Shown: positions 1-64,000 of the stretch, one piece after another
Numbering within the stretch: position 1 is the first letter of the stretch
Layout: the number at the start of each line of letters is the position of its first letter
Source: a virus
Taxonomy: Duplodnaviria > Heunggongvirae > Uroviricota > Caudoviricetes
Reading direction: 5' to 3' (one strand)
Length of the DNA stretch: 64,000 nucleotides
IMG/VR virus record: IMGVR_UViG_3300017655_000275
Translations under genes and position numbers: made by a program
Notes under the pieces: generated by a model
What the model was told of the DNA's origin: nothing
Database searches by the model: none
What the model saw: the letters and a program-made list of their open reading frames with translations, nothing else

Positions 1-253
1 TCGACATTGTCGAGCAACCGGTATGCCGTGCGCTGCACGGCCTGGGAGTGGAGCGCGTAACGCCCCTTGGTGAAGGCGTGGATATCCGACTTTGAGGGCC
101 AGGCGCCGCCGGATGCGCGTCGGTCGCGATGCCATTCGATGCAATCGTTCCACAGCCGCGCCGTCTCGATCTGTGCCGCGCGCAATTGTGCGCGAAGATC
201 CGCGTGACGCGGACCCTGGAGGCGGAGAGGGATGATGCGAACTGACTGGCTCA
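1..253 (-). CDS. tnpB: IS200/IS605-family TnpB (OrfB), N-terminal part; gene runs off the left edge of the window
   Basis: Reverse translation from an ATG at 253-251 gives MSQSVRIIPLRLQ...ALHSQAVQRTAYRLLDNV with no stop before the window edge. This looks like a TnpB N-terminus. It is divergent from tnpA at 328. Confidence 0.55.
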
Positions 254-327
254 TGCTTGCATTTTCGCAGTATTGCATTTATGCTGCAACATGATTTTTT
301 CGAATTTCACAAAGAAAGCATGACGCA

Positions 328-741
328 ATGAGCAATGGCATCATTCCTGATGCGACGACGCGATGGGCGCGCTACCGCATTGGCTACCATCTCGTCTGGA
401 TCCCAAAATACCGTCGCAAGATCCTGACCCCCGCCGTCTCCGGGACGGTGAAGACGGCAATCTCGACAGCCTGCGAGATCGCCGACATCGCCCTGCTCGC
501 AATCGAAACGGATGTCGACCACGTCCATGTCTTCGCCTCAGCCAAGCCTTCGGTGTCCCCGGCCGATATCGCACGCATCCTTAAGGGCGCCAGCAGTCGG
601 GCCGTGCGCAAGGAGCATCCCGATCTCGCGGCGAAATGCGGAGAGCGCGGACTCTGGGCCCAGAGCTACTATGTCGGCACCGTCGGAGACATGTCCGCGC
701 AGACGGTCAGGCACTATATTGAGAATTGCCAGGGCCTGTAG
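328..741 (+). CDS. tnpA: IS200/IS605-family Y1 (HuH) transposase TnpA
   Basis: 137 aa. Contains YRIGYHLVWIPKYRRK and the HVHVF (HuH) motif, and has the typical TnpA size. Confidence 0.8.
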   Translation: MSNGIIPDATTRWARYRIGYHLVWIPKYRRKILTPAVSGTVKTAISTACEIADIALLAIETDVDHVHVFASAKPSVSPADIARILKGASSRAVRKEHPDLAAKCGERGLWAQSYYVGTVGDMSAQTVRHYIENCQGL

Positions 742-807
742 CCCTGAAGTCAGCGCGCAGCCGCACATCCCCCAACTGAAGTTCAGGGGTTTTCCGTGCG
801 CGTGGTA

Positions 808-835
808 TAAAAAATGGCCGCGGTTCACCGCGGCC
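808..835 (-). terminator. Rho-independent terminator, read on the minus strand, for the DUF465 gene
   Basis: A perfect 8-bp stem (ggccgcgg/ccgcggcc) with loop ttca is followed on the minus strand by a TTTTTT run (plus-strand aaaaaa at 809-814). It may also be the IS605 subterminal hairpin. Confidence 0.45.
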
Positions 836-859
836 AGATTCATGATCATGACGGCGCCA

Positions 860-1027
860 TCATGCCGCGCTGAGACGCTCGATCTCTTCCTTCAGCGCCA
901 GCTTCTCGCGCTTCATCGCGGTGATGTCGAGGCTGTCCGTTCCTGGGGAGGCCTGGGCCTTGCTGATCTCGCTATCAAGATTTGCGTGTTTCTCCTTGAG
1001 GGCTTTCACGTGGTTCTCGACAGACAT
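860..1027 (-). CDS. DUF465 (YdcH-like) small protein
   Basis: This ORF is not in the six-frame track. Translation gives MSVENHVKALKEKHANLDSEISKAQASPGTDSLDITAMKREKLALKEEIERLSAA, with a GGAGGA SD 5 nt upstream. It matches the DUF465 pattern. Confidence 0.6.
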   Translation of the reverse strand: MSVENHVKALKEKHANLDSEISKAQASPGTDSLDITAMKREKLALKEEIERLSAA

Positions 1028-1108
1028 CCGTTCCTCCATTTTGGGACAGTCATATTAAAGACATGTATCTCTGATTCAGCAATGCAAGACCATTTCGGAA
1101 AGTTTTTC

Positions 1109-1666
1109 TCAGGACAATTTTCGGATTGTTGCCCCGCCCGTAATCACACGAAGTTTCGGCCGTTGCCGGGGCAGGGCTCGGGGATCGGCGCCACCAGCCG
1201 TGAGAGGGCGCACATGACCGTCGGCATGAATGATCATGCGGGAGTTCGTCCACTGGATCTCGCCGCCTGCATTCAAGGCCGTGGCGTTCGAGACGATCAT
1301 CCTGGTTTCGTCGGGACACCAATGGCCGCTGATCGTGCAGGCAGATCCGGCCTTGATAACGGCAAGGAGAAACCGGTCTGTATCGTCCTGGCTGGCTTCC
1401 AGACCATCCCTGTCGAGGAAATAGCCATGCACACCCGGTCCGGATGCCGAGATCATGATTCCCTGGGGGGTCTGGGAAACCATGCCCTGATCGCCTTTGG
1501 CACCCGGCGCTATGCCGTAACGGTCCATCCACCGATGCAACTCGCCAACATGCGAAGCTGAGAAAGGGCCGGCCCGCAGGCGGCCGTCAGGATAGCTTCC
1601 AAAGCCTGGGACAGGGCGCAAGGTGATCATGGCAACTCCATACTGATTGGAATCTGCCGGTATCAT
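1109..1666 (-). CDS. hypothetical protein (possible metal-dependent hydrolase-like fold; family unclear)
   Basis: 185-aa ORF with coding-like composition. GHWCPDE and IIHADGH His-rich patches are present. Family not recognised. Confidence 0.4.
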   Translation of the reverse strand: MIPADSNQYGVAMITLRPVPGFGSYPDGRLRAGPFSASHVGELHRWMDRYGIAPGAKGDQGMVSQTPQGIMISASGPGVHGYFLDRDGLEASQDDTDRFLLAVIKAGSACTISGHWCPDETRMIVSNATALNAGGEIQWTNSRMIIHADGHVRPLTAGGADPRALPRQRPKLRVITGGATIRKLS

Positions 1667-1735
1667 GTTCTCTTTATGTTCTCAACCTTGACGTGCGGCT
1701 TTCCTGCATTTTTTCTGATGGAAAATGCAACGGCG

Positions 1736-3544
1736 TCACATGGATAAAGGAGGAGACGAACTAAACTCCTCCTCGGGTTCTGGCTCGCCATGTAGCAGGG
1801 CCGTCTCGACCACCGCGGCAAGATTCCGGATCTCTTCCCGGTGCTCGAGCCATCGCCTGGCCAGGTCGACCTCCGCCCTGATATCTGCTTCGATATCCTT
1901 GTCCCGGATCTCTCCCATGAGATCGGTCAGGAGGCCGGCATAGTCCTCGTTGTGCCAGTCATGCACGCAATGACAGACCTCATGGAGAGCGAGGGAGATG
2001 AGCTTCTTCATCGATTTGGGATCCGACAGCTTGAACAGTCCGCGGCCGCCCTCATCGACCGGATTGAGCAGCAGGCCGTGCCGGATACCGTTAAGCTCCT
2101 TGTGGACGGCGCGATAGTTGCTGTCGAATACGAAGCCGGACACCCATTCCTCTCCCTGCAGGTCTGGATGCATTTCAACCAGCGCCTCAAGAGCATGACG
2201 ACAGGCCGCATGCCATGCCGCATGAAGCAGTTCCGCATTGCGTCCGGCGCCGCCGGGCTCAGACCAGGTGGAGGCGTCGTAGCGCTTCGCCGCCGCCCTC
2301 ATCTCGGTTGTCGCAACACCGACGTGATGGGCGAACGATATCCTGAGCGTGTTATCATGGACCGTCTCACGGAGTGCATCCGAGCTGACTTCAGCGGAAT
2401 TCCTGTTCCTGCTCCTGGCAGCCTCACGCAACTCTTGAAGGCTCATCCTCGCGGCCTCCAGTTTTTCGTCGGCTCGCGATCGATCACCGCCCTTGCCGGC
2501 GGCCCTGTCATGGGCCCGCTTTCCGATCCGTGGATTGCCAGTCATCGAGGCGTTCAGGAACAATTTCGTTTCCGGATCCCTGGCCTTTTGCGACAGGGCG
2601 GTTTTCTGGTCCACCTCGATCTTCGAGATCAGTTTTCTCAACTCACCTGCAAAGGGATGTCGAATGCTGTCCCTGGAGGCCGTCAGGACCTCCCTGGCTC
2701 TTGCTGGCTCCAGGTCGATTGTGAGTTGATAGGGTGCGGCCAGGTGGTCCTGATACATCGCCATGCCATTCACCCTGACAACGGCCCTGTTCTTCTCGGC
2801 GGTCTTGCCGCCAGACAGATGAACTGTTCCCCAAAGACCATTCTCGTCCTTGAGTTGATCAATCTCGCGGCCCTTCCTGGACCATCCGGTAAAGCGGAAA
2901 GCTCCAAGTTTCTCATCGAATGAAGCAAGCTCTTCGGGTATCAGGGGCAGAGGGTTGCCCTCAGGATCTTCTTTCGCCAGGTTCATTGTGACGGCGCAGC
3001 GGATGGAGGATTGCGCCAGGACGTTCCTGAGACCGGTATAGAGCCGCGGAATCCTGCTCGGTAGCAACTCGATGGTGATCGCGGTTCCCTTGACTGAACG
3101 CGTGTTCGGCGTCACCTCATAAAAGGCACCGTCGCCAGACACGACGATATCAGAGGTAACGATCTGGTATTTTTCCTGTGAAAAACAGGTCAGGATCCGC
3201 GCTCTGCCGAAACCGCCCACGCTGCTTTCCGACTGATCCTTCGTGGATGCACCAAGCGCCATATAGACGTTCTCGACGACATCCCGGCTCATGCCGGCGC
3301 CGTTGTCGAGAAACTCCACGATCAGGTTTTCGTCGCTGAACTTCGTGGCGATATGCACGCGCGTGGCGCCCGCGTCCAGGGAGTTGGAGATCAGCTCGCG
3401 CCAGAAGGCTTCCCGCCAATTGTCGTAATTTGAATCCCGTTCCTTCCGGAAGAAATCCTTGGGAACCGCAACCGTTTTCATGTCTGGAATTCTCCTTCGC
3501 ATCGAGGAGAGAATAGCGCTCGGACACGAAAAACCCGAGATCAA
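1736..3544 (-). CDS. GHKL (Bergerat-fold, HATPase_c-like) ATPase fused to a C-terminal SprT/zincin-like HExxH domain
   Basis: ELISNSLDAGATRVHI (N box) and EFLDNGAGM (G1 box DxGxG) are present, with LALHEVCHCVHDWHNEDYA near the C-terminus. The start overlaps the upstream gene by ATGA. An alternative start, MKTV at 3481, has an AAGGAG SD. Confidence 0.65.
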   Translation of the reverse strand: MISGFSCPSAILSSMRRRIPDMKTVAVPKDFFRKERDSNYDNWREAFWRELISNSLDAGATRVHIATKFSDENLIVEFLDNGAGMSRDVVENVYMALGASTKDQSESSVGGFGRARILTCFSQEKYQIVTSDIVVSGDGAFYEVTPNTRSVKGTAITIELLPSRIPRLYTGLRNVLAQSSIRCAVTMNLAKEDPEGNPLPLIPEELASFDEKLGAFRFTGWSRKGREIDQLKDENGLWGTVHLSGGKTAEKNRAVVRVNGMAMYQDHLAAPYQLTIDLEPARAREVLTASRDSIRHPFAGELRKLISKIEVDQKTALSQKARDPETKLFLNASMTGNPRIGKRAHDRAAGKGGDRSRADEKLEAARMSLQELREAARSRNRNSAEVSSDALRETVHDNTLRISFAHHVGVATTEMRAAAKRYDASTWSEPGGAGRNAELLHAAWHAACRHALEALVEMHPDLQGEEWVSGFVFDSNYRAVHKELNGIRHGLLLNPVDEGGRGLFKLSDPKSMKKLISLALHEVCHCVHDWHNEDYAGLLTDLMGEIRDKDIEADIRAEVDLARRWLEHREEIRNLAAVVETALLHGEPEPEEEFSSSPPLSM

Positions 3545-4140
3545 CGTGGAAGGGAAAAGAATGTCTCCGGATCACGCTCCTCGACATTGCCGGCATCGAT
3601 CTCGACGCTTTCATCCAGCTGAGATCTGGCAATGGATGCCCGCAGATCCGAAATCTCCTTTCGTGCGGCTGAAAGATCTGCCCTTGCGACGCTCAGGTCC
3701 TTGGTTAGCTCGGCAATCCAGGACATTATGGCCTTGCGTTCACGCATAAGTCGGCCGCGCGTCGTCACCACGAAGTCGGAATCGTCCTTGAGGCTGCCGT
3801 CCGCAGGCATAACGGCGCGAAAGATCCTGGCCTGGACGATCTGTTTCTTGACGAGGTCGGTTACCCGCCAAGACTCTGGCTTTCCATCATGGTCCGTGGC
3901 TTCCCGCGGTCGCGAACCGGGGCCGGGGCGTCTTTCCGGTATGCCTTTCACTTCCATTCCGATGTCCCGGGCGATTCCGAGAACCTCCCCCGGCGTGGAC
4001 CCGAACGTTTCGGCAATAGAGCTCAAGTCGCCGTAATCAATGGTGTTTCGCCGGGCTTTACTGCGTAATTCGCAGGCGGCCAGGTCGGAAAATTGCATTG
4101 GAGCAGTCCTGATTGTCATGTCATCAGACATGAAAAGCAC
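3541..4140 (-). CDS. hypothetical protein, translationally coupled to the GHKL ATPase gene (possible N-terminal HTH, coiled-coil C-terminus)
   Basis: 199 aa. There is a 4-nt ATGA overlap with the downstream gene. The C-terminal half is charge-rich and helical-looking (LSVARADLSAARKEISDLRASIARSQL). Confidence 0.5.
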   Translation of the reverse strand: MLFMSDDMTIRTAPMQFSDLAACELRSKARRNTIDYGDLSSIAETFGSTPGEVLGIARDIGMEVKGIPERRPGPGSRPREATDHDGKPESWRVTDLVKKQIVQARIFRAVMPADGSLKDDSDFVVTTRGRLMRERKAIMSWIAELTKDLSVARADLSAARKEISDLRASIARSQLDESVEIDAGNVEERDPETFFSLPR

Positions 4141-4300
4141 GTCTTGCCGAAGATTGGAACCTCCAAGATTCCCACCTCTCCGGGCGCGGGGCTGGAGATG
4201 ATGTGGATATAGCGAAAAACGTATTGCTTTTCATTTTTCAAGCACCTATTCTTCCTGTATTGGGTTGCTGTTCAATGGTGAACGCCCGGGCCCCTAATCC

Positions 4301-4337
4301 TGGACAAGGCGGGTTCGATCCCCGTGTGACCCACCAA
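4301..4337 (+). other. tRNA 3'-end fragment (T-arm, acceptor 3' strand and CCA); likely an integrase att-site remnant, not a functional tRNA
   Basis: The sequence ggcgggTTCGATCcccgtgtgacccACCA has a T-stem GCGGG/CCCGU, T-loop UUCGAUC, discriminator A and CCA. No anticodon stem can be formed in the upstream 45 nt. Confidence 0.55.
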
Positions 4338-4459
4338 ATTAGAGCGCCCTGGACGGGCAGGAGAAGATGATGACGCGCATGCAATAGATCCCTGATGAAC
4401 CGATCACCGCCGGATCTGAGGACCTGCGGCTCTACGCTATATTGCGCGGTGATCTCATC

Positions 4460-4897
4460 ATGTCGGAAGGAAAGGCAAATGCCCAGTCAGGCCATGCCTA
4501 TCTCGATGCGCTTCTCCACTCTCTCGGACATTCCGATCACTCTGTAAGGCAAGCTGCGCAAGACTATGCGCAGCTCAAGCCAGGAACCAAGATATGTCTT
4601 GATGGCGGGCCCGCCGGCGGTTTCGATCGTCTGGTCTGCGGCCTGGTGCAGGCTGGTATCCCGTTTGTCACGATCACTGACCGCGATCATGTCGAACTGC
4701 CACATTTCGATGGCAACCCGATCGTCACCGCGATCGGAATAGGACCTCTTTCAAAATCAGAGATTCCCCCCTGTCTGAAGCGACTCAAGCTTTGGAAGGG
4801 CGGTGCGCGCTCGCACCTGGGTCTTTCCCAGGGCGGCAAACCGGCCGTGTCCGATCCCGGTCAGGCCGAAGTCATCCAGGCAATTCCGTCTCGATGA
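4460..4897 (+). CDS. PTH2-like (peptidyl-tRNA hydrolase 2 / DUF2000-type fold) protein
   Basis: Motifs: GKANAQSGHAYLDAL...KICLDG...LVQAGIPFVTITDRDHVE...PIVTAIGIGP. This resembles the PTH2 pattern. Confidence 0.4.
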   Translation: MSEGKANAQSGHAYLDALLHSLGHSDHSVRQAAQDYAQLKPGTKICLDGGPAGGFDRLVCGLVQAGIPFVTITDRDHVELPHFDGNPIVTAIGIGPLSKSEIPPCLKRLKLWKGGARSHLGLSQGGKPAVSDPGQAEVIQAIPSR

Positions 4898-4926
4898 AGA
4901 ACAACTCCATGAAAAGGAACATCACC

Positions 4927-5334
4927 ATGGAACTGAAAGTCGTCACCTCCAAAACGATCAACCTGCATGCGGTCCAGGTCGCAGCGGTCATCGCCGGACG
5001 TCCGGTCCGCGAGGACCTGAAACTTGATGCGGACACGGCCTTCATGGCCGCCGAAAGCTTCTTTGAAGAAAGAGGCGTCAACGACCTCGAGAGCTATCTT
5101 GCTCACCGGTCGGAAGTGAAAGCAGGACTGCGCGTAACCGCGGCCACCATCCGCGAGCTGAAAAAGACCATCCGGCCGATGGACGGCTACAGTCAGGGAT
5201 ATTGGGAAGTCCGCAAGGACCTCGCTCTTGCGAGGAGCCGCTTCGGCGAACTCCACGACATCCGGGTCCTGGGCAAGGCCTGGTCGGCCGAGTCCCGCAA
5301 GCGGAAGGACCAGGCGGAAGAGTTGGCGGCATGA
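4927..5334 (+). CDS. hypothetical protein
   Basis: Start MELKVV with an AGGAA SD 8 nt upstream. The longer ORF-track start (4792) is a low-complexity extension. Confidence 0.45.
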   Translation: MELKVVTSKTINLHAVQVAAVIAGRPVREDLKLDADTAFMAAESFFEERGVNDLESYLAHRSEVKAGLRVTAATIRELKKTIRPMDGYSQGYWEVRKDLALARSRFGELHDIRVLGKAWSAESRKRKDQAEELAA

Positions 5335-5470
5335 TCCTGCCTGGCGCCGCGGTTGCGCGGCGCCAGGCCTTCAGATTTCGATCTGTCAAGAACGGCGGCA
5401 AAATTTCCTGTTTCACAATCCGAACTTTCGCATGCCCGGAATATAAAACTGGACAAAGAGTGATGAGGAT

Positions 5471-5944
5471 ATGATGCGTGAGATCGACAAGTCCGTGGAG
5501 CGTTGGGTGTTCGGCTATTGCTTTCCCATGGCAATAGCCCTGCACCAACATACCGGTTGGTCGATCGGCGCGATGACGGCTGACCGCGGGAATGGCCGCG
5601 GGTCACAGATGGCACATAACTGGGTTGTCGATCCTGATGGAGGATGGTGGGATGCTGCCGGAAGGCTGACCAAGGCCGACCTCGAAGAAGCCTTCCTTTC
5701 GACAGAAACGGATGAATGCCGTGCTTCCGCCCGTTACGATGTCTTTCCAGACATCGAGAGCTACAACCTTCATATTGAACAGGTCGAAGGCGGCTGGGCA
5801 AGCCAGGCGTTCAAGTGGCTGAAGCAGATGGCGCCATCAGCTGAAGAAGCTGCACTAAACCTCGTGATACCACGCCATCCAGAGCTGCAGGACGCGGTGG
5901 AGCGCAGCTTCACGGAGCCTGGATATCTGGCGCTCCAGCTTTGA
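5471..5944 (+). CDS. hypothetical protein
   Basis: 157-aa ORF with a GAGGA just upstream of the ATG. Confidence 0.45.
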   Translation: MMREIDKSVERWVFGYCFPMAIALHQHTGWSIGAMTADRGNGRGSQMAHNWVVDPDGGWWDAAGRLTKADLEEAFLSTETDECRASARYDVFPDIESYNLHIEQVEGGWASQAFKWLKQMAPSAEEAALNLVIPRHPELQDAVERSFTEPGYLALQL

Positions 5945-5945
5945 C

Positions 5946-6437
5946 TCAGGAACTGCCGCTGCGCCGCGCCTTGCGCCAGTCAGCTGGGTAATCGAAACGA
6001 CCGCCCCAGAGGCCGGTTCCGTTCCGGCGCGCGGCCTCTTCCGCGGCCTTATAGGCGCCGGCCTTGTCCATGAAGCGAACGGCATGACCGTTGCCCACCA
6101 TCCACAGCCCGATGTCGATGCCGTTCGCCTGGCATGAGGCAAGGATCCGCTTGTATCGATCGCGTCCCTGGCTTGCGCACTGGACGGTCGCGGTTCCGAT
6201 GAAGTCGGAGAGCGCCAATGCTGCTGATTGGCCGCAACGCCAGGCCGTGCCGTCCTTCTCGCAGAATTGTCCGCTTTCCGGTGCGTCGAAGCCTACGAGG
6301 CGAATACGCTCGCCGTGGATCTCGATCGTATCGCCATCGACCACCGATGCCCGGCCGGAAAGCTGCGGATCGGCAGCGTTCGCGGTGGCCGTTGCCGCCA
6401 TGAGTAGCGTGAGGGCGAGGGGCAGATATCGGAGCAT
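5946..6437 (-). CDS. secreted thermonuclease (SNase-like) family protein
   Basis: Signal peptide MLRYLPLALTLLMAATATANA. The SNase motif is present (ERIRLVGFDAPE). There is an AGGAAGGAA SD in front of M30, so the N-terminal 29 aa of the track ORF are rejected. Confidence 0.65.
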   Translation of the reverse strand: MLRYLPLALTLLMAATATANAADPQLSGRASVVDGDTIEIHGERIRLVGFDAPESGQFCEKDGTAWRCGQSAALALSDFIGTATVQCASQGRDRYKRILASCQANGIDIGLWMVGNGHAVRFMDKAGAYKAAEEAARRNGTGLWGGRFDYPADWRKARRSGSS

Positions 6438-6580
6438 CGGCGGTTCCTTCCTGGGCGTGCCGTAAGCTATCGACATACATTTTGATGGGCAAGCGAAAAC
6501 GGTGGATAAGAGAGTTATTCGCAAAACAAACTGATTTCAATCCGCTAGGATTGAGGAGATACGAGATCAGGAGTTGTCCA

Positions 6581-6985
6581 TTGCCTCACAAACATTTCGA
6601 CCTGCTGCAGGATATCGCTTCGAAGTTGCGGGCAGACTGCGCCGAACTGGAGGGCATGACAGGGATCGCCGGAGACGAATTGGTCGAGGAACTCGAAGAT
6701 CCGGCAGATTTGCCTGCGCTGCACGACATGCGCGAGCTGCTCGACCTGGCGACAAGAGTTGAAGTCTTCATGGAAATGCCGGCCAACGGCCGCCATGAAG
6801 GGTTCTTCGCCCTCGTGTCCGACCTTGTCGGGCATTTCGAACGCGAACTCCTTCTCCTTTCCGAGAACGAGGAACTTGGCGGCGCTGAGGATTTCGACGA
6901 AGTCGACGCTGATCTTCACGATCCCCTGGGCAGCATGAAGAAGCTCATCAAGTTTATCGCAGGACTGCGGCTTATTCATGGTTGA
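6581..6985 (+). CDS. hypothetical acidic protein
   Basis: TTG start with an AGGAG SD 7 nt upstream. The track start at 6482 has no SD and would overlap the nuclease promoter region. Confidence 0.35.
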   Translation: MPHKHFDLLQDIASKLRADCAELEGMTGIAGDELVEELEDPADLPALHDMRELLDLATRVEVFMEMPANGRHEGFFALVSDLVGHFERELLLLSENEELGGAEDFDEVDADLHDPLGSMKKLIKFIAGLRLIHG

Positions 6986-6999
6986 TGGTTCGCGGATGA

Positions 7000-7530
7000 T
7001 CAGGCGAAGGAGAGGAAATCCGGAGAGACGTGATCCGTCAGCCAGACACCGTTGTCGGCCCGGTAGAAGATTGCTCCAGCCAATGCCATGCCGGCGCAAT
7101 TAACGGACAGGACGACAGCCTTGCCATGGCGGCCGCCGACACGGGCGGCTGTCTCCATATCTCCGGAGAGGTGCACCATTTGCCGGCGCATTGGCTTCAG
7201 ACCTTCGGCAAAGATCGCATCCAGAACATGTCGGGCCGTGCCGTGCCAGAGGATATCGGGCGGCCTCCCAGGGGACAGCTCCAGGTCGACCTTGATGGAG
7301 TGGCCCTGTGCGGCGCGAATGCGATGGCCATCTTCCGATAAGACGAAACGCCGCTTGTCATTATCCCGGACGATGTCTTCCAGGACTTGCCGCGATATAT
7401 CGAAACCGGCTCGCTTCATCCCGCGGATGAGGTCGTCCACGCGCACCCAGCCGCCGGGACCTGGAACAAGTCCGGCAAGGTCCGGTCGGTGTCGGAGGAT
7501 AAGCGCGAGTTTTTTCGACGTTTTGCTCAT
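7000..7530 (-). CDS. kptA: RNA 2'-phosphotransferase KptA/Tpt1
   Basis: N-terminus MSKTSKKLALILRHRPDLAGL...GWVRVDDL. Catalytic region ILWHGTARHVLDAIFAEGLKPMRRQMVHLS. Confidence 0.8.
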   Translation of the reverse strand: MSKTSKKLALILRHRPDLAGLVPGPGGWVRVDDLIRGMKRAGFDISRQVLEDIVRDNDKRRFVLSEDGHRIRAAQGHSIKVDLELSPGRPPDILWHGTARHVLDAIFAEGLKPMRRQMVHLSGDMETAARVGGRHGKAVVLSVNCAGMALAGAIFYRADNGVWLTDHVSPDFLSFA

Positions 7531-7597
7531 GCGATTATGTTAGCAATACGGATGTGCCGGGACAATATCCTGCACGCAGTTGCGGATTTGGTCGACT

Positions 7598-8149
7598 TCA
7601 GATGACACCGCCCTTGCCTCGTATCCAGCCCTCCGGATTAATATAGGGAACACGCATCTCGATGATTGTTGAGCCCTTCGGATCCCTGCGATTGTCATCC
7701 GGCCCACGACATTCAAGACTGATATATCTTCCAAGGATTGTGGAAAAACCGTTGTAATAATATCCGTTTCGACTGGTCAGTCCCGCTCGCATGCTCTTGC
7801 AGATGCGTGGATCGCTGTCCTTGAACCAGAAATAGACATAGCGGGCTGTGGCTTGGCCAGGCATGGTCTCCTGGCTCATGGAGATCTGACCTCCGAAAGG
7901 GACGATACCCTTCTCGATGGCGCCGAATTTTCCCGCGCGGATCTTGCTCAGGTAGGAACCGGTCTCCAAGGTCATATCGCGATCAAGGCGCTCGAACTCA
8001 CTGACCACGATCTGGATGGCCTTGATGCGGTCGTTCAGATTGACCTGGGCCTTGGCCCGGCCATAGATCGTCAAACCGCTGAAAATCAGTCCCATGGCGA
8101 GGGCTATATAGAGCACCACTTCCATGAGAGTGAAGCCTCTCCGCGGCAT
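7598..8149 (-). CDS. prepilin-type N-terminal cleavage/methylation domain protein (pseudopilin / type IV pilin-like)
   Basis: MPRRGFTLMEVVLYIALAMGLIF matches the G|FTLxE class-III signal and hydrophobic helix. Start set at M23 of the track ORF. Confidence 0.6.
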   Translation of the reverse strand: MPRRGFTLMEVVLYIALAMGLIFSGLTIYGRAKAQVNLNDRIKAIQIVVSEFERLDRDMTLETGSYLSKIRAGKFGAIEKGIVPFGGQISMSQETMPGQATARYVYFWFKDSDPRICKSMRAGLTSRNGYYYNGFSTILGRYISLECRGPDDNRRDPKGSTIIEMRVPYINPEGWIRGKGGVI

Positions 8150-8307
8150 GACTGCCGTGAGAGGATATTGCCTCTGGAAAGAACGTCTCGCATGCCCCAG
8201 ATTCATGGCCATCACTGCAATATTTGCTTCGTATCTTCGCCGGACCTAATCTCGTTTCTGGCAAATCCTAGTGAACGTTGCGAAGAAGTGTGTGGATGCC
8301 GGTTTTC

Positions 8308-8847
8308 CTAGATACTGCCAAGAGTAATTTCTGTTACAGGATCCCGCCCGGTCAGAGCAAAATCCAGTGTTGTCGAGGCGTCGACCTCCAGCCCGGCTTC
8401 ATCGCTGCTGAGATCGTAGATGTCTCGATCCTCTGGATATTCTATCGCTTCGACGATAGTCAGCTTTTCCGGATCGAAGATGCAGATCGCGCCCTCCAGG
8501 TCGCAATCCTCCATCTCGCAGATGATGCCGTCATATCCGAGGCTCATGAGCTCCTTGCGCGCTTTTTCGAAGCGAGGCCAAGCCAACTCTCGATCGGTCG
8601 GATACAGATCGGGCCCGCCCCAGATTGCGGTATGCCGATCGAGAGCCGGAGCGAGTCGCAGGGTCTCTGCTTCGACAATCATGATTGCGCGGCCGCCGCC
8701 ATAGCCGGATGCTGCCTCGGGATCGCGGGTCAGCCAGACACCGAGAACGGAATTCGGCTCCGCTCCCATGCCGATCTGGTAAGGATCGAACTGGTCGAAA
8801 ACGCTCCTCGATCCATGAAAAAGTCGGACACTCACGGCGACCTCCAT
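8308..8847 (-). CDS. hypothetical protein
   Basis: Start moved to MEVAVSV. The track start MIQ coincides with an upstream ATGAGAAAA motif and has no SD. Confidence 0.3.
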   Translation of the reverse strand: MEVAVSVRLFHGSRSVFDQFDPYQIGMGAEPNSVLGVWLTRDPEAASGYGGGRAIMIVEAETLRLAPALDRHTAIWGGPDLYPTDRELAWPRFEKARKELMSLGYDGIICEMEDCDLEGAICIFDPEKLTIVEAIEYPEDRDIYDLSSDEAGLEVDASTTLDFALTGRDPVTEITLGSI

Positions 8848-8963
8848 CCCTGTCTGAAGGGAGATATTTCCACAACCGAAATACCCAATCCTCAAGCGCT
8901 TCTTTCTTCTTTCAGGTGATTCCTGTATCATGAGAAAAAACTAACAGTAGAAGGTGCCGTCCC

Positions 8964-9326
8964 ATGATCCCTTCAAGAGAGACGTCCATTGCCCTCGACA
9001 GATCCTGGACACAGCTGGAGTCTCGTGATCCGGAAGGTCTCGACCCGGATGTGACCGTGCACCGCGGGTCCTGTGGAAACATGAAGATCGTCGAATTCCG
9101 CACAGGCAGACACTGCCTGGTCGAGATCAGGAAAGACACGCTCTCGGAATTGCTTCAGGTTACCCCGGGCCACGGCTTGGGAAAAACCGAACTGAAGCGG
9201 GCCAGCCGTATCGTTTCACTCTGCGCATCGATGGGAGCAGGGAGCGCTCCTGCTATGAGCCGTGTCGGTCGGTTCCGTGACGAGCCCTTCAGTATCGGCA
9301 TTCCGACACCCTGTGGTGCGATCTGA
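8964..9326 (+). CDS. hypothetical protein (first gene of the plus-strand operon)
   Basis: 120-aa ORF. ATGAGAAAA motif 35 nt upstream. Confidence 0.45.
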   Translation: MIPSRETSIALDRSWTQLESRDPEGLDPDVTVHRGSCGNMKIVEFRTGRHCLVEIRKDTLSELLQVTPGHGLGKTELKRASRIVSLCASMGAGSAPAMSRVGRFRDEPFSIGIPTPCGAI

Positions 9327-9328
9327 CC

Positions 9329-10045
9329 ATGGTGGGAAAAATTACACCAAGCGCGCAAGAACGCATCCTGGCGATAAGGATGACCCTCGCCCAGATCAGG
9401 GACGCCAGGACACGCGGTTCCAGGTTTTATGCTATGGGCGAGAAAATGCTAGATAGAGCCGGCATGAATGCGTTCTGTGCCGATGCGACACATCGCCTGA
9501 TCCAATTGAAATCAGGACCCGTTACCCGGAAAATCCTGACAAACGCTTTGAGTTGGCACAATTTGATCGTCTTGAAGGGGATCATCGACAGAACCGAAAA
9601 ATCGGGACTGAGCTCCATCGCAGGGTTTGGCAGTGATATCCTGAAGGAATACGGCATTGAGGCCGGCCCGGGAGCCGCCGGCACCCAGGCCGGGCGGAAC
9701 CGGATCCTGCGCAGGATGATGCGGAAGCACTTCCAGGCGGCCTTCGAGGACCTTCCGCCTCTTGTCGCGTGTGACAAGAGGGAGGCGGCTAGCAGGCAAA
9801 GATCTGCGGAAAAGACATTCAGGATCCTGATCCGTGACATCCACGCGGGGGCGGTGGTCCTGCCGAAGGGCACGGTTCTCGAGGCCAGTAGCTCCGGAAT
9901 GTTCCGACCTTTCGACAAGAACGGTCCTGTCGTCGACGTCCATCCCTGTCACACCCGGACAGCACGCAAGCGCGACAAGAAGAAGATCCATCTGGTCCTC
10001 GCTGAGAACGGCGCGGAATTGCCTGACGATCCATCGCTATTCTGA
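9329..10045 (+). CDS. hypothetical protein
   Basis: Starts 3 nt after the upstream stop (translational coupling). 238 aa, no recognised motif. Confidence 0.45.
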   Translation: MVGKITPSAQERILAIRMTLAQIRDARTRGSRFYAMGEKMLDRAGMNAFCADATHRLIQLKSGPVTRKILTNALSWHNLIVLKGIIDRTEKSGLSSIAGFGSDILKEYGIEAGPGAAGTQAGRNRILRRMMRKHFQAAFEDLPPLVACDKREAASRQRSAEKTFRILIRDIHAGAVVLPKGTVLEASSSGMFRPFDKNGPVVDVHPCHTRTARKRDKKKIHLVLAENGAELPDDPSLF

Positions 10046-10054
10046 GGAAAAGCC

Positions 10055-11152
10055 ATGTCATTCAATTACACTCCCGGCATCGACATCGCTCAATCCGACG
10101 CCCGCTACCTGGTCAATACCGTCAACTGCAAGGGCGCTATGGGCGCGGGAGTCGCCTTGGCCATCAAGAAGCGGTTTCCGGAGATCGAGGGGCGCTACAA
10201 GGAGGCCTGCACGGCCGGAAAGCTCCTGCCTGGCGGGTTGATGGTCTCCCCGACGAAGGACGGTCGGGCCATTCTCAATATCGCCACCAAGGATCATTAT
10301 TGGACCGAGGACCGGAAGTCCGCACCCTCGCGATATGAATGGGCCGGCTATGCGCTCCTGAACCTGAATCGCTGGCTCGTCGGGATGGCGCCTGAAAAGG
10401 GCAGGGTGGCCATGCCGCTTCCGGGTGGCGGACATGGTCAGCTGGATCAGGCGCGCATAGCACGGATGTGCAGGACATATCTGGCTCCGGCACTGGAAGC
10501 CGGTTTCGATATCGATCTCATCTCGCCGGAGTTTCCGCTTGCCGAGGATCCTGTCTTCTATGCCGGGGTCGGATCGCGTGATACTCCGACAGGCGACATC
10601 GCCGATCTCATGCGGGAAATGGCGGGAATGGCGGCCGAAGACGGCTGGCTACTCAGGTCCGGAGGCGCGACAGGTGCCGATACTTTCTTTCATGAAGGTG
10701 CGCTTGCGGCCGGAGTGAAATCGGAGATCTTCCGTCACAACCGGAAATTCAATGGTCCCGAGCAGGTCTTCGAAACCAGGGATGTCCATTACCGGCTCGC
10801 GATTTCCGTCCACCCCGCGGCGACCAGGCTGAGTGAATGGGCCCTTGGGCAACATGCCAGGAACGGCTGCCAGGTTTTCGGTCCGGACTTCACCGTGCCG
10901 TCCAGCATCGTGATCTGCTGGACGAAGGACGGCGGCTATAATGGTGGAACAGCTCAGGCCATGCGGTATGCGGATCTGGCTGGGATTCCCATACTCAACC
11001 TCGGGAAGCCGGAGCTGCAGGGGATTTCCGCCACGGATGCGATGAGCCTGGCACGAAATATGATTGCGGATCGGCATTCCCGCATCGGCCAGAAATTCAA
11101 CACGGCACGTGAGGTGGATACTGCCCCGCAGGCCGGATCCTTCGGAATCTGA
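10055..11152 (+). CDS. Macro domain fused to a DprA-like (SLOG) Rossmann domain
   Basis: N-terminus: YLVNTVNCKGAMGAGVALAIKKRFPE (macro glycine-rich ADP-ribose-binding loop). C-terminus: YAGVGSRDTPTGD...LLRSGGATGADTFFHEGALAAG (DprA GSR and SGxAxGxD signatures). GAGGAA SD. Confidence 0.65.
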   Translation: MSFNYTPGIDIAQSDARYLVNTVNCKGAMGAGVALAIKKRFPEIEGRYKEACTAGKLLPGGLMVSPTKDGRAILNIATKDHYWTEDRKSAPSRYEWAGYALLNLNRWLVGMAPEKGRVAMPLPGGGHGQLDQARIARMCRTYLAPALEAGFDIDLISPEFPLAEDPVFYAGVGSRDTPTGDIADLMREMAGMAAEDGWLLRSGGATGADTFFHEGALAAGVKSEIFRHNRKFNGPEQVFETRDVHYRLAISVHPAATRLSEWALGQHARNGCQVFGPDFTVPSSIVICWTKDGGYNGGTAQAMRYADLAGIPILNLGKPELQGISATDAMSLARNMIADRHSRIGQKFNTAREVDTAPQAGSFGI

Positions 11153-11161
11153 GGAAGCGAT

Positions 11162-11770
11162 ATGCGCATCGACGTCTGGCATGGCACAAATCAGAATTTC
11201 GACAGCTTCGATCGGCAGATGTTGGGCCTGAACACGAATAATACCACATCAAGGCAGGCTTTCTTCTTCTCCGGAAGGCCTGATACGGCATGGGAATACG
11301 CGACTTTCGCCGCCAGGAACCTGGTGCCGGACCAGGTTGCCCACGAAAGGCAGGTCGCGGAGCTCATCGAAAGGGCCGCCGCGGCCGAGCGCCGGCGGGA
11401 TTTTGATCTTTACGAGGAACTGACAGCCGCCGCAGAGGAACTGGAATTCACCGCGATCCACTCACCAGCGAGCGGTGAAACACTTTTGTCATGCAGGCTG
11501 GAGATCCGGAACGCGCTGGAGGTCGAGGCGTCGGATCCCCGGATGACGTCCGGTTTCGGTGATATCCTTCAGGAAGCCAAGGCTGCTGGACATGATTGTG
11601 TGATCGTCCGGAACATGAGCGATACTCCGAGCGGTGCTTGCCAGCCGGACGATCACTATGCGCTCTTTAACACGGATCTGATCGCCATTCTTGATCGATA
11701 CCACTCGCTGGAACAGGCGCTTGCGGAGACCGGGACCGAACTGGCTTCCCCAGACTTATTCTCATTCTGA
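11162..11770 (+). CDS. ADP-ribosyltransferase-fold protein (HGT motif; Tpt1/PARP/DT-like), lacks a Tpt1 N-terminal winged-helix domain
   Basis: RIDVWHGTNQNFDSFD at residues 2-17 resembles YHGT(K/A) of DT/Tpt1 (compare kptA LWHGTARHVLDAI). Lies 10 nt downstream of the macro gene. Confidence 0.4.
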   Translation: MRIDVWHGTNQNFDSFDRQMLGLNTNNTTSRQAFFFSGRPDTAWEYATFAARNLVPDQVAHERQVAELIERAAAAERRRDFDLYEELTAAAEELEFTAIHSPASGETLLSCRLEIRNALEVEASDPRMTSGFGDILQEAKAAGHDCVIVRNMSDTPSGACQPDDHYALFNTDLIAILDRYHSLEQALAETGTELASPDLFSF

Positions 11771-11827
11771 CTTGAAGTCGGAACAGCTATCTGCCATTAT
11801 CATCGCAATGTGAAAATGGAGATGGGC

Positions 11828-12520
11828 ATGCCTGTCGAGACCGATCCCTATCTTGCAAGCCGCCCTGCGACGACGGTCGATATCGTCCTGGTGACGATGG
11901 CCGAAGGCAAGCTTCACGTGCTCGTCCATAAGCGCGCAGCAGATCCCTTCAAGGACAGCTACGCGCTTCCGGGAGGTTATATCCACATCCAGACGGATGA
12001 CAGTGCCGAGAGTGCGGCCTGGCGGATCCTTTCAGAGAAGGCAGGCCTCCCGGCCTATCACCTCGAACAGCTTGCGACCTATTCGGGACCGGATCGTGAT
12101 CCCCGGGGCTGGTCGATCTCCGTGACCTTTCTTGCCTTGGTTCCGAGGGGGGAACTCCCGGAACTCGACGGTGATGTGGTGACTCTGATTCCTGTCGATG
12201 AGATCTCGGAATGGAACCTTGCATTCGACCATGAGATGATCATCGAAGACGCGCGGATCCGCATGAAGGGAAAGTCGACATATTCGACGCTTCCTGCAGC
12301 CCTTCTGAATGAGCCTTTCACCCTTCGGGAATTGCATGCGGCTTACGAGGCCATGTCAGGCGAAACCTTCAACCGGAGCAACTTCGGACGAAAGATACTG
12401 ACTCTCGGCGTCCTCGAGGAAACCGGCGAGAGGCGGCAGGAAGGGATCAGCAGGCCGGCCCTGCTTTACAGGTTGTCCGGCGGTATCCGGGCATTCGATC
12501 GAAACCTCGGGAATTCGTGA
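11828..12520 (+). CDS. NUDIX hydrolase with a C-terminal NrtR-like winged-helix domain (ADP-ribose pyrophosphatase / NAD regulator family)
   Basis: Nudix box region ALPGGYIHIQTDDSAESAAWRILSEKAGL. The C-terminal about 90 aa are wHTH-like. The track start at 11810 is GTG. An ATG at 11828 has a GGAG SD 6 nt upstream. Confidence 0.55.
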   Translation: MPVETDPYLASRPATTVDIVLVTMAEGKLHVLVHKRAADPFKDSYALPGGYIHIQTDDSAESAAWRILSEKAGLPAYHLEQLATYSGPDRDPRGWSISVTFLALVPRGELPELDGDVVTLIPVDEISEWNLAFDHEMIIEDARIRMKGKSTYSTLPAALLNEPFTLRELHAAYEAMSGETFNRSNFGRKILTLGVLEETGERRQEGISRPALLYRLSGGIRAFDRNLGNS

Positions 12521-12546
12521 GCAAAGGCCTGATCAAAGGAAAGACC

Positions 12547-12897
12547 ATGGAACTGACTGCACAAAACGTCGAAGCTCTCTTTGCCACCTGCATGCGCGAC
12601 AGCGGATCGGTTACGGAAGGTGTCATGGGAAGCGTATTCCTGGACGTGACGGATCATGAAGAAGAGATCGGCAGCATGCTGTCCGGTCTGCCCAATGAGT
12701 TCCAACAATCCGGCGGTGGCGGATGGACCTTTCTGAACGCCTGCATGGACAAGAACGGCGAGCAATGGACTGGCATGCACCAGACCATGGATAAGCTCTT
12801 CATGCTCGGAATCGCAGCCGGAAAGGCCAGGTTCCTCCTGCCTCGCGACCTGTGGCCCGCACTTCCTGGCGGCATGCCTTATGTTTCGGTGAACTGA
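12547..12897 (+). CDS. hypothetical protein
   Basis: Start MELTAQN with an AAAGGAAAG SD. The track ORF start overlaps the NrtR-like gene by 4 nt. Confidence 0.45.
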   Translation: MELTAQNVEALFATCMRDSGSVTEGVMGSVFLDVTDHEEEIGSMLSGLPNEFQQSGGGGWTFLNACMDKNGEQWTGMHQTMDKLFMLGIAAGKARFLLPRDLWPALPGGMPYVSVN

Positions 12898-12900
12898 ACC

Positions 12901-13173
12901 ATGGGACAGAACCGGTATGGAACCTGGGACGACGCCAAAATGGAGGCGAATGAGCGGCGGTATCAGAAGCGCATGCGCGCGGCAGACGAAAAATTCGTGA
13001 ACCGCTACAACGCCGCGCTTGAAAAGTTGAGAAAAATGGAGCGGGACCATCGGGCCTGGGTGGACGAGCAGCGTCGCCTGTTCCGGGAAGAGCAGGACCG
13101 CCTTGTAACCCCACATGCCGAGACTCAATGTGAGCCAACTTGCCGGCCGGAACGCGACGCAAGTGGAACATGA
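12901..13173 (+). CDS. hypothetical small charged protein
   Basis: 90 aa, K/R/E-rich. Starts 4 nt after the upstream stop. Confidence 0.4.
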   Translation: MGQNRYGTWDDAKMEANERRYQKRMRAADEKFVNRYNAALEKLRKMERDHRAWVDEQRRLFREEQDRLVTPHAETQCEPTCRPERDASGT

Positions 13174-13188
13174 AAAAGGGAGCCGCTC

Positions 13189-13410
13189 ATGAAACATGAT
13201 GCCCAGATCGATACCGCGATCATCGTCGACAGCAAGGAAGATGCTGACCGGCTGGAGGCAGATCTTGCACCGCTTTCGACCGAGTCCTCCGTGGCCAGGC
13301 AGAGAGGCCGTTGGACCGTCTTCGCCCGGTATCCCGCGCTTAACGTCGCCAAGGTCGGACTTGCGGTCGCACGCCACCTGGATGATCGTGACGCTGCACC
13401 GGCTCCTTAG
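13189..13410 (+). CDS. hypothetical small protein
   Basis: AAGGGAG SD 7 nt upstream of the ATG. Confidence 0.4.
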   Translation: MKHDAQIDTAIIVDSKEDADRLEADLAPLSTESSVARQRGRWTVFARYPALNVAKVGLAVARHLDDRDAAPAP

Positions 13411-13454
13411 GGAACCGGGAACTGCACGTGATCGCCAAACCGTAAGGAAATCCC

Positions 13455-13931
13455 ATGTCCTGGAAGCTTCAGCGGACCAAGCAATGCGCGAAATGTCCCT
13501 GGAAGGTGTCGACCGATCCGCGTGATATCCCACACGGATATTCAGAAGATCTGCACAGATCTCTCGCCGGCACCATTGCGGACGGAACGGGAAACCTTGC
13601 TGCGGCACTGGGGAAGGAGCCACTGCGTATCATGGCTTGCCACGAGCACCCGGTCGGCAAGGAGGTTCACTGCCTGGGGTGGCTGATGAACCAGCTGGGA
13701 GATGGCAACAATATTGCCCTCCGGCTTGCCATGCTCGATTGCGAGAACCTCGATCGTGTCGATCTTGATGGTCCGCAGCATGATTGTTTTGAGGATACGC
13801 TGCCAAAGGATCCGGAGACGCCAGGCATCCAGGTGGATCACACGGACCTCATCGATGAGCTTGAGGACGCGATCAGGAAGGCCGAACAGTCCGAAGTTGT
13901 CCCCACAAGCTATAAGGTCTCCCGTTTCTGA
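13455..13931 (+). CDS. hypothetical Cys/His-containing protein (CAKCPW...MACHEHP...HCLGW), possible metal-binding
   Basis: TAAGGAAAT SD. Conserved-looking Cys/His spacing. Last gene of the operon. Confidence 0.45.
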   Translation: MSWKLQRTKQCAKCPWKVSTDPRDIPHGYSEDLHRSLAGTIADGTGNLAAALGKEPLRIMACHEHPVGKEVHCLGWLMNQLGDGNNIALRLAMLDCENLDRVDLDGPQHDCFEDTLPKDPETPGIQVDHTDLIDELEDAIRKAEQSEVVPTSYKVSRF

Positions 13932-13962
13932 GAGACCTTTTCCCGAAACCGATCCTGGCGGG

Positions 13963-14160
13963 TCACGCGCTTGCAGTATGTTCTGGCCTGGTCGAATCCG
14001 GCATCAGGAAGCCCGCCCGTCGCGCTTCTTCCAGCATCCTGCCTTGCAAGGCGCGGAATTCGACATTGTGCTGATACATTGTCAGCATATTGATCAGGGC
14101 GATCCAGTCGTTGCGGCTGACGGTCGGTTGAAACAGCGGCGACAATGAACTTTCCGACAT
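13963..14160 (-). CDS. hypothetical small protein
   Basis: 65-aa ORF between the plus operon and the restriction-modification gene. No clear SD. Confidence 0.2.
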   Translation of the reverse strand: MSESSLSPLFQPTVSRNDWIALINMLTMYQHNVEFRALQGRMLEEARRAGFLMPDSTRPEHTASA

Positions 14161-14214
14161 GATGGCAACCCATATCGTTAACAGAAGACCTTAAACGTGT
14201 AGATACTCTCGGTC

Positions 14215-17097
14215 CTATCGAGTCAATCTCTCATTTTTAAGATGCGAAAATCTTTGCTGATTGAGGTTGAACAACCTGGCAAGGATTTCATTGTCGACCA
14301 GAATTCCCTTTCTCCAGTCTTCACCCCAACCATAAGCTTCCGCCACCGCTCCATCCAGCTTCTTGTGGGCATGATCGAGCCAGGAAGGGCGTGCATTGTA
14401 GAGGTTCGTGAGGGTGCGTTTCTTCAGCTCCTTCTCGGCCAATTCATTCACGGGCAAGATGCGATCGGGATATCCCGGGACGACTTCCGGCACGCGACGA
14501 ACCAGATCAGGCGGGTTGAGCCATGTCTCGCGCAATTCGTTCAGACTGGCGGCGGCAGCGGCGATCGCCTGCGCCCGGGGGTCAGAAGCATAATCCTTGG
14601 CGGGAATGTCGGGGGTCAGGCCTTCTGGGAAAGGGAAGGTTTCGAAACCAAGGGACGGCGTGTATTGCGGGTCGTTGCCAACCCCATGCCATCCACCAAG
14701 AGCCAGCGACCACAACTCATGGAAGCATGAGTGAAGAATCCCGAATGAGGTATCGTCCTCTCTGGCGATGAGGACGACGCGGCTATCAGGAAGGGTGCGC
14801 GCATCAGACCATGCAAACAAGCGATGCTTAGCTACTCGCGGGGTGAAGATTGCCCTTCGGAGCGGTGCGACAGCCTCACGCAACTCACTGCCAGACCGGC
14901 CAAGGCGCCACCAGAACTGTTTTCTTTGAAGGTCCCTGTTTTCATCTCTCAAAGGTTTTACATGCGCGCGGACATATTCAAAAGGAGCTTCGAAAAGGCA
15001 AGCTTCTTCCTCGGTCATGGCCCCGAAATCAACAATCCACCTGCCTGAAGACCTGCGGGTAATGTCCATGCCGTTCAGAAGCGGGCGGACGACTTCTGCA
15101 TTCCGTCTTCCGTTCGGGTTTCCTGAGCGCGTCAGCCATTCACGGGCAAGATCTCCCGTTACATCGAATGGACCCACCTTGACTGGCCCCTGGAAGGCAA
15201 TGCCGAGATTTTCCACGATCTGGGAGGCTTTTGTCAGATCGTTGCCTCCACGAGCCGCCGACAAATCCGCAAAAATCTCCTGCACCTCAGAACCATCCAA
15301 GTGGACAGGCCCGCCTGGCTGGCCATCGAAGCATATCATCGAAACACGGACAGCTGCGCCGTCCACCGTCCATGGCTCGTCCGACCAGGCTTCAAAAATA
15401 CGTCCATGTTCTACAACCGGATTCAGTATATCACGATTGGCACCGCCGCGGATCGAATTGGTCGAGACCAAGCCGGCGCGGGACAGACGGCCTGCTTCGA
15501 TCATGTCCCATGCCTTGGCGAACCAGTAGCAGACGAAATCAACGCCTCCCGGCACATGGCTCCACACCCGGCGCAGCTTGGTGGTGTAGTCCTCGCCAAG
15601 CTCCGAGATCATCTTCTTATTGCCTATGAAGGGCGGATTTCCGATGACAGCATCGACGTCTGGCCATTCGGCACGGGTTCCATCCTCAGAGAGAACAGCA
15701 TCTCTGTTCTCGATATTGGATAGCGGACGAAGGATAGGGTTGCGGCCAGCCTCGAACCCATTTCGGCGCATCCACTGAATTTCTCCGATCCAGACCGAAA
15801 CTCTCGCCAGCTCGGCCGCATAGGGGTTCTTCTCGATCCCGAACACGTTTTCCGGACCGATCCTCGGAAACTCTCTCGGCAATCCCATGGCCTCGGCGTC
15901 GAGATTGACCCGGTGCTCGAGATCCTTGAGTGCGAGAAGCGCCAGGTAGAGGAAATTCCCTGATCCACATGCGGGATCGAGGACCTTGTAGTTCCTCAGG
16001 CGTTCCAGGAAGACGTTCTTCAATGCCTCCGCCTGCTTCATGGCCTTCGTTCTCGAAGAGGATGACCTCGCCGCTGCCGCCTTGCTCAAGGCGGAAGAGA
16101 TCTGTTCGCGGGCATCTTCCCATTCCGCGAGGAGCGGGTCGACGATGACGGGCTGGACGATCTGCATGATCTTGTCGCGGTCGGTATAATGGGCGCCCAG
16201 TTGGCTGCGTTTTTCCGGATCTAGGCCCCTTTCGAAAAGCGTGCCCATGATCGATGGATCGATTTCCGACCAATCAAGACGTGCGGCTGCAAGGAGTTCG
16301 GTCACATCCTGCGCTTCGAGGGGCAGTGCCTCTCCATGATCGAACAATCCGCCATTGAACCATTCGACCTGTTCGAACCCGACCATGCCACCGCCATGCA
16401 TGGCGGTGAAGAGCAGGGTTGCATTGGGTTGAAATCTGGATGGATCACGCTGCGAGGTTTCGATCATGCGCTGGAACATCCGGTCCGGCAGCAGATTCAC
16501 GTCCTCGGCAAACAGACAGAATATGAGCCGGTTCACGAAGTGGGCCACTTCGTGCGCCTCATGTCCACGCTTGCGCAGGTTCATGGCAAGAGCAGCGAAG
16601 CGGCCGGCCGCTTCCTCTGTTAGTCCCTGTCTCGTCCTGGTGGGGCGGAGCTTTTCGGGGTCGAGAAATGCCGACTTCAGCAAGTCTCTCATACCCGCAT
16701 CTGCGAGTTCCTCGAGCGAGATTTCATGGACCTGCTGGACCGTATTGGTCCAGTTGGTGTGGATCTGGATCCTGTCCATGTCGGATACGATCAGGAGCGG
16801 AGGATTCTCCAGGGCGATTGCATATTGCTGAAGTTGTGAGAACGCGGCCCTGAGGTCCTTTCTCTTGCCCTTGTATTCCCAGGCGAAGCATTCCTTTCGC
16901 CAGACATCGGCCCACCCTTCACCACCAGTGGTCTTGCTGGCCCCTTTCTCGAAGGTGAACCACTCGCCCTTCGGATCCGCCGAAACCGGATCCTCGATGT
17001 CGAGAAGCTTGCAGAGATCGATGAAGTGGGCCTGCGACGCGCTCCGCTCCTTGAGCTCGACATTGCGCCATTTTGAGATGAAAGCATGCGGGGTCAT
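14215..17097 (-). CDS. Type IIL/IIG restriction-modification enzyme, MmeI family (N-terminal PD-(D/E)xK nuclease plus gamma-class N6-adenine MTase plus TRD)
   Basis: N-terminus HAFISKWRNVELKERSASQAHFIDLC and the D...EYK motif (ADVWRKECFAWEYKGKRKDL) resemble MmeI. MTase motif I VLDPACGSGNFL and motif IV NPPF. GGAG SD before M15. Confidence 0.8.
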   Translation of the reverse strand: MTPHAFISKWRNVELKERSASQAHFIDLCKLLDIEDPVSADPKGEWFTFEKGASKTTGGEGWADVWRKECFAWEYKGKRKDLRAAFSQLQQYAIALENPPLLIVSDMDRIQIHTNWTNTVQQVHEISLEELADAGMRDLLKSAFLDPEKLRPTRTRQGLTEEAAGRFAALAMNLRKRGHEAHEVAHFVNRLIFCLFAEDVNLLPDRMFQRMIETSQRDPSRFQPNATLLFTAMHGGGMVGFEQVEWFNGGLFDHGEALPLEAQDVTELLAAARLDWSEIDPSIMGTLFERGLDPEKRSQLGAHYTDRDKIMQIVQPVIVDPLLAEWEDAREQISSALSKAAAARSSSSRTKAMKQAEALKNVFLERLRNYKVLDPACGSGNFLYLALLALKDLEHRVNLDAEAMGLPREFPRIGPENVFGIEKNPYAAELARVSVWIGEIQWMRRNGFEAGRNPILRPLSNIENRDAVLSEDGTRAEWPDVDAVIGNPPFIGNKKMISELGEDYTTKLRRVWSHVPGGVDFVCYWFAKAWDMIEAGRLSRAGLVSTNSIRGGANRDILNPVVEHGRIFEAWSDEPWTVDGAAVRVSMICFDGQPGGPVHLDGSEVQEIFADLSAARGGNDLTKASQIVENLGIAFQGPVKVGPFDVTGDLAREWLTRSGNPNGRRNAEVVRPLLNGMDITRRSSGRWIVDFGAMTEEEACLFEAPFEYVRAHVKPLRDENRDLQRKQFWWRLGRSGSELREAVAPLRRAIFTPRVAKHRLFAWSDARTLPDSRVVLIAREDDTSFGILHSCFHELWSLALGGWHGVGNDPQYTPSLGFETFPFPEGLTPDIPAKDYASDPRAQAIAAAAASLNELRETWLNPPDLVRRVPEVVPGYPDRILPVNELAEKELKKRTLTNLYNARPSWLDHAHKKLDGAVAEAYGWGEDWRKGILVDNEILARLFNLNQQRFSHLKNERLTR

Positions 17098-17157
17098 CAG
17101 GATCTCCGGTTTGGGAGATCCTGAACATTTTCCCGTCAACCCGTCAATGGGCCTGAA

Positions 17158-17400
17158 CTAACCCGGGCTCCAGGTATGTTCCGCTTCCGGATCGTCGACC
17201 CGCTCAACCAGATCCCCAGGCTCGATCGTGCCGTCTTCGTAGCTCCAGCTTCTTCCGGACCAATCGGCAACATACCATTTCGTGCCGTCGCCCGGAACCG
17301 TGCGATCGAGCTTGACCAGATCGCCGAGATGGTCCCGGAAGACCATGTCCGGGCGCAATTCATGGCGCCGATCATACCAATCTTCGCGATTTTCGGTCAT
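17158..17400 (-). CDS. hypothetical small protein
   Basis: Start at internal MTENRED with an AGGAG SD 8 nt upstream. The upstream part of the track ORF is Gly/Arg-rich junk. Confidence 0.35.
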   Translation of the reverse strand: MTENREDWYDRRHELRPDMVFRDHLGDLVKLDRTVPGDGTKWYVADWSGRSWSYEDGTIEPGDLVERVDDPEAEHTWSPG

Positions 17401-17414
17401 CGCCATCACTCCTC

Positions 17415-18959
17415 TCAGGATCCCAATCCAACTACGGCATCCGCGTCCGGAGCCGCGTAGCGTTCCGGCCAGACCCACCCGGCCTCGTCGACTTTCGATG
17501 GATCCACCGAAAGTTCCTTTGTCGAGATCAGGAACATGTCCTCGCTCCATGGAGGGGTGACGAGATCAGGACTTCCGAAGTGCTTGAAGAACCTGGTCGA
17601 GCCATGGCCGGTGGCCATGTAGACGTTCAATTCCGAACCTGGCTCGGTTTCAATGACCGCGACAGAATTATTCTTCGCATATTCATCGAGAAGCGTGCCG
17701 GCTTCCTCACGCGTAGTTGGAGCCCCCTGGACCGGCTCGTCACGATCTCCTATCCCGCCGTTTTCAGCGATGCGCTGCCCGCCGGCTACCAGGATGTCGA
17801 TCAGGATTTCCCGGTCGGCGAAGGTGACATCCCATAGGTCGCAGCAAACCTGGCCGATGACGTCAGGCCATGCGCCATCCTTCTTGCTGTAGTCGGAAGG
17901 ATCGTCCGGGTTGATGTCCCAGAGATCTTCATGATCCTCGTCGATCCAGCCGATCCGGTAGACGATGCCATCGCGTGTGACCTGCGGCACGCAATTGGTC
18001 GTATGGATCCGCATCAGACCCAGGCGCTCATAATGATCCTGCGTGCGCTCATCTACGCCTTTGTCAGCATTGATGCTTGTGCGGCTGTATTCGTCCTGGT
18101 CGTTGATACCTTCATTGAAGCCGGGGATGCGGAACCAGTCGGCCATGTATATCCGCCCGGAAGGTGCGCTGATCTTCAGATGCCTCAGTGGCTTTGGCGC
18201 ATCCCAGGGACCGAGCTCCTCGAACCGGGTCGTCTCGCCGGTCATGCGGTTCCCGTAATGCATGATGCCGGCCACCGGCTCAAGAAGGCTGTCGCTCTTC
18301 CAGGTAAGCCTCTGGTCGGTTTTGGGGCAACGCATTTCAGATGACATGCTGAAGAAACGTTTCGCACCTGATCCCATCAGAACGGCGCGTTCCGCTGCAG
18401 CTGCGGCGGCCTGGCTGACATGCTCAGGGCCAACCGGCATCAATGCCTTTGCGCCGGTTCGCCCGGACTTGTCATGGGCGGAATGTGGATCCAGGCCCGC
18501 ATCGGTCCTCAATTGCCGAATGCAATCGTAAGCGCCCTCGAAGATTCCCTGGCTGATGGCCTGCGGCAATGGACAGTGGAAAAGTGTGCTCCAACCATAT
18601 TTTGGGGCGTCAGCCGGACCCTTTTCGACGAAACGGTTCCACTCGACAGCTTCGCGAACCCCCCGCTCGGCTCCAAATGGAACAGGCCTCATCTTTCCCT
18701 GGTCGCGCAACTCCCCGAGAATTTGAAGCACCGCAAGTTGCAGAGCATCATGGTGAAAGATGTGCGGCAGAGAATGTTGGAGCGCTTCATCCGTCCCCAT
18801 TTCCTCTGCGCTTGGAAGCGGGGAGTTAAAGCTCTTTTTCACACCGCGAGAGTATCCATCCATGGTCGAAGAAATCCATCCATGGACAATCTCGGCGTTG
18901 ATATGCTTGCGGATGATCTCAGGATCGAATTCCAGTTTTCCGGTCTTCTTACTGCCCAT
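17415..18959 (-). CDS. hypothetical protein (514 aa), part of the minus-strand array ending in the restriction-modification gene
   Basis: Long ORF with strong coding periodicity. No recognised motif. Confidence 0.5.
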   Translation of the reverse strand: MGSKKTGKLEFDPEIIRKHINAEIVHGWISSTMDGYSRGVKKSFNSPLPSAEEMGTDEALQHSLPHIFHHDALQLAVLQILGELRDQGKMRPVPFGAERGVREAVEWNRFVEKGPADAPKYGWSTLFHCPLPQAISQGIFEGAYDCIRQLRTDAGLDPHSAHDKSGRTGAKALMPVGPEHVSQAAAAAAERAVLMGSGAKRFFSMSSEMRCPKTDQRLTWKSDSLLEPVAGIMHYGNRMTGETTRFEELGPWDAPKPLRHLKISAPSGRIYMADWFRIPGFNEGINDQDEYSRTSINADKGVDERTQDHYERLGLMRIHTTNCVPQVTRDGIVYRIGWIDEDHEDLWDINPDDPSDYSKKDGAWPDVIGQVCCDLWDVTFADREILIDILVAGGQRIAENGGIGDRDEPVQGAPTTREEAGTLLDEYAKNNSVAVIETEPGSELNVYMATGHGSTRFFKHFGSPDLVTPPWSEDMFLISTKELSVDPSKVDEAGWVWPERYAAPDADAVVGLGS

Positions 18960-18962
18960 TAT

Positions 18963-19625
18963 TCACATCCCCGGTTCTGCAGAGTCGGTATCGTTTTCAG
19001 CCTGATATTCCTCCACGTAATCCGTATCGGCGAGATAGACCTTGCCCTGGACAGGCGCATTCAGCCGCATCGCGGCGCTGCAATCCATGTTGCCAAGAGA
19101 CACTTTGAGTTCGCCTGACTCGGTCTCCACATAGACCTGACGCCCATCATCGAACAGGATCTCGATGGCTGCCGGGTATGTTCTGACGGCATATTTCAGG
19201 TTGCGAGGCGTCTCCTCACCTGGCTCGAGACCAAGTTCGAAAATTCGGAAATCTGACAGGGCAGAATACTGCCGGTTGCAGCCGGCATCGAGTTCTCGAG
19301 CGATCTTCCTGACATCGGTCAAATAATCGATCTCATCGTTGAAGAGTGCCCGATCCGCCGGATCGTGATTGTGACGTTCCACGGCATAGGCAAGATTAAG
19401 AAGAATGGGCGCGACGAGACGGGCAGCGACATGAAGCTGACCCCAGCCGGCATAGCGTTGCGCCGCCCGGAGCGTCTGCAGCATTTCCGACCTGACGCAA
19501 TCGGGAAAACCGTCGCTCGCCAAGGAAGGTTTTTCTGCCGTGCGGGTAAAGAGGCCCTCCCAGACAGGTAGGGCCTCTTTCAGTCTCTGCAGGCGGTCAT
19601 GAATTTGGGCATCCCGTTTCGACAT
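18963..19625 (-). CDS. hypothetical protein
   Basis: 220 aa. 3-nt gap to the downstream gene. Confidence 0.45.
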   Translation of the reverse strand: MSKRDAQIHDRLQRLKEALPVWEGLFTRTAEKPSLASDGFPDCVRSEMLQTLRAAQRYAGWGQLHVAARLVAPILLNLAYAVERHNHDPADRALFNDEIDYLTDVRKIARELDAGCNRQYSALSDFRIFELGLEPGEETPRNLKYAVRTYPAAIEILFDDGRQVYVETESGELKVSLGNMDCSAAMRLNAPVQGKVYLADTDYVEEYQAENDTDSAEPGM

Positions 19626-19635
19626 GTCATCGCCC

Positions 19636-20022
19636 TCACATTGACATCACGGTTTCCGTCTCGGGCTCATATCCCGAAAGACGTTCAACCTCCGCGGACA
19701 GACGATCCAGGGCACGAAGTTCATGCTTCCAATAGCCGGTATCATCCACATCGCCGGCCGGGTCCCAGTTGCCCGTCTGCTCTGCTTCCGAGATCTTCGC
19801 CTCGAGCGCTTCCCGGATCTGGGGAAAGCAAACGGAAGCCTCGCGTGCGTGCGGCAGCCTGCTTTCGACACTCCGATCGGTCGACCGGGAGGAGTAGAGG
19901 ATGTCGACAGCATTCACCATGTCATCACGGTCAGGGTTCGACCTGCGGAAATCGTTCAGCGCGTCAATCCAGGGCCGGTAATGGGTGACAACGTCATCCA
20001 GGGCATCCAGGTTGGGGTTCAT
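19636..20022 (-). CDS. hypothetical acidic protein
   Basis: Start MNPNLD with a GGAAGGAAAAAAGG SD. TTGCGAAAAG motif 29 nt upstream. Confidence 0.45.
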   Translation of the reverse strand: MNPNLDALDDVVTHYRPWIDALNDFRRSNPDRDDMVNAVDILYSSRSTDRSVESRLPHAREASVCFPQIREALEAKISEAEQTGNWDPAGDVDDTGYWKHELRALDRLSAEVERLSGYEPETETVMSM

Positions 20023-20111
20023 CCTTTTTTCCTTCCGGATCATCTTTTCGCAAAGGGGCAACATCACAAGAATAGGAGCGATCGTGCGAAAAAGACAACC
20101 GAAAGAGGCGA

Positions 20112-20468
20112 TCAGTCAGAGGATTTCCCCTCGACATGGAGATCCGCTTCAGACCGGACTTTTCCAGGATCCATGAACCAACGGGCGCCAAGCATCTGCT
20201 GCAGCGGATCATCACGCTCTGCCGTTGCAACGGGCAGTTCCCTGATGCGGGAAAGTGCATCCTTGAAAAATGCGGTCAGGCGATCACCTCCGGACCTGAC
20301 GCGGTTACGCGACAGGCTGGCCAGGTAGGCGAGCTGGCGCAGGTCTTGTTCATCATGGACCTCGGATGCCAAGATCTCACCTCGTGCCATCCTGCCGATC
20401 GCGATCAGCATGAAGCGCTCGCGTTCGCGGGCGCCGAGTCCTTCAAGGCTTGCAACCAGTGTCGTCAT
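20112..20468 (-). CDS. hypothetical protein downstream of, and overlapping, the DUF1814 NTase gene
   Basis: ATG (MTTLVAS) with a GAGGAA SD. Overlaps the NTase 3' end by 26 nt. The track start at 20492 is TTG. Confidence 0.35.
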   Translation of the reverse strand: MTTLVASLEGLGARERERFMLIAIGRMARGEILASEVHDEQDLRQLAYLASLSRNRVRSGGDRLTAFFKDALSRIRELPVATAERDDPLQQMLGARWFMDPGKVRSEADLHVEGKSSD

Positions 20469-21012
20469 TCCGACATTCCTCGAGAATCTCAATAGCCAGC
20501 TTTATGCTTGTGCGAATATATTCCTCGTTTCCAATGTAGTAATCAAGTGCTTCCTCAGCCCGCACCCTGACTTCCTCCGGATCGATGGGCATATGCGATG
20601 CGATCAGACGGATGTCATCCCGATCTCGCTCGATAAAACGTCCGATCTTTGATACGATCAGGTCAACCGGAGAGATTACCTTAATCGTCAGCTGCGGAAG
20701 GTCCGCAACCACTGTAGCATCGTCCTTCCAGTCCGGATGAAAGAGGCCAATGGAATCGGAAAATCCGGCATCTACAGACACCTTGACCGGGTCGCCATCC
20801 GCATCCTCCGTCATGAAGCTCTGCTGATCCATGGAAAGCAGGACACGATGAGACCATTCGATGTCCATGTCATCTGACATGCGAGCATCGGTGTAGAAGT
20901 TGACAGCTGTGCCCCCGGCCAGGTGAGCTACCACTTTTCCCCTTTTGGGATTGAAGCCCGTCGAAATGCTGGCCAGGTGCTGAAGCAGATCCTGCATCAA
21001 CCTTGTATTCAT
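20443..21012 (-). CDS. AbiEii/AbiGii-type (DUF1814) nucleotidyltransferase-fold protein
   Basis: VAHLAGGTAVNFYTDARMSDDMDIEW matches the hG[GS]...[DE]h[DE]h minimal NTase motif. This resembles the AbiEii toxin family. GGAGG SD before MNTRLMQ. Confidence 0.6.
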   Translation of the reverse strand: MNTRLMQDLLQHLASISTGFNPKRGKVVAHLAGGTAVNFYTDARMSDDMDIEWSHRVLLSMDQQSFMTEDADGDPVKVSVDAGFSDSIGLFHPDWKDDATVVADLPQLTIKVISPVDLIVSKIGRFIERDRDDIRLIASHMPIDPEEVRVRAEEALDYYIGNEEYIRTSIKLAIEILEECRNDDTGCKP

Positions 21013-21037
21013 GTTCATCCTCCATCGAAGAGTATTC

Positions 21038-21499
21038 CTATGGGGCAGGCTCTCGCGCCGCTTCCAAATCTTTCCGGGCCTCAAGAATAATCTTTTCAAA
21101 CTCGGATATCCACGTTTTCACCCTGGGCATACAGCTCTTCAGGGACTTCCTGTGCTCGCGGTTCATCCAGAAGAGATCGTCGTGCCGGTAAGGATCGGAC
21201 ATACCCTGAACATCGAGAGCATCCTCATTGAGATCCAGAATATCTCCGCCAGGCAATACCACGAACTGGTGGTCCCAGTTACCGCGGATCTTGCCGCCGA
21301 AGACCTCCCTGGCGAAGAGGGAGGTGAATTTGCAGGAACTTGACAGGTCTTGCGGTGGCGCCATGAGCCTTTCCGTGGCGCGTTCGCGCCACTTCGCAAG
21401 GACGAACTGCTTCGCGAATTCGACGTTCTCGGCTGTGGCGGCTATCGGCAAAATGCTCATGGCCGGATCATGATAATGAGTTGAGAAAAAGCAATTCAT
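21038..21499 (-). CDS. hypothetical protein upstream of the DUF1814 NTase (possible cognate partner; no obvious HTH)
   Basis: Start chosen at MNCFF (AAAGG SD). The 3' end overlaps the NTase start region. Confidence 0.35.
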   Translation of the reverse strand: MNCFFSTHYHDPAMSILPIAATAENVEFAKQFVLAKWRERATERLMAPPQDLSSSCKFTSLFAREVFGGKIRGNWDHQFVVLPGGDILDLNEDALDVQGMSDPYRHDDLFWMNREHRKSLKSCMPRVKTWISEFEKIILEARKDLEAAREPAP

Positions 21500-21545
21500 T
21501 TTTCGTTGCCTTTCCGTATTCTTCACCCAAGCCATGGAGGTTGAT

Positions 21546-21749
21546 ATGCGCCTGACCGATCAGGAAATCGAAGGACTGACCGATGAGATACTGGGACGCA
21601 TCCGGGATATCGCCCGCAACATCGAGCAGCCCGGGATTTTCATGAACCATCTCTGCCAGGCCTTGGTTCGCGAAATCATCGAACATGATCCGGGCTTCGA
21701 TATCTTCGATTTCGTCGAAGCCGCAAGGGAGCCGGTCTCATGCCCTTGA
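21546..21749 (+). CDS. hypothetical small acidic protein
   Basis: GGAGG SD 6 nt before the ATG (MRLTDQEIEGL). Confidence 0.4.
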   Translation: MRLTDQEIEGLTDEILGRIRDIARNIEQPGIFMNHLCQALVREIIEHDPGFDIFDFVEAAREPVSCP

Positions 21750-22480
21750 AACCAGCAAGAAGGCCCTTCTTCGCCAATTGCGTCGGTTGGCCAGAGGATT
21801 TGCAGATGCTCGAATTCCTGATCGAGGAGGGCGAGGAGGTTTCCCGGGACGAATTCCTGCGGCTGGTGGACAAGGAGATCCTTGCGGGGCTCGAGCGCGA
21901 TCTCGGCTACGACCGGCATCTCAGGATGAAGGACGACTATCATGTCGGCTACCGGGTGGAGCCGCGGACCGGGATTCCCTTCTTCGTGCATTCCGCGATC
22001 GAGTTCGTCTTTGCGACCAATGATGAGGTCGACGGTCTCCGCGACATTGTTCAGGACCAGATCAACAGGGAATCGGAGGTTCCAATGCAGAATACGAAAG
22101 TCAGCTATCTCTACAGGGATGGCGGAAACAACAAGATATCGCGGGATGTCGTGATCGCTGGTGCGATGACTTCATCCCAGATCGCCATGTTCTGGGAAAA
22201 ATGCGATCGGGAAATTGATGACCATCCCAGTTTCGTTCCGGGCCAGATCGGACTTCCCGACTTGCAAGCCGGTGATGAGGGCAAATACCCGTGGATCGAG
22301 GACATCGACCATCCCTGGCATATCCTGCAAGCCATAGAACATACGGATGAGGAACCAACGATACGTTTGTCGGCCGAGGATCTGGCATCCGAACTGGAAG
22401 AGATCGAGAAGGTCGAGGGATGGGATCGCGATCACCGGCCTGAGGAAGATTTCAATCCTCGGCCGGAGCTGCAAATCTGA
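21740..22480 (+). CDS. hypothetical protein
   Basis: 246 aa. AAGGGAG SD. Followed by a terminator hairpin. Confidence 0.45.
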   Translation: MPLKPARRPFFANCVGWPEDLQMLEFLIEEGEEVSRDEFLRLVDKEILAGLERDLGYDRHLRMKDDYHVGYRVEPRTGIPFFVHSAIEFVFATNDEVDGLRDIVQDQINRESEVPMQNTKVSYLYRDGGNNKISRDVVIAGAMTSSQIAMFWEKCDREIDDHPSFVPGQIGLPDLQAGDEGKYPWIEDIDHPWHILQAIEHTDEEPTIRLSAEDLASELEEIEKVEGWDRDHRPEEDFNPRPELQI

Positions 22481-22489
22481 ACCAAAATA

Positions 22490-22520
22490 CCTCCCATTCA
22501 CTGGAATGGGAGGACATTTC
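22490..22520 (+). terminator. Rho-independent terminator
   Basis: 10-bp stem (cctcccattc / gaatgggagg), loop actg, then acatttcttg. Confidence 0.5.
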
Positions 22521-22645
22521 TTGCCATGGGAATTTCGAATCCCCGTTGACCGAGAAGCAGGGTCCCGGTAAGTTTGCGAAAATTAATCAATGGCAGGGGC
22601 TTGAGCTCCAGCCCGGTGAAAGACCGGCCCGGGAGGCCGCGACCC

Positions 22646-22996
22646 ATGAACCCTGAAGCGATCGTCGATCTTATCGAGAATGCTCGCGTGGACCTGTCCA
22701 CGGAGACATTGGCTCAGCGGGGGCTTGCCCGTCTTTTCATGGACGCGGGACTCGATGCAAAAGCCGAGGTCCGGCTCAGCGACCGCGAGCGGATTGACTT
22801 CATGATCGGTCGGATCGGGCTTGAGGTGAAGATCGGACACCCGCGCCGGGCCATTTTGCGTCAACTCGAACGCTATGCGAAATCAGATGAGGTGGACGCA
22901 CTCATCCTGGTGACTTCCGTGGCCTTCCCGACGACCAACCCTCCCATCGACGGCAAACCGCTGCATGTCGCGTCCCTTTCGCGAGGATGGCTGTGA
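22646..22996 (+). CDS. small PD-(D/E)xK nuclease-like protein (VRR-NUC-like) coupled to the helicase gene
   Basis: RIDFMIGRIGLEVKIG gives a D...E-V-K motif. GGGAGG SD. Overlaps the helicase start by 10 nt. Confidence 0.4.
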   Translation: MNPEAIVDLIENARVDLSTETLAQRGLARLFMDAGLDAKAEVRLSDRERIDFMIGRIGLEVKIGHPRRAILRQLERYAKSDEVDALILVTSVAFPTTNPPIDGKPLHVASLSRGWL

Positions 22997-24741
22997 ACGG
23001 GCGGCTGGACTTCCGCGCCGGCAGCTGGACGGTCTCCGAGCTGCCGGGGCACATTTCCCTGCGCTTCAAGCAGATCTTCACCGGAATTCCGGCCGGCGCC
23101 GTCCCCCCTTTCAAACTGCGCGATACGCCGGACCGGGCGACGGATCTGGACTGGTTCATGCAGCGATATCCGCTGGAGATGAGCAAGGCGGCCCGCCGCA
23201 AGCTCGACGGATCGATCGAGGATTATCGCCAATCCCGGGAACAGCTGGCACATCTCTTGAGCGCGGCCTACCGCCCCGGCGAGATCGGGGGTATTCGCGA
23301 GCCTGAGCGGGCGGACCCGCATCAGGTGCGCGCCGCAGAGCTGATCCGCAATGCAGGGCGGCTTCTACTGCTCGACGATGTGGGGCTGGGCAAGACGCTC
23401 TCCTCCCTGGCGGCCATCGCGGATGGCTGGGGTTTGCCGGTGGCCATCGTGGTCCAGCCGCATGTCGCGGATCAGTGGCAGGCAGCGATCGAACGCTTCA
23501 CCCACCTGCGCGCGGTCCAGATCAAAACGACGAAGCCACACAAGCTCGACCCGCATGATATCTACATCTTCCGGTATACGAATATGGCCGGATGGGTGGA
23601 CATGTTCCCGGCGCTCGGGCTGAAGACGGTTATCTTCGACGAAATCCAGGAGCTGCGTCACGGCTCGGATACCGCCAAGGGCCGCGCCGCCAAGGCGCTG
23701 ATCGCGGCCTGCGACCATCATATCGGCCTGACCGCCACGCCGATCTACAATTACGGTGACGAGATCTACACTGTCGTGGAATATGTGGCGCCCGGCTGCC
23801 TTGGAACCCGAGAGGAGTTCCGCATCAACTGGTGCCGGATGCAGGGGACCCACTGGATCGTCAAGGAGCCGGAGGCGCTCGGCGCCTTCCTTCAGGCCGA
23901 GGGCATCGCGTTGCGGCGCACCGAGGACGATCCAGAAGTGGCCCAGTCCGTCCCGCCGCTCAAACGTGCCCTGTTCCAGGTGGCCTGGAACGACGGCGAC
24001 GTGGAAACGGACCGGGAGCTGCAGCGCCGCCTGGCCCAGCGGGTTCTGACCGGCAGCTTCACCCAGCGCGGCCAGGCCGCGCGCGAACTCGACATCCTGC
24101 TGCGCCAGGAGACCGGCATCGCCAAGGCCCGCGCCGTTGCGGCCTATGTGCGCAACCTGGTCGAGAACGGCGAACAGGTGATCCTGGGCGGCTGGCACCG
24201 AGAGGTCTACCGGATCTGGCAGGAAGCCCTGTCGGACCTGCGCGTCGTGATGTTCACCGGATCGGAATCCCAGAAACAGAAGCGGGATGCCAAAGAGGCC
24301 ATCATGAGGGGCGAGGCGGATGTGATCATCATCTCTCTGAGGTCCGGCGCGGGTCTCGACGGGCTGCAGTTCCGCATCCGTCATGTGGTCTTCGGCGAGT
24401 TGGACTGGTCCCCCGAGGTCCACAAGCAACTCGTTGGCCGCGCGCGCCGTCGCGGACAGTCTCGCGAGGTGACTGCCCATTACCTCTGGACCGATGGCGG
24501 CTCCGACCCTGTCATCATGGGCATGCTCGGGCTGAAAGCCTCCCAGGCGGACGGCATCCTGAACCCCTATGTCCGGGAAGACCGGAACGCGCCGGAGCCC
24601 GCCGATGAGAACAGGATGCGCGAAATGGCGCGGGCGATCCTTGATCGTCCCGATCCCGATCCAGCCCAGAATATGGCTGCAATCGCAGCTCCGCCTCCGC
24701 CCTCCGATATCCCGGATTTCAATCAAGTCGTCTGGGCTTGA
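22987..24741 (+). CDS. SNF2-family (SF2) helicase, phage-type
   Basis: LLLDDVGLGKTLSSLA (motif I), VIFDEIQELRH (motif II), GLTATP (motif III), and a C-terminal helicase domain QLVGRARRRGQ (motif VI). Confidence 0.75.
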   Translation: MAVNGRLDFRAGSWTVSELPGHISLRFKQIFTGIPAGAVPPFKLRDTPDRATDLDWFMQRYPLEMSKAARRKLDGSIEDYRQSREQLAHLLSAAYRPGEIGGIREPERADPHQVRAAELIRNAGRLLLLDDVGLGKTLSSLAAIADGWGLPVAIVVQPHVADQWQAAIERFTHLRAVQIKTTKPHKLDPHDIYIFRYTNMAGWVDMFPALGLKTVIFDEIQELRHGSDTAKGRAAKALIAACDHHIGLTATPIYNYGDEIYTVVEYVAPGCLGTREEFRINWCRMQGTHWIVKEPEALGAFLQAEGIALRRTEDDPEVAQSVPPLKRALFQVAWNDGDVETDRELQRRLAQRVLTGSFTQRGQAARELDILLRQETGIAKARAVAAYVRNLVENGEQVILGGWHREVYRIWQEALSDLRVVMFTGSESQKQKRDAKEAIMRGEADVIIISLRSGAGLDGLQFRIRHVVFGELDWSPEVHKQLVGRARRRGQSREVTAHYLWTDGGSDPVIMGMLGLKASQADGILNPYVREDRNAPEPADENRMREMARAILDRPDPDPAQNMAAIAAPPPPSDIPDFNQVVWA

Positions 24742-24813
24742 GCCTGGAAGGTGTTGGTAAAAGCCTTCTCTGCCGATCCTCCTGTCTTGATTGGAAGGCG
24801 TCGCCTTGCGATA

Positions 24814-24822
24814 ATGCGAAAA
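24814..24822 (+). promoter_or_regulatory. ATGCGAAAA motif instance (27 nt upstream of the ATG at 24841)
   Basis: One member of the recurrent 8-9-mer family; see findings. Confidence 0.3.
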
Positions 24823-24840
24823 ACACAAGGCGCGAGAACG

Positions 24841-25440
24841 ATGAACTTTTACACCGCAGATCCACATCTCATGCACGAGGCCATTATCCGCATGTGCCGG
24901 AGGCCATTTTCCACTGTCGGCGAGATGAATGAAGCCATCATCGGAAATGCCGCCACTGTCATGACAGGAAAGGATGATCTCTGGATCCTCGGGGATGTCT
25001 CTCTTGCAAAGGGGGCGGACCGGGATCTTGTCAGGGCCATGATCGGTCGGATTCCAGGTCGCAAACATCTGGTGCGAGGCAACCACGACAAAAGCTGGAT
25101 CGAGGATCTGGGCTGGCATTCGATCCACGACTTCATCGAGGTCAAGGATGGCGGGCGGCGCGTTTCTCTCTTCCATTACCCGATGGTGACCTGGCCCGGC
25201 ATTCGCCACGGAGCCCTGCAACTTTTCGGCCATGTGCATGACAACTGGCTGGGCCAGCGCAATTCGGTGAATGTCGGCGTGGACTTCTGGGGCTTCAAGC
25301 CAGTTTCCGTCGATGAGGCCGCGTTGCGCGCGGCGGAACTGCCTTGTAGTCAAGCGTTGCTGGACTGCGAGCCAGGTTACGGAGAGCCCGCCTTTGGCAG
25401 AGGCACGCCCCGCAACCGGCAACTTTGCGAGGAGGTTTGA
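24841..25440 (+). CDS. calcineurin-like metallophosphoesterase
   Basis: LWILGDVS, GNHD and GHVH motifs. ATGCGAAAA motif 27 nt upstream of the ATG. Confidence 0.6.
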   Translation: MNFYTADPHLMHEAIIRMCRRPFSTVGEMNEAIIGNAATVMTGKDDLWILGDVSLAKGADRDLVRAMIGRIPGRKHLVRGNHDKSWIEDLGWHSIHDFIEVKDGGRRVSLFHYPMVTWPGIRHGALQLFGHVHDNWLGQRNSVNVGVDFWGFKPVSVDEAALRAAELPCSQALLDCEPGYGEPAFGRGTPRNRQLCEEV

Positions 25441-25458
25441 TGGTTCTGGATGCAAGCG

Positions 25459-26253
25459 CTACCGCCTGCAGGATCGCCGAACAGAATTTCGGAGATTGCT
25501 GCCCTCGCTACCGGCCAGGTTCTTCAGGTTGATCGCGGCATTGATGTCGCGGTCATGATCGGCGCCGCATGTGGCGCAGGTCCAGGAACGGACCGAGAGT
25601 GGAAGCTGATCCACCTTGCTGTGACAGCCGGAACAGGTCTTGCTCGAGGGAAAGAACCTGTCGGCGACCATCAGTCGCCCGCCGGCCCGCTCGAGCTTGT
25701 AGCCGAGCTGACGGCGGAATTCGTAAAAGCCCATATCGGCGATCGCCCGGGCAAGACGGCCATTGCCCATCATGCCCCGGACATTGAGATCCTCGATCGC
25801 CACGCTGCCAAAGCGGCGCGACAGCATCGTCGTCAGCTTGTGCAGGCTGTCCTGGCGGATATTGCGGATCCGGGCATGGAGCTTCGCGATCCGCGCCCGG
25901 GACCGGGCCCGGTTCTTGCCGCCCTTCATCTTGCGGGCGTGCGATCTCTGCAGTTTCGCAAGCTTCCTGAGATGCGAGCGCAGCGCCTTCGGACCCGCGA
26001 TCTTCTCGCCAGTGCTCAGGGTCGCCAGATCGGTGATCCCGAGATCGACGCCGACCGCCGGCCGGTGATTGTGCAGGGGCTGCTCATGGTCGATCTCGGC
26101 CATGACCGCGGCAAACCAGCGACCGCCCTCCTTCGAAATCACCACCGATTTCAGATCGGGGTTGAGATCCGGGCTGAAGCGATAGGCCTCGTGCATCCTG
26201 ACCCAACCGATCCGCGGCAGCTTCAGGCGCCGTCTACTACGTCTTCCATATAT
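25459..26253 (-). pseudogene. tnpB: IS605-family tnpB remnant (N-terminally truncated by about 110 aa; RuvC-I/II/III and zinc finger retained)
   Basis: KLPRIGWV, GVDLGI (RuvC-I) and CSGCHSKVD...CATCGADHDRDINAAINL (zinc finger / RuvC-III) are present. The reading frame is closed by a stop at 26254-26256. No tnpA nearby. Confidence 0.7.
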
Positions 26254-26469
26254 TCAGCCGGGAGCGCTGGTGCATGGCGGAGCAAATTCTCGGAGTCGAA
26301 GGTAACGGACCTCATGCGAGCGAGATGGATCGGCTGAATTCGCACCGCATGTTCAAGAATGTCTGGTATCGGACACCCGAACTCGGGAAAAAGATTCGCA
26401 AGTTTCGTATCGAAGGCTCATTTGAAATGATGTTCCCTGAACCAGGATCCCAATCAGGAAGAGATAATC

Positions 26470-26979
26470 ATGTCGAACAGGACGATCAGGACAAATGGCG
26501 CGCCGAAGCCCGTGGAGAAGGCTGGGGCGGCGGCGAAAATCATGGCTGGACCCGCCTCTGCCGTCTGCCGGGACGCCTATTCCGTCGGTCCTGACGCAAG
26601 CCCTTACGATCTGCGCAATCTCGTCACTCATGGCGACATCATCGTGGAGAAGGACAGGAGTGCGAATGTCCGATCGATGTGGCTGCGCTACGAGGGCCAG
26701 GATATCCCGATGCCGAACGGCTTCGAGGATGAGCACATCAAGATCCTGCTGGAAAGCGCCGGATATATCTTCGAGGGCAGGCGGAATGTCTTTCAGCTTG
26801 CAAACAGCCTTGCCAACCTGTCGACCTCATCCGAGATGGAGAAGTCGGGCGCAAGCAACGCCAACCCCGATTGGATCGAGGACAATACGATGGCTCTCGA
26901 CGGGCTGATCTCGCAGGCACGTCAGATTACCGGAATTGAGCCGGAGCTGGATTTCGGCTCCGCTGCGCCGGGCATGTAA
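26470..26979 (+). CDS. hypothetical protein
   Basis: CAGGAAGAG SD 8 nt upstream. 169 aa. Confidence 0.45.
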   Translation: MSNRTIRTNGAPKPVEKAGAAAKIMAGPASAVCRDAYSVGPDASPYDLRNLVTHGDIIVEKDRSANVRSMWLRYEGQDIPMPNGFEDEHIKILLESAGYIFEGRRNVFQLANSLANLSTSSEMEKSGASNANPDWIEDNTMALDGLISQARQITGIEPELDFGSAAPGM

Positions 26980-26983
26980 GCGC

Positions 26984-27430
26984 ATGGACGATCTTGACAT
27001 GGATATGGATCTGAATCTCGTCGTCTACACGGGAGACATCTCCCGGCATTGGGACCCCGTTGCCGATGATGTCTGGGGTGTTGGCATCACCTGGGATATG
27101 GTCCATGCATGCCTCTCCGATGTATCGCTCAGGATCGATACGCCGGTAGGCGCCAACTCCGATGACCCGATGATCCATGCAGGCAGGATCGCCTGGCTCG
27201 CGATGAATTCCTGGCCGGACCCAGTCCAGCTCGAGTTCACCCATCAGGGGTTTCGGGTTGAGGACGGAAACCATCGGCTGGCAGCAGCCATTCTCCGTGG
27301 CGACATGTTCATCGAGGTTTCCATCGGCGGATATCTTGATATCGCTGAGGAGTTCCTGGGCAGCCGCGCTGGCTTCCGGAACGCGGATTGCAACCTGGAG
27401 GACAGCGATCATGAGCTTGAGCCCTGCTGA
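26984..27430 (+). CDS. ParB/Srx-like nuclease-domain protein
   Basis: EDGNHRLAAAILRGD resembles the ParB N-terminal DGxHRxxA motif. Start uncertain (several Met at residues 17-24 of the track ORF). Confidence 0.4.
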   Translation: MDDLDMDMDLNLVVYTGDISRHWDPVADDVWGVGITWDMVHACLSDVSLRIDTPVGANSDDPMIHAGRIAWLAMNSWPDPVQLEFTHQGFRVEDGNHRLAAAILRGDMFIEVSIGGYLDIAEEFLGSRAGFRNADCNLEDSDHELEPC

Positions 27431-28289
27431 AAAGGTTCTTGAGATCAGGACATTGATCTCCGCGATCGAGGAGCGGCATGCCATTCGTGTCATGGCGGCC
27501 GTCGAAGGGGGATCCAGAGCGCATGGATTTGCTTCACCAGACTCTGATCACGATATCAGGTTCATCTTCCGCCTGCCGCCTGAACGGCAATTCTCGCTCG
27601 TCGATGGAAAGGACCATCTCACCCTGAAGATGAAGGATCTTCCCTACGACCCTGGCTTCGAGATCGAGTTCGACGGGATCACGGTGAAGAAAGCCTTGTC
27701 CATGGCGGTCTCATCGAAGCCCGAGATCAGCGAATACGTGCGCAGGGCAGGGCAGATGGGTGTCTTCAATCATGGATACGCCGGCGATGACGGCTTCATC
27801 CGCTCCATGCTGTCCCTTTCATCCGGTCTCCAACCGCGGCCGGCGGCGCATAATTTTCGCGGCCTGGCGAAAAAGAACCACTTCCGGGACGTTGATGGTT
27901 CAGGAGCGCCCATGCTCAAGACCTACCTGCACTCGGCCAGGGCCCTGATGCTTTCCAGGTGGATCTACGACAATCACCAGCGGGCTTTCGAGTATCCACT
28001 CGATTTCGATGATCTCCTCGCACAAGCAGAGCTTCCGGGTAATGTCGCTCAGGCCATCGCTTCGGTCCTTGACTGGAAGCGGGGCGCTCTGGACAGCAAG
28101 TCCCGTTACCGGATCGAAGTGTTGGACGACTGGATCGCTTCGGAATTCGAAATTCTGGAGAGGATCATTCCATCGATCCCCGATTATCCGATGATCGATC
28201 CCGACCGTGCCACCGCAATCCTGCTTGATTGTTATGGAATCTCGCCCGAAAAGGAGCGCGAGCATGCAATCCAGCCAGGACTGATGTAA
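27411..28289 (+). CDS. Pol-beta-superfamily nucleotidyltransferase with a C-terminal helical domain
   Basis: GGSRAHGFASPDSDHDIRFIF matches [GS]x9-13DhDh. Overlaps the ParB-like gene by 20 nt. Confidence 0.5.
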   Translation: MSLSPAEKVLEIRTLISAIEERHAIRVMAAVEGGSRAHGFASPDSDHDIRFIFRLPPERQFSLVDGKDHLTLKMKDLPYDPGFEIEFDGITVKKALSMAVSSKPEISEYVRRAGQMGVFNHGYAGDDGFIRSMLSLSSGLQPRPAAHNFRGLAKKNHFRDVDGSGAPMLKTYLHSARALMLSRWIYDNHQRAFEYPLDFDDLLAQAELPGNVAQAIASVLDWKRGALDSKSRYRIEVLDDWIASEFEILERIIPSIPDYPMIDPDRATAILLDCYGISPEKEREHAIQPGLM

Positions 28290-28419
28290 AGAGCAAACCG
28301 GCATCGGTTATCCACAGAAACAGGACTGCGCCATGTAGCCGATTGCGCGAACACCTCTATTTTCCACGAGAATTCGGCCTGCAACCAGGCTGTCGACACA
28401 TGAACGATCGGGGAAAATT

Positions 28420-29064
28420 ATGACGCCAACCGGCAATCAGGCAGGCGAGAGCCAGGTAAAACTGTGTGCAAGCGGAAGTGGCTTGCCTTGCACATGCGGT
28501 TCACGGGCCCAGCAGGGCTGGTTCGACAGGACATTCTTCTTCCTGGAGCAACAATTCGAACAGGCCATCTATGCCTGCAGATGGTTGATGGCGCCGATCT
28601 ATGTCGGTCTTGGCGTGACGCTACTGATGATGCTCTATATGTTCATGAGAGAACTGTTTCACTATATCCTGATCCTGCCAGAGATGCAGGTGGCTGACCT
28701 GATCCTGGCGACACTCTCCCTCATCGACCTGTCCCTCGCGGCAAACCTGACCGTGGTGGTGCTTTTTGCGGGATACGAAAACTTCGTGTCCAAACTCCAT
28801 CTGAAGCCAGGAACCGACCGGCCGTCGTGGATGGGAAAAGTCGACTTTTCAGGGCTGAAAATGAAGCTGATCGCGTCTATGGTCGCAATCTCCGGAATTC
28901 ACCTTCTCAAGACGTTCATGTCTCTCGGCAAACCCACATCGACCGTAACCCAGGACGATCTGTTCTGGCTTGTCGTGATTCATGTGATTTTTGTTGTCTC
29001 TGGTGTTCTGCTGGCGATCATGGACTGGATCGCTCACAAGACCCCAAGCCTGAACAAGGACTGA
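28420..29064 (+). CDS. yqhA: UPF0114/YqhA-family inner-membrane protein
   Basis: LEQQFEQAIYACRWLMAPIYVGL...FAGYENFVSKL...VAISGIHLL resembles E. coli YqhA. The 40-aa N-terminal extension makes the start uncertain. Confidence 0.65.
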   Translation: MTPTGNQAGESQVKLCASGSGLPCTCGSRAQQGWFDRTFFFLEQQFEQAIYACRWLMAPIYVGLGVTLLMMLYMFMRELFHYILILPEMQVADLILATLSLIDLSLAANLTVVVLFAGYENFVSKLHLKPGTDRPSWMGKVDFSGLKMKLIASMVAISGIHLLKTFMSLGKPTSTVTQDDLFWLVVIHVIFVVSGVLLAIMDWIAHKTPSLNKD

Positions 29065-29227
29065 GTCCGCGCCTCAGGTTGATTGCGAACACGGAGCCGC
29101 TCCTTGCAGGGCGGCTTCCTCTTTTGGATCCATCCGATTGGATCGTTTTAGCGATTTTCCGTCCGGATTTTCTTGCCATCTGCTGATATTCCCTTTCAGA
29201 ACAGTTCCGCAGAAGAAAGGCCATCCC

Positions 29228-29545
29228 ATGGAAAAGAAGGATTTCGTGATTGAAGTGTCCCTCCTCGTCGACCTGGACGATCTCGATCCGGACGATCTGA
29301 ACGAGCATGGCGAATCCGCCCATGATGGCAGCTATCTTGTTACGCTGGATTGGCCGGAAGGCTGGTCGCTCGGAGACCTTATGGGCCGTTCCCTGGAGGT
29401 CTTCCATGAACAGCACGAGATCATGGAGCCATCTGATTTCAATATCCTATGCCGTCCCCGCAACAAGTTCGACCAGGATGCCGACTTCATCGTCCTTGGC
29501 GAGTTCGAAGCCAAACCTGGTGTATCTGACGATCCTCAGCCTTGA
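29228..29545 (+). CDS. hypothetical acidic protein
   Basis: Start MEKKDF with a GAAAGG SD 8 nt upstream. Confidence 0.4.
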   Translation: MEKKDFVIEVSLLVDLDDLDPDDLNEHGESAHDGSYLVTLDWPEGWSLGDLMGRSLEVFHEQHEIMEPSDFNILCRPRNKFDQDADFIVLGEFEAKPGVSDDPQP

Positions 29546-29771
29546 GGCAAGCCTGATCGCGGACGGATTCAGACGCCGGCTGGCATTCTGCCGGGAAACA
29601 CGGAATGAGCATATGCGTTCTCAGGCGTGCTGTCGGATATAATTATGTGCGAAAATGTATAAACTGGCAATCAAGGGGACCGAACTTGTCTCAAAGAACA
29701 GATCTGCCACGCTGGCTTTGAATGATAGCCTGGGTCCAGTTTCAAGATTGTTCAGTTACCCAGTCGAGTTC

Positions 29772-29802
29772 ACTCCATCCTACGGGATGGAGTTTTCGTT
29801 TC
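29772..29802 (+). terminator. Rho-independent terminator (may end a small transcript that begins near the GTGCGAAAA motif at 29647)
   Basis: 9-bp stem (actccatcc / ggatggagt), loop tacg, then TTTTCGTTTC. Confidence 0.5.
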
Positions 29803-29901
29803 GGCCATCGCCAATCGCCTTTGGTATCTGCGACACCTGTATTTTTCTCACGGTGTGAATAGATTTCCTGTGCTCCAGAACCTCAGGACAAGGGACGCAC
29901 C

Positions 29902-30291
29902 ATGAAAGTCTATGCACCTCCGGCAGACGTCACCTTCTCCGAAGTCGACTATCTGAACTACGATCGCGAGCGCGAGATCGCACGCGAGGCCGAGAACAAC
30001 GAGATGGTGCGGGCCTGGCTGAAAGAGCAGGGCTTCATCGGCAAGCACAGCGGAAAGATCATGTCATTGCCGTTCGCGGATGGACATGCTCAATACATGC
30101 TCGCCGATGGCAAGCCTGGGACGGCATCCTTCCTCGTCCACCTTCCGCATGGCGATGCCTACCACAATCCTCTGGCCAGCGGACTGACCAAGAAGGCTGT
30201 GATCGATGAGATCATCCGGGGTGAAAAACTCGCAGAAATCTTCGCGAAGCCGAAAGACGACCCTGATGCAGATGCCGGGATGGAGCCCTGA
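29902..30291 (+). CDS. hypothetical protein
   Basis: AAGGGA SD. 129 aa. Confidence 0.45.
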   Translation: MKVYAPPADVTFSEVDYLNYDREREIAREAENNEMVRAWLKEQGFIGKHSGKIMSLPFADGHAQYMLADGKPGTASFLVHLPHGDAYHNPLASGLTKKAVIDEIIRGEKLAEIFAKPKDDPDADAGMEP

Positions 30292-30294
30292 TCC

Positions 30295-31305
30295 ATGCTG
30301 AAGAATATCTCCGAGGCGATCGCAAGCTACAGGACGCCGGACCCTAAAGGGGAGATCGCCGAGGGCGTCCGTATTGACGGGTCGATCCTCAGCGCCGAGC
30401 AGATCGACGCCATGATGGGCCATGGAGAACATTGGAACCACCCGAGGTTCTCCGTATGGGCCCGAAGCAATGACAAGCGCTGGGATGCCGTCGATCTCTA
30501 TCGGGATGAAGAGCTTCTTTCTACGACCTACCGGACGAAGACCGGTTCGAAGAGTTTTACGATCACCATCGCGGAACTGGCCCAGGATATGGACCGTATC
30601 GAAACCATCTTCCAGGCTGCCGCGGAATTCTGCCTCCAGCGGGACGCCAGGATCCGGAGCCGTGCCGAGATACTGGAAGCCGATGTCATGTCGGCATTCA
30701 AATCGATCGGTATCGCTGTGCCGCGCCGCGCCATGGATGACGATCTCGAAATCATGCTCGATGGTGGCTATTTCGAGTTCAGCAATACCGCAGCGCGGAG
30801 TCGAAAGCTCCCCGCCGGGTTCACGCTCGTGACCGACCAGGCTGCCGAAAATGGCTCCCCTGGGGTCTTCGATCCTCTTGGGGGATACATCGCCGACCAC
30901 CGGTTGAGCTACATGGGTAAGGAGCTTCTCCACGTTCAGGTGTGGCATATCACTGAAAAGGTCAGCACTCAGGTCAACGAGATCGCCTGGGGTATGAAGG
31001 AGGTGCTCTTCGGCATGGTCATGAATGAATTCGACCATGTGAAATCCCTGGAGAGGAACAGGATCATCGAAGATCTGTCGCGGGAAAGTCTTGATAGGGA
31101 GGAATCCCTCGACGGAATCTGGCAGGATCTTCTGCCGGAAATACAACCCGGCAAGGCATCAGGGTCCACCGGCGCACAGGATGCAGCGGAGGGCTGGGTC
31201 GCCTGGGCGGAGATACTCGAAAGAACTGGAGATGGGGAAGCAGAGCCGGATCCTGTTAAGGACGACTGGTCTCAGGAAGACAAAGCTCCTGAGATGGTCA
31301 TGTAG
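30295..31305 (+). CDS. hypothetical protein
   Basis: Starts 4 nt after the upstream stop. 336 aa. The antisense 360-aa ORF was rejected. Confidence 0.45.
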   Translation: MLKNISEAIASYRTPDPKGEIAEGVRIDGSILSAEQIDAMMGHGEHWNHPRFSVWARSNDKRWDAVDLYRDEELLSTTYRTKTGSKSFTITIAELAQDMDRIETIFQAAAEFCLQRDARIRSRAEILEADVMSAFKSIGIAVPRRAMDDDLEIMLDGGYFEFSNTAARSRKLPAGFTLVTDQAAENGSPGVFDPLGGYIADHRLSYMGKELLHVQVWHITEKVSTQVNEIAWGMKEVLFGMVMNEFDHVKSLERNRIIEDLSRESLDREESLDGIWQDLLPEIQPGKASGSTGAQDAAEGWVAWAEILERTGDGEAEPDPVKDDWSQEDKAPEMVM

Positions 31306-31345
31306 TTTCACCGCTTGTCACGATTAAATTTATCGCTTACTCTGC

Positions 31346-31354
31346 ATGCGAAAA
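31346..31354 (+). promoter_or_regulatory. ATGCGAAAA motif instance (25 nt upstream of the ATG at 31371)
   Basis: One member of the recurrent motif family. Confidence 0.3.
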
Positions 31355-31370
31355 TGCGGAGTAACCAGCT

Positions 31371-31763
31371 ATGACCGATACCATTCAGTCCGTGAAGGCC
31401 TTCGTGAGGAGCTTCCTTCATCGAAGCTGCAAACCGGTTCCGGCGATGCGAGCTGGTAGCGGGAAGGTTCATCTTGAAGTATGGGAGACCGCGAGCGGAC
31501 GGACCAGGCCAGTCGGTGTCGAATTCGATCACGATGGTGTCGTCAATCTCTGGCTGGTCACCATGCATGTTTCGGCCGATCTGCCAAATACGGTTCTGCG
31601 TGCCGACAAGATGCCGGCGGGGCGGAAATGGACTGACGTCCATGGCGATGGCGCCAATAGCAATCTGAGCGCATATGAACAGTTCCGCACCAAGAAGATC
31701 ACGCGCCTTGGTGTTAAGAGCATCGCGGATGCCGAACTGGTTCTCGACCGGCTTGCAAATTAG
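31371..31763 (+). CDS. hypothetical protein
   Basis: ATGCGAAAA motif 25 nt upstream. 130 aa. Confidence 0.4.
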   Translation: MTDTIQSVKAFVRSFLHRSCKPVPAMRAGSGKVHLEVWETASGRTRPVGVEFDHDGVVNLWLVTMHVSADLPNTVLRADKMPAGRKWTDVHGDGANSNLSAYEQFRTKKITRLGVKSIADAELVLDRLAN

Positions 31764-31810
31764 CCTTTTCAGGCCCTCCGGTCACGTAGATGCGAATAAA
31801 GGAAGACCAA

Positions 31811-32920
31811 ATGCCTGACGTTGCCCTTGACCATACCGTCACCGAAGCGCTGTTTTGCAACGCTCCCGTCGCCATCGGCGTTTCGGGCGGCAAGGACAGC
31901 CAGGCGGCAGCCATCGCGACGATCGCCTATCTCGACACGATCGGACATTCCGGACCGCGCATCCTGATCCATTCCGACCTGGGTTCTGTCGAATGGAACG
32001 CGTCCCTCGATGTCTGTGAGGAAATGTCGAAGCATTTCGGACTTGAGCTCGTCGTCGTCGCCCGCAAAGCGGGCGGCCTCATGGAACGATGGGAGTCGCG
32101 TTGGGCTTCGAGCGTCAGCCGCTACGAGGCGCTGGAAACGGTGACACTTGTGCCATGCTGGTCGACGCCCTCCATGCGATTTTGCACGAGCGAGATGAAG
32201 ACCCATATCATCACCGCGGAACTCAAGCGCCGCTTCCCGGGCGAGACTGTCGTCAACGTAACCGGCGTGCGTCGCGAGGAAAGCGCACAGCGGGCAAAGC
32301 AGCCCGTCTCAGATAAAAAGGGTGCCCTGATCAACTGGCGGCCGATCATCGACTGGACCATTGAGGAAGTGTTTGCAGCAATCGACGCCAGCGGCATGAC
32401 CCCGCATGTCGCCTATCGAGGCTTCGGTATGACCCGGGTATCCTGCCGGTTCTGCATCATGTCCAGCATGCCTGATCTGGTCGCCGCGGCCGCCCAGGAA
32501 GAAAGCCGTGATCTCTACCTGCGAATGGTAGCGCTGGAAGCCGTAAGCAGCTTCGCCTTCCAGGGATCGCGCTGGCTTGGGGATGTGGCGCCTCACCTCA
32601 TCCAGGGGCAACTTGCCGATGCTCTCGCTGCAGGCAAGGCCAGGGCGGAATCCCGCAGGAAGATCGAGGCGACCATCCCGCAAGAACTGCTCTATGTCAG
32701 CGGCTGGCCCACACGCATGCCGACCCAGGATGAGGCTGATCTGTTGGCAGGCGTGCGGAGCCAGATAAACGATCTGTTCTCCTTTGATGCGAAATACCTG
32801 GATGCCCAAGGTGTGACCGAGCGCTATGCCGAACTCATCTCCCTGAAGAACGCACGCGATGCCAGGAAGGTGGATCAGGCGCTGAAGCGGCAGGCACGAC
32901 TGGAAAGGATCGCCGCATGA
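31811..32920 (+). CDS. PAPS-reductase-family PP-loop ATP pyrophosphatase (DndC/CysH-like fold)
   Basis: VAIGVSGGKDSQAAAIA contains the SGGxDS PP-loop. CRFC Cys pair. AAGGAAG SD before MPDVAL. Confidence 0.6.
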   Translation: MPDVALDHTVTEALFCNAPVAIGVSGGKDSQAAAIATIAYLDTIGHSGPRILIHSDLGSVEWNASLDVCEEMSKHFGLELVVVARKAGGLMERWESRWASSVSRYEALETVTLVPCWSTPSMRFCTSEMKTHIITAELKRRFPGETVVNVTGVRREESAQRAKQPVSDKKGALINWRPIIDWTIEEVFAAIDASGMTPHVAYRGFGMTRVSCRFCIMSSMPDLVAAAAQEESRDLYLRMVALEAVSSFAFQGSRWLGDVAPHLIQGQLADALAAGKARAESRRKIEATIPQELLYVSGWPTRMPTQDEADLLAGVRSQINDLFSFDAKYLDAQGVTERYAELISLKNARDARKVDQALKRQARLERIAA

Positions 32921-33555
32921 ATGGGATCGACTTCTCCCAAAGTGCCTGCTGGTATGACGACAATGCGGCCAGCTTCATCTCCGGTGCAGATCCTCTGGAT
33001 ACCGGCCCCGACATGCGGCGGTTCCTTGATCTGCTGCCGGTCAAGGTCTCACCGAGGATCCTCGATATCGGCTGCGGATCAGGGCGTGATCTCGAGGCCT
33101 TCCAGGCTTTGGGATGCCGTATCGGCGGGATCGATCCGAGCGCGGCCATGATCGGGAACTGCCGGGCACGCCTGAAAGGGGAGGTGATGCTCGAGCAGAC
33201 CGACCTGGGCGGTCTGTTCATGCCTCCCGCCTCCTGGGATGGCGTCTGGGCCATGGCCAGCCTGCTTCATATTCCACTGTCCGGACAGGAGCAGGCCTGG
33301 TGCACGATTGCGCACCATCTGGCCCCTGGCGGAGCAGCCATGGCTTGGGTGAAGGCGCCAAAGGATGTCGATGCCCGCGAGTTTATGGATGAGCGGGGGC
33401 GGCCGATGTGCCATTACGGATCCGAAACCGCCCTGCTCCTGACCGAGCGGGCATCGATGCGATATCAGGCATCCGTCACTGTGGACAGGATCGTCAGGCT
33501 GGATTCCCGCGGCGATGAGACCATTTGGACAGAAATTCTCATGCAGCGGAGATGA
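32917..33555 (+). CDS. class I SAM-dependent methyltransferase
   Basis: ILDIGCGSGRDL (motif I). ATGA overlap with the PAPS-reductase-like gene. Confidence 0.65.
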   Translation: MNGIDFSQSACWYDDNAASFISGADPLDTGPDMRRFLDLLPVKVSPRILDIGCGSGRDLEAFQALGCRIGGIDPSAAMIGNCRARLKGEVMLEQTDLGGLFMPPASWDGVWAMASLLHIPLSGQEQAWCTIAHHLAPGGAAMAWVKAPKDVDAREFMDERGRPMCHYGSETALLLTERASMRYQASVTVDRIVRLDSRGDETIWTEILMQRR

Positions 33556-33660
33556 AGAAAAGGCGCGTTATCGGAGTTCCGAGAAGCGCATCTGGCCGTT
33601 GAAAATCGTACAATCTTCGGCAATATTGCTGGAAATAAATCCAACCATAAGGAGAATCGG

Positions 33661-33885
33661 ATGTTGGGACTGCTGATTGGTATCGTGATGGTCGTCGTCG
33701 GTGGGTATATGGTCATCAAGGTGCAGAAAAGGAATTTCGAGCGCACGAATGGTGCCGGTGTGCTCGAATTCGACAACTTCAAACAATCCTACTGGTTTGG
33801 TGTCGGAAACCGCTTCATGAACGCCGTCGGTTACGTTCTCCTGGTGATCGGGCTCTTCACCACTTTCATCTCGCTGGCTACCTGA
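33661..33885 (+). CDS. small membrane protein (two TM helices)
   Basis: AAGGAG SD 7 nt upstream. Hydrophobic LLIGIVMVVVGGYMVI and VGYVLLVIGLFTTFI. Confidence 0.55.
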   Translation: MLGLLIGIVMVVVGGYMVIKVQKRNFERTNGAGVLEFDNFKQSYWFGVGNRFMNAVGYVLLVIGLFTTFISLAT

Positions 33886-33937
33886 ACCTTCTGATCCGCC
33901 CAAAGGCAGGTTCGATTGATCGGGCCTGCGGACACCA

Positions 33938-33974
33938 TCCATTCGCCTGCAGCCATGTGCACCGCGCATGGCTG
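33938..33974. repeat. perfect 14-bp inverted repeat with a 9-nt loop (cgcctgcagccatg...catggctgcaggcg)
   Basis: Read directly from the sequence. No U-tract on either side, so it is not a terminator. Confidence 0.6.
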
Positions 33975-34031
33975 CAGGCGAAAAGAGTAATTTATGCAGC
34001 GGTGCAGGATCTCGTTCCTATATCACTCGGT

Positions 34032-34502
34032 ATGGAACATTATTCGATCAAGGATCTGAGCGGAGAGCATTTCTGCGAAAGGCTTCTCAGAGAGCACTTT
34101 TCCGATCTGGACAGTGAAGGTCTGGTTGCGCGTTTCCTGGCGCGGATCAAGCCAGAAGTCATGGCGTGCCGGATCGCGAAAAGCAATCCGGTCGTGAGGC
34201 TTGCCGTTTTCAATGGCGGGCGGATCGTCGGTCTTCTTGATGCTTATAAGCTCGGCAATCTCGATATCGAGATCGGGATCTCTGTTACCAAGGATATGCA
34301 GGGCAGGGGGATCGGCCGGACGCTTCTCGCACAAGCCCTGTCGGATGCCAGGCTGTCCGGTTCCAGAAAGGTCATCCTGCTGATGTCCTGCGACAATATG
34401 AAGATGCGAGGCCTGGCTCAGAGGCTTGGGGCGGCATTCCAGCGTCTGGACGGTATGCTTGCTGCCATGTTCGCTCCGGGCTGCTCGACGGCCGCGACCT
34501 GA
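34032..34502 (+). CDS. GNAT-family N-acetyltransferase
   Basis: QGRGIGRTLLAQAL (motif A). Start moved to MEHYSIK because the track start lies inside the inverted repeat. Confidence 0.5.
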   Translation: MEHYSIKDLSGEHFCERLLREHFSDLDSEGLVARFLARIKPEVMACRIAKSNPVVRLAVFNGGRIVGLLDAYKLGNLDIEIGISVTKDMQGRGIGRTLLAQALSDARLSGSRKVILLMSCDNMKMRGLAQRLGAAFQRLDGMLAAMFAPGCSTAAT

Positions 34503-34598
34503 TACTCCGTTGCCGAGGAGCTTCTCACCATCGCCGAGGAGCATGCCTGAGCAGCTCCTTGGCGATGGCCATGGTCATAATCATGGCTCCAGGATGTA

Positions 34599-35654
34599 TT
34601 ATCCGATCTCCGGATGCCTGAACAAGCCGCCTTGCCATTCCTCCATTGATACGGGTGGACGCTTGACCGAGAGGGCGACACCCTCAAGGGAGATTGTCCG
34701 GGCGCCCTCAGTCAGGAATGCGCAGGGATCTGCAAAGGTCATGCCGGCGGGCCCGCCCTCCAGAAATAAGACCTCCCCCTTGGCAGAAAGCAGGAAGTCC
34801 AGCGTAAAGTCCTGGCGATCCCATCCCTCCTTGCCGGCGGTGTCGCTTCCAGGAGCGATGCGCTTGTTGCCTATGCCGAGACCCAGGTTCTGCATGGCAT
34901 CCAGCATGGCTTGTGCAGAGGACAGCGCACCATCAACCGCCTTGCGAATGGTTGCCTCTGGAATGGCGCCGCTGTCACCCATCCCCATTTGCCGGTAGTA
35001 GTTGGCCAGGCCGGAGATCTGTCCATCCCGAATAAAAACGCGAAATTCGATCGGCCAATTGCCATCGGCACCATCGAACTGGCCGCTCTCCTTCATCGGC
35101 GGGATATAGGGACGGACGAAAGCCCTGATTTCGGCCGATCCCAGATCTCTCAGCGTCGAGTAGAAGCGCTCATCGTATATCTCGGGGAACATCTTCCCGT
35201 CGACACCGCGGATCAGACCGTTAGAGATTTCCCCTCCATCCGAAAGACTTGCCTTCACATCTCCAGGCGCCACCTGTTCGAACCGAAGTATCTCACCTTC
35301 CTTCAGATTTTCGACGATTTCGTCGGAAAACGCATCGATTCCGCTGCCATCACTCAGCGCGTCCATCACAAGAAAATATTCTGTCGCGCACGTCGTTGCG
35401 ATCTGCCTGGCCGGGATCGATGGGACACCTGCATGATCGGCGATGGCAAGCCAGGCGGTCAGGCTGATGACGTTGAACCTGGCCGGCTCAGCGTCTCTTT
35501 CACGGCATGAGATCTCTTCCGAGCTGATGAGATGATCTTCGCTCCATTTCACGCCGGCAGCAATCTCTTCACGGATTTCCTTCTCGCGCTCTTTCGGAGG
35601 TTTTGGCTCCGGAAAGTTCATCGCTCCGAAAACGGTTGAAAGAGCATACACCAT
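34599..35654 (-). CDS. hypothetical protein
   Basis: 351-aa ORF. No recognised motif. Confidence 0.45.
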   Translation of the reverse strand: MVYALSTVFGAMNFPEPKPPKEREKEIREEIAAGVKWSEDHLISSEEISCRERDAEPARFNVISLTAWLAIADHAGVPSIPARQIATTCATEYFLVMDALSDGSGIDAFSDEIVENLKEGEILRFEQVAPGDVKASLSDGGEISNGLIRGVDGKMFPEIYDERFYSTLRDLGSAEIRAFVRPYIPPMKESGQFDGADGNWPIEFRVFIRDGQISGLANYYRQMGMGDSGAIPEATIRKAVDGALSSAQAMLDAMQNLGLGIGNKRIAPGSDTAGKEGWDRQDFTLDFLLSAKGEVLFLEGGPAGMTFADPCAFLTEGARTISLEGVALSVKRPPVSMEEWQGGLFRHPEIG

Positions 35655-35660
35655 TGCTCA

Positions 35661-36497
35661 TCACATCCCCGGTGCCGGGTCGTTGTTTACCGAAGGATCA
35701 TTCCAATCCTGGATCTCAAAGCCAAGATCCACCGGCGCAGCCGTCTCGTTCGAGGCGAGGAAGGCCTCGTAGATGGCCTCCGCCGGAGAGGACGGGATGA
35801 AATCGCTGTCGTGTCCCGAGTGACGAGCCGCCACTGAACTTTGCATCTTGAAGAGCATGCCGTTCGTGACCTCGACACTCAGCCTCGCCGTCATCTCCGT
35901 ATCCGACCTCTGAACGATATCGACATTATCCAGGACAGCTCCGAGATCGTCGGCAATCGCTGCCAGGAAAAGTTCATCCTTGAGATCCTTGCCGGTGACT
36001 TCGGCGAAGCTGGAGACGAAATACTCTTCGAAGCTTTCATCGTCATAGAGTCGCAGGACAATGTCACAGTGCTTGATCCCGGTTTCAAAAGCCTCGCCGA
36101 AGGGCAGGGCGAGCCCAAAATCCCTGTGCAGATCTTCCAGTGAAAGGATAAACTCGGGAATCTCGTCATTGCCGATTGGCGCCTCAGACAGAGTATAGGC
36201 GGCAACGGATCCATCCGAGAAAATGCGGGCGCGCATGATGCTGGCCATTGGAACATCTTCAAGACGGTCATAGTGATCGGCGAAGTCTCCTGCACGGCAA
36301 GCTTCGAAAATGGCCCTTGCATCGTCCTCTGCGGACATCGTGGCGGCGCCGGCCGTTTGATGGGCATCATAGACTTCAGCCCATACATCCGGAGTGATGT
36401 GATCGGGAAAATCGAAATCTTCCTGCGGCGAAACATCAAGCATGCGTTCGAACCCAGGCTCGGACTTGAAGAGAAGGAAGCGATCGACATGTTGCAT
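35661..36497 (-). CDS. hypothetical acidic protein
   Basis: Start at MQHVDRF (M31 of the track ORF). 6-nt gap to the downstream gene. Confidence 0.4.
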   Translation of the reverse strand: MQHVDRFLLFKSEPGFERMLDVSPQEDFDFPDHITPDVWAEVYDAHQTAGAATMSAEDDARAIFEACRAGDFADHYDRLEDVPMASIMRARIFSDGSVAAYTLSEAPIGNDEIPEFILSLEDLHRDFGLALPFGEAFETGIKHCDIVLRLYDDESFEEYFVSSFAEVTGKDLKDELFLAAIADDLGAVLDNVDIVQRSDTEMTARLSVEVTNGMLFKMQSSVAARHSGHDSDFIPSSPAEAIYEAFLASNETAAPVDLGFEIQDWNDPSVNNDPAPGM

Positions 36498-36619
36498 GAG
36501 CCTGAACCTCGAATGATGTAAATTCCGTTCCCTCAAAGATAGCCATTCAAGACGAAAAAAGAGCCCGGGAAATATCCCAGGCACCACATCCCTTGCTCCT
36601 GCGGGAACAGATTAATAGA

Positions 36620-36628
36620 ATGCGAAAA
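36620..36628 (+). promoter_or_regulatory. ATGCGAAAA motif instance (25 nt upstream of the ATG at 36645)
   Basis: One member of the recurrent motif family. Confidence 0.3.
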
Positions 36629-36644
36629 AAAGGATGTCATCGCA

Positions 36645-37451
36645 ATGCCCGTTTCCACAGATTGGATTCCCTTGCCCCACGGACTCGAGGTTGAAGAGCA
36701 TCTCTTCGTGATCGGCGATGTGCATGGAAATGCCCACCTTTTGGAGGAGGCTCTCGATTGGTCCGGCCGCCAGCCGCAGCTCGGTGAACAGGAACTGGTC
36801 TTTCTGGGCGATATCATCGACCGCGGCCATGAAAATCTTCGGTCGATCGGACTGGTCATGACCGGTCTTCCTGGCATGAAGACCGACATTCTTCCTGGTA
36901 ATCACGAGATCGAGCTTCTTCGCTTCCTCGACGGAGATGATCAGGCTTACGATGCCTGGCTCAATATCGGTGGAGCAACCATGATCCAGGAGATCGATGG
37001 GCTCGAGGATGCGCGCGGTTTCCGTCGGATCAGGTCGATGCTTGTCGATGCCATTCCTGAAGGCTTCCTGCGCGAGATTCGCAGCGGGCCGGGACATCTG
37101 GTGCGAGGTGGATTTCTTCTCGTTCATGCAGGTGTCGACCCTCATGTCGAAGATCCCGAAGCCTACCTGTCCATGAAGTTCGACGAGGGTGACAGGAAGA
37201 CCCACTGGGCCTGGATCTTCGACAGCTTCAGCGAATGGGCAGATGGTTGGGAACGCTTCAATGCCGAAGCGGTCGTCCATGGACATCAGCCCGTCCTTGT
37301 CGAGAACTGGCCACAGGCATTCCAGGCCAGCTATGGGGATCTGGTATCACATCGCCGCCTCAATCTCGATTTCGGTAGCGGGGTGATCGATCGCCTTGGC
37401 GGTGCCGAAATTCACGGCAATCGGCTGCGATTTTTCGGGTGCGGCAAATGA
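36645..37451 (+). CDS. PPP-family Ser/Thr protein phosphatase (lambda phosphatase / ApaH-like)
   Basis: GDVHGN, GDIIDRGHE and GNHE motifs. ATGCGAAAA motif 25 nt upstream. Confidence 0.7.
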   Translation: MPVSTDWIPLPHGLEVEEHLFVIGDVHGNAHLLEEALDWSGRQPQLGEQELVFLGDIIDRGHENLRSIGLVMTGLPGMKTDILPGNHEIELLRFLDGDDQAYDAWLNIGGATMIQEIDGLEDARGFRRIRSMLVDAIPEGFLREIRSGPGHLVRGGFLLVHAGVDPHVEDPEAYLSMKFDEGDRKTHWAWIFDSFSEWADGWERFNAEAVVHGHQPVLVENWPQAFQASYGDLVSHRRLNLDFGSGVIDRLGGAEIHGNRLRFFGCGK

Positions 37452-37648
37452 TCATGTCGCGACTTGGTTCAATCATGCTGATCGCCACCATGACTGCGCT
37501 CGCAGGTTGCAATACCGTATCGGGCGTCGGCCAGGATATCTACATCGGAGCGAACTTCGTTCAGGGATACATGCCGCCGGAAATGCAGGCACCGCCGGAC
37601 CGTGCAACGATCGGCGGTAGCGGCATTCCATCACTCGGATCGATGTGA
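37451..37648 (+). CDS. entericidin-family small lipoprotein
   Basis: Lipobox LAGC followed by NTVSGVGQDI (entericidin GCNTxxGxGxDI pattern). Confidence 0.5.
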   Translation: MMSRLGSIMLIATMTALAGCNTVSGVGQDIYIGANFVQGYMPPEMQAPPDRATIGGSGIPSLGSM

Positions 37649-37654
37649 TCCCGT

Positions 37655-37936
37655 TCAGGATGAATCACAGCCTGCGCCGAATGCTCCCGTCTCGAGCAAT
37701 GCGTTCCGGATGATTGGGTCGATCCACGGCTTCTCCCGCATGCCGGGGATATGGGCATGAGCATTGCGAAGCAATCCACACCAATAGCGGCCCTCATCCC
37801 ATTCCAGTGCGGGACAGGGGCCTTCGACGGCGTGGATGAGGTCGCGCGCCAGAATGCAGGGAATGGCTTTGCAACAAGCACCGCAACCATTGCATGGCGC
37901 GCCATAGTCTGGTTTTTCCGGGGCCGTGCTGTTCAT
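37655..37936 (-). CDS. YkgJ-family (CxxCxxCC) zinc/iron-chelating domain protein
   Basis: CNGCGACC plus additional Cys residues. 93 aa. Confidence 0.45.
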   Translation of the reverse strand: MNSTAPEKPDYGAPCNGCGACCKAIPCILARDLIHAVEGPCPALEWDEGRYWCGLLRNAHAHIPGMREKPWIDPIIRNALLETGAFGAGCDSS

Positions 37937-37981
37937 GGCCGGAAGTCTACCATCCCATGCCGTTTTCGCAAGTCTTGCTGA

Positions 37982-38644
37982 TCACATCGACAGGCTTGCC
38001 TCTTCCTCCTGGCAGGCCCAGCCGACAGGCTCTCCCGTTTCCACATCGACAGCCAGATCCGCGTCAAAGAGATGCCACTCATGCTCCAGGCTGTTTTCCC
38101 CAAAGCCGCCCAGGCAGACGGAATCGTAGCCGGCATCCTTCAGCGCCTGGACGAATTCAGGCACCTCCAGTGCCCGGAACCCGAGAACCGGCGGCAATCG
38201 GTCGAGGCGTTCCGGCCAGGCCTCGATCATCTCGCCGAGATACATGCCGGTTTCCCGATGGATCTCATCATAGCCACCGGTGTCCTGGATAGCGGCGCTG
38301 CAATCTCTTGCAACAGCCCTCAGCACGTCCCGGCCAAATTCCAGAGCGATGACATCGAGATCGAAGAACGGGTCTTCGTCATCCTGTTCGATCAGAACAT
38401 ATGGTTTCTGCACCGCGAGACGAACCTCCCAGATCCGGGGATGCAAGATCCTGCCGGCGGCGAGTGATCGATCGTTGGGCTGACTCGCATAGAGCGCCGC
38501 CGTCTCCCTCGTGCCGAAGGAGATCGTGGGCAGATTGGTGCGTATGCCATCGGCGCCGCACCATTGCCCGCGAAACACGGTGGTCGCCCGTATGGCTTCA
38601 AGAGCCTGGCGGGCATATTTCTCGCGGATCTCGGGCAACATCAC
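37982..38644 (-). CDS. hypothetical protein
   Basis: ATGA overlap with the upstream gene. Confidence 0.45.
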   Translation of the reverse strand: MMLPEIREKYARQALEAIRATTVFRGQWCGADGIRTNLPTISFGTRETAALYASQPNDRSLAAGRILHPRIWEVRLAVQKPYVLIEQDDEDPFFDLDVIALEFGRDVLRAVARDCSAAIQDTGGYDEIHRETGMYLGEMIEAWPERLDRLPPVLGFRALEVPEFVQALKDAGYDSVCLGGFGENSLEHEWHLFDADLAVDVETGEPVGWACQEEEASLSM

Positions 38645-38994
38645 GGACCTTCGATATCGGCATCCGGTTCCGGTTCGAGGGCAAGCAGAATCGCATCATG
38701 AACAATCTCGCACACGATCTCCGTCGGCATATCCGATGAGGATTCCCGAAGGGCCGTTCGAACCTCTTCGTCCGTCTTCCCTTCGCACGCATCAGGAAAC
38801 TGCGAGCGCACCTCTGAGATATTGGCGGTGTAGAAAACCTCATAGGATTCGGTGAATTCGGCACCTACCGCGGTCTGGAAATCCTGAATCAGATCCTCGG
38901 GGTTTCCGACAGTATCCTTGATGCGCGCAAGCTCTTCAATGAGCGGGCGCAGGAGGGCGTCGCGAGATTTATAGTCGAGAACGGGTTTTGTCAT
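38641..38994 (-). CDS. hypothetical acidic protein
   Basis: 117-aa ORF overlapping the downstream gene by 4 nt. Confidence 0.4.
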   Translation of the reverse strand: MTKPVLDYKSRDALLRPLIEELARIKDTVGNPEDLIQDFQTAVGAEFTESYEVFYTANISEVRSQFPDACEGKTDEEVRTALRESSSDMPTEIVCEIVHDAILLALEPEPDADIEGP

Positions 38995-39063
38995 GGTTTC
39001 TCTTTCTCTTCAGGCATGGCAGGAGAATAGGATCTCCCTCAGAAAATGGAGGCTCCTCCCGGG

Positions 39064-40809
39064 TCAGACCCAGGAGATATCATTCACATCGATGTCCCGC
39101 GGGTCCGTCCCGTCCAGAGGCGCCGGAATATCTGCAATCCGGGCAACTTCCGCGGCTTCCGGGTCGGTTGCAGCCGCAATTGCGGGAACCGGTGTGGGCA
39201 GGGCCTTCACCTCGGCAAGCGGAAACAGGTCCGGCACTGCGAAGACGGCATCGAAGGCCCGGCCGACGATCTGGATTTCATCGCCCTTCGGGTAGGGATA
39301 CTGGTCTCCATCCCGCCCGAGAAGGGCCGATTCCGCCGCGAAGACCTGCTCATCGACGATATTCGCAAGGTAGTCGTTCGAGCGTCCATTGGCTTCCAGC
39401 CTGTCGATCACCCAGGTTTCGAAAGACCTGGCCGTCATTTCGAGAGCCAGCGAGAAATATGGGGCGCTGCGTGTCCGGTCGAGAAGAGAAGACCTCATCG
39501 GGAGTTGCGTGGCTCCAATCGCCTTGATGACGTTGAAGAGGGCTTCGGCCGCCGGCTCGTGCTCTGGATTGCCGCGCTTGCGCTGCGCGCTCGCATCCCC
39601 CATCCGGTCTCCCATCCAGCGCGAGACGGCATTGGCGAGCCCATGCCACCATTCATGCGCGAGCGATCCGGCTCCCTTGTTCTTGGTCAGGTTGATAACA
39701 ACATGGCCGGGCTCATAATGTGCTTTCGCTGCATTGATGCCGCCGGTTCCCCTGGCGCCGAAGGCCATCCCCAGCTCTCCGTTGAGCGAAAGGGCTCGCG
39801 GTTCGACCCCGAGGATCTCCGCCAGGTCGATGAAGGCGTCATAGCAGTCGTTGAGATCTTCCTGGCGCCGTGGGCCCTCGACGTAATTGCCGAACTGAAC
39901 GCCGCGGAAGCCGAAGGTTTCCATGAACATGTCAGGGCTGACATTCCTGCCCTCACGATGATCCGGCCCGACCCGGTCGCGGTTCTCGCCACGACGTTCG
40001 GCCGGAACCGTTTTCATCCGTTCCCAGAGATCCTCGACCGCGTCCTGATGCTCCTTCAGATAGGCTTTCGCATCCGTCATGTTCTCGAAGCCCTTGATCT
40101 CGATGACCCGGGTTCCGACTTTCTTGGCAATCATGGCAGGCCCGGTGCGATATTTGCTCTTCCAGTAGAGATCGAACTTCGTCCCCTTCTTCCTTGTCTC
40201 TGCCTGTGCGTCCGGATCGGCGCGGAACTTCTCTGCCAGAGCGTGGAGCAACGCATCCCTGGAAGGTTCTGACGCAATGAGCGCCATCGATCTGGCAGAG
40301 CCTGTATATGCGTTCCACAGGAACCTGGTTTCAGGGAGGCGGACGCCATCCTCATAGTTCTTCCCGACCTTACCGATGGTGATGTCCTTGAGGGAACGGC
40401 TGTGGCCGGTCATCTCATAGAGTTCGATCTTGCAGTCGATCTTCTGCTTCAGGCCGGCATTCGAGGGGCGGTCGAGGATGGACTGGCAGGTTTCCTTCTC
40501 GATTTTTCCGGAGAACATGTCGATCGTGATATTGCGGATCGACTCCACCGTCCTGGCCCACATGGCAAGATGGTGCAACCGCTTGGGCTTGGTATCGATC
40601 GAGTCACGCAGGGCCCTGGCGAAACTCACCAGCCATGGATCCATGCCATCGGCCAGAAGTCCGGTCCAATTCGGTTCAGGGAAAGTTTTCGCAAATGGTT
40701 CCCTGGCGATCTGCTCGCCGACATAAAGGGAGGCCTTGTGCAGCCATGCTGCCCGTTTTTCCTTGGCTGCTCCCGGGATATGCTCGCCGAAATCGGTGAT
40801 CTTCTCCAT
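39064..40809 (-). CDS. zincin-like (HExxH) metallopeptidase-domain protein, 581 aa
   Basis: GAGSLAHEWWHGL contains HExxH, with a downstream Glu-rich region. No signal peptide. Confidence 0.45.
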   Translation of the reverse strand: MEKITDFGEHIPGAAKEKRAAWLHKASLYVGEQIAREPFAKTFPEPNWTGLLADGMDPWLVSFARALRDSIDTKPKRLHHLAMWARTVESIRNITIDMFSGKIEKETCQSILDRPSNAGLKQKIDCKIELYEMTGHSRSLKDITIGKVGKNYEDGVRLPETRFLWNAYTGSARSMALIASEPSRDALLHALAEKFRADPDAQAETRKKGTKFDLYWKSKYRTGPAMIAKKVGTRVIEIKGFENMTDAKAYLKEHQDAVEDLWERMKTVPAERRGENRDRVGPDHREGRNVSPDMFMETFGFRGVQFGNYVEGPRRQEDLNDCYDAFIDLAEILGVEPRALSLNGELGMAFGARGTGGINAAKAHYEPGHVVINLTKNKGAGSLAHEWWHGLANAVSRWMGDRMGDASAQRKRGNPEHEPAAEALFNVIKAIGATQLPMRSSLLDRTRSAPYFSLALEMTARSFETWVIDRLEANGRSNDYLANIVDEQVFAAESALLGRDGDQYPYPKGDEIQIVGRAFDAVFAVPDLFPLAEVKALPTPVPAIAAATDPEAAEVARIADIPAPLDGTDPRDIDVNDISWV

Positions 40810-40922
40810 GAATCCGCTCCTGTTCTGTTACCGGGAGAATAGCTTCCTCCTGTGAAAAAACCGTGCGTTCAGATTGCCCGGACACCGAACTTTTGGATTT
40901 CGGTGGGGCGGGATACGTTATT

Positions 40923-40931
40923 ATGCGAAAA
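40923..40931 (+). promoter_or_regulatory. ATGCGAAAA motif instance (29 nt upstream of the ATG at 40952)
   Basis: One member of the recurrent motif family. Confidence 0.3.
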
Positions 40932-40951
40932 CGTAAATCAAGGAACCCGTC

Positions 40952-41485
40952 ATGCCCCTCGATCTTTCGCAATCCGTGCGACAGTCGCTTCTGCGCGAGA
41001 TCGCGGCGCTTTCACGTGACCCCGGGGAAGGCTTCGACGTGGTCATCGCGGACGAGGCGATCAACGGTGGACTCGTTTTCGAGGCCAATGCAATCGAACT
41101 TGCGGATCACGACACGCTCAACCACCCCGGATGGGGGATTGCGCCTGTTCCAAGCCATACTGGATTCACACTTCTCCTCACCAAAGACGCGAAGGTCATC
41201 GGGCAGCTTTCCCTTACCCTCGACAGGTTTGGCCTGTGCATTGAAGGCGTCGCGGTGGATTTCCGGTATCGCGGCAAGGAACACAGCGAGAAGCTCGTGG
41301 AGGCCTGCGTCGGGATCTTCTCAAGAGCGGTGCGGGATCTTCCCGATGAGGAGGATGCGACATGGCTTCTCGCCCAAGAGGTATGGGGCGATTTCAACGA
41401 TGCCGGCGAATACTTCGCCCTGCGGCTCGCCCAGCACTTTGAAGAGGCGCTCAGGCGCCTGGATGCTGCCGGACCGGAGATCTAA
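40952..41485 (+). CDS. GNAT-like acetyltransferase-fold protein
   Basis: GVAVDFRYRGKEHSEKLVEA. ATGCGAAAA motif 29 nt upstream. Confidence 0.35.
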   Translation: MPLDLSQSVRQSLLREIAALSRDPGEGFDVVIADEAINGGLVFEANAIELADHDTLNHPGWGIAPVPSHTGFTLLLTKDAKVIGQLSLTLDRFGLCIEGVAVDFRYRGKEHSEKLVEACVGIFSRAVRDLPDEEDATWLLAQEVWGDFNDAGEYFALRLAQHFEEALRRLDAAGPEI

Positions 41486-41487
41486 TC

Positions 41488-42033
41488 ATGATACTCCAGA
41501 TCGGGCCTGCCTTTCGCAGGGGCATAAGGGCGGCACATGATGCATATGCGAAAATTCCAATTGGCGTAGGCGTTGTTCGAATGAACGACGACGAATATCC
41601 CGAACTGGTCGAGATGATCGATGACATGCATCGTTTCCCGGAAGACAGGATATCTCCATCCTATGGCGTCGTGCCGTATCCGGATGGCGAAATGTTCACC
41701 CTCGCCATCTTGGAGCGGGGACAAGTCATCTCGCAGATCAGCATGACGGTTTGTGTTTTTCGATCCGCTGTCGAGGTGACTGTCGAGAGCTGCTATACGG
41801 ATTGCCGGCACCGGGGCAGGGGACTGGCCACATGCCTGGCCGGTATCGTGGGAGAGATTGTTCTGAGCGGATACATGTCCGCCGGTCAAGTCGACGAAAC
41901 GTTCCCGGAAAAGGTCCGGCCCGTCATCTGTGGGGATTTCACGGAAGTAAGCAGGAAAGTCGGTGAAAAAATAAGAATGTCATTGGAATCCGGACTGCAT
42001 CACATCGCCGGCCAGCCCGACATGGTGATGTAA
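41488..42033 (+). CDS. GNAT-like acetyltransferase-fold protein (tandem paralogue)
   Basis: CYTDCRHRGRGLATCLAGIV. Lies 3 nt after the upstream stop. Confidence 0.35.
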   Translation: MILQIGPAFRRGIRAAHDAYAKIPIGVGVVRMNDDEYPELVEMIDDMHRFPEDRISPSYGVVPYPDGEMFTLAILERGQVISQISMTVCVFRSAVEVTVESCYTDCRHRGRGLATCLAGIVGEIVLSGYMSAGQVDETFPEKVRPVICGDFTEVSRKVGEKIRMSLESGLHHIAGQPDMVM

Positions 42034-42079
42034 GGACGGTCGTGCGAAAATGGATTGTCATGTTGAAAAGGAAGTGCCC

Positions 42080-42592
42080 ATGAAAATCGTTATCCTCGTG
42101 CATCCTGGTTCGGTCTTTGTGTCCGCTGCCGACCAGGTGTCCGCCAGCCTTCTCGATCCGGCGATCGATGCGATGGAAGATCTCATCGATATATCTGATG
42201 GATTGATCGTGATCCATGGGTTCCTGAGCGAGCACATGTCGCGCGGCGACCGCTCCTGGGTCGATGATCTGATGAAAGCCAAATCAGCGGCTGGACAGAT
42301 CGCCTGGAACCTCTGGGGGTGCGACGATGGCAGCGTACCGTCGGACAAGTTCTGGCCCGAAAAAGATATCTTCGAACATCAGACGGATGCCGCCCGAGCC
42401 CTTCACGAGTGGCTGCCGGAGAATGCAGAAATCACAGTGACTGGTGCCTGGGCTTGCGTTGACGAGCCAGGTGCGCTCGGTTGTGTAAATTCCGTCGCGC
42501 AAGTGCTGCGTAAGGCAGGGAGAACCGACGTTCGCATACACGAGGGCGCGGTCATGGATGCCTGGATAGGAGATGATGATCCGTCGCCATGA
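42080..42592 (+). CDS. hypothetical protein
   Basis: Start MKIVILV with an AAAGGAAG SD. GTGCGAAAA motif 38 nt upstream. Confidence 0.45.
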   Translation: MKIVILVHPGSVFVSAADQVSASLLDPAIDAMEDLIDISDGLIVIHGFLSEHMSRGDRSWVDDLMKAKSAAGQIAWNLWGCDDGSVPSDKFWPEKDIFEHQTDAARALHEWLPENAEITVTGAWACVDEPGALGCVNSVAQVLRKAGRTDVRIHEGAVMDAWIGDDDPSP

Positions 42593-42614
42593 GACATTGC
42601 CAGCCGATCCCCGA

Positions 42615-43130
42615 TCAGGGGACGAGATCATCGGCCGGCTCACCGACCAGCTCCGCGCGGATGCGATTTCCGAATTCGCGGTCGTAGCCAACCGCGGTCC
42701 GCACATGGGTCAGCCCGTAATCTAGCGCGGCAACGACGCATCGATGCCAGCCGTCAAGAGGAACCACCTTACCACCCTCGAGCTTGACGATGATCGGGCT
42801 CTGCTGGATCGCGACCTCGGCCCCGCCTGACTTCGTCATCCATTTGCGGACAGATCTCCAGCGCATGGAAGCTTCCGTTGCCGTCTCACCGTCGAGACGA
42901 ATGCGGTCGTCGATCCGTTCCGGCGGGAATATCTCGGTAATCGGGAAGTCGACAATACACCAGTCGAATTCATCGATCTCGTCGGGATGGAGGATGTAGC
43001 CCATGTCCAGCACTCTGTCGATCGGAAAGGGCTCGGCCTCCTCCATGATCAACTCCGCGAGGCGTTCATGGCTCGCGATCGGCAATAGTTGGAAAGCGGC
43101 ATTTCCAGAAACATCCACAGCGTCGTTCAT
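42615..43130 (-). CDS. ParB/Srx-like nuclease-domain protein
   Basis: VPLDGWHRCVVAALDYG (DGxHR motif). The track N-terminal 88 aa were rejected as a compositional extension. Confidence 0.4.
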   Translation of the reverse strand: MNDAVDVSGNAAFQLLPIASHERLAELIMEEAEPFPIDRVLDMGYILHPDEIDEFDWCIVDFPITEIFPPERIDDRIRLDGETATEASMRWRSVRKWMTKSGGAEVAIQQSPIIVKLEGGKVVPLDGWHRCVVAALDYGLTHVRTAVGYDREFGNRIRAELVGEPADDLVP

Positions 43131-43185
43131 CTCACGGTCCCGTTCAGCATGCCTGACGGATATATCTGGAAGAGAGGAAAAACGT

Positions 43186-43443
43186 TCACGGCTGATGGTC
43201 TCGAAAGAGACCATCGTTAACAAGGCCAAGGTCCGACAGTTCGACGAAGCCGACGGGACAGATGCGAACGAATCCGCCATCGTTGATCCAGGCTCCTCCA
43301 GGCATGATGCCATCCGACCAGCGCGCGATAGCTGCTGGAGCGCCAAATGCTCCGGAATCGGAGCCATCGGAAAGCAGCATGATCCAGCGGCCATCCTTGG
43401 CCTTCTCCAGATCCGCTTCGAGGCCCTTGTGCATCAGCGGCAT
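43186..43443 (-). CDS. hypothetical small protein overlapping the stop of the DUF4258 gene (TAATG)
   Basis: 85-aa ORF whose start overlaps the reconstructed stop of the IS-disrupted gene. Confidence 0.35.
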   Translation of the reverse strand: MPLMHKGLEADLEKAKDGRWIMLLSDGSDSGAFGAPAAIARWSDGIMPGGAWINDGGFVRICPVGFVELSDLGLVNDGLFRDHQP

Positions 43444-43445
43444 TA

Positions 43446-43571
43446 CGTTGCCTCTTTATTCAAGCTTTGCATCGCCTTCCATTTCGCCAACTGGATACGC
43501 GCCTGGGCTCTGTGTTCCTGCGGGACGGTCAGGACGGTGACGATAGCATCTCCCTTCACCGCATAGAGAAG
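43446..43571 (-). pseudogene. 3' part of a DUF4258 (RelE/BrnT-fold toxin-like) gene split by the IS3 insertion
   Basis: After removing the IS and one AAG copy, the reading frame continues as ...KAYLGANDLLYAVKGDAIVTVLTVPQEHRAQARIQLAKWKAMQSLNKEAT. Confidence 0.55.
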
Positions 43572-43627
43572 TGAATAGCCCCATGTTTCGTGGACGCCTT
43601 CTTCGCTAACTTTGAGGCAAGGAGGCC

Positions 43628-43900
43628 ATGATGGGCACGGGCAATTTCACTGACGACTTCAAGCGCGATGCTGTCGCGCAGATCACGGAACGGGGTTATC
43701 CGGCAAAGGAAGTTTCGGCACGGCTGGGTGTGAGCACGCACTCGCTCTATGCCTGGAAGCGCAAGTTCGCGAAGGCGGTGTCGGGTGACACGGAGAAGGA
43801 TGCCGAGATCCGTCGGCTGAAGCGTGAGCTGGTCCGGGTGTCGGAGGAGCGCGACATCCTAAAAAAGGCCACCGCGTATTTCGCCAGGGATGCAAAGTGA
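43628..43900 (+). CDS. IS3-family transposase OrfA (HTH)
   Basis: 90 aa. Slippery A AAA AAG heptamer at 43862-43868 near its 3' end. Confidence 0.8.
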   Translation: MMGTGNFTDDFKRDAVAQITERGYPAKEVSARLGVSTHSLYAWKRKFAKAVSGDTEKDAEIRRLKRELVRVSEERDILKKATAYFARDAK

Positions 43901-44772
43901 GATACGCGTTCGTAGCCGAGCATCGGGGTCAGTTTTCGGTGCGGGCGATGTGCCGGTGCCTGCGTATCCAGCCGAGCGGGTTCTACGCGTGGCTGAAGAC
44001 ACCGCTGAGCCAGCGGGCGCAGGAAGACAGGCGCCAGACCGAACTGCTGCAGAAGGCTTGGGCCGAGAGCGGCAAGGTCTACGGCTACCGCAAGCTGCAT
44101 GACGATCTGGTCGAACAGGGCGAAAGCATTTGTCCGAACCGCGTTTCCCGACTGGCGCAACTGGCGGGGATCAAGGCACAGATCGGCTACAAGCGCCGCC
44201 CCGGCAGCTATGGCGGCAAGCCGTCGGTCGTGGTCGACAACACCCTCGACCGGCAGTTTGATGTCGAGGTTCCGGACAAGGTTTGGGTAACCGACATCAC
44301 CTACATCCGGACGCAAGAGGGGTTCGCTTACCTCGCGGTGGTCATCGACCTGTATTCCCGGCGCGTGGTCGGCTGGTCGATGCAAAGCAGACAGACGACA
44401 GATGTCGTCCTGCAGGCCCTGCTCATGGCCGTCTGGCGGCGCAAGCCGAAGAACAAGGTGCTGATCCATTCAGATCAGGGCAGTCAGTTCACCAGCATGG
44501 ATTGGGCTGCGTTCCTGCGCGCCCACAATCTTGAGCATTCGATGAGCCGCCGCGGCAACTGCCATGACAACGCCGTTGCCGAGAGCTTCTTCAACCTGCT
44601 CAAGCGCGAGCGGATCAGGCGCAGAACCTACCGGACCCGCGAAGACGCAAGGCAGGACGTGTTCGATTACATCGAGATGTTCTACAACCCGAAGCGCAAA
44701 CATGCGAGGAATGGGATGTTGTCGCCCGCCGAGTTCGAGCGGCAGCAGAAGATGAGACGTGAAGGCGTCTAA
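43897..44772 (+). CDS. IS3-family transposase OrfB (DDE catalytic domain), expressed as OrfAB by -1 frameshift
   Basis: VWVTDITYI contains the first catalytic D. rve-like region. Overlaps orfA in the -1 frame. Confidence 0.8.
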   Translation: MRYAFVAEHRGQFSVRAMCRCLRIQPSGFYAWLKTPLSQRAQEDRRQTELLQKAWAESGKVYGYRKLHDDLVEQGESICPNRVSRLAQLAGIKAQIGYKRRPGSYGGKPSVVVDNTLDRQFDVEVPDKVWVTDITYIRTQEGFAYLAVVIDLYSRRVVGWSMQSRQTTDVVLQALLMAVWRRKPKNKVLIHSDQGSQFTSMDWAAFLRAHNLEHSMSRRGNCHDNAVAESFFNLLKRERIRRRTYRTREDARQDVFDYIEMFYNPKRKHARNGMLSPAEFERQQKMRREGV

Positions 44773-44790
44773 GAAACTCGGGGCTATTCA

Positions 44791-44979
44791 AAGATCGTTC
44801 GCCCCCAGATAGGCTTTCGAATGATGCAGCATGCCCAGATGGTCGACGAAACGGCGAAGCCGGCCGCCCATTTCCGTCCCCGGCATCATCGTCTCGACGA
44901 CCTCGCTCAAGCTCTTCTCGGCTGCCCGTTTGGGAATGCCGCCGCGTTCCTTCAGCCTTTTGGTTGCGTGCCGGGTCAC
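44791..44979 (-). pseudogene. 5' part of the DUF4258 toxin-like gene interrupted by IS3
   Basis: GFVTRHATKRLKERGGIPKRAAEKSLSEV resembles the DUF4258 N-terminus. A GTG start in a GTGA overlap with the upstream 99-aa gene. The frame ends at a TGA created by the IS right end. Confidence 0.55.
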
Positions 44980-45275
44980 GAATCCGCCTCCGTCTCGAAT
45001 TTCTCGATCCTGATCCGCCAACTGCCAGATGGCACGCCGCGAACGGTCAGGTTTTTCACCTCGATCTCGATATCCTCCGCGCCCATTTCATTGGCCTTGC
45101 TGATCAGATATCCGGCAACCGCGGTCTCACCGCTGGCCTTGCCGTCATAGGCAGTCATGTTCGCGAATTGCCGGTTCAGGGCGTCTCCATAGAAGATTCC
45201 CATCGGGAAGAAGGTCTCGACAAGCCAATTGATCGGTTTTCGCAGCAGGCGCTGCGCCAGGTTATGCTGTGCCAT
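44976..45275 (-). CDS. hypothetical protein, upstream partner of the DUF4258 gene (possible antitoxin)
   Basis: GGGAGG SD 7 nt upstream. 99 aa. Confidence 0.45.
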   Translation of the reverse strand: MAQHNLAQRLLRKPINWLVETFFPMGIFYGDALNRQFANMTAYDGKASGETAVAGYLISKANEMGAEDIEIEVKNLTVRGVPSGSWRIRIEKFETEADS

Positions 45276-45966
45276 TCTTTGCCTCCCGGCTCTCCAGAAA
45301 GTCCTGAAACACGTCCAGATCGCCCATCCTGCAGCGGTAATGCATCGCGGGCGGACCCTGCACCTCCGAGGGGTGGCGTGTCATGTGATGGCCTGTCTTC
45401 GGCTGTTCCAGTTCGAGGCTGGCGGGTGCGTAAACCTGGCCTGGGAAATTGAAGGAGATCTCCGCCTCGATCATGGTCATGACACCCTCGATCTTCCTGA
45501 CATTCGCTGAAGGGCGGAAATCCCCCGTCCTGATGATCTCCACATCACCACATCGCTTGCGGATCATATCCGCCATCATGTCGAAATAGGCCTCGCTGAA
45601 CGCCGTCTTTCCGGCTCGGGAGGCCAGATCCTCCATACGGCAATGATGACAGCAATGGATGGCAAGATCGTAGAAGCCTACGACATCTTCGCTTCGCATT
45701 TCCTCATCGTCCAGGCTCCCCGAAGAGAGGCTCATGCCGCAGCCGTCACAGTCGAGGATCCATCCTTCATCGATCAGAACCGATGCGGGGATCTTCCCTC
45801 CCTCATAGATATCGAGGTTCTCGGCGCGCCTGACGACGATCGCATCCTCATCTGGATCCATGTCGAGAACGGTCTGAGCACCACGGGTCTTCGCCTCCTC
45901 CATCGTCTGAGCGAAGACGATACCACCTGTGTTTTCATGGTGTTCGGTTACGATGAAGGCGGGCAT
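45262..45966 (-). CDS. hypothetical Cys/His-rich protein (CDGCG...CCHHC)
   Basis: 234-aa ORF. The 3' end overlaps the next gene by 14 nt. Confidence 0.4.
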   Translation of the reverse strand: MPAFIVTEHHENTGGIVFAQTMEEAKTRGAQTVLDMDPDEDAIVVRRAENLDIYEGGKIPASVLIDEGWILDCDGCGMSLSSGSLDDEEMRSEDVVGFYDLAIHCCHHCRMEDLASRAGKTAFSEAYFDMMADMIRKRCGDVEIIRTGDFRPSANVRKIEGVMTMIEAEISFNFPGQVYAPASLELEQPKTGHHMTRHPSEVQGPPAMHYRCRMGDLDVFQDFLESREAKNGTA

Positions 45967-46023
45967 CCAATGACCTCGAGTTGCGCGTATGGATTGCGGT
46001 GACGGTCGCTTGCGCCTGACCTG

Positions 46024-46623
46024 TCACGAATGACCGGTCGGCATCGCAGCCGGCGACAGGAACTTGCGGACGATATCCGTAATCCGATCCTGGTGGAGCC
46101 AGACCGGCGGATCCTCTTCTCCGGCCTTCGTTTCGATCTTCCTGACCAGGTTGGCGAGCAGTATCTCCTCGGTGCCATCACCCTGAGCTCCGGTCGCAGT
46201 CATGCCAGACTGTCCGGACCTGACCTTTTCACTGAGGCGAGAGATTACCTCCGAAGCCCGTGAGGGCCAGAAATCCGGGGCCAGGTCATCCACCCAGGAA
46301 CAGAAACCGCGCGTGAAGGCCAGGCTGTTCTTCCTGTCCGCCCAACCACAAATCCCGACGAAACCATCCCGATTGAACGTAACGGCTTCCCGGTTGTCGA
46401 AATAGTCGGAGCTGCAGCGGATCTCGACAATTCGCCTCCCTCCGATACCGACGATCCGGATGCGCCCACCGACTTTTATGTCCCGCATATCCTCGCTGGT
46501 CGACCTGATAGATCGGTTGAGGTGTCTCACCAGAAGACGGAAATCTTCCCGATCAAGATCCTCAATGGACAGGCCGCTGGAGGCGAGATACTCCCTTGCG
46601 TGACAGCGGGCATGCAGGCTCAT
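46024..46623 (-). CDS. hypothetical protein
   Basis: Start at MSLHARC. ATGA overlap with the ASCH gene. Confidence 0.4.
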   Translation of the reverse strand: MSLHARCHAREYLASSGLSIEDLDREDFRLLVRHLNRSIRSTSEDMRDIKVGGRIRIVGIGGRRIVEIRCSSDYFDNREAVTFNRDGFVGICGWADRKNSLAFTRGFCSWVDDLAPDFWPSRASEVISRLSEKVRSGQSGMTATGAQGDGTEEILLANLVRKIETKAGEEDPPVWLHQDRITDIVRKFLSPAAMPTGHS

Positions 46624-46919
46624 GCCGTCTGTTCCTCCACCATGCGCAGACCGAGGACACACCAGCCTGGCGCAATTCCATCCTGACCGCCCTGCTGAAC
46701 GAATTCGATGCGGAAGCTCTTCCTGATGGAGTTCCGGGTCTGAGGATCCATTTCAGCATAGCGACCCGTGTCGTCCATCATGCGATAGACGATGATGTCC
46801 CCCCGCTGAAAGTCGGCATGGACCGGTCTTGTGTCGAAGGAGCGATCGCCGGCCGCGAGCAACTCGAAGCGGTGCTTGATCAGGTCCAGCTTGTGAATGC
46901 GGGTCATCGATATCTCCAC
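46620..46919 (-). CDS. ASCH (PUA-like) domain protein
   Basis: IKHRFELLAAGDRSFDTR...FQRGDIIVY matches the ASCH pattern. Confidence 0.5.
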   Translation of the reverse strand: MEISMTRIHKLDLIKHRFELLAAGDRSFDTRPVHADFQRGDIIVYRMMDDTGRYAEMDPQTRNSIRKSFRIEFVQQGGQDGIAPGWCVLGLRMVEEQTA

Positions 46920-47006
46920 ATGAGAATTTGTTCGATGTTACCCGATCGCCTGTCAGAAAGGCAAACAATTTCACATGGCGCAATGCCGTTGTATGCTGGT
47001 CGCCGA

Positions 47007-47516
47007 TCAGAGACCAGGTGCATCCTCCAGGTCCTGGCCTGGCGTCTGTCCCGCCTCGATGATCTCCAGGGTTCCGCGCTCTGGAAGCACCACCGGCGCA
47101 CCCCAATAGTTCACGCCAACCCGGTTCAGAGCGTCCCTCCAGCCATCAGCTGATGGCACCGAAACGATGCCATTATCATCATAGGTCGGAAGGATATCGG
47201 AATACTCGACCCCATCCCGGTCGATATTGATCCACTCCGCTCCCAAGCCGCGCGCAAGCGCCTGGATCAGCACCAGATCCGGATGGCGTTCAGCAAGAGG
47301 CTTGAAGAGCCCCGCAGTGAAAGCGCGATCGAGGGGTGCATCATCGCCCCGATAGGAGTTCACCAGGAACCCTTCCTCCCGGATAGCAATAGACGGGCCC
47401 TCGGACATATCACCCTTTTCCGCCTCGATCCTCTCGATCGTGTCACGGGAAAGATGTGCTGTCGAAATGGTGAGGATCGTGGCTTGCTCGATCCCGAATT
47501 CGTTCTGCTTTGTCAT
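47007..47516 (-). CDS. hypothetical protein
   Basis: 169 aa. Inverted TTTTTTTCGCAT motif upstream on its strand. Confidence 0.4.
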   Translation of the reverse strand: MTKQNEFGIEQATILTISTAHLSRDTIERIEAEKGDMSEGPSIAIREEGFLVNSYRGDDAPLDRAFTAGLFKPLAERHPDLVLIQALARGLGAEWINIDRDGVEYSDILPTYDDNGIVSVPSADGWRDALNRVGVNYWGAPVVLPERGTLEIIEAGQTPGQDLEDAPGL

Positions 47517-47579
47517 GACGTAACCTCACTGTCGGTCCACACTAATATAGAAGAGCGATGCGAAAAAAATGCAAACCAA

Positions 47580-48131
47580 TCAGGGAGCGGGAGATGTATC
47601 GAGCTCCGTTTCCGGAGGGGATATCGAAGTCCAGCAGTCGGATACCCATATCTCGATATCTTCGGGCGCGATCGATCTGGAAACGAACCAGCAGCCATCG
47701 GCCTCCCTCGGATCTGGGTTCCTGTCCTGCAACCTATCTTCCTTGATCCTGAGCAGGCAGGGGCGCGTTTTCGACATTTGCACCGCATAGAACTCCGCAG
47801 CCCGGATCGTGTCACAAAAGAAGACCCGATCCTGCCTGTGGAGCGCATATCCGTCCTTGGCCCAGGAGCTTTTCTTGTTGGGTGCAAGTCCTTCGATCCC
47901 GATCAGGCGAGCTCGGGACATCGATGTCCCGTGATAAAAAAAGCCAGCTTCGGTGATGGGAATGGGAATTCCGCTTGCCGCCGCCTGAGATGCAATCATG
48001 TCACGTTGCTCTTGCGTCATCCTGAACAACTCGGTGGGAGATATCTTCTCTCTGACGACCCACGCATTGAATCGCCTGCCTTTTGCAGCGATCCTGTCCA
48101 ACTCGAAACGGTCCATGTCCGGCGCCCTCAT
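47580..48131 (-). CDS. Tpt1/KptA-like ADP-ribosyltransferase-fold protein (divergent paralogue, different N-terminus)
   Basis: FFYHGTSMSRARLIGIEGL compared with E. coli KptA FLYHGTASRFLDEIKKQGL. Confidence 0.45.
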   Translation of the reverse strand: MRAPDMDRFELDRIAAKGRRFNAWVVREKISPTELFRMTQEQRDMIASQAAASGIPIPITEAGFFYHGTSMSRARLIGIEGLAPNKKSSWAKDGYALHRQDRVFFCDTIRAAEFYAVQMSKTRPCLLRIKEDRLQDRNPDPREADGCWFVSRSIAPEDIEIWVSDCWTSISPPETELDTSPAP

Positions 48132-48865
48132 CAGTGCTCGAAACCAGGAGTCGCATCATCGTCGATGTCAGGATCGATCCCCAAATCCCTGATCGCACCA
48201 TCCGGATCCTCCGGCGGCCAGATCCTTTCCTGTTCGGCATGGATCAGATGAAGCCCCGGGAGCTCGCCCCGCGGGTCCAGAGCCAGGGACCAGCCATGAT
48301 CTTCGGCGACTTGGTAAAGGCGTTCCTGCCGCACCATATCGATACGCTCCACCATCGGGAACTTCATGTCCCGGAACTCCTCGTAGCTTCCCATCCGCGG
48401 ATGGGATTTCCCCAAATCCGTGAGTGCCCAGGATCTTGCCATGCTGGTGCGGGTGTTGTCGTCCCAGACCGGGCGGACGAACCCTTTCGTCTGCAGCTCA
48501 TCGAGCGCCATCATGGCTGTCTGATGAAGCTTGATCTCCACATTCGAGACCGTGAACACCCGATCCCTGTCGCCGAACTGGCTGAACAGGACGGCCTTCG
48601 CCGCAGGGGAGATATTGGGCAGGTCCAGGACATCCCAGATCAACTCGCGCGGGGGGCTCTTGTCCTCCCATGCGACAGCCTTTCCATCGGGGTAGACGTG
48701 ACCATGCGATGTTTTCCCGACCTCGACAAAGGAATAGGCGTCGCCCACAGCAATTTCGTGTTCCTCGACCAGCCTGTTGAAGATCTCCACAGGCTGGTCG
48801 TCAAGGCCAGTCCTGGCAATGATGGGGTCGCGACCGCGTGCGCGTAGAACGTATTTTTGTGCCAT
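48131..48865 (-). CDS. hypothetical protein
   Basis: Start MAQKYV. The stop overlaps the downstream start by 1 nt. Confidence 0.4.
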   Translation of the reverse strand: MAQKYVLRARGRDPIIARTGLDDQPVEIFNRLVEEHEIAVGDAYSFVEVGKTSHGHVYPDGKAVAWEDKSPPRELIWDVLDLPNISPAAKAVLFSQFGDRDRVFTVSNVEIKLHQTAMMALDELQTKGFVRPVWDDNTRTSMARSWALTDLGKSHPRMGSYEEFRDMKFPMVERIDMVRQERLYQVAEDHGWSLALDPRGELPGLHLIHAEQERIWPPEDPDGAIRDLGIDPDIDDDATPGFEH

Positions 48866-49052
48866 GTCGATCCTCATCCATCAGCATGCCTTCAAGTTAG
48901 TCCGGCCTGTCGAAAAACCCATAAGCCTCGGTGAAAAACGCGACGGGACCGGTTTCCGGACGGTGTTTGCAACCACCGCCGGACCTGGTCCCGCCACTTC
49001 GCTCCCGCCGTTCCAGATACGCGGACCGGGCGCGCAACTCAGACACTGAGCC

Positions 49053-49643
49053 TCAGTGCATCTTGCCTTTCAAATGAATCATCACGCATTGAAATTCACC
49101 GTCATCAATCGACACCCGGGGGCCGGCCGCCTCCGCCTCGAGGCCACACCGGCTGAAAAACCGTGGCCAAGTGGCATCGGTCAGTGCGATGAGATGAAGT
49201 GCTCCCAACTCACGGGCTGTTTCAATGATCGATTCCACAAGACGCATTTGCACCCGGCGCCGGCCGCCTTGGGGGATGGCGTGATCGATGAAGACGCGGG
49301 TCAACTCCCAGGTATTCTGGTCGACCGGCGCTTCTGAATCCAGAAGATTCTCCGGGATCGACCCGCCAAGAATTCCGTTCTGGGCGTCGCGGATCATGTA
49401 ACTGTAGCTGCCGCATACCGCCGTGGTCGGAGTCAGACGGAATCCGGCAAGCACGCGCTCACTGTCGTGAATCGCGATCCACCTGCTCATCGGCGTATCG
49501 TATTGGTCGAATTCCATTCCATCGGTTTCCGGAAGCTGCCACTTCCGACGGTCGATGAAATGTTGCTTCCTCGCGCGAAACAAATTCGCGAAGAGCTCCC
49601 CATGTTTATGGATGTTCGAATAGGATAGGGTGGTCGTCTGCAC
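49053..49643 (-). CDS. luxI: acyl-homoserine-lactone synthase, LuxI family
   Basis: LFRARKQHFIDRRKWQL...EFDQYD, RLTPTT and ELTRVFI resemble LuxI conserved blocks (R24/F28/W34/D45/D48/R68-equivalent). Confidence 0.7.
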   Translation of the reverse strand: MQTTTLSYSNIHKHGELFANLFRARKQHFIDRRKWQLPETDGMEFDQYDTPMSRWIAIHDSERVLAGFRLTPTTAVCGSYSYMIRDAQNGILGGSIPENLLDSEAPVDQNTWELTRVFIDHAIPQGGRRRVQMRLVESIIETARELGALHLIALTDATWPRFFSRCGLEAEAAGPRVSIDDGEFQCVMIHLKGKMH

Positions 49644-49727
49644 GAAAATCGTTCCTGTTCAGCAAAAAGTTGATCGTTATTGGATCGGGATTTACGGATC
49701 TGGCCTTCAGACGCTGCCTCAGCGACG

Positions 49728-49991
49728 TCACGTGCGGCAAGCCAGCGTCAGAATATGCGGCTTTCCCTGTCCGCTCTTGCAATTTTCCTCGTCGCAGATC
49801 CTGATGTCCTGGATGCGCGGCCGGTCGCGCAGGGCCGTGTAGAATGGACTTGCGACTGCAGAAGCGGCACATTCCGCCATGGCTTCGGCTTCTGCCACGC
49901 TATGAGCATTGAAGGCGCTTCCGCGGAAAGCCTTGCGGACCGCATCGGCGACAGCCTCCCTGACCTGGAGATAGGCATCGACGTCAGTCAT
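49728..49991 (-). CDS. hypothetical small protein
   Basis: ATGA overlap with the downstream gene. Confidence 0.35.
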   Translation of the reverse strand: MTDVDAYLQVREAVADAVRKAFRGSAFNAHSVAEAEAMAECAASAVASPFYTALRDRPRIQDIRICDEENCKSGQGKPHILTLACRT

Positions 49992-50800
49992 GGCTGAACC
50001 TCGTCCTCGATCTCATCCTCTTCCAGATTCTGGATCCATCCGGCCCAGGCTTCTTCCTCTGCCTGGCTCAAGTCGAAACCGAGATTGCGCAACTCCGACA
50101 GCATCTCGCGGCCGCCCTCTGCGGTTTCATCGAAATCGATGATCGCAAGACCGCCGAGAGACAGGTTGGCCTGGCCGCAAGAGGGAAAGGCGGGCTTGCG
50201 TTCCTCCTCGCTGGCTGCCTGATGAACCTTCAGGTATTCCAGAAGGCGGGGATCATCCTCACTGCGGACATCGCGTGGAAAAACGAGTTCGAATTTCTCA
50301 CGGGCGGTTCTTTCGATTTCGGTTACCTCGTCATAGGACCGTTCGCCAGGGAAGGTGGCCGTGGCAAATGACGCATTCAGCCATTCGACCGATGCCCCAT
50401 GGGTCTCCAGGAAGAACTCGACATCCTTTCTGGAGATGGTGAGCTCGTATGAGGTGATCAGGCCCGCCTCGGAGAGTTTGCGCAGTTGGGCATGATGGCT
50501 GTCCATGTCGGCATAGACATTCGAGAAGGCGAGGATCCTCGTCAGATCCGTATAACCCTGCATACTGAGGATGGATCCGGTCATGAAATCCGTCACGATC
50601 AACCCGTATCCAGAAGGATGAAGACCATCCGACTTCTGCTTGCCATCGGTGATTTTCCCGATCGCATACTCGATGCCTGCGTTTTCCCCGCGGGCAAATG
50701 CCGGTGTCAGCATCCCGGTCGGAAGCGTGTTCGTCCAGCCTGTAAAGCATCGGACTGATCCGGTCGCATCCCTGATGACCCAGTTGAGTGTGCCGCCCAT
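49988..50800 (-). CDS. hypothetical protein
   Basis: Start chosen at M9 (GAAAGG SD), which removes a 23-nt overlap. Confidence 0.4.
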   Translation of the reverse strand: MGGTLNWVIRDATGSVRCFTGWTNTLPTGMLTPAFARGENAGIEYAIGKITDGKQKSDGLHPSGYGLIVTDFMTGSILSMQGYTDLTRILAFSNVYADMDSHHAQLRKLSEAGLITSYELTISRKDVEFFLETHGASVEWLNASFATATFPGERSYDEVTEIERTAREKFELVFPRDVRSEDDPRLLEYLKVHQAASEEERKPAFPSCGQANLSLGGLAIIDFDETAEGGREMLSELRNLGFDLSQAEEEAWAGWIQNLEEDEIEDEVQP

Positions 50801-50801
50801 C

Positions 50802-51359
50802 TCAGGACCTTTCCATATCTTCATGAATGGGTTTCACGATTGGCGGTAGCAATGCATCGATGCGGGACCGATCGACAGGGTTTTCGAGAGGATAGATACC
50901 GTATTGTGCCTTCAGGTAGCGATTTGCCGCCGACAGGATATCGTCCTGCGCCATTTTCACCGTGTATTGAAGCGCCTCCTGGTCTGAAAGGCGGGGCAGC
51001 GCCCTGATTTGCCCAGAGTAGATCATCGCCGAACGGTCACCATCGATGCGTGGTGTCAGGTAATCTCCATCCCTGTCCCGGCCTAACGCCCAAGTGTCGA
51101 TGATCCCGGCCGCCCGCCGGATGGTCGCTTCTTCGATACCGGCGACAAGCTCCTCGGCCTTTTCAGCCCGATAGTTTTCCCTGACCCAGTCGACCTGAAG
51201 GGCATCGCACTGCTTCTTCAGGCGGTCGACCTCCGCCCGAAGCTCACGGCTTTCATCCGCGAGCTTTCGCAGCTGCGCCCGGGACAGGACAACCGGCCCG
51301 TCACCGTTCAGGATAATCCCGATACGGGTCTCCGGGTCATCTTGAGGTTTTTCACACAT
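50802..51359 (-). CDS. hypothetical protein
   Basis: 185-aa ORF in the co-directional array. Confidence 0.4.
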   Translation of the reverse strand: MCEKPQDDPETRIGIILNGDGPVVLSRAQLRKLADESRELRAEVDRLKKQCDALQVDWVRENYRAEKAEELVAGIEEATIRRAAGIIDTWALGRDRDGDYLTPRIDGDRSAMIYSGQIRALPRLSDQEALQYTVKMAQDDILSAANRYLKAQYGIYPLENPVDRSRIDALLPPIVKPIHEDMERS

Positions 51360-51990
51360 CGGAGGCGCTCAGTTTCTGAAGGAAGTTCCTGGTCTGCTCC
51401 GATGATCCGCTATCCTGAAGCAACGCCTCGGCAACTGGATCACCGCGTTTCAACAGGCCCAGGATGACATTCGCGGCAAAGCGCGTCAGGGCCGGACAGG
51501 CGGCCGGTGTCGTGACCGTCAGTGCCTCTCCAACAGGTTTGACCGCTTGTTTGCTGCGGATTTTCTCGACCTTCGTCCAGACCCTGGAGAGTTCCTTTTC
51601 GCCGGCATCATGCATGTCGATGCCTTGCTTCAGGCAATAGGCGGCCAGTGTCAGCATGACGCCGCCGACCTCCTGCTCGGGCTCCCCCTTGGGACGTGAC
51701 CAGACATAGCCGATCATCGCCGCGGCGCGCTCGATCGGATAATCCCCGGACTGAAGCAGCTCGAGGACCTCTTCCAGGAGGCGATCACCTCGCTCGAGGT
51801 GATCGTTGCTGATCTCGGGTCCGAAGCAAGCCTCCATCCATGGTGCTACCCGAGACTGGAGACTTCCCTCAGCCTCCCGCATCGCCGATGCCGAAGAAGG
51901 CGCCCAATACAGCTCCCGTCCATCGGGAAGCCGCCCCACGGGACGATAAGGCGCCTCAGCAGCGCTGTCGCTCGCTGCGGCCTTCATCAC
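51352..51990 (-). CDS. MazG-like nucleoside-triphosphate pyrophosphohydrolase-fold protein
   Basis: DHLERGDRLLEEVLELLQ (E..E..E then D pattern). Confidence 0.35.
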   Translation of the reverse strand: MMKAAASDSAAEAPYRPVGRLPDGRELYWAPSSASAMREAEGSLQSRVAPWMEACFGPEISNDHLERGDRLLEEVLELLQSGDYPIERAAAMIGYVWSRPKGEPEQEVGGVMLTLAAYCLKQGIDMHDAGEKELSRVWTKVEKIRSKQAVKPVGEALTVTTPAACPALTRFAANVILGLLKRGDPVAEALLQDSGSSEQTRNFLQKLSASDV

Positions 51991-52217
51991 AAGCCATCCC
52001 GGTTGACGCTGTGCATGACGCAGTCGCCGCTGATGACCCAGCCGAAGCGATCCCCGTCACCGCCCCAGCCACGACCGTAATGATTGTCCATCCTCGCACA
52101 TTTACATCCCAGAGCCATGGCGGCATCGCTGCCTGGCTTTGGCGGGAGAGCGGAACCACCGGGAGGTGGCGCATAGGATGACTGCATCGCGGGGGATGAC
52201 TGAACTGACATGCTCAT
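51987..52217 (-). CDS. hypothetical small protein
   Basis: ATGA overlap with the MazG-like gene. Confidence 0.3.
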   Translation of the reverse strand: MSMSVQSSPAMQSSYAPPPGGSALPPKPGSDAAMALGCKCARMDNHYGRGWGGDGDRFGWVISGDCVMHSVNRDGL

Positions 52218-52229
52218 CTTCGCCTTTCC

Positions 52230-52430
52230 TCAGTCCGGCCACTCGACACGAACCCGATGGCCGCAGCTGTCGCAGCGATAGTCGTCGCAACATCCGTCCG
52301 AGCAGCCACCGTCATCGGCCATCGGCCGATCGCAGCATTGCGGCCCTTTGACCCGACCGGCATCCAGGACCTCGGCGGGCTTGTATCCGCTCGGAGCTTC
52401 GCGGATCTCCGTATTCGACATGTATGGCAT
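52230..52430 (-). CDS. hypothetical small Cys-rich protein
   Basis: 66 aa with 10 Cys (CCDRP...CSDGCCDDYRCDSCGH). First gene of the minus array. Confidence 0.35.
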   Translation of the reverse strand: MPYMSNTEIREAPSGYKPAEVLDAGRVKGPQCCDRPMADDGGCSDGCCDDYRCDSCGHRVRVEWPD

Positions 52431-52480
52431 TCCGACCTCTTACGTTTTCCTGATCATACAACAGCCCAACCGTGACTGTC

Positions 52481-52489
52481 ATGCGAAAA
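52481..52489 (+). promoter_or_regulatory. ATGCGAAAA motif instance in the divergent region 52431-52621 (a second copy, ATGAGAAAA, at 52593-52601)
   Basis: One member of the recurrent motif family. Confidence 0.3.
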
Positions 52490-52621
52490 TGTATTGGAGA
52501 ATCCGTATCGATGAGAGCGGGTCGTTGATCTGTAATCAGGATCACGCAATGATTTCAGCGCTGGTCAGGCGAAAACCTGCGTGATAATCTGCATGAGAAA
52601 ATGCCTCAAGAGGAAAGCACC

Positions 52622-53602
52622 ATGGGTCTCATTTCTGCCATCGTCTGGCTGATCGTCGGTCTGATCGCCCTGAGCCTCGCGCTCTCGATGATCGTCATCA
52701 CCCCGCAGCGCCACGTGAAGGTTCTCGAAACCTTCGGTAAGTATTCCGGCTATCGCAAGGCGGGCCTGAGCTTCAAGGCGCCCTGGCCGATCCAGGCCGT
52801 GTCCGCCGTGAAATCGCTGCAGACCATGGAGATCTCGCAGGAGGTTTCCGTGATGTCGGCAGACAACGCCTCGGTCATCCTGCCGATCCGGATCCAGATG
52901 ACAGTCGATGAATCGGATGTGGAAGCGGCAACCTACAAGCTCGACAATCCCGCGCAGCAGATCAAATCATATGTGACCAACCAGGTCAGGGCCACTGCCG
53001 GGCGGATGAAGATGATCGACCTGTTCAAGGCGCGTGATGCCTTCAAGGACGATATCGAGCAGGAGCTCAGCGCGAAGATGGCCGAATGCGGCTATCGGAT
53101 CATCGACGTACTGGTCGACGATCCGCAGCCTTCGGCCGAACTCCGGGCGGCATTCGAACGTGTCCTGGCCTCGGAGCGGCTGAAAGAGGCGGCAATCAAC
53201 GAGGCCGAGGCAAACAAGACCATGCTGGTGGCAACCGCAAAGGCCGAAGCAGAAAGCGTGCGTGAAAAAGGGAAGGGCCTGGCCGATTTCCGCAACACCA
53301 TCGCAGAAGGGCAATCTGCCGCCATGAAGAAATTCATGGATGGGACCGACCTGACGCATAAGGATGCCCTTTCGTTCATGCTGGCCGTCAACGAGATGGA
53401 AGCGCTGACGACTGTCGGCCAGTCGGGCGGCAAGGTGATCTTCGTGACGGGTTCTGCCGGCGGGCGGGACAACAGCCCGGCGATGTTTCCGCTTCTGGCG
53501 GCAAACCTGGAGCCTGGCAGTGCAGCGCCGAAATCCGCGGCAAAGCCACCGCGCAAACCATCGGCTGTGAAGGCCGAGAAGGTGATCGAAGCAGAAGCTT
53601 GA
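52622..53602 (+). CDS. SPFH/Band-7 (stomatin/prohibitin-like) membrane protein
   Basis: N-terminal TM helix, then SPFH-like region. AGAGGAAAG SD. ATGAGAAAA motif 29 nt upstream. Confidence 0.65.
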   Translation: MGLISAIVWLIVGLIALSLALSMIVITPQRHVKVLETFGKYSGYRKAGLSFKAPWPIQAVSAVKSLQTMEISQEVSVMSADNASVILPIRIQMTVDESDVEAATYKLDNPAQQIKSYVTNQVRATAGRMKMIDLFKARDAFKDDIEQELSAKMAECGYRIIDVLVDDPQPSAELRAAFERVLASERLKEAAINEAEANKTMLVATAKAEAESVREKGKGLADFRNTIAEGQSAAMKKFMDGTDLTHKDALSFMLAVNEMEALTTVGQSGGKVIFVTGSAGGRDNSPAMFPLLAANLEPGSAAPKSAAKPPRKPSAVKAEKVIEAEA

Positions 53603-53620
53603 TCCAACGCATATGAGAAA

Positions 53621-53660
53621 ACAATATAGCCGGCGGAGTTCCCGCCGGCTATATTGTTTG
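53621..53660 (+). terminator. Rho-independent terminator (16-bp GC-rich stem)
   Basis: Stem acaatatagccggcgg / ccgccggctatattgt, loop agttc, then ttg. Confidence 0.5.
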
Positions 53661-53679
53661 CAACGGTCGAGGAACCTCA

Positions 53680-53922
53680 ATGGCGAAAAAGCTTCTCTGG
53701 GTCGAAAACGAGGGTGAGCCACCCTACGCGGAGGCTGATACGGGCACCTATGTGATCAATGAACATTACCGAATGGTCGAAAGGATCATCGGCCATGGCC
53801 GATCGTTTCAGACGCGACTGGAACGCATCAGCCTCGAAAAGGGAGCAAGCCTGGAAGACCTCAAGACGGCTGCGCAGGACGATATGGACGCTCGCATCGC
53901 TCAATGGTCAGGTGTGGCATGA
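53680..53922 (+). CDS. hypothetical small protein
   Basis: GAGGAAC SD. Confidence 0.4.
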   Translation: MAKKLLWVENEGEPPYAEADTGTYVINEHYRMVERIIGHGRSFQTRLERISLEKGASLEDLKTAAQDDMDARIAQWSGVA

Positions 53923-54344
53923 TCGAAGGGTTCTATTGGCCGGCCGCCGCCGCGGATGCCGAAGCGGCCGCAGCTGAGGAGGTGCGGAGGCTCCTGAAGA
54001 CGCCTTTGCGCAGTTCCGCACTGGATCCAGGGTCATGTTTCGATCCATGGCTGCTCTTCACATCCATCTTCGGCGCCGACGCGTCATTCGATGAATGCGC
54101 GATCGCGGTTCTCGAAGACCTGGAGAAGATGACGGACAGGCGTTGCGACCTCGCCGGGCTTATGTTCAGGGAGATGCTTTGTAAGGCCAGGCTTTGCGAA
54201 TATGAGGAAAGTCCCCATGCTTGTCGGGCTACCTCGGCATTCAGGCCCCTCCTGTCGGAACTGCTTGCCAGATGGAGAGAATTTGCCTCGATGAAAACTG
54301 GATTCCACGAGGGAAACGGAAGAAATCTTCGGCAATCCGCATAG
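53919..54344 (+). CDS. hypothetical protein
   Basis: ATGA overlap with the upstream gene (start MIEGFYW). Confidence 0.35.
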   Translation: MIEGFYWPAAAADAEAAAAEEVRRLLKTPLRSSALDPGSCFDPWLLFTSIFGADASFDECAIAVLEDLEKMTDRRCDLAGLMFREMLCKARLCEYEESPHACRATSAFRPLLSELLARWREFASMKTGFHEGNGRNLRQSA

Positions 54345-54394
54345 ATAGAAAGAAGAAACTGTTCCTGGAGCATTTTCAAGAGGGAAGGCGAAAA

Positions 54395-54778
54395 ATGAAA
54401 ATCCTTGAGCGGATATCGTTCTTTTTCGGTAAAAGAAACAAAGAAAAAGAGCAGTCGGAAAAAACTCCAAAAACTCAAAACCGACTTCCTGGAAGGTCGA
54501 GCTCTGGCCGGAACACGGATACGTCAGGTAATCTCGCCATCCACCAGACATTCCTCAACCTGACCGATCCTGGTCATGATGGGGCCAGAAAATCTGGCAA
54601 TCGACACGATCGGGTAGAGGATCAAGCCGCCGATCGGACCGATGGTGGCATTCAGGATTCCGGCCGGGAGAGTGGTGCCAACTGGTCGGGGAGTTACAGC
54701 AGTTCCTCGAGTTACGACAGCTCCTCAAGTTCCTCGAGTTACGACTCGTCGAGCTCTGGAAGCGATAGCTCCTATTGA
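54395..54778 (+). CDS. hypothetical protein with a Ser/Tyr-rich low-complexity C-terminus
   Basis: AGGGAAGG SD. The C-terminus (SSSSSYDSSSSSSSYDSSSSGSDSSY) is encoded by a short tandem DNA repeat (agttcctcgagttacgac x2). Confidence 0.4.
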   Translation: MKILERISFFFGKRNKEKEQSEKTPKTQNRLPGRSSSGRNTDTSGNLAIHQTFLNLTDPGHDGARKSGNRHDRVEDQAADRTDGGIQDSGRESGANWSGSYSSSSSYDSSSSSSSYDSSSSGSDSSY

Positions 54779-54785
54779 GGCCGGG

Positions 54786-55916
54786 ATGAGGGAAACAGAA
54801 AAGGCTGCCTGGAGCAGATTTACCCAGGATATTCCTGCTGACCTTCACGATGACATCCAGAAGTCGATGTTCGAGCTCGCCCATTATGGCGGATCGCATC
54901 CCTATGTGACCATCACCGACGTCGTCCATCATGACGTGCTGAACCTCAGCGCAGAAGGGATCGTGACAATCGGCGATCGCGAATTCTCCTTTACGATCAG
55001 ATCCGGAAACAATAACGGCTCCGAGCTTCTTGACTGGGATACTGGTAAAGGTATCGATCGAACACCCCCGGTCGTCGAAGTGATCGCACCTGTCTATTCG
55101 CGTATTGCTGAGATCCGGAGTGCGGCAGATGCTGCCGCACTCCTCAGCGAGTGGGACGATGCGCTCGACCCCGCGACGGAGATCGGGAAGAACCTGTCGG
55201 GACTGGCTGGCAAACGTGCCTACGACCGGCATTTCGCTCCAGGCACGGGAACCTCGCGCCATTGGGACCGGAAGGCGGGCGAAAGAGGCTATGAGATCGT
55301 CGAGGAGGATGTTGCCATAGACAGGCGCAAAACCCTCCTGGGGGCTGTTCTCACGGTGCGCCCAACCTACGCAAAGTTGCTGAAGGGGAAGGGTGCCTGC
55401 GCTACTCTCCGGGCCTGGACAAGCCTGCAAACGACACCTGGAGATCTTTCCGAGCGCCTGAACGGCCATCTCGCCGCGGTTATCGACCGACTGTCGCAAG
55501 GCAGGGGAACATGTGTCCTCTATGAGGAGCAGAAGGTCGTCTGGAAAGACGGCTATGAGATCTGCGACGGAATCCAGGCACGAGCCACGAAAGAGCACCT
55601 CGTGATGCGGAGTCTGCGACTGGAACCCATCCCCGGTTTCGACAGGAAAGACCTTCCCGAGAGCATGATTTCCTCCTTCATCAGAGGATTTCCCCATTTC
55701 AGAGAAGATTTCCCGGAACCAATCAGGGTTGATCCACTTCGGGAAGGGGCAAGACTTGTGCTTGAACTGGCGTCCGTTGTCTCCAGGCGGGAAGGGCTCG
55801 ACATACCGCAATCCTTCCGCGATAAGGCCGCGGAAATCGGTTTTACGATCGGATGGATCGACGACATGGCAGCATTGACGCCTGAACTGCAGGATGCGGA
55901 TCTGCCATGCCCGTGA
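54786..55916 (+). CDS. hypothetical protein
   Basis: Start MRETEKA with a GAGG SD. 376 aa. Confidence 0.45.
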   Translation: MRETEKAAWSRFTQDIPADLHDDIQKSMFELAHYGGSHPYVTITDVVHHDVLNLSAEGIVTIGDREFSFTIRSGNNNGSELLDWDTGKGIDRTPPVVEVIAPVYSRIAEIRSAADAAALLSEWDDALDPATEIGKNLSGLAGKRAYDRHFAPGTGTSRHWDRKAGERGYEIVEEDVAIDRRKTLLGAVLTVRPTYAKLLKGKGACATLRAWTSLQTTPGDLSERLNGHLAAVIDRLSQGRGTCVLYEEQKVVWKDGYEICDGIQARATKEHLVMRSLRLEPIPGFDRKDLPESMISSFIRGFPHFREDFPEPIRVDPLREGARLVLELASVVSRREGLDIPQSFRDKAAEIGFTIGWIDDMAALTPELQDADLPCP

Positions 55917-56311
55917 AACACGGGGAAGGCCAAGAGTGGAAACAGGGTTTCGAGCTCGTTTGTGCAAAAGCCGCCGAGAAGCGGGTCACTGTCTCCGGCC
56001 GATGCCTGCTCTCGGGATCCGGCCGCAGGACGTTGATCCTTCAAACCGTCTTCGTGCCGCCAGAGGACAGGGGTTGGGGCATCGGAAGCGGGATCATCCG
56101 GGGTATCCTTGCCTGGGCCGACCAGGCTGGAACGACAGTCAGGCTGACGCCGGACGCGACATTCGCGGGGATGAGCCTGCCGCGCCTGGAGCGTTTCTGG
56201 AGAAGCTTCGGCTTCGTGCCGAACCAGGGTGCCAACGGGGATCCGGTCTTCGCACAGAGCCTGGTTCGGGCGCCTTTGGCAGAAGAAGATCTGGCCGCCC
56301 TTCCGAAGTAA
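55907..56311 (+). CDS. GNAT-family acetyltransferase
   Basis: EDRGWGIGSGIIRGILAWA (motif A). 10-nt overlap with the upstream gene. Confidence 0.45.
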   Translation: MPVKHGEGQEWKQGFELVCAKAAEKRVTVSGRCLLSGSGRRTLILQTVFVPPEDRGWGIGSGIIRGILAWADQAGTTVRLTPDATFAGMSLPRLERFWRSFGFVPNQGANGDPVFAQSLVRAPLAEEDLAALPK

Positions 56312-56375
56312 AGGCGGTGGAAGAGGCTGCTCTCGCTACGGTCGAGAGCCGGGCGGCTGGGACGGGATCGCAGTC

Positions 56376-56834
56376 CTAAAGACCCAATGCCGCCCTGGCC
56401 AATGCGCGCGGATCGTTATGGCCGCCGGCGATCGCCTCCAGGGCGCGTCTCAATTGATCATCGTGCTGAATCGCTGCCTTTCTCGGAGTTCGGGTTCGGG
56501 GAAGGTAATTCGCCGGCGGTAGGACCGTTCCAGCGACATACCTCGCGATCGAACCATCGCCATCGGGCACCCATTGCAGCGAAACCGGAAACAGCGGTGG
56601 GGTGATCCGTTCCCAATAGTCCGCCGCGCAGGCCGGTTCAAAACCGCTAGGGCCACCACAGGCTGGAGATTTCCGACCGATACGCGAGCCGTCGCGGTCA
56701 TAGAGGACCAGATCCAGGAGAACCGCCTCATCGGAACCCGGATCCCGGTAGACGTCTTTCACCTTCCCGACATTTCTGTGATCGCCACGGGATGCGACCC
56801 AGTCGCCAGGCTTGAAAGGAAACGGCTTCTGCAT
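56376..56834 (-). CDS. hypothetical protein
   Basis: Start MQKPFPF with an AGGAG SD. The track start is TTG. Confidence 0.4.
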   Translation of the reverse strand: MQKPFPFKPGDWVASRGDHRNVGKVKDVYRDPGSDEAVLLDLVLYDRDGSRIGRKSPACGGPSGFEPACAADYWERITPPLFPVSLQWVPDGDGSIARYVAGTVLPPANYLPRTRTPRKAAIQHDDQLRRALEAIAGGHNDPRALARAALGL

Positions 56835-56863
56835 GGCATGATCTCCTGGGTCCGATGAGAATT

Positions 56864-57274
56864 TCAATGAGCGTCTGGAAGAGAGTTGAACTCGTTCTTC
56901 ACCTTTTCGACTTCTTTCTTCCGCGTTTTCTCGTTTTCAGAATTCGTCGAAGATCCGGAAGAGATGATCACCGCCGGGCGATTTTCCTTCTCCATGCGTT
57001 TAGCGTTCTGTTCCACGATCGCAGAGCTGACCGCCGGCGCGGAGATATCGTTCCTGGGCATCCAAACCGATGAGCGGCCAGCGGTCAGCAGCGCCAGGAC
57101 CAGAACGGTCCCGAACAGGAGAAGGCGCCCGACAGGCAGGGCTGCGGCTTGAGATGCGGATTTCCTGGCGTTGTGGTTCCTGAGAGTGCCCGCGATCCCA
57201 GAAACGGCAAACACCGCAATGGACAGACAGGCAATCAGAATGGCCCAGGAAAGAAGGATATACGAAAGTGTCAT
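56864..57274 (-). CDS. membrane protein (two TM helices)
   Basis: Start MTLSYILLSWAILIACL with an AAAGGAAAAG SD. Confidence 0.45.
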   Translation of the reverse strand: MTLSYILLSWAILIACLSIAVFAVSGIAGTLRNHNARKSASQAAALPVGRLLLFGTVLVLALLTAGRSSVWMPRNDISAPAVSSAIVEQNAKRMEKENRPAVIISSGSSTNSENEKTRKKEVEKVKNEFNSLPDAH

Positions 57275-57327
57275 GGCTTTTCCTTTATTTTGATTGAGCA
57301 AAGGGGCGGATAACCGCCCCGATCCCA

Positions 57328-58269
57328 TCATTGGCGCGCGGCTTCCCGCGCTTTGCGCTGATCCTCGAAGGCCTTGCCAAGGCCGCCGATCATCACCGAA
57401 GGGTTGTTCAGGGCCTCGGTGGGCAGGAAGACGATCTGGTTGTCGGATTTCGCCAGCTCTTCGAGGATCCGAAGACCGCGCTGAGCGACGAAGGCATCGG
57501 AGAAGCCCTCCTTCAGCTTCTGTTCGACCAGGACCTGGGTTTCAGCCTCTTTCAGGTCGACAGCCTGCTGAAGTTTGGCAACTTCCAGCGCGGCTTCTGC
57601 TTCGCGCAACGACACTTCCTTGTTGGCTTCCGCCTGCAGGATGGCGATCTCTCGCTCCTTGCGCTTCAGCTCAGCTTCGGTCACGACCGAAGGGGGCTGT
57701 GCATCGTTCAGGCCGAAGTTCAGCACCTTGACCGGCCGGCCTTCAAGGGCCTCGACCACCTCCGCGAAAAGCTCGGCACTGATTGAATCACGGTTCTCCA
57801 TGACCGTCGCGATATCATATTTCGCAAGCACGGAGCGTGCTTTTTCACGCACGATCTGCTGGGCGTAGGTCTCGTAGACCGTGGAAGCGCGGATCGCCTT
57901 CACCCTTTCCGTCACCGGCTGGGCCGAAACCCGGCTGAAGATCATCGACAGGTCCTTCTCGGTATCCGAGGTGGCAAAGGTGCCACGGACATCGACCGTC
58001 AGGTTCAGGCGATCCTTCGGCATATAGAGCTCGAAATTCTCGGAGATGCCGTAATCGCTGATCTCCGCGATGATCAGCGAGTCGCACGTCAGGCACATGT
58101 TCGACAGCCGGATCTTCGATGGCGGCAGGACGCCCTCTTTCAGGCCGGCGCTGGTGCTGATCATTCCGCGATGCGCGGTCGGCACCTCGACCGTTTCGCC
58201 GATACAGCCGGCGAGGGAGAGCGCCATGCCCAATGGGACGAGGACGCGCAGAAAACGGCGAAAATTCAT
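57328..58269 (-). CDS. SPFH/Band-7 domain lipoprotein
   Basis: Lipobox LSLAGC. SPFH-like core followed by a coiled-coil region. AAAGGA SD. Confidence 0.6.
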   Translation of the reverse strand: MNFRRFLRVLVPLGMALSLAGCIGETVEVPTAHRGMISTSAGLKEGVLPPSKIRLSNMCLTCDSLIIAEISDYGISENFELYMPKDRLNLTVDVRGTFATSDTEKDLSMIFSRVSAQPVTERVKAIRASTVYETYAQQIVREKARSVLAKYDIATVMENRDSISAELFAEVVEALEGRPVKVLNFGLNDAQPPSVVTEAELKRKEREIAILQAEANKEVSLREAEAALEVAKLQQAVDLKEAETQVLVEQKLKEGFSDAFVAQRGLRILEELAKSDNQIVFLPTEALNNPSVMIGGLGKAFEDQRKAREAARQ

Positions 58270-58304
58270 GGTTCATCCTTTCAAACTCGAGGCTTCTGCC
58301 CTTC

Positions 58305-58353
58305 ATGCGAAAACTATCATCGTGAGGTGTTTGCAACAATAACATTTTCGCAT
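58305..58353. promoter_or_regulatory. inverted pair of the ATGCGAAAA / TTTTCGCAT motif in the divergent intergenic region
   Basis: ATGCGAAAA at 58305-58313 and TTTTCGCAT at 58345-58353, between divergent genes (57328-58269 on the minus strand, 58449-59468 on the plus strand). Confidence 0.35.
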
Positions 58354-58448
58354 GACATGGAATCCCGCTCAGGAAAGGAATTACCGTTGATTTTTCCAGA
58401 GAACCATATCATGTGGTTGCACCTTTCATAGTGCCAGGGATGTCGGGA

Positions 58449-59468
58449 ATGCAGTTTGTAATCAGTTCGGACCTCGAAGCCGGAAGCAGTCCACAGATCA
58501 AGCGGATCTTGTCTGGGAAGGACGTACGGATCGCTTCGGCATTCCTTGGCAGCGGAGCGGAAGACGCTGTCCAGGCAGGGTCCAGGCTGATTTGCGATAT
58601 CGGCATGGGCGGCACAAACCCCCACGCATTGAAGGCGCTTTCCGAAAAGCTCGGCGAAAACCTGAGATGGCTGCCCGACTTCCATGCGAAGGTATATCTC
58701 TCGGACGAGGGCTGCGTTGTTGGCTCGGCCAATCTTTCAAGCCGCGGAGTTGGCTTTCTTTCGCCCGCCAGGCTGATCGAAGCTTCAGTGCTCATGGACG
58801 GGAATGAGGAGGCTGCCCGGACCGCGGCCGATTGGTTTGAAACCAACTGGAAGGAGGCTTCCATCGTCGGCCCAAGGGAAATCGCCTGGGCCCTTGCCAC
58901 CTGGAACTCCGACAAGCGCGGTGCCCCGGTCGGGAAGCGGAAATACGGATCCTTCCTCGAGGCGCTCGAGGACCAAACGGGTGTCGCGCGCGAATGGAAG
59001 TATATCCTTACCAGGGAGCAGTTAAGCCCTGGCTTCGCAAAGGCAGCCGCCGAAAAGGAGAGCGAGATCATCCGCGCGGCAGGATGGCAGCCTGAAGGCA
59101 AGATCGACGTCTATGCCAATCTGAAGGGGGCCGACGACATGGGCGGTTACTATATCGGCCTCCATCGCGGGGGCGGCGGCCGGCTGCACCTGCTCGCGCT
59201 GCGCTTCATCGGCAATATGGACCTGGAGGATATCGATGATGAGGACGACTCCGGCACCGCATCCTATTTCGCCATTCTTCCCTGGTCCGTGACCGGAATG
59301 CCGGCGTTGGGCGATGAGGATAAAAAAGCGAAGGGCGCCCTGAGCGCGGCTATCCGGGATGCCCGGAAGAAGAGGTTCGGTCGTGCGATCAGTGCGAGCA
59401 AATTTGCCGGCGTCCTCCGTCAAGGCCTGACTCTCGCCGAGGACCGACCCTCCTGGGGAAGCGCATGA
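58449..59468 (+). CDS. PLD-family (single HKD motif) nuclease-like protein with a C-terminal domain of unknown function
   Basis: HAKVYLSDEGCVVGSANLS (HxK...D...GSxN). The start is uncertain (track GTG at 58413, ATGs at 58440 and 58449). Confidence 0.5.
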   Translation: MQFVISSDLEAGSSPQIKRILSGKDVRIASAFLGSGAEDAVQAGSRLICDIGMGGTNPHALKALSEKLGENLRWLPDFHAKVYLSDEGCVVGSANLSSRGVGFLSPARLIEASVLMDGNEEAARTAADWFETNWKEASIVGPREIAWALATWNSDKRGAPVGKRKYGSFLEALEDQTGVAREWKYILTREQLSPGFAKAAAEKESEIIRAAGWQPEGKIDVYANLKGADDMGGYYIGLHRGGGGRLHLLALRFIGNMDLEDIDDEDDSGTASYFAILPWSVTGMPALGDEDKKAKGALSAAIRDARKKRFGRAISASKFAGVLRQGLTLAEDRPSWGSA

Positions 59469-59543
59469 AAAAAAGTGGGTCGAAGATATGCCCCCCTCCA
59501 AGCTACGGCATTGGTGGGGGGCATGGGTCTTGATGAAGCACGA

Positions 59544-60020
59544 TCACATGGCGTAAACGAGCCCATCATCATCAAGATCGAGATTGACCGGTCCCCAAGC
59601 CTCGCAGGCGTTGGTGAGGCGCTCGGCCGCTTCTTCGGCTGCGCCGGTGAAACCGCGATCCCAATATCCGACACCTGCGCCGTCGCGGGTGAACAGGAAA
59701 TCGATCCCGGCGTTCTCCATCGTATATCGATCACCAGGCCGCGAGCCTGGCGCGATCAGGATCGCAAGATCTGCGGCATTCTCCTCGCAGAACCTGGCGC
59801 AATCCGTTTTCATTTTCTCAAGGGTTTCCAGTCCAAGATCCGTGAAACCGTGTTCCTTCAGATCCGGCTCACCGTCGCACTCACCCAGCGGCGCCGTGAA
59901 GAAGACAGCGGAAATATATCCTCGCAAAAAGGGAGGAAGGCTCCTGAATTGCTCGGTTGCACTGCCCCCAAGGTAGAACTGGTCTCCCGGAGGACGACGG
60001 GAAGGGTCATCGAAATGCAT
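59544..60020 (-). CDS. hypothetical protein
   Basis: Start moved to MHFDDP to avoid a 110-nt out-of-frame overlap with the SD-supported small gene upstream. Confidence 0.3.
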   Translation of the reverse strand: MHFDDPSRRPPGDQFYLGGSATEQFRSLPPFLRGYISAVFFTAPLGECDGEPDLKEHGFTDLGLETLEKMKTDCARFCEENAADLAILIAPGSRPGDRYTMENAGIDFLFTRDGAGVGYWDRGFTGAAEEAAERLTNACEAWGPVNLDLDDDGLVYAM

Positions 60021-60036
60021 ATCGTTATTCCGTTCC

Positions 60037-60249
60037 TCAGAGGCCTGGGCCGCCATTGCCTGCAACGCCAACCACCTCGGGATCCCTGGCGACCCATTCG
60101 ATGGATTCATCATCATCAGGAAGATAGCTGGAGTTGTCGAAGTCATAGCTCCGCATCATCTCCAATGCTTCTTCTTCGGTATCGGCCTCGACCAGGAACG
60201 TCCTGTCGTAGGTCTCGACGACACGCGCCTTGATTTCGAATTTTGCCAT
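60037..60249 (-). CDS. hypothetical small acidic protein
   Basis: Strong AAGGAG SD 8 nt upstream. Confidence 0.45.
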   Translation of the reverse strand: MAKFEIKARVVETYDRTFLVEADTEEEALEMMRSYDFDNSSYLPDDDESIEWVARDPEVVGVAGNGGPGL

Positions 60250-60259
60250 GGATCACTCC

Positions 60260-60910
60260 TTAAAGCGACAACGGGTCGTTTTCCGGCTCTGATGCGGCCG
60301 CATGAATGGCCTCGATCAGCGCGATTTCGCATTTCAGCGTGTGCTTCAGGTTTTCGTAGACGAGTTCCTGGCTCGGGAAGTTAGCCTTCGCCTTCTTCAG
60401 CATGGGGAAGAAAAAATCATTGGTCTCGTCGATGTATTCCCGCTGTTTCTCCAGACTGAACACGCCGACCATGGACGAATGGTTGTGATGGCGATCGGCA
60501 CCTTTCACCACCGAGGCGATCGGGTCGGCTGCGATTGCCTCGAACACAAGCTCCGGGCGCCGCTTGCGGCCGCGGACGACTTTGGTCAGCGCGTCGACAG
60601 CACTGGCTGTCATTGCCCCGAAACGGTCGCGGATATCGCGATCCGATACGTCAAAATCTTCCCGGACATCATGCAGGAACACCGCAGCGAAGGTTTCCTG
60701 CGGATGCTGAAGGGATGGGCTCAATGTCCTCAGATATTGCGCGATGGAAATCTGATGATCGAATTCAGGAGTGATGCCATCCTTCCGCGTCCCGGTATGA
60801 AACCCGCGCGCATAGTGCATCGCGTCCAGGGCCATGTAGTGACCGCGCCCTGTAAGCCAGCCGATGAGCTGGGTCTTTCTCTTCTCGATCTCGAGCATCT
60901 TTTCATCCAT
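60260..60910 (-). CDS. HD-domain phosphohydrolase, RelA/SpoT-like (p)ppGpp hydrolase fold (small alarmone hydrolase-like)
   Basis: HYARGFHTGTRKDG...HQISIAQYL...AAVFLHDVREDF resembles the SpoT HD region. ATGCGAAAAGGAAAGCTT ATG places the start at MDEKML. Confidence 0.5.
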   Translation of the reverse strand: MDEKMLEIEKRKTQLIGWLTGRGHYMALDAMHYARGFHTGTRKDGITPEFDHQISIAQYLRTLSPSLQHPQETFAAVFLHDVREDFDVSDRDIRDRFGAMTASAVDALTKVVRGRKRRPELVFEAIAADPIASVVKGADRHHNHSSMVGVFSLEKQREYIDETNDFFFPMLKKAKANFPSQELVYENLKHTLKCEIALIEAIHAAASEPENDPLSL

Positions 60911-60932
60911 AAGCTTTCCTTTTCGCATGAAT

Positions 60933-61862
60933 TTACATGGCCGGGACCGGAGCCCTCAGTCCTTCGATAACGGCTTCTGCCGAAGGAAGCCCGGACAATT
61001 CCGGATCCTCAATGTCGATCTGTGCAAGTCCCAACTCGGGAGCAAGGGAATCCAGGACCCTGTAAGGCTCGAAATTCGTGACCTGTCCGGGATATCCCAT
61101 CATGTTCGAGGTGAATGCGATCGGCCCATGCAAGCCGTTCACGATCCCCCGCCTAGCCTGATGGGTATGCCCCGAAATCCAGGCATCCACCTTCAAGCCA
61201 AGAACGTCTTCACGCAGGTCACTGACATAGGCAGGCGCGTAAGGTCCTTTTCCGGCACTCTCGGCCAGAACCTCCGGAACCGGGAGGTGATGGGTCATGA
61301 CAACGGTCGGACCGTCGAAATCCTTGCGCAACGCCTCGACCAACCAGGACCGGTCATGAAGATGCATGGCGCGTGTGTCTTCAGGCTGAAGATAGCGGTC
61401 GCGGACCTCATCCGACACGATGATCTTTCGATAGTCGTTGATGACCACAGATGCCCCGAACATCTGGTCCTGGTGATTGCCGACGATGTCGAAATCGGTC
61501 CACAGAGTGCATGCAAGCAAGCGCGTGCCCGCAATCTCCATGCTTTCCCGATCCAGGACACGAATATCATGGCCCTGTTCGCGGGCGCGCTTGACCGCAT
61601 CGGACATGCGTCCCGGCAATGATGTGAACTCATTGTGGTAGAATTCGTGGTTCCCTCTGATAGAGATCACGGGGACCTTCCAGGCCTCATGGATCTCCAC
61701 CAGCGCATCGACATGGTCGATACCGCAGGCGAGGTCGCCTGCGATCAGGATCCCATCGACCGAGCCTGCAGGGCAATCGAATGTCGGCATGGGGAAGTCG
61801 ACCGGCTGCGAGGCATTGCCGAATTCACGATGCAGGTCCGACCATTGAAGAAAACGCGCCAT
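60933..61862 (-). CDS. calcineurin-like metallophosphoesterase (Icc/phosphodiesterase-like)
   Basis: GDLACG, GNHEFY and GHTHQ motifs. Only the C-terminal 310 aa of the 654-aa track ORF are taken. The rest is antisense to tyrS. Confidence 0.6.
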   Translation of the reverse strand: MARFLQWSDLHREFGNASQPVDFPMPTFDCPAGSVDGILIAGDLACGIDHVDALVEIHEAWKVPVISIRGNHEFYHNEFTSLPGRMSDAVKRAREQGHDIRVLDRESMEIAGTRLLACTLWTDFDIVGNHQDQMFGASVVINDYRKIIVSDEVRDRYLQPEDTRAMHLHDRSWLVEALRKDFDGPTVVMTHHLPVPEVLAESAGKGPYAPAYVSDLREDVLGLKVDAWISGHTHQARRGIVNGLHGPIAFTSNMMGYPGQVTNFEPYRVLDSLAPELGLAQIDIEDPELSGLPSAEAVIEGLRAPVPAM

Positions 61863-61967
61863 GCCGTTGATCCCGGTTGTTCTCTCCCAGTTTAGAATGC
61901 CCTTGCGAAAAAGACACGCCAGAAATAGAATGATAAGCACTTTCTCATAAGGCGAACGGGCAGGGTA

Positions 61968-63209
61968 ATGGCGGCTGAAGTTCGATCTGACTTCCTCCAG
62001 ATCATGCAGGAGCGGGGATTTGTCTCCGCCTGCACCAACATGGCGGCACTCGACCAGATGCTGACCAAAGCGCCTGTCACCGGCTATATCGGCTACGATG
62101 CCACGGCGCCAAGCCTGCATGTCGGGCATCTGGTGAACATCATGATGCTGCGCTGGTTTCAGCACTGCGGTCACAAGCCGATCGTGTTGATGGGCGGCGG
62201 GACCACCCGGATCGGAGATCCGTCGTTCCGATCGAGCGAACGCCCCATGCTGACCCATGAGGAAATCGCTCGCAATATGGAAGGTCTGCTGAGACCATTC
62301 CACCTTCTTCTTGACGATCCCACCAACCCGCCGCTCATCCTGGACAATGCGGATTGGCTGGATGGCCTGAAATTCATCGATTTCCTGCGGGACATCGGTC
62401 GTCATTTCTCGGTCAACCGCATGCTGTCCTTCGATTCCGTCAAGATTCGGCTGGACAGGCTGGAGAGCCTGAGCCTTCTCGAGTTCAACTACATGTGCAT
62501 GCAGGCTTATGACTTCCTGCACCTCGGCAGGGTGCACGGCTGCCGGTTGCAGATGGGAGGATCGGACCAATGGGGAAATATCGTCAACGGGATCGAGCTT
62601 GCACGACGGGCCGACGGGCGTGAGCTTTTCGGTCTGACAACGCCGCTCATCGAAACATCCGATGGAAAGAAGATGGGCAAGTCTTCGGGCAAGGCCATCT
62701 GGCTCAATCCGGACATGCTTTCGGCCTACGAGTTCTGGCAGTTCTGGCGCAACACTCATGATGCGGATGTGGGCCGTTTCCTGAAACTGTTCACGGAGCT
62801 GCCTGTTCCTGAATGCGACAGGCTGGGAGCCCTCCAGGGAGCAGATATCAACGAAGCCAAAAAGGTCCTCGCCGACGAGGTCACAATGCTGATCCATGGT
62901 CCAGACGCGGCACGAGAGGCCTCGGAGACGGCCGGTAATGTCTTCGGGCAGGTCGGCGACGGATCCGGCCTCGACGAGATTATCGTCTCGGCGGATGTGC
63001 TCTCGGAAGCGGTTTCCGCATCCAGGATCGTTGTCCTTACCGGACTGGCCGCTTCAGGCAAGGAAGCAAAACGCCTGATCCAGGATGGCGCTGTGCGCTT
63101 TGACGGATGCCTGGTCGACTTGGCCACGAGAACGGACCCGAACCACATCCAGGACGGGTTGGTCGTCTCGATCGGGAAAAAGAAACACCGGATGCTCCGG
63201 GTTTCTTGA
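61968..63209 (+). CDS. tyrS: tyrosine--tRNA ligase
   Basis: HVGH (HIGH) and KMGKS (KMSKS) motifs. C-terminal S4-like domain. 413 aa. Confidence 0.9.
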
Positions 63210-63230
63210 AAGGAACGGAAAGGAAATACG

Positions 63231-63482
63231 ATGTCTTCATATCCGCGCTCCCTGGAGGGATTCAACCGCGCTTTCGAACAGGCGAAATGGATGGCCAGAA
63301 ACCATCCGGACAAGTCCTACGGTCTTTACGTGGATATCGACAGGCCGGATGAATACGGTCTGTCGCTTGCCTCGCTGATTGCCAAGGAAAAGGTCGCTCC
63401 TGGCACCGCGGCGAACATCATCGACGCGGAAGGGAATATGACCCGCATGTTTGCCGAGGACGACGGGCCTGAACCGGCCTGA
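63231..63482 (+). CDS. hypothetical small protein
   Basis: AAAGGAAAT SD. 83 aa. Confidence 0.4.
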   Translation: MSSYPRSLEGFNRAFEQAKWMARNHPDKSYGLYVDIDRPDEYGLSLASLIAKEKVAPGTAANIIDAEGNMTRMFAEDDGPEPA

Positions 63483-63562
63483 ACCGGTTGTTCATTCATG
63501 AGCATGGAGAAAGCGAAAGCCGGCACATTGTGTCGGCTTCATGATTTCGTCGCCTGATCCGT

Positions 63563-64000
63563 TCAACGCTTGTTGCCCAGAAGTCTCAGCAGGGTCAGGA
63601 AGAGGTTGACGAAATCCAGGTAGAGGGTCAGTGCGCTCATCACCGCGACCTTCCGCAAACTCTCATCACCACGGCCCGCAAGCTGCAGATACTCACCCTT
63701 GATCTTCTGGGTATCATAAGCCGTCAATCCGGCGAAAATCAGGACACCGAGCACCGAAAGCGTAAGGTCGAGGGCTGTAGACTGAACGAAGATGTTCACC
63801 ACCATCGCGATGATGAGGCCAAATAGACCCATGATCAGGAAAGCTCCCACGGCGGAGAGATCCCTTTTCGTCGTGTAGCCAAAAAGCGACAGTCCGGCGA
63901 AAGCCGCGGATGTGACGAGGAAGGTCTGGACGATTGATCCTGTCGTGTAGACGGCAAAGATCGTGCTCATCGACAACCCCATCAATGCGGCGAAGAGATG
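63563..64000 (-). CDS. Bax-inhibitor-1/YccA-family membrane protein, partial (N-terminus beyond the window end)
   Basis: Multi-TM C-terminal region ending LRLLGNKR. The ORF runs off the right edge. Confidence 0.6.
   Translation of the reverse strand, partial: HLFAALMGLSMSTIFAVYTTGSIVQTFLVTSAAFAGLSLFGYTTKRDLSAVGAFLIMGLFGLIIAMVVNIFVQSTALDLTLSVLGVLIFAGLTAYDTQKIKGEYLQLAGRGDESLRKVAVMSALTLYLDFVNLFLTLLRLLGNKR

Follow-up and report, generated by a model that had tools for sequence, protein, structure and literature searches.

A GHKL ATPase fused to a Wss1/WLM-like metalloprotease in phages and other mobile elements

The gene at 1736–3481 on the (−) strand of the window, the whole 64,000-nt stretch of viral DNA that was analyzed, encodes a 581-aa protein composed of an rIIA/MORC-like GHKL ATPase with a transducer, a flexible linker, a Wss1/WLM-like zinc protease and a long helix. 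The catalytic motifs of both domains are intact, and the protein belongs to a rare, uncharacterized family of accessory proteins of phages and other mobile elements that has no conserved partner. The best reading, which is made by analogy and is evenly balanced in our judgment, is that it may be a dimeric, ATP-gated protease that mobile elements direct at proteins of the host or of rivals, which may be bound to DNA.

The fusion gene and its neighbors

The longest form of the reading frame (1736–3544 (−), 602 codons in the ORF list) begins at TTG 3544, and a frame of 199 codons lies upstream at 3541–4140 (−), both of the length given in the preliminary description. The supported start of the fusion CDS is ATG 3481, on which independent gene calls (P0001, 581 aa) and the homologues agree, and the identical 581-aa protein is called in three sources. 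The N-termini of all 28 aligned homologues lie at this position or carry only a short, non-conserved extension. A Shine-Dalgarno-like AAGGAG is read from the sequence at 3492–3497 (−), 10 nt 5′ of the ATG. The gene is real and encodes a protein; its 168 homologues, of which the best non-identical one has an E-value of 4e-172, place it far beyond chance. An ATGA overlap and translational coupling with the small upstream gene had been proposed. The junction reads CGTTGATC, where the TTG (3544–3542) overlaps the TGA stop of the small gene (3543–3541), and 59 nt of intergenic sequence separate that stop from the supported start, ATG 3481; there is therefore no translational coupling.

A terminator scan of the two (−) strand gaps flanking the fusion gene gave no terminator-like site, and a four-gene transcript is therefore possible. 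In the sole strong terminator-like hairpin on this strand (815–836 (−)), 8 of the 9 bp in the stem are GC and a T run comes next; the only other (−) strand site in the gene run, at 3149–3127, is inside the fusion CDS. The last gene of the same-strand run is a small DUF465 gene (860–1027 (−); precomputed Pfam PF04325). The gene directly downstream of the fusion (1109–1630 (−), gene call) encodes a 173-aa protein with no assigned function, which recurs near the fusion in one other lineage; it is 41% identical to a 168-aa protein encoded two genes from the fusion in Sulfitobacter-type loci (L004-6, L037, L039 and L048).

The small upstream gene (3541–4098 (−)) encodes 185 aa from ATG 4098 in the gene call, or 199 aa if translation starts at GTG 4140. 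It is a putative coiled-coil protein, with weak matches to coiled-coil profiles in the C-terminal third. The approximately ten remote homologues of this protein all occur in loci without the fusion gene. Among fusion loci its cluster is confined to copies of the same contig; tblastn of 12 family members against 123 loci matched just that contig and fusion-free loci, and the protein was found in none of the ~110 other fusion loci. The co-occurrence across homologous loci that marks a conserved two-gene operon is thus lacking. The small gene is a separate mobile-element gene and a chance neighbor, and the two genes do not form a conserved system. In some phage loci the fusion gene is preceded by small coiled-coil proteins (cluster 12), to which the small protein shows no hhalign similarity in sequence-profile or profile-profile comparison. 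The ~265-aa genes downstream of several bacterial-type homologues were also considered as a hidden partner; these are mutually unrelated, and some are spurious-looking ORFs.

Domain architecture and relation to rIIA

The GHKL (Bergerat) ATP-binding domain covers aa ~20–140 (3062–3424 (−)) and contains the N box (RELISNSLDAG, nt 3374–3397) and G1 box (DNGAGM, nt 3293–3307) by which it had been recognized. The features of the GHKL superfamily are present, namely the ExxxNxxD motif I (E29/N33/D36), the DxGxG motif II (D59xGxG63), a glycine-rich ATP lid and the Bergerat fold, together with GGFGRAR at 89–95, and the Pfam HATPase_c_3 score is 45.1 bits, well above its cut-off (25). This domain is followed by a transducer-like second domain (aa ~141–295, 2597–3061 (−)) with invariant R236, R270 and D271. 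The GHKL domain and S5-fold transducer form a module resembling MORC structures, and the assignment to a MORC/MutL-type fold stands; no MORC-specific Pfam or NCBIfam match was found for the protein. The linker (aa ~296–372, 2366–2596 (−)) shows weak conservation and varying length in the alignment and is modeled at low confidence (low pLDDT). Its net charge is mostly slightly positive across the family with exceptions, and basicity was dropped as a hint of DNA binding because of this inconsistency. No hydrophobic segment is obvious when the sequence is read by eye.

The zincin domain (aa ~373–525, 1907–2365 (−)) carries the sequence HEVCHCVHDWH at nt 1952–1984, which provides the HExxHxxxxxH zinc site (H500, E501, H504 and H510) on a minimal zincin fold, as in WLM proteins. 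The preliminary description had suggested a SprT/WLM-type zincin, and the HExxH region does model as one. In fold comparison Wss1 is the best match and SPRTN a weaker one, and a sequence-profile search against solved structures matched the Wss1b WLM domain alone, over the catalytic helix. Pfam WLM (PF08325) scores 15.9–17.5 bits with the window protein, below the gathering cut-off of 26, and 15 of 21 C-terminal domains give sub-threshold matches (E ≤ 1), the best at 6e-5. The protein ends in a long helix (527–563 in the model) and an acidic tail (aa ~526–581, 1739–1906 (−)) whose length varies within the family. Invariant across 28 homologues are E29/N33/D36, DxGxG, GGFGRAR and H500-E501-H504-H510. 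The AF2 model has a mean pLDDT of 84 and a pTM of 0.52, with uncertain inter-domain geometry.

Among viral proteins, rIIA is the most similar to the N-terminal half of the fusion, which carries an rIIA-type GHKL module. PHROG RIIA (PHROG 612) matches with an E-value of 3.6e-9, N4-like rIIA proteins match aa 17–293 by tblastn, and rIIA proteins dominate the BFVD match list. With hhalign the KP8 rIIA-like protein is matched at 96% probability (E = 2.6e-9) and T4 rIIA at 73%. The PHROG and tblastn matches end at aa ~113–293 of the fusion protein and do not reach the rIIA C-terminal half. The C-terminal profile of the fusion has no similarity to T4 or KP8 rIIA, HExxH is absent from both, and these motif and profile comparisons found no hidden zincin in rIIA. 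No rIIB homologue is encoded in the window or adjoins the fusion gene. In seven loci of phage contigs a canonical rIIA-rIIB pair lies approximately five genes from the fusion gene, and the canonical rIIA proteins of these loci form a separate cluster from the fusion family. The fusion family is a distinct paralogous family because it is present beside canonical rIIA-rIIB in the same contigs. The C-terminal half of rIIA is likewise variable, and the biochemical role of rIIA is still described as poorly understood (PMC7824862).

Family distribution and context of the window

Fusion loci number 20 in IMG/VR and 9 in 185,579 species-representative genomes, and no full-length homologue is present among 50,697 records of cultured phages. 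A 495-kb contig that carries one of the loci looks like a jumbo phage, since its genes are small, run in one direction and have almost no Pfam matches; the family also has megaplasmid matches, and other homologues are in plasmid- or island-like DNA. The homologues are found on phage contigs and plasmid-like elements instead of the housekeeping contexts that had been raised as the alternative. The neighbors in 17 other loci, in clusters resting on ORF picks that include some antisense ORFs, are DNA methylases, DNA and RNA ligases, NADAR, DarG-like proteins, primase, RecJ, aminoacyl-tRNA synthetases and metallophosphatases, with methylases near some homologues inconsistently; for prokaryotic MORCs, operons shared with restriction-modification genes are described. 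The searchable literature yielded no case of a GHKL module joined to a Wss1-like protease.

The preliminary description placed the gene at an island boundary, between an IS605 element and a tRNA 3′ fragment. The IS605-type Y1 transposase is confirmed at 328–741 (+), with its OrfB just past the window start. ARAGORN predicts a complete 75-nt tRNA-Arg(CCT) at 4262–4336 (+), divergent from the gene run, in place of a fragment. The boundary is doubtful because the tRNA is intact and genes of mobile-element type are present on both sides. The tRNA was also considered as an attachment site and rejected, since neither the window nor the flank fetched past it contains a second copy of the tRNA 3′ end. 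In a second sample, contigs abut ~170 bp past the tRNA (window ~4503–4510); this is an assembly break only and is uninformative on integration. The composition profile was likewise uninformative for island borders. A TrpRS in the left flank has at most 74% identity to any named protein, its matches include Cupriavidus entries named 'Tryptophan--tRNA ligase 2', and TrpRS homologues adjoin two distant fusion loci as well. These observations cast doubt on the left flank as core chromosome, and it may likewise be part of a mobile element. The window also encodes ART-PolyVal, Macro, NUDIX, KptA, PTH2, SNF2, an MmeI-like methylase and an LPD5/LPD1 protein, and no phage structural or conjugation genes were seen in it. 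Its 51–64 kb portion is annotated from ORF picks only (the 654-aa Metallophos ORF has a different called start), and in this GC-rich DNA such picks are sometimes antisense, for example 512–1561 (+) over the 173-aa gene.

Possible functions and comparison with known systems

A GHKL ATPase joined to an effector is a recurring design, as in MutL with its nuclease and rIIA with a C-terminal half of unknown function, and mobile elements commonly employ zincin proteases. Taking MutL, MORC, Hsp90 and Wss1/SPRTN as analogues, we infer that ATP binding would cause the N-terminal modules of the fusion protein to dimerize into a clamp, closure of which would position or license the C-terminal protease. 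The protease would then cut a target protein, most plausibly a DNA-bound one, and the element might benefit through counter-defense, host takeover or competition with rival elements. Carriage by phages and plasmid-like elements and the seven loci near rIIA-rIIB point to a function on the side of the element and not to host defense; defense and exclusion genes are found on phages and prophages too, and being carried by an element is compatible with service to either side. A more specific form of this proposal, which we hold to be less likely than not, is that the protein is an undescribed weapon of mobile elements, a MutL/MORC-like dimeric clamp gated by ATP that loads on DNA and uses its Wss1-like protease to destroy host proteins there, such as restriction or other defense complexes and nucleoid silencers. 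It would then be a catalytically explicit paralogue of rIIA and could open the ATPase module of rIIA, long an enigma, to biochemical study.

The similarity of the N-terminal half to rIIA, and the seven phage loci in which only a few genes separate the fusion gene from rIIA-rIIB, would also fit an analogue of T4 rIIA that shields the infection or establishment of the element from Abi or exclusion by a resident prophage, either acting at the membrane or cleaving an Abi effector and not working on DNA. T4 rIIA is described as membrane-associated, which counts against the DNA clamp of the preferred reading. This possibility is rather doubtful, as the zincin is unlike the rIIA C-terminal regions (T4 and KP8 rIIA are without HExxH), the fusion gene of the window has no rIIB-like gene next to it, no hydrophobic segment is apparent and the presence of canonical rIIA in the same genomes speaks for a separate role. 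The protease half leads to another candidate, a DNA-protein-crosslink repair enzyme for the DNA of the element that might clear covalently attached proteins (trapped topoisomerases, relaxase or terminal proteins, for example) and be loaded in an ATP-dependent manner by its GHKL module. Its structural closeness to Wss1 and, more weakly, SPRTN agrees with such a role, as do neighbors in other loci resembling DNA ligase, RecJ, SSB, primase and UmuC/UmuD. However, the patchy, rare occurrence (9 loci in the species-representative genomes) fits general repair poorly, no consistent neighborhood of repair genes is seen and the Wss1 similarity is at the fold level only (~12% identity), which together make crosslink repair quite improbable.

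The preliminary description favored a coupled two-gene defense system. On this view the small coiled-coil protein and the GHKL-zincin would be sensor and effector of an anti-phage or anti-plasmid defense with the protease as abortive-infection effector. Restriction-like systems do include GHKL/MORC ATPases (Iyer et al. 2008, PMC2292703). An AbiE-type toxin is encoded ~5 kb from the fusion gene, Mrr_cat and WYL genes are near the Sulfitobacter homologue, and defense genes are often carried by mobile elements. PADLOC-DB v2.0.0 gave weak matches to the ATPase core (MzaB, E = 3e-4; the type II restriction enzyme model REase_II, E = 0.008), but no family match past that core and none for the small upstream protein. 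No complete known system recurs among the 141 neighbors of the fusion loci, whose top PADLOC matches are mostly methylase models, and neither the protein models nor nearby system genes place the fusion in a known defense system. The small protein is missing from every other fusion locus while its homologues occur without the fusion, there is no ATGA coupling, the fusion genes of Sulfitobacter and Defluviimonas are directly preceded by opposite-strand genes, and many homologues are within phage-like contigs, some near rIIA-rIIB. A two-gene defense is accordingly an unlikely explanation. Least probable is an Hsp90-like chaperone-protease factor for quality control with no role in conflict, since MORC and MutL score equally well or better, Hsp90 middle and C-terminal domains are lacking and the distribution is confined to mobile elements.

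The ATP-gated protease remains the preferred reading. As both catalytic sites are intact and conserved, the protein is directly testable with ATPase-dead and protease-dead mutants. The fusion is the closest protease-bearing relative of rIIA, and its substrate, once identified, could reveal what is sensed by ATPase modules of the rIIA type. Entries of the family annotated as "ATP-binding protein" can also be renamed as GHKL ATPase/WLM-like metalloprotease fusions of mobile elements.

In comparison with known systems, the protease domain shares the zincin fold with Wss1/WLM and SprT/SPRTN proteins, and its HExxHxxxxxH spacing equals that of the Wss1b WLM domain in the profile alignment. The fusion protein differs from Wss1 and SPRTN in carrying an ATPase and in being without SUMO, ubiquitin or p97 interaction modules; to our knowledge, an ATPase fusion is not a described architecture for either protein. 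As a zincin protease on phages, plasmids and conjugative elements it also resembles ArdC and the MPTases of polyvalent proteins, and ART-PolyVal, LPD5/LPD1, SNF2 and DNA methylase domains occur elsewhere in the window, although the fusion has no ArdC-N domain. The polyvalent-protein paper describes 12 MPTase clades, and in it the term 'GHKL' is absent and HATPase is not mentioned (PMC5512222). The likeness to MzaB, the GHKL ATPase of MZA, is a weak match of the ATP-binding core (NCBIfam 21.6 bits, far below the cut-off of 850 bits), whereas the C-terminus is unlike that of MzaB and other Mza components were not found. With rIIA (T4 rIIA and the N4 gp33-like 'rIIA-like' proteins) the fusion shares carriage by phages and its closest viral match over the GHKL ATPase and next domain, but rIIA is without the Wss1-like zincin C-terminus. 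Sequence identity to MORC, SMCHD1 and MutL is just 12–15%, and no family-specific MORC or MutL profile is matched past the ATP-binding core (TIGR00585 mutL, 30 bits against a cut-off of 180). The layout parallels that of MutL, in which a linker joins the GHKL module at the N-terminus to a metal-dependent effector at the C-terminus; in the fusion protein this effector is a protease and not a nuclease or chromatin reader.

Domain architecture of the fusion protein

The gene at 1736-3481 on the minus strand encodes a 581-aa protein whose N-terminal half matches Pfam HATPase_c_3 (45.1 bits against a threshold of 25). All three motifs noted in the preliminary description (RELISNSLDAG, DNGAGM and HEVCHCVHDWH) are found in the sequence. 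Its homologues (n=168; best non-identical E = 4e-172) are full-length at 29-52% identity. Across 28 aligned homologues, the GHKL catalytic residues E29, N33, D36 and D59xGxG63 are invariant, as are the glycine-rich motif GGFGRAR, residues of the second domain including R236, R270 and D271, and the C-terminal zinc-site motif H500-E501-xx-H504-x5-H510. The protein has two conserved, intact catalytic centres connected by a variable linker.

An AlphaFold2 model of the full-length protein, built from the 28-homologue alignment, has a mean pLDDT of 84 and a pTM of 0.52, with uncertain placement of the predicted domains relative to each other. The C-terminal domain modelled alone, as a zincin, reaches pLDDT 92 and pTM 0.85. 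The C-terminal sequence profile matches a single solved structure, the Wss1b WLM domain (E = 0.038), with the catalytic helix aligned. Pfam WLM gives sub-threshold matches in 15 of 21 family members (best 6e-5), and the WLM assignment is made on fold and motif, with no match above the curated Pfam threshold. Together, these results support the earlier reading of a MORC/MutL-type GHKL ATPase joined to an SprT/WLM-type zincin.

Gene layout and surroundings in the window

The two minus-strand ORFs first described are present, at 1736-3544 (602 codons, TTG start) for the fusion and 3541-4140 (199 codons, GTG start) for the small upstream gene, but the ATGA overlap said to couple them is not. The junction reads CGTTGATC, so overlap with the TGA stop is limited to the TTG of the longest fusion ORF. 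The supported fusion start is ATG 3481, with AAGGAG 10 nt upstream; an identical 581-aa product is recorded in three sources, and the N-termini of 28/28 aligned homologues lie at this position or have short, non-conserved extensions. With this start, 59 nt separate the fusion from the upstream gene, whose called start is ATG 4098 (185 aa). Downstream of the fusion are genes for a 173-aa protein (1109-1630, minus strand) and a DUF465 protein (860-1027). Neither Pfam nor PHROG gives a match for the 173-aa protein; within the fetched loci, homologues of it were detected only in Sulfitobacter-type loci, two genes away from the fusion and at 41% identity. In a minus-strand scan, neither of the gaps on the two sides of the fusion contained a terminator-like site; the sole strong terminator-like hairpin is at 815-836, beyond the 173-aa and DUF465 genes, and the only other site in the gene run, at 3149-3127, is internal to the fusion coding sequence. 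A single four-gene transcript is therefore possible.

An IS605-type TnpA (328-741, in both ORF list and gene calls) lies nearby as described. What was taken for a tRNA 3' fragment is a whole tRNA-Arg(CCT) (plus strand, 4262-4336), transcribed divergently from the minus-strand genes, and it is not established that the pair sits at an island boundary. The assembly of a second sample (ERZ27256357) has a break at approximately 4503-4510, where two contigs abut about 170 bp past the tRNA 3' end. Outward to the left, the 173-aa, DUF465 and IS605 genes are followed by several unannotated genes, an AbiE pair, a TrpRS and an FtsH-like gene. The accessory-looking TrpRS lies some 6 kb outside the window on its left side (17692-18705 of L001, the window's own contig with flank) and has at most 74% identity to any named protein, the best being from Cereibacter; its matches include Cupriavidus entries named 'TrpRS 2'. 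TrpRS homologues of 52% identity also occur within 2 kb of fusion variants of about 780 aa in two unrelated loci (L079, ~7883-8857; L082, ~7856-8830).

Adjoining the tRNA, genes of NAD/ADP-ribose and RNA-repair types are densely packed (4460-13931) into what looks like the counter-defence arsenal of a mobile element. The array encodes PTH2 (4460-4897, +), SNase (5946-6437, -), KptA/Tpt1 RNA 2'-phosphotransferase (7000-7530, -), ART-PolyVal-like proteins (7598-8125, -; 11162-11770, +), Macro (10055-11152, +), NUDIX-NrtR (11828-12520, +) and DUF6283 (13455-13931, +). Next are a 960-aa MmeI-like methylase/restriction-type protein (14215-17097, -), a 514-aa protein with no family match (17415-18959, -) and an SNF2-family helicase (22993-24741, +). 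The MmeI-like and SNF2 combination (14215-24741) is typical of polyvalent-protein modules, yet these are separate genes here. Further right are RlaP, PAPS reductase, a 581-aa protein with the large polyvalent-protein-associated domains LPD5 and LPD1 (39064-40809, -) among many small genes without matches, a LuxI-type autoinducer synthase (49053-49643, -) inside a mobile-element-like region, and insertion sequences; most remaining genes have no family match. A related fusion locus (L123) contains three LuxR-type regulators. At 54701-54745, the 18-nt sequence AGTTCCTCGAGTTACGAC is present as two exact direct copies, 27 nt apart start to start, inside overlapping candidate ORFs (54555-55967, -; 54642-55916, +). 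The right-hand domain types are those of phage and conjugative-element "polyvalent" genes and NAD/ADP-ribose conflict genes, as described in the literature (PMC5512222; PMC9503650). No conjugation or virion genes were seen in the window.

Distribution of the family and its neighbours

Fusion loci were found in species-representative genomes (9), in IMG/VR (20, on contigs up to 494 kb) and on metagenome contigs (163, with the best 80 retained). Neighbouring genes were clustered and the clusters annotated, which revealed a recurrent phage-type block encoding, in order, an AAA_21-like ATPase, a Fic-like protein, a protein without assigned function, an AAA_25/RecA-like ATPase, another protein without assigned function, a small coiled-coil protein, the fusion, an ankyrin-repeat protein, three proteins without assigned function and a metallophosphatase. 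The ankyrin-repeat gene, directly downstream of the fusion, encodes about 200 aa with the repeat at the C-terminus; its four related clusters cover about 25 loci (including L017; L018, 11791-12384; and L122, 11856-12455), and no other adjacent gene was found to recur in the family. One such locus is part of a 495-kb contig whose genes are small, unidirectional and almost without Pfam matches; this contig looks like a jumbo phage. Other homologues are carried by alphaproteobacterial megaplasmids. Neighbours at other loci include DNA methylases, NAD-dependent DNA ligase, RNA ligase, NADAR, DarG-like, primase, RecJ, UmuC/UmuD-like proteins, aminoacyl-tRNA synthetases and metallophosphatases. The family is carried by mobile elements and has no obligate partner.

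A word-indexed search with the small upstream protein returned only itself, and an exhaustive HMMER search found about ten remote homologues (173-194 aa) with motifs and a C-terminal region in common. This region gives only weak coiled-coil matches, which are the support for describing the small protein as a coiled-coil protein. The loci of these homologues contain PcfJ-like, DNA methylase, NYN and DUF genes and no GHKL-zincin gene. When the whole partner family was compared by tblastn with the 123 loci then fetched, only copies of the window contig and the partner's own loci matched, and in Sulfitobacter and Defluviimonas the genes upstream of the fusion are on the opposite strand. The two genes therefore do not make up a conserved system.

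Possible function and relation to rIIA

By analogy, the fusion may be an ATP-gated dimeric clamp. N-terminal dimerisation is driven by ATP in MutL, MORC and Hsp90, and the same would apply here, with closure positioning or licensing the protease on its target. This target is plausibly a DNA-bound protein, as proteolysis by Wss1/SPRTN depends on DNA, and the beneficiary would be the carrying element. The same Wss1-like domain could instead serve crosslink repair on the element's own DNA, and an Hsp90-like use of the ATPase could make the protein a chaperone-protease. A further rival is a defence or abortive-infection system of the host type. PADLOC recognises only the ATPase core, and none of the known defence systems recurs in complete form among the neighbours of fusion homologues. 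We rate the family as uncharacterised with an informative architecture, and not as a new two-gene defence system.

Another rival to the clamp is a protective role as for rIIA, not acting on DNA. The best PHROGs family for the fusion is RIIA (E = 3.6e-9), and hhalign gives probabilities of 96% against the rIIA-like protein of KP8 and 73% against T4 rIIA. Foldseek against BFVD returns mostly rIIA models over alignments of about 335 columns. A tblastn search of 50,697 phage records matched solely N4-like "rIIA-like" proteins, over aa 17-293, with no full-length homologue among these records. In seven uncultured-phage loci, about five genes downstream of the fusion and on the same strand lies a canonical rIIA, 31% identical to the T4 protein (E = 9e-35), with an rIIB-like gene alongside (L051-L063 group; in L055, 8174-10408 and 10649-11497). 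The zincin domain has no similarity to rIIA proteins, and the HExxH motif is absent from T4 and KP8 rIIA. Full-text literature searches returned no account of a GHKL ATPase fused to a WLM/SprT-type protease. Since the rIIA matches are confined to the N-terminus and T4 and KP8 rIIA lack HExxH, the N-terminal half of the fusion is rIIA-like, whereas the protease is particular to the fusion family.

Follow-up and report, generated by a model that had tools for sequence, protein, structure and literature searches.

A nucleotidyltransferase with an overlapping putative antitoxin gene and an MmeI-family restriction-modification enzyme in a probable mosaic accessory block

The eight co-directional genes at 14215–21499 of the window (the whole 64,000-nucleotide stretch of DNA analysed here) are probably a mosaic accessory block, in which two self-contained conflict modules, a restriction-modification (RM) enzyme and a toxin–antitoxin (TA)-like pair of a nucleotidyltransferase (NTase) and the small protein g6, are accompanied by five orphans. 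The block would be part of a large plasmid-like mobile element whose host would be a Rhodobacterales-type alphaproteobacterium known solely from metagenomes, and the genes for the 153-, 128-, 220-, 514- and 80-aa proteins are probably independent cargo. The features are, in array order:

21038–21499, minus strand: g8, 153-aa orphan, first gene of the minus-strand block, apparently outside the NTase module
20443–21012, minus strand: g7, 189-aa DUF6036-family NTase, putative toxin (Pfam, catalytic residues, MenT1 match)
20112–20468, minus strand: g6, 118-aa all-helical NTase partner, putative antitoxin; its start overlaps the 3' end of g7 by 26 nt
19636–20022, minus strand: g5, 128-aa orphan without a meaningful match
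18963–19625, minus strand: g4, 220-aa orphan without a family match, 3 nt upstream of g3
17415–18959, minus strand: g3, 514-aa member of an uncharacterised protein family, helical in its N-terminal part and with a conserved beta-rich core spanning roughly residues 170–470
17158–17400, minus strand: g2, 80-aa orphan between g3 and the RM gene, without a significant family match
14215–17097, minus strand: g1, 960-aa MmeI-family Type IIL/IIG RM enzyme (Pfam, PADLOC and PDB 5hr4 matches)
13963–14160, minus strand: 65-aa ORF, a ninth co-directional gene 54 nt past the RM stop, with a gene call in both identical contigs (L004 and L005)

Layout of the array

All eight minus-strand genes claimed in an earlier note were found at the claimed coordinates, in agreement with the gene calls of the identical metagenome contig, and the motifs quoted there (VLDPACGSGNFL, NPPF and GGTAVNFYTDARMSDDMDIEW) are present in the translations. 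The count of eight was right as far as it went but left out the 65-aa ORF beyond the RM gene. Every array gene has an ATG start preceded by a Shine-Dalgarno-like purine run. The intergenic gaps in array order are 25, −26, 89, 10, 3, 14 and 60 nt, so the claimed range of 3–60 nt does not hold: one gap is 89 nt, shrinking to 44 nt only with an upstream GTG start.

The tight co-directional spacing is not distinctive, because the element as a whole consists of equally tight same-strand blocks: those of 9, 9, 5, 1 and 4 genes alternate, and a length of 4–9 genes is normal. Promoter and terminator signals in the array were in no excess over shuffled sequences and no convincing internal terminators were seen; the eight genes could still be co-transcribed. 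PADLOC recognised g1 only. The 514-, 220-, 128-, 118-, 153- and 80-aa products had no match in Pfam, NCBIfam, PADLOC or PHROG, as had been anticipated for the 514- and 220-aa proteins. The flanks of the array hold further conflict-type genes (Macro, ART, NUDIX and SNF2), and the cargo of the element is of the polyvalent-protein type, in which nucleotide, NAD and RNA-repair-type enzymes abound.

The nucleotidyltransferase and its partner

The NTase g7 scored 30.0 bits against Pfam DUF6036 (cut-off 23.6) and 29.3 bits against AbiEii/DUF1814 (cut-off 22.5), the latter a partial match. Its earlier description as AbiEii-type holds at the level of the AbiEii/MenT superfamily, but DUF6036, for which we found no characterised member in the literature, scores slightly higher and appears to be its best family. 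In an alignment of 23 sequences, R44, D48, D50, D81, K122, D130 and D133 were invariant and G33/G34 were conserved in at least 90%, while S46 was invariant in closer homologues and S or T in 23/23. The catalytic residues, whose loss had been named beforehand as a refuting check, are thus all present, as the set [ST]xDxD...D...K...D...D. The best solved relative was MenT1 (8an4), with weak similarity (E = 0.0027); S46, D48, K122 and D133 of g7 align with T39, D41, K137 and D152 of MenT1 (PMC10435456).

An AbiEi-type winged-HTH partner is absent beside the NTase, as had been noted. The two small flanking genes were both said to overlap the NTase and were both proposed as its partners. Only the downstream gene (20112–20468) overlaps it, by 26 nt, and only this gene is conserved with it; the upstream gene (21038–21499) lies 25 nt away. 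Outside the window, an NTase with an abutting g6-type partner occurs in 14 loci, whose hosts are Alphaproteobacteria, Paracoccaceae and Planctomycetota and one of which carries a plasmid-type RepC. A reading-frame overlap of 23–35 nt is conserved, the pair stands alone between opposite-strand genes in L041, L042 and L044, and its gene order is inverted in L020. Comparative genomics shows in this way that g6 is paired with g7, and the downstream 118-aa protein appears to be its only real partner.

The 153-aa g8 seems not to belong to the NTase module. None of the other NTase loci contains it, and in the three loci with the isolated pair the NTase is preceded by an opposite-strand gene. Its homologues (37–47% identity) are on megaplasmids of Methylorubrum, Bosea and Pseudomonas, with no adjacent NTase in the annotated records (Bosea and Pseudomonas FeN3W); the Methylorubrum stretch is unannotated.

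A sister clade of NTases, orthologous to g7 with 31–42% identity and the same catalytic residues, also forms a two-gene unit with abutting or overlapping frames. In contrast to g6, its partner is encoded upstream (17 loci) and consists of a putative Cro/C1-type HTH, for which Pfam HTH_26 reached only E = 0.021, below the cut-off, and a C-terminal domain, which stands alone in one locus. The two partners are unrelated (hhalign probability 0.2%) and mutually exclusive, and they split cleanly on the neighbour-joining tree. The sister clade is itself uncharacterised and occurs on chromosomes and plasmids of Beta- and Gammaproteobacteria, e.g., Variovorax.

Among characterised systems, the pair resembles MenAT1 of M. 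tuberculosis (8AN4/8AN5) in that g7, at about 190 aa, has the active-site layout of MenT1 and that g6, like MenA1, is small and helical without a DNA-binding domain. However, g7 is a DUF6036 rather than a DUF1814 protein, the g6 gene is downstream and overlapping whereas the MenAT1 partner gene is upstream, and g6 has 118 aa and six predicted helices versus 68 aa and two helices in MenA1, with no homology detected. With AbiE (type IV TA/abortive infection), the pair shares a two-gene organization on mobile DNA and an above-cut-off Pfam match over part of g7, but it lacks the COG5340/AbiEi winged-HTH antitoxin, its gene order is reversed, and g7 is shorter than a typical AbiEii (the Pfam AbiEii model has 238 positions). 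Toxin-first order is atypical in AbiE and MenAT systems. The type VII system MntA/HepT has a similar order, in which the NTase gene is followed by one that overlaps it and encodes a small all-helical protein; however, g6 has neither the HEPN Rx4-6H motif nor a HEPN fold match, and g7 comes from the AbiEii/MenT-like branch and not from the minimal MNTs.

The strongest alternative to a TA role, which we nevertheless consider unlikely, is that g7 and g6 form a two-subunit nucleotidyltransferase with a non-toxic function on the mobile element, for instance the modification of a small molecule, an antibiotic, RNA or protein, possibly in counter-defence. DUF6036 is entirely uncharacterised, the nucleotide, NAD and RNA-repair-type enzymes of the element are typical of polyvalent-protein cargo, and chromosomal copies of the pair adjoin ordinary metabolic genes, all of which would suit such an enzyme. 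On the other hand, the pair has the hallmarks of TA systems, namely a two-gene unit, overlapping frames, a patchy mobile distribution and unrelated contexts; RES, PIN/HicB and MNT/HEPN TA genes lie nearby in several loci, and the sister clade replaces the partner with an unrelated putative-HTH protein. In addition, one decayed copy (L051) has lost the catalytic N-terminal half of the NTase while g6 is intact, a truncation confined to the putative toxin, which is how a pair with a toxic NTase should decay.

A reversal of roles, with g6 as the toxin and the NTase as a type VII modifying antitoxin like MntA nucleotidylylating HepT, seems improbable. The order of an NTase gene followed by a small overlapping helical partner is that of MNT-HEPN operons. 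Moreover, in L053–55 a g6-like gene follows, with a 1-nt overlap, the gene for a 91-aa protein that is RHH-like by eye; in the usual antitoxin–toxin layout the downstream gene is the toxin. However, homologues of g6 have F, Y or C in place of the candidate histidine of an Rx4-6H motif, the nearest characterised relatives of the NTase (AbiEii and MenT1) are toxins, and the upstream putative-HTH partner of the sister clade has a typical antitoxin architecture. The intact g6 of L051 and the existence of solitary g6-like genes would also be unlikely for an unguarded toxin. For the TA reading itself, however, it is unfavourable that g6-like genes occur without a full NTase, some next to Fic proteins (L050 and L057) and others behind the RHH-like protein.

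The RM enzyme and the orphan genes

The last of the eight genes had been read as a single-polypeptide MmeI-family RM enzyme, and its motifs and family matches bear this out. Like MmeI (5HR4), g1 combines in one polypeptide an N-terminal PD-ExK nuclease, a helical spacer, a gamma-class N6-adenine methyltransferase, a target recognition domain (TRD) and a C-terminal domain, and there is no second methyltransferase gene in the array. It matched PADLOC REase_MTase_IIG (PDLC03627) with 1054.6 bits and MmeI (PDB 5hr4) with E = 9.4e-45. D64/E74/K76 align with the nuclease residues D70/E80/K82 of MmeI (PMC2731913), and DPACGSGNFL and NPPF align too. Strong similarity to MmeI itself is, however, restricted to residues 9–563. 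Pfam MmeI_N, MmeI_hel and MmeI_Mtase exceed their cut-offs whereas MmeI_TRD and MmeI_C fall short, as would be expected if the recognition specificity differs. Homologues occur on 260 plasmid records, with at least 80% of the protein covered in 80 of them; the full-length ones carry the annotation MmeI type IIL and have up to 66.6% identity. Inspection of the two closest annotated contexts showed the gene by itself among conjugation and TA genes, and none of g2–g8 in the vicinity. Judged from its sequence, g1 is an intact, ordinary stand-alone MmeI-family Type IIL enzyme.

The contexts of the orphan genes were sampled at 3–4 per gene. Homologues of g2 (53–57% identity) are in hypothetical-gene blocks of Acetobacter megaplasmids with no adjacent RM gene. 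For g4 there was no match among families, PDB sequences, plasmids or viral contigs, and g3 homologues elsewhere have no g4 next to them; g5 was found in none of the loci fetched. The structure of g3 was predicted confidently (pLDDT 92), and no PDB entry matched the fold of the model. At least 468 clusters make up the g3 family, with uncharacterised phage proteins among its members, and g3 is probably an enzyme with an undescribed fold common to megaplasmids and phages. Its homologues in Defluviimonas, Leisingera and metagenome contigs have no other array gene alongside, and each context examined had different neighbours. Defluviimonas (L008) has, 2.4 kb upstream of its g3 homologue, a very divergent DUF6036-like NTase overlapped by a small gene of its own, and because of this arrangement a loose association between NTase and g3 is still conceivable.

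The earlier note had likened the array to composite defence islands. That all eight or nine genes are one operon-encoded multi-layer immunity device is very improbable because synteny is not conserved: the tight spacing without convincing internal terminators, the defence association of RM and Abi/TA-type genes, the conflict-type genes in the flanks and the L008 arrangement would fit it, but homologues of g3, g8, g2 and g1, in differing neighbourhoods, and the NTase/g6 pairs occur without other array genes, PADLOC recognises g1 alone, and similarly tight blocks occur throughout the element.

Proposed action of the two modules

From its family membership, g1 would recognise an asymmetric site and methylate one adenine on one strand only as self-protection, and its N-terminal PD-ExK nuclease would cut unmodified incoming DNA at a fixed distance.

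The NTase and the overlapping g6 would be expressed as a bicistron with g7 first. By analogy with MenT and AbiEii, g7 is most likely an NTase that arrests growth, its activity being nucleotide addition to tRNA 3' ends, and g6 is most likely a protein antitoxin that neutralises it by direct binding. MenA antitoxins are known to be a diverse group, in which MenA1 is small and helical and does not bind DNA (PMC10435456). Antitoxin-induced auto-phosphorylation has been described at the residue equivalent to S46 of g7 (PMC11375011). Binding of g6 may either occlude the active site of g7 or trigger auto-phosphorylation at S46, which is conserved. The toxicity, target and neutralisation mechanism proposed here are taken from these relatives. 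The small partner g6 has not been described before, and the pair is new within the MenT/AbiE-type TA systems.

Layout of the array and the partner of the nucleotidyltransferase

The earlier note described eight co-directional genes on the minus strand, and for all eight a mechanical ORF list coincided with gene calls on identical metagenome contigs (ENA ERZ27256357 k141_42445 and several Logan runs). They are named g1 to g8 here, with g8 first in transcription order.

Genes of the array, from the ORF listing and gene calls on identical contigs (ninth ORF, from a gene call)
21038-21499, minus: g8, 153 aa
20443-21012, minus: g7, nucleotidyltransferase (NTase), 189 aa
20112-20468, minus: g6, helical partner of the NTase, 118 aa
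19636-20022, minus: g5, 128 aa
18963-19625, minus: g4, 220 aa
17415-18959, minus: g3, 514 aa
17158-17400, minus: g2, 80 aa
14215-17097, minus: g1, restriction-modification (RM) enzyme, 960 aa
13963-14160, minus: ninth ORF, 65 aa

The ninth ORF lies 54 nt past the RM stop codon and prolongs the co-directional block to nine. The gaps, thought to be 3-60 nt, measured 25, -26, 89, 10, 3, 14 and 60 nt from g8 to g1, so that one of them (89 nt) falls outside that range. Of the two small genes that were said to overlap the NTase gene, g6 does but g8 does not. All eight genes start with ATG, each preceded by a purine-rich Shine-Dalgarno-like stretch, and GC and GC3 are even across them. Consensus promoter and terminator scans of the array gave no excess over the shuffled expectation, no flanking repeats marking an insertion were found, and no near-identical DNA for the 8-kb stretch turned up on plasmids by megablast. 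Because same-strand blocks of 9, 9, 5, 1 and 4 genes alternate along the element, tight co-directionality is the background here and not the mark of a special unit.

g7 is a member of the Pfam family DUF6036 (30.0 bits; gathering cut-off, 23.6), and its plasmid homologues are named ‘DUF6036 family nucleotidyltransferase’ in RefSeq. The match to Pfam AbiEii scored lower (29.3 bits; cut-off, 22.5) and was partial: of the 218-aa ORF translation that was scanned it covered residues 100-165, and of the 238 model positions, 95-167. The sole solved relative found in the profile search was MenT1 (8an4, E=0.0027), on which S46, D48, K122 and D133 of g7 align with T39, D41, K137 and D152, the four residues changed to alanine in MenT1 (PMC10435456). 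The catalytic residues, whose absence the earlier note had regarded as counting against its reading, are kept on alignment: R44, D48, D50, D81, K122, D130 and D133 are invariant in 23 NTase sequences, G33/G34 are conserved in at least 90% of them, and position 46 is Ser in all 11 closer homologues and Ser or Thr in 23/23. The enzyme can be likened to AbiE and MenAT, with membership in either not demonstrable. A literature search for DUF6036 and PF19502 found no papers.

To compare gene contexts, loci around homologues (numbered with L) were fetched by a genome scan with the 11-sequence NTase alignment, one genome per species, which gave 28 loci; exact-protein look-ups enlarged this set. In phmmer and profile searches of the flanking ORFs, a g6 homologue was found directly downstream of the NTase gene in L013-L019 (Alphaproteobacteria MAGs), L038 (Planctomycetota), L041, L042/43 (next to a plasmid-type RepC), L044 and L056, and directly upstream of it in L020 (Paracoccaceae). 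The NTase/g6 overlap is conserved at 23-35 nt. In L041, L042 and L044 the pair is enclosed by opposite-strand genes, indicating a self-contained bicistron with the NTase first. When all array and flank proteins were compared by tblastn with all NTase loci, only g7 and g6 matched. Homologues of g8, g5, g4 and g2 were not seen in the g6-type NTase loci, and g8, one of the two partners initially proposed, was rejected as a partner since it has no homologue in NTase loci.

The absence of the usual AbiEi-type winged-HTH partner was borne out, as neither flanking gene matches any HTH or AbiEi model. AbiEi (COG5340) is encoded upstream and has an N-terminal winged HTH, whereas g6 is all-helical and without an HTH fold match, and its gene lies downstream, so that the gene order is reversed. 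The g6 family matched nothing in Pfam, NCBIfam, PADLOC, PHROGs or PDB sequences, and a metagenome scan with the g6 alignment yielded one short locus only. Nine close g6 homologues have the motifs DLRQLAYLAxLSRNRV, DPL and DxGKxRxE in common. A HEPN identity, as in MNT-HEPN pairs, was rejected because the Rx4-6H motif is not conserved and there was no fold match.

A second type of partner was found in L021-L030, L032, L033, L035-L037, L040 and a Variovorax plasmid, which form a sister clade of DUF6036 NTases. This partner is encoded upstream and is ~165 aa long. Its N-terminal segment is similar to a Cro/C1 HTH (putative, as Pfam HTH_26 matched with only E=0.021), and its C-terminal domain is conserved; the Variovorax partner consists of the C-terminal domain alone. 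Profile-profile comparison detected no similarity between g6 and the HTH-type partner, and the possibility that g6 is kin to its C-terminal domain was ruled out (hhalign probability 0.2%). The two partner families were never found together among the examined NTase loci, and a neighbour-joining tree of the NTases has two clean clades split by partner type. Exclusive partners and a clean split are the signature of a co-evolving two-gene module whose partner was replaced once. The NTase and g6 are a conserved overlapping bicistron with clade-specific partner replacement.

Candidate toxin and antitoxin roles of the pair

The pair is probably, though far from surely, a toxin-antitoxin bicistron with g7 as toxin and g6 as antitoxin. 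A partner-centred look-up showed that g6-like genes occur also without a complete NTase. In L051/L052 the NTase is reduced to residues 89-186, with the catalytic half lost, and after it come a complete g6-like gene and one for a Fic protein. A lone g6-like gene adjoins a Fic gene in L050 and L057, and the two Fic proteins there are 83% identical. Loss of the catalytic half with g6 kept, together with solitary g6 genes, is the pattern expected of a toxic NTase with g6 as its antidote. We consider it unlikely that the pair has a non-toxic enzymatic role instead. The main observation opposing these roles comes from L053-55, where the gene of a 91-aa protein, ribbon-helix-helix (RHH)-like by reading, and the start of a g6-like gene share 1 nt. 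Even so, reversed roles within the pair, with g6 as the toxin, seem quite improbable to us.

The g6-like and Fic genes lie at 593-2721 in L050, 913-2671 in L057 and 2394-4738 in L051, and a g6-Fic link across the three contigs is possible. The RHH-like/g6-like pair (L053 1712-2322; also L054 and L055) adjoins an integrase and other toxin-antitoxin pairs, with no NTase present.

NTase toxins of the MenT/AbiEii type stop translation by altering tRNA ends, and their antitoxins are strikingly diverse. Judging from this family, g7 as a toxin would extend tRNA 3' ends with nucleotides and in this way arrest growth, as MenT and AbiEii do, and g6 would neutralise it through binding. One option is that g6 blocks the active site of g7, an occlusion first described for MenA1 (PMC10435456). 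Alternatively, g6 may trigger auto-phosphorylation of g7 at the Ser/Thr two residues ahead of the first catalytic Asp; antitoxin-induced auto-phosphorylation at that residue was reported for MenT1 and MenT3 (PMC11375011) and, in a 2026 preprint, for AbiEii (doi 10.64898/2026.01.19.700257). On a plasmid-like element, the pair would serve as an addiction and/or abortive-infection module.

The other genes of the array

Enzymes of the MmeI family protect the host by one-strand methylation, cleave ~20/18 nt from their site and have no companion methyltransferase gene. The last gene of the array, g1, had been taken for a single-polypeptide enzyme of this Type IIL family, and its domains, catalytic motifs and full-length homologues all agree with that. 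It matched the five MmeI-specific Pfam domains in order, with the N, helical spacer and MTase domains above the Pfam cut-offs and the TRD and C domains below, and further matched Eco57I and N6_Mtase. The best PADLOC model was REase_MTase_IIG (1054.6 bits), and the phmmer match among solved structures was MmeI (5hr4, E=9.4e-45). In the 5hr4 alignment, D64, E74 and K76 of g1 fall on D70, E80 and K82 of the MmeI N-terminal domain, as expected of a PD-(D/E)xK nuclease, and the methylase motifs line up too, I as DPACGSGNFL and IV as NPPF. Similarity along the whole length of MmeI (nuclease, spacer, gamma-N6A MTase, TRD and C-terminal domain) is shown by the ordered Pfam domains, the PADLOC score and the full-length homologues. 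The same three residues and full-length similarity were used by Morgan et al. to tell active members of the MmeI family from YeeA-like relatives that have no nuclease (PMC2731913). By family resemblance, g1 would methylate one strand of an asymmetric site and cut unmodified DNA at a distance (PMC2731913).

Homologues of g1 were found on 260 plasmid records, 80 of which cover at least 80% of the protein; the top identity was 66.6%, in the Rhodobacterales genus Roseinatronobacter, and the annotation of several full-length (99%) homologues reads ‘type IIL restriction-modification enzyme MmeI’. In the two contexts inspected, the gene was solitary, near conjugation genes, an LPD7 polyvalent protein and classical toxin-antitoxin pairs, with no homologues of g2-g8. 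Within 13.9-21.5 kb there is no MTase-like ORF besides g1, and no convincing repeats or insertion scars surround the gene. DrmMI models matched only the C-terminal half of g1, far below REase_MTase_IIG, the matches to PglX and MADS models were partial with far lower scores, and PADLOC matched no model to the seven array neighbours. These scores and the unmatched neighbours leave DISARM, for which no DrmA helicase or DrmB (DUF1998) was found among these seven, and BREX unsupported. g1 is an ordinary new member of a known family. In the spacer after it lies the sole Rfam hit, to SNORD56, a eukaryotic snoRNA model, at 14154-14221 on the plus strand (36.9 bits; gathering score, 36), a borderline match that we judged spurious and almost certainly due to chance.

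As first noticed, g3 and g4 have no recognisable domains: ten diverse members of the g3 family lack any Pfam domain, and neither g4 nor g5 gave an informative match in any database searched. g3 has 33 close homologues, the named ones being from Defluviimonas, Paracoccus, Leisingera and Epibacterium, and a profile search over 1.84 billion representatives found 468 clusters at E<=1e-3. Family members are ~400, ~500 or 650-700 aa long with a common core at profile positions ~170-470. The core holds a cluster of numerous invariant residues (Asp, His, Glu and Cys), which suggests that g3 may be an enzyme; in g3 the conserved cluster comprises D299, D303, D308-H309, E311, H319 and C372-C373-D374. 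The family is uncharacterised, and the predicted model of g3 is confident and without a PDB match. Foldseek against BFVD retrieved three uncharacterised phage proteins (E 5e-9 to 2e-7), though their TM-scores were just 0.28-0.48, and distant family members match phrog_33592, whose function is unassigned; the link to phages consists solely of these two results, direct searches for g3 in sequenced phages and IMG/VR having given no match.

The neighbours of g3 homologues differ in each context (Defluviimonas L008, Leisingera L009 and metagenome L011/12) and are of the same general kind: HD+AAA_33, RNA-ligase/phosphoesterase fusion, NUDIX, R2K ATP-grasp, SbcCD and MNT/HepT. L008 (Defluviimonas salinarum) also contains, at 7078-7960, a very divergent DUF6036-like NTase of 190 aa with catalytic residues kept, which has its own overlapping 108-aa gene downstream, not detectably g6-like, and lies 2.4 kb upstream of the g3 homologue.

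Megaplasmids of Methylorubrum, Bosea and Pseudomonas carry g8 homologues. Where the stretch is annotated, as it is for Bosea and Pseudomonas FeN3W but not for Methylorubrum, hypothetical genes surround them and no NTase adjoins. Homologues of g2 occur on Acetobacter megaplasmids without an RM gene. The tight array had been read as a composite defence island, and this did not stand: tblastn of all array and flank proteins matched g3 alone in g3-homologue loci, as it matched the NTase and g6 alone in NTase loci, and linkage of all other genes is not conserved. That all eight genes form a single defence system, as their spacing might suggest, is very improbable.

The host element and the biology of the pair

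The cargo of the window is typical of polyvalent-protein-type mobile elements (DUF6283, RlaP, PAPS reductase and others).

Other genes of the window
1736-4140, minus: GHKL-type ATPase (HATPase_c_3), 602 aa, and overlapping upstream 199-aa ORF
7000-7530, minus: KptA/Tpt1-like PTS_2-RNA gene
8308-8835, minus: faint ART-PolyVal
10055-11152, plus: Macro and DprA-like fusion
11162-11770, plus: ART-PolyVal
11810-12520, plus: NUDIX with NrtR winged helix
22646-24741, plus: 116-aa protein overlapping the start of a 584-aa SNF2-family helicase
25459-26196, minus: short TnpB-like ORF, 245 aa, with OrfB_IS605 and Cas12f1-like TNB domains
39064-40809, minus: LPD5 + LPD1 polyvalent-domain protein
52601-53602, plus: SPFH/Band 7 protein
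57328-58269, minus: SPFH/Band 7 protein

Directly left of the array, the genes at 7000-12520 have an NAD/ADP-ribose theme and could be a counter-defence or NAD-conflict cluster. The GHKL ATPase and its 199-aa ORF may be a separate defence-type gene pair, and the TnpB-like ORF, much below typical TnpB length, may be truncated or miniature. The 116-aa protein, in the divergent block adjoining g8, matches phrog_5928 (E=6.7e-28).

We identified neither a phage hallmark gene nor genes for replication or transfer in the window, and searching phage records and viral contigs directly with g3, g4 and the NTase gave no match. The closest relatives of several window genes are on alphaproteobacterial plasmids and megaplasmids, the longest contig bearing these proteins is 229.7 kb, and the LPD5 + LPD1 and SPFH/Band 7 proteins are in keeping with what a large conjugative or plasmid-like element would carry. 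The element is described most economically as large and plasmid-like, from a Rhodobacterales-type host.

To the most far-reaching reading, a tentative one, we give somewhat less than even weight: g7 and g6 would found a toxin-first branch, so far undescribed, within the MenT/AbiEii toxin-antitoxin superfamily, in which an unrelated helical protein, found also alone or with RHH-like or Fic neighbours, replaces the HTH-type antitoxin. Separately, g3 would be an enzyme whose fold the PDB lacks, common to megaplasmids and phages and acting in some nucleic-acid conflict. With its confident model without a PDB match, at least 468 clusters and phage relatives, the g3 family reasonably merits study of its structure and function. 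A clade whose antitoxin was exchanged for an unrelated small helical protein, now encoded downstream, would be a natural experiment on how neutralisation is re-invented, whether through binding or through auto-phosphorylation induced at the conserved Ser, and the NTase/g6 pair offers the uncharacterised DUF6036 family a first functional handle.

Follow-up and report, generated by a model that had tools for sequence, protein, structure and literature searches.

The 8-mer TGCGAAAA recurs upstream of many genes in the 64,000-nt stretch of DNA analysed here (the window), which raises the question of what kind of signal it is. The original prediction, made from 13 copies, was that of an island-wide promoter or operator at 20-62 kb. 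The recurrence proved to be real and had been understated, as the window holds 21 copies of the word or its complement against 2.5 expected (Table 1). Dinucleotide-preserving shuffles of the window averaged 2.54 copies and never exceeded 7, and under an order-3 Markov model TGCGAAAA ranked first among the enriched 8-mers of the window. All 13 listed positions were right to within 1 nt, the offset arising because the count had begun at the preceding A/G, but eight copies had been missed: 262(-), 14243, 20045(-), 22575, 37963(-), 40686(-), 41547 and 45237(-). Checks at 8931 and 52594 confirmed the ATGAGAAAA variants, and the inverted pair described at 58306/58345 is likewise present.

Table 1. 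Exact copies of TGCGAAAA and selected variants in the window, with their position relative to neighbouring genes.
Feature	Position	Strand	Context
Exact TGCGAAAA	262..269	-	Inside the annotated 5' end of an IS605-family TnpB gene (start 278); alternative ATG 254, 15 nt on
Variant TGAGAAAA	8931..8938	+	33 nt before ATG 8964
Variant TGTGAAAA	11809..11816	+	19 nt before ATG 11828 (NUDIX/NrtR-like gene)
Exact TGCGAAAA	14243..14250	+	Antisense, in the last codons of an MmeI-like restriction-modification gene; no gene downstream
Exact TGCGAAAA	20045..20052	-	30 nt before ATG 20022; head of the minus-strand row ending in the MmeI-like gene
Exact TGCGAAAA	20085..20092	+	Back-to-back with the 20045 copy (centres 40 nt apart); points into minus-strand gene 20112-20468
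Exact TGCGAAAA	22575..22582	+	71 nt before ATG 22646 (116-aa gene plus SNF2 helicase), heading this gene pair; directly past a two-way terminator hairpin (22490-22513)
Tandem TGCGATAA-TGCGAAAA	24807..24822	+	Exact copy starts 26 nt before ATG 24841; TTGATT-17-GATAAT, ending on the motif's T
Exact TGCGAAAA	29648..29655	+	TATAAT 5 nt upstream; strong terminator hairpin at +123, no called gene between
Exact TGCGAAAA	31347..31354	+	24 nt before ATG 31371; GGAG 3 nt past the motif
Variant TGCGAATA	31791..31798	+	20 nt before ATG 31811 (PAPS-reductase-like gene); variant dominant in relatives
Exact TGCGAAAA	36621..36628	+	24 nt before ATG 36645, divergent gap; TTGCTC-17-TAGAAT ending on the motif's T
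Exact TGCGAAAA	37963..37970	-	45-nt gap, 34 nt before ATG 37936
Exact TGCGAAAA	40686..40693	-	Sense, 123 nt into an annotated LPD5/LPD1 gene; 49 nt before in-frame ATG 40644
Exact TGCGAAAA	40924..40931	+	28 nt before ATG 40952; TATTAT ending on the motif's T
Exact TGCGAAAA	41547..41554	+	Sense, 59 nt into annotated gene 41488-42033; 34 nt before in-frame ATG 41581
Exact TGCGAAAA	42043..42050	+	46-nt gap, 37 nt before ATG 42080
Exact TGCGAAAA	45237..45244	-	Sense, near the 5' end of annotated gene 44976-45275; 41 nt before ATG 45203
Exact TGCGAAAA	47559..47566	+	Reversed, 63-nt gap between two minus-strand genes; 50 nt before start 47516
Exact TGCGAAAA	52482..52489	+	140 nt before ATG 52622 (Band_7 gene); in reverse, 59 nt before divergent start 52430
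Variant TGAGAAAA	52594..52601	+	28 nt before ATG 52622
Inverted pair CATGCGAAAA-N27-TTTTCGCATG	58306..58352	.	Face-to-face; divergent gap between a Band_7 gene (start 58269, minus) and a gene starting at 58449
Exact TGCGAAAA	60920..60927	-	22-nt gap, 17 nt before ATG 60910 (HD_4 gene); abuts AAGGAAAG
Exact TGCGAAAA	61904..61911	+	64 nt before tyrS ATG 61968; alternatively the -35 of TTGCGA-17-TAGAAT

Public gene calls were mapped onto the window and 18 kb of the same contig. Across these 82 kb, 28 exact copies were present, and about 20 of them (~70%) lay wholly in the non-coding DNA that makes up 10% of the sequence. In intergenic DNA (8,273 nt), 21 copies were counted versus 0.60 expected, a 35-fold excess (Poisson P = 3e-25), and the word was the top 8-mer of this fraction. 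The proposed restriction to 20-62 kb did not hold, since the whole region is accessory and the word extends 18 kb past the window, running through at least 82 kb and recurring in related replicons. Both strands were used throughout, with no strand skew along the region. An exact sense copy was present in 14 of 69 candidate promoter gaps and a one-mismatch copy in a further 11. Roughly one gene in four on the accessory element has the word upstream, in a short gap. These are many unrelated accessory genes, as had been proposed for a shared signal, and the word also precedes tyrS and an FtsH-like gene. TGCGAAAA is a non-random, gene-upstream, non-coding signal.

When the copies were aligned, information was confined to positions -3 to +9 and the flanks were unrelated, giving a fuller form of tcA-TG[C/t/a]GAA[A/t]A-tg. 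A repeat element (REP, MITE or IS end) was rejected, as no flank was conserved beyond the core. Among intergenic one-mismatch variants, nine differed at position 2 (TGAGAAAA five times, TGTGAAAA three times and TGGGAAAA once), six or seven at the T of position 0 and one or two at G1. Thus, position 2 is free and T0 weak, G1, G3 and A4-A5 are nearly invariant, and GAAAA is essentially fixed. The word is asymmetric, not palindromic, and most copies are single; a partner copy was found at only about five loci, with spacings of 21-46 nt.

The distance to the gene was short in many cases. In nine of the 16 gene-directed exact copies and in four variants, the motif begins 17-37 nt ahead of a start codon, even in gaps of 99-191 nt; the other seven exact copies lie at 64-254 nt. 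The close spacing first reported was approximately right at six genes, those with ATG at 20022, 24841, 31371, 36645, 40952 and 60910 (17-30 nt from motif start), but the distance is not uniform, and at gene 52622 it is the variant TGAGAAAA that serves at close range, with the exact copy farther upstream. About half of the close copies end 0-5 nt before an AAGGA/GGAG ribosome-binding sequence, and where the spacing is tightest (six sites, 17-24 nt) a good one directly follows the motif, at +8 to +15. Frames opening at NTGCGAAAA were mostly of 6-37 codons, and a role as coding start was rejected. About one-third of the orientation-informative copies are reversed, and these lie 27-70 nt before start codons.

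The word is carried by a large accessory replicon, represented by contigs of 195-230 kb, whose host is an uncultured Rhodobacteraceae/Paracoccus-like bacterium. In the replicon of Paracoccus sp. ME4 (535 kb, CP151277.1) and a metagenomic relative, TGCGAAAA or TGCGAATA form conserved blocks in gaps that have otherwise diverged. In syntenic gaps of CP151277.1 and the metagenomic contig L115, the blocks AATAGTTTTTCGCATTG, ATGCGAATAATCCAA and TGTGCGAAT were invariant amid divergence, 32-37 nt before start codons; the relatives carry an A-to-T change at motif position 6. Rhodobacteraceae chromosomal loci totalling 1.39 Mb showed no comparable excess, and neither did the Paracoccus phage Pyei1 nor a Bosea megaplasmid.

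Most likely, then, TGCGAAAA is a private promoter or regulator-binding signal, of a familiar kind but with a new sequence. A tentative reading, held at a little under an even chance, is that it serves as the core of a promoter class that is specific to the replicon and lacks a -35 box; an operator is its close rival. The T0 G1 N2 series followed by G3-A7 has the layout of an extended -10, with TG at -15/-14 and one free base, and both A4 (-11) and the G at -12 are invariant. The idea of an extended -10, already put forward, is thus supported by the tolerance pattern, TGn plus a hexamer, but not by the hexamer itself: read in this way it is GAAAAN, where -12 is G and the T at -7 is weak. A hexamer of the TATAAT type, which calls for both A at -11 and a T at -7, was rejected: the A was present, whereas T occupied position 8 (-7) in 8 of the 18 intergenic copies that were aligned and, with variants and relatives included, in 18 of 46 sites (~40%). 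For a -35 box, no register scored above shifted controls, no upstream k-mer was conserved, and neither TTG nor TTGAC was enriched at any upstream offset. Canonical sigma-70 consensus promoters at 20-40 kb were at chance level (7 found versus 7.9 expected), which implies that these genes depend on a different signal. Downstream of the copy at 29648 there are about 120 nt without a gene and then a terminator, and for this reason this copy appears to act as a transcription-start and not a translation signal, heading a candidate small RNA (29648-29805).

If these are promoters, they would need no -35 box and would serve roughly one-quarter to one-third of the transcription units, among which are some antisense or divergent transcripts and at least one probable small RNA. 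RNA polymerase would initiate inside the motif or a few bases past it, producing very short leaders, and we infer that the motif would be recognised either by the alphaproteobacterial RpoD of the host, as an element resembling an extended -10, or by a sigma-like or adaptor protein whose gene lies in another part of the replicon. The 82 kb, Pfam annotation included, yielded neither a sigma-like protein nor any other candidate for this role. Several observations count against a promoter. Exact copies outnumber real variants by ~2.5:1, a sharper conservation than promoter elements usually show, and the orientation bias is weak, with nine copies pointing toward the gene and five away in gaps between co-directional genes. 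In addition, 20 of 46 sites carry a canonical -10-like hexamer whose end lies 0-7 nt upstream of the motif, in 11 cases precisely at its T, so that the start would fall inside the motif in a variable register, against the extended -10 layout. This layout is also strained in the closest sites, because a start 6-8 nt past the hexamer would cut off the ribosome-binding sequence.

These upstream hexamers fit the alternative that the word is the operator of a putative replicon-encoded global regulator, most likely a kor-like repressor as in IncP plasmids, whose short asymmetric site would overlap the -10/start region of many ordinary promoters, binding there to silence or coordinate accessory genes. 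We regard both the regulator and this mode of action as possible though somewhat unlikely. The occurrence of both orientations near gene starts, the exact conservation of the 8-mer, as expected for a sequence-specific protein, the absence of the motif from host-type chromosomal loci and the recurrence of back-to-back or face-to-face copies 36-40 nt apart (20045/20085, 58306/58345, L101 16977/17013 and L115 6029/6065) argue for it. However, the free position 2 and the weak position 0 are better explained by TGn plus a hexamer, many sites have no recognisable promoter to overlap, and the only DNA-binding proteins in the 82 kb were an NrtR-like regulator and transposase HTH domains. The dimeric operator suggested by the inverted pair was overstated, as it relies on a small number of such pairs while the copies are mostly single and non-palindromic, and a palindromic repressor operator (Kor-type or phage CI-type) was rejected, as neither dyad symmetry nor a fixed-spacing partner was found.

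A role in RNA, with the word as a leader element just before the ribosome-binding site that controls translation or stability of many mRNAs, seems improbable, and equally so its putative reader, an element-encoded RNA-binding protein or nuclease or the small RNA seed UUUUCGCA. It would agree with the copies that directly precede ribosome-binding sequences; base pairing would account for the dominance of exact copies, and reversed copies could give the complementary strand, the 58306/58345 pair forming a 10-bp stem in either transcript. Against it, about one-third of the informative copies are antisense to local genes, at least three have no gene within 250 nt downstream (29648, L099 19361 and 14243), distances to start codons reach 143-254 nt, and no compensation is visible for either the variability at position 2 or the A-to-T change that relatives show at position 6. 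No relevant Rfam family matched at the gathering threshold in the window, and none at E<=1 around 29560-29900. We consider it very improbable that the word is a non-transcriptional genome signal, for instance a word for DNA uptake or packaging, a recombination signal like Chi or the target of a methyltransferase (MmeI-like or other), even though uptake sequences, Chi and Type IIL recognition sites are likewise sharp, over-represented, asymmetric words and the window encodes an MmeI-like enzyme and another SAM-methyltransferase. Such words spread through coding DNA, whereas here 70% of the copies are concentrated in the non-coding 10% of the sequence, mainly before genes and on both strands, and an uptake or Chi-like word was rejected on these grounds; moreover, uptake sequences form terminator pairs, Chi is oriented with replication in contrast to this region without strand skew, and restriction sites are normally avoided, not enriched.

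Returning to the promoter, a broader proposal, which we offer as speculative and rather doubtful, is that giant Rhodobacteraceae replicons, extrachromosomal or accessory, share a private transcription code, a sharp -35-less word TG-N-GAA(A/T)A read by a putative replicon-encoded sigma-like factor or RNA-polymerase adaptor. The family would comprise the present uncultured element, the 535-kb replicon of Paracoccus sp. ME4 and relatives, with the factor encoded outside the 82 kb. If true, hundreds of orphan genes would be insulated from host regulation.

Among known systems, the RpoD consensus of Caulobacter consists of a -35 TTGaCgS, N10-14 and a -10 GCtANAWC (PMC8144410). GCGAAAAN (GCGAAAA) agrees with this -10 at six of eight positions, sharing the GC before the hexamer, A at -11, A at -9 and A/T at -8; the main difference is t to G at -12, and the -35 located 10-14 nt upstream in Caulobacter has no counterpart here (PMC8144410). 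Host-type Rhodobacteraceae loci, furthermore, have no excess of TGCGAAAA.

Extended -10 (TGn) sigma-70 promoters, on which some phage sets rely, resemble the present sites in having TG one base before the hexamer with a free base between, an invariant A at -11, no need of a -35 and a position close before genes, but differ in the hexamer GAAAAN (G and not T at -12, A at -10, T at -7 in ~40%), and TGCGAAAA is far sharper than ordinary -10 elements. The leader elements of the ops/boxA type, which recruit RfaH and NusB-NusE, occur in few copies per genome and always in sense; their sequence is different and no NusG-like gene was seen here, although they too are short, oriented, exactly conserved words in operon leaders on mobile elements. 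The KorA/KorB operators of IncP-1 plasmids are 12-13-bp palindromes bound by dimers, in contrast to an asymmetric, mostly single word of 8-11 bp; similarly to TGCGAAAA, they are short words at many plasmid promoters that coordinate backbone and accessory genes, with some sites paired or distant from the promoter. The late promoters of phage T4 (TATAAATA) are read by gp55/gp33; their sequence is another one, and in the 82 kb PHROGs matches were almost nil, with neither a gp55- or gp33-like protein nor phage structural genes. What both have in common is one sharp 8-bp word that recurs, with no -35, ahead of many genes on a single replicon and does not occur in the host.

The 8-mer TGCGAAAA or its complement was found 21 times in the 64-kb window, against a mean of 2.54 and a maximum of 7 in dinucleotide-preserving shuffles. 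Under an order-3 Markov model it was the most enriched 8-mer of the window (6.5-fold), and the 9-mers ATGCGAAAA and TGCGAAAAT were enriched about 11-12-fold. All 13 positions of the original prediction were right within one base, and eight more copies had been overlooked. When the first 8.3 kb to the left were included (72 kb, 10% non-coding), 17 of 25 copies were wholly non-coding, and the three further copies in the next 10 kb leftward were all intergenic. In 8,273 nt of intergenic DNA the word was present 21 times versus 0.60 expected (Poisson P = 3e-25), and the remaining top intergenic 8-mers were all overlapping derivatives of it. The statistics for the motif are very strong. Its supposed restriction to 20-62 kb did not hold; copies also precede tyrS and occur close to the FtsH-like gene and within the NAD-salvage cluster. 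Upstream gaps of 20 nt or more precede 69 genes, of which 14 carried an exact sense copy there and 11 more a one-mismatch copy; the motif tags a subset of transcription units, not all of them. Under the same Markov model, the EcoRI word GAATTC was over-represented 2.2-fold in the window and CGAATTC/GAATTCG 3.5-fold.

Outside the 8-mer, weak information was detected only at -3 to -1 (t, c, A) and at +8/+9 (t, g). Therefore, the copies are not pieces of a longer repeat, and a repeat element was ruled out by flanks without conservation. A coding start (Met-Arg-Lys) was ruled out too, since reading frames from NTGCGAAAA, opening at the preceding NTG, mostly ran for 6-37 codons and the word is thus not a shared N-terminus. 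A general Rhodobacteraceae promoter word was also rejected: 80 tyrS loci (1.39 Mb) held 76 copies, with an intergenic bias of at most 1.4-fold by a crude gene call. A literature search for the word returned primer noise only, and no description of it. The word is interpreted as a DNA signal that acts in cis and is peculiar to one family of accessory replicons.

The window forms the final 64 kb of the 195-kb contig ERZ27256370:k141_25898 in ENA, whose next 18 kb to the left were also read, and gene positions were taken from public gene calls on contigs 100% identical to the window up to 63,882. As all other assemblies of the region were 100% identical in the strain-variation comparison, a population-level footprint was not possible. 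From 63883 the window departs from the otherwise identical assembly ERZ27256357:k141_42445, and all contigs end nearby, a pattern suggestive of a repeat or of a breakpoint in the assembly. All 82 kb have an accessory character, with about 65% of genes lacking a Pfam family. The recognisable genes encode an MmeI-like restriction enzyme, an SNF2 helicase, polyvalent-protein domains (LPD1, LPD5, ART), Macro, NUDIX/NrtR, Tpt1, PTH2, a PAPS-reductase-like protein, AbiEii, IS605 and IS3 elements, a LuxI-type synthase, two Band_7 proteins, second copies of TrpRS and TyrRS, an NAD-salvage cluster and an FtsH-like protease. The latter lacks the FtsH N-terminal domain, and its nearest relatives (44-50% identity) are "AAA family ATPases" of Roseibium, Roseivivax, Paracoccus and Epibacterium. 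An identical tyrosyl-tRNA synthetase was found only in metagenome contigs of up to 230 kb, the next relatives being Paracoccus enzymes with 63% identity. Genes for NAD and ADP-ribose metabolism are dense (NAPRTase, an isochorismatase-type nicotinamidase, two NUDIX proteins of which one is NrtR-like, Macro, ART-PolyVal and Tpt1), and beside them lie PTH2, the second TrpRS and TyrRS copies and the FtsH-like protease; together they look like a kit for anti-defence or for NAD reconstitution.

A Rhodobacteraceae bacterium is the most likely host, given that the two-gene module for a 116-aa nuclease-like protein and the SNF2 helicase shares 85% and 93% identity with the one in Paracoccus sp. ME4. 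The module is 61% identical in the temperate Paracoccus phage vB_PyeM_Pyei1, and these likenesses to ME4 and the phage indicate recent exchange among mobile elements of Rhodobacteraceae. A phage origin of the region was rejected: a polyvalent-protein fragment was the sole match in PHROGs, IMG/VR returned no relatives, and phage Pyei1 shares only the SNF2 module and lacks the motif. Close relatives were absent from PLSDB, and a JGI metagenome scan with the SNF2 protein recovered distant relatives only. An island bounded by the tRNA-Arg gene, which lies inside the accessory region, was likewise discarded, with the motif on both its sides; no direct repeat of at least 12 nt of the tRNA 3' end occurs elsewhere in the window, so there is no obvious integration boundary.

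The motif recurred in two relatives. The ME4 locus (L101, 64% G+C) held five exact copies in 21.9 kb versus 0.41 expected, and its gaps also contained TGTGAAAAT 27 nt before a start codon, ATGCGAAAAT after TATAA, and ATGCGAATA. In the syntenic metagenomic relative L115 (66% G+C, SNF2 89% identical), TGCGAATA was present 32-37 nt before three start codons, together with one reversed exact copy. In the gap after the SNF2 gene, AATAGTTTTTCGCATTG and ATGCGAATAATCCAA were unchanged between L101 and L115, whereas about half of the intervening 24 nt differed, and TGTGCGAAT was invariant before a 396-aa gene in both. The corresponding gap of the window cannot otherwise be aligned, but TGCGATAA-TGCGAAAA stands at the equivalent position in it. 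The conserved blocks amount to a phylogenetic footprint, drawn from two to three sequences only. The motif was absent from a Roseibium contig with the FtsH-like gene and from positions 45001-95000 of pBSY19_1, a 709-kb megaplasmid of Bosea sp. RAC05 with similar gene content (LPD1, a PTH2-like protein, RNA ligase, TnpB, the 116-aa and SNF2 pair, and pilin). In that plasmid a different intergenic word, CAAGGATTG/CAATCCTTG, recurs in about one-third of upstream regions and in both orientations, a hint that elements of this kind may commonly have intergenic words specific to the replicon.

For the 16 gene-directed exact intergenic copies, the distance from motif start to start codon was 17, 23, 24, 24, 26, 28, 30, 34 or 37 nt in nine cases and 64, 71, 83, 94, 140, 143 or 254 nt in the others, so that the proposed spacing of 25-38 nt was right for about half of the copies and wrong for the rest. 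The 17-37 nt cluster persists in wide gaps, which argues for a positional preference, albeit a modest one (about 13 observed versus about 8 expected under uniform placement within gaps, by our own estimate from gap sizes and distances). In gaps between co-directional genes, nine copies pointed toward the gene and five away, and the orientation bias is weaker than first appears. The reversed copies preceded the nearest start codon by 27-70 nt. Plus-strand ORFs that would turn 20085 and 47559 into sense copies were rejected, as their hexamer coding score was worse than that of the public minus-strand gene calls. Four inverted pairs with a spacing of 36-40 nt were detected, three back-to-back and one face-to-face (58306/58345), the last extending to a 10-bp perfect inverted repeat, CATGCGAAAA/TTTTCGCATG. 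The inverted pair after the SNF2 gene is conserved between L101 and L115.

No conserved columns were detected around the motif from -45 to -4 or from +10 to +52, no register gave a -35 score above shifted controls, and no upstream k-mers recurred save occasional reversed partial copies of the motif. Canonical sigma-70 consensus promoters at 20-40 kb were no commoner than in shuffles (7 versus 7.9 expected). Sigma-54, sigma-28, ECF and heat-shock architectures were rejected, the companion box being absent at every register, and the motif as a -35 box suited only 61904 and 37963, with no downstream -10 enrichment.

Two -10 readings were considered, with motif positions numbered 0-7 and the next base 8. 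Internally, positions 3-8 (GAAAAT) qualify as a hexamer in about 40% of sites, those with T next. Upstream, a canonical -10-like hexamer (TATAAT, GATAAT, TAGAAT, TATTAT, TAAGAT and similar) ends within 7 nt of the motif in 20 of 46 sites, and exactly on the T of the motif in 11 of 45, versus about 4 estimated by chance with the fixed T allowed for; such a hexamer would set the start inside the motif, at variable register. One site can suit both readings, since an upstream canonical -10 was not anticorrelated with T at position 8 (Fisher P = 1.0). Intergenic one-mismatch variants fell at position 2 in nine cases (TGAGAAAA, TGTGAAAA, TGGGAAAA) and at position 0 in 6-7, with almost no variation at G1, G3, A4 and A5; position 6 is often T in relatives. 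In this tolerance pattern a weakly conserved T and a strongly conserved G precede an unconstrained base and a fixed hexamer with an invariant A-11, which is the signature of an extended -10. Of the 8 positions in the Caulobacter RpoD -10 consensus GCtANAWC (PMC8144410), 6 are matched by GCGAAAA as well. Against an extended -10 stand the G at -12 and the weak T at -7. In addition, the six closest sites (17-24 nt) have an AAGGA/GGAG ribosome-binding sequence directly 3' of the motif, which a start 6-8 nt past the hexamer would exclude; however, in five of the six the gap is short and co-directional, so that transcripts reading through could make use of the ribosome-binding site, which leaves 36621 as the one clear conflict.

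Two copies speak for a role in starting transcripts. That at 22575 comes after a two-way terminator hairpin and heads the 116-aa/SNF2 gene pair. At 29648, a perfect TATAAT precedes the copy by 5 nt; downstream come about 120 nt with no gene called, then a terminator-like, GC-rich 10-bp hairpin with a T-tract. The 158-nt stretch from the 29648 copy onwards folds better than shuffles (z = -2.4), matches no Rfam family and is a candidate small RNA, so far unannotated, with a predicted size of about 145-155 nt. As a translation-level signal would be purposeless there, this copy counts for a transcription start. Four of the eight coding copies are sense, within 125 nt of an annotated start and have an in-frame ATG 15-49 nt downstream; the annotated starts of these genes are probably wrong and may lie too far upstream. 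The motif serves to correct annotation, pointing to four suspect start codons and one small RNA. A SNORD56 match in Rfam (36.9 bits, gathering threshold 36) is surely false, this being a eukaryotic snoRNA; a structured RNA may be concealed in the 283-nt gene-free gap around it, which adjoins the MmeI-like gene at its end.

Motif copies and associated features (window coordinates unless another sequence is named; L099 and L095 are left-hand pieces of the contig, and negative values lie left of the window)
Feature	Position	Strand	Remark
Variant copy	8931		33 nt to start codon
Variant copy	11809		19 nt to start codon
Variant copy	31791		20 nt to start codon
Variant copy	52594		28 nt to start codon
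Away-pointing copy	-7398		
Away-pointing copy	20085		
Away-pointing copy	47559		
Away-pointing copy	L099 19361		
Away-pointing copy	L099 21432		
Inverted pair	20045/20085		
Inverted pair	58306/58345		
Inverted pair	L101 16977/17013		
Inverted pair	L115 6029/6065		
Sense coding copy	262-269		TnpB
Sense coding copy	40686-40693		LPD5/LPD1 protein
Sense coding copy	41547-41554		gene 41488-42033
Sense coding copy	45237-45244		gene 44976-45275
116-aa + SNF2 module	22646-24741		
116-aa + SNF2 module	L101 14881-16958		CP151277.1
116-aa + SNF2 module	L115 3927-6010		
116-aa + SNF2 module	MK291445.1 5032-7070		phage Pyei1
Two-way terminator hairpin	22490-22513		
Candidate small RNA	29648-29805	+	
Terminator-like hairpin	29771-29803		
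SNORD56 match	14154-14221	+	
NAD/ADP-ribose genes	L099 12072-16583		
NAD/ADP-ribose genes	L095 318-5463		
NAD/ADP-ribose genes	4460-12520		
tRNA-Arg(CCT)	4262-4336	+	
Tyrosyl-tRNA synthetase	61968-63209		

Ranked first, as a tentative preference, is a core-promoter element of a -35-independent class, in which the motif would be an extended -10-like box or the start-site region. Second is an operator that overlaps the -10 or start region and serves a global regulator encoded on the replicon. This rather unlikely but serious contender would fit the weak bias in orientation, the varying register against upstream -10s, the pairs that recur with a spacing of 36-40 nt and a word as sharp as this one. 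No candidate for a trans-acting factor was found in the 82 kb examined, nor any regulator among 20 small orphan proteins at relaxed thresholds. An RNA-level leader element beside the ribosome-binding site is improbable, given the antisense copies and the copies without genes. Last comes a non-transcriptional genome word (an uptake, Chi or methylation site), which is very improbable for copies that are intergenic and upstream of genes.

If the motif is a private promoter or operator, it would provide a simple handle on a large block of unknown genes, reveal co-regulated genes and transcript starts, and let the controlling factor be fished for; with Paracoccus sp. ME4 as a cultured carrier, its role is directly testable. 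The principle that mobile elements have their own regulatory word is familiar, and the motif is a further example rather than a new principle. The motif behaves like the private promoter or operator words of mobile elements, among them the IncP kor operators, the late promoters of T4 and the extended -10 promoter sets of phages, but it can be filed under none of them. It shares with extended -10 promoters the TGn and the lack of a -35 and departs from them in the T-12/T-7 of the hexamer, whereas the alphaproteobacterial RpoD consensus has a -35 and classical operators have a dyad symmetry, both of which the motif lacks.
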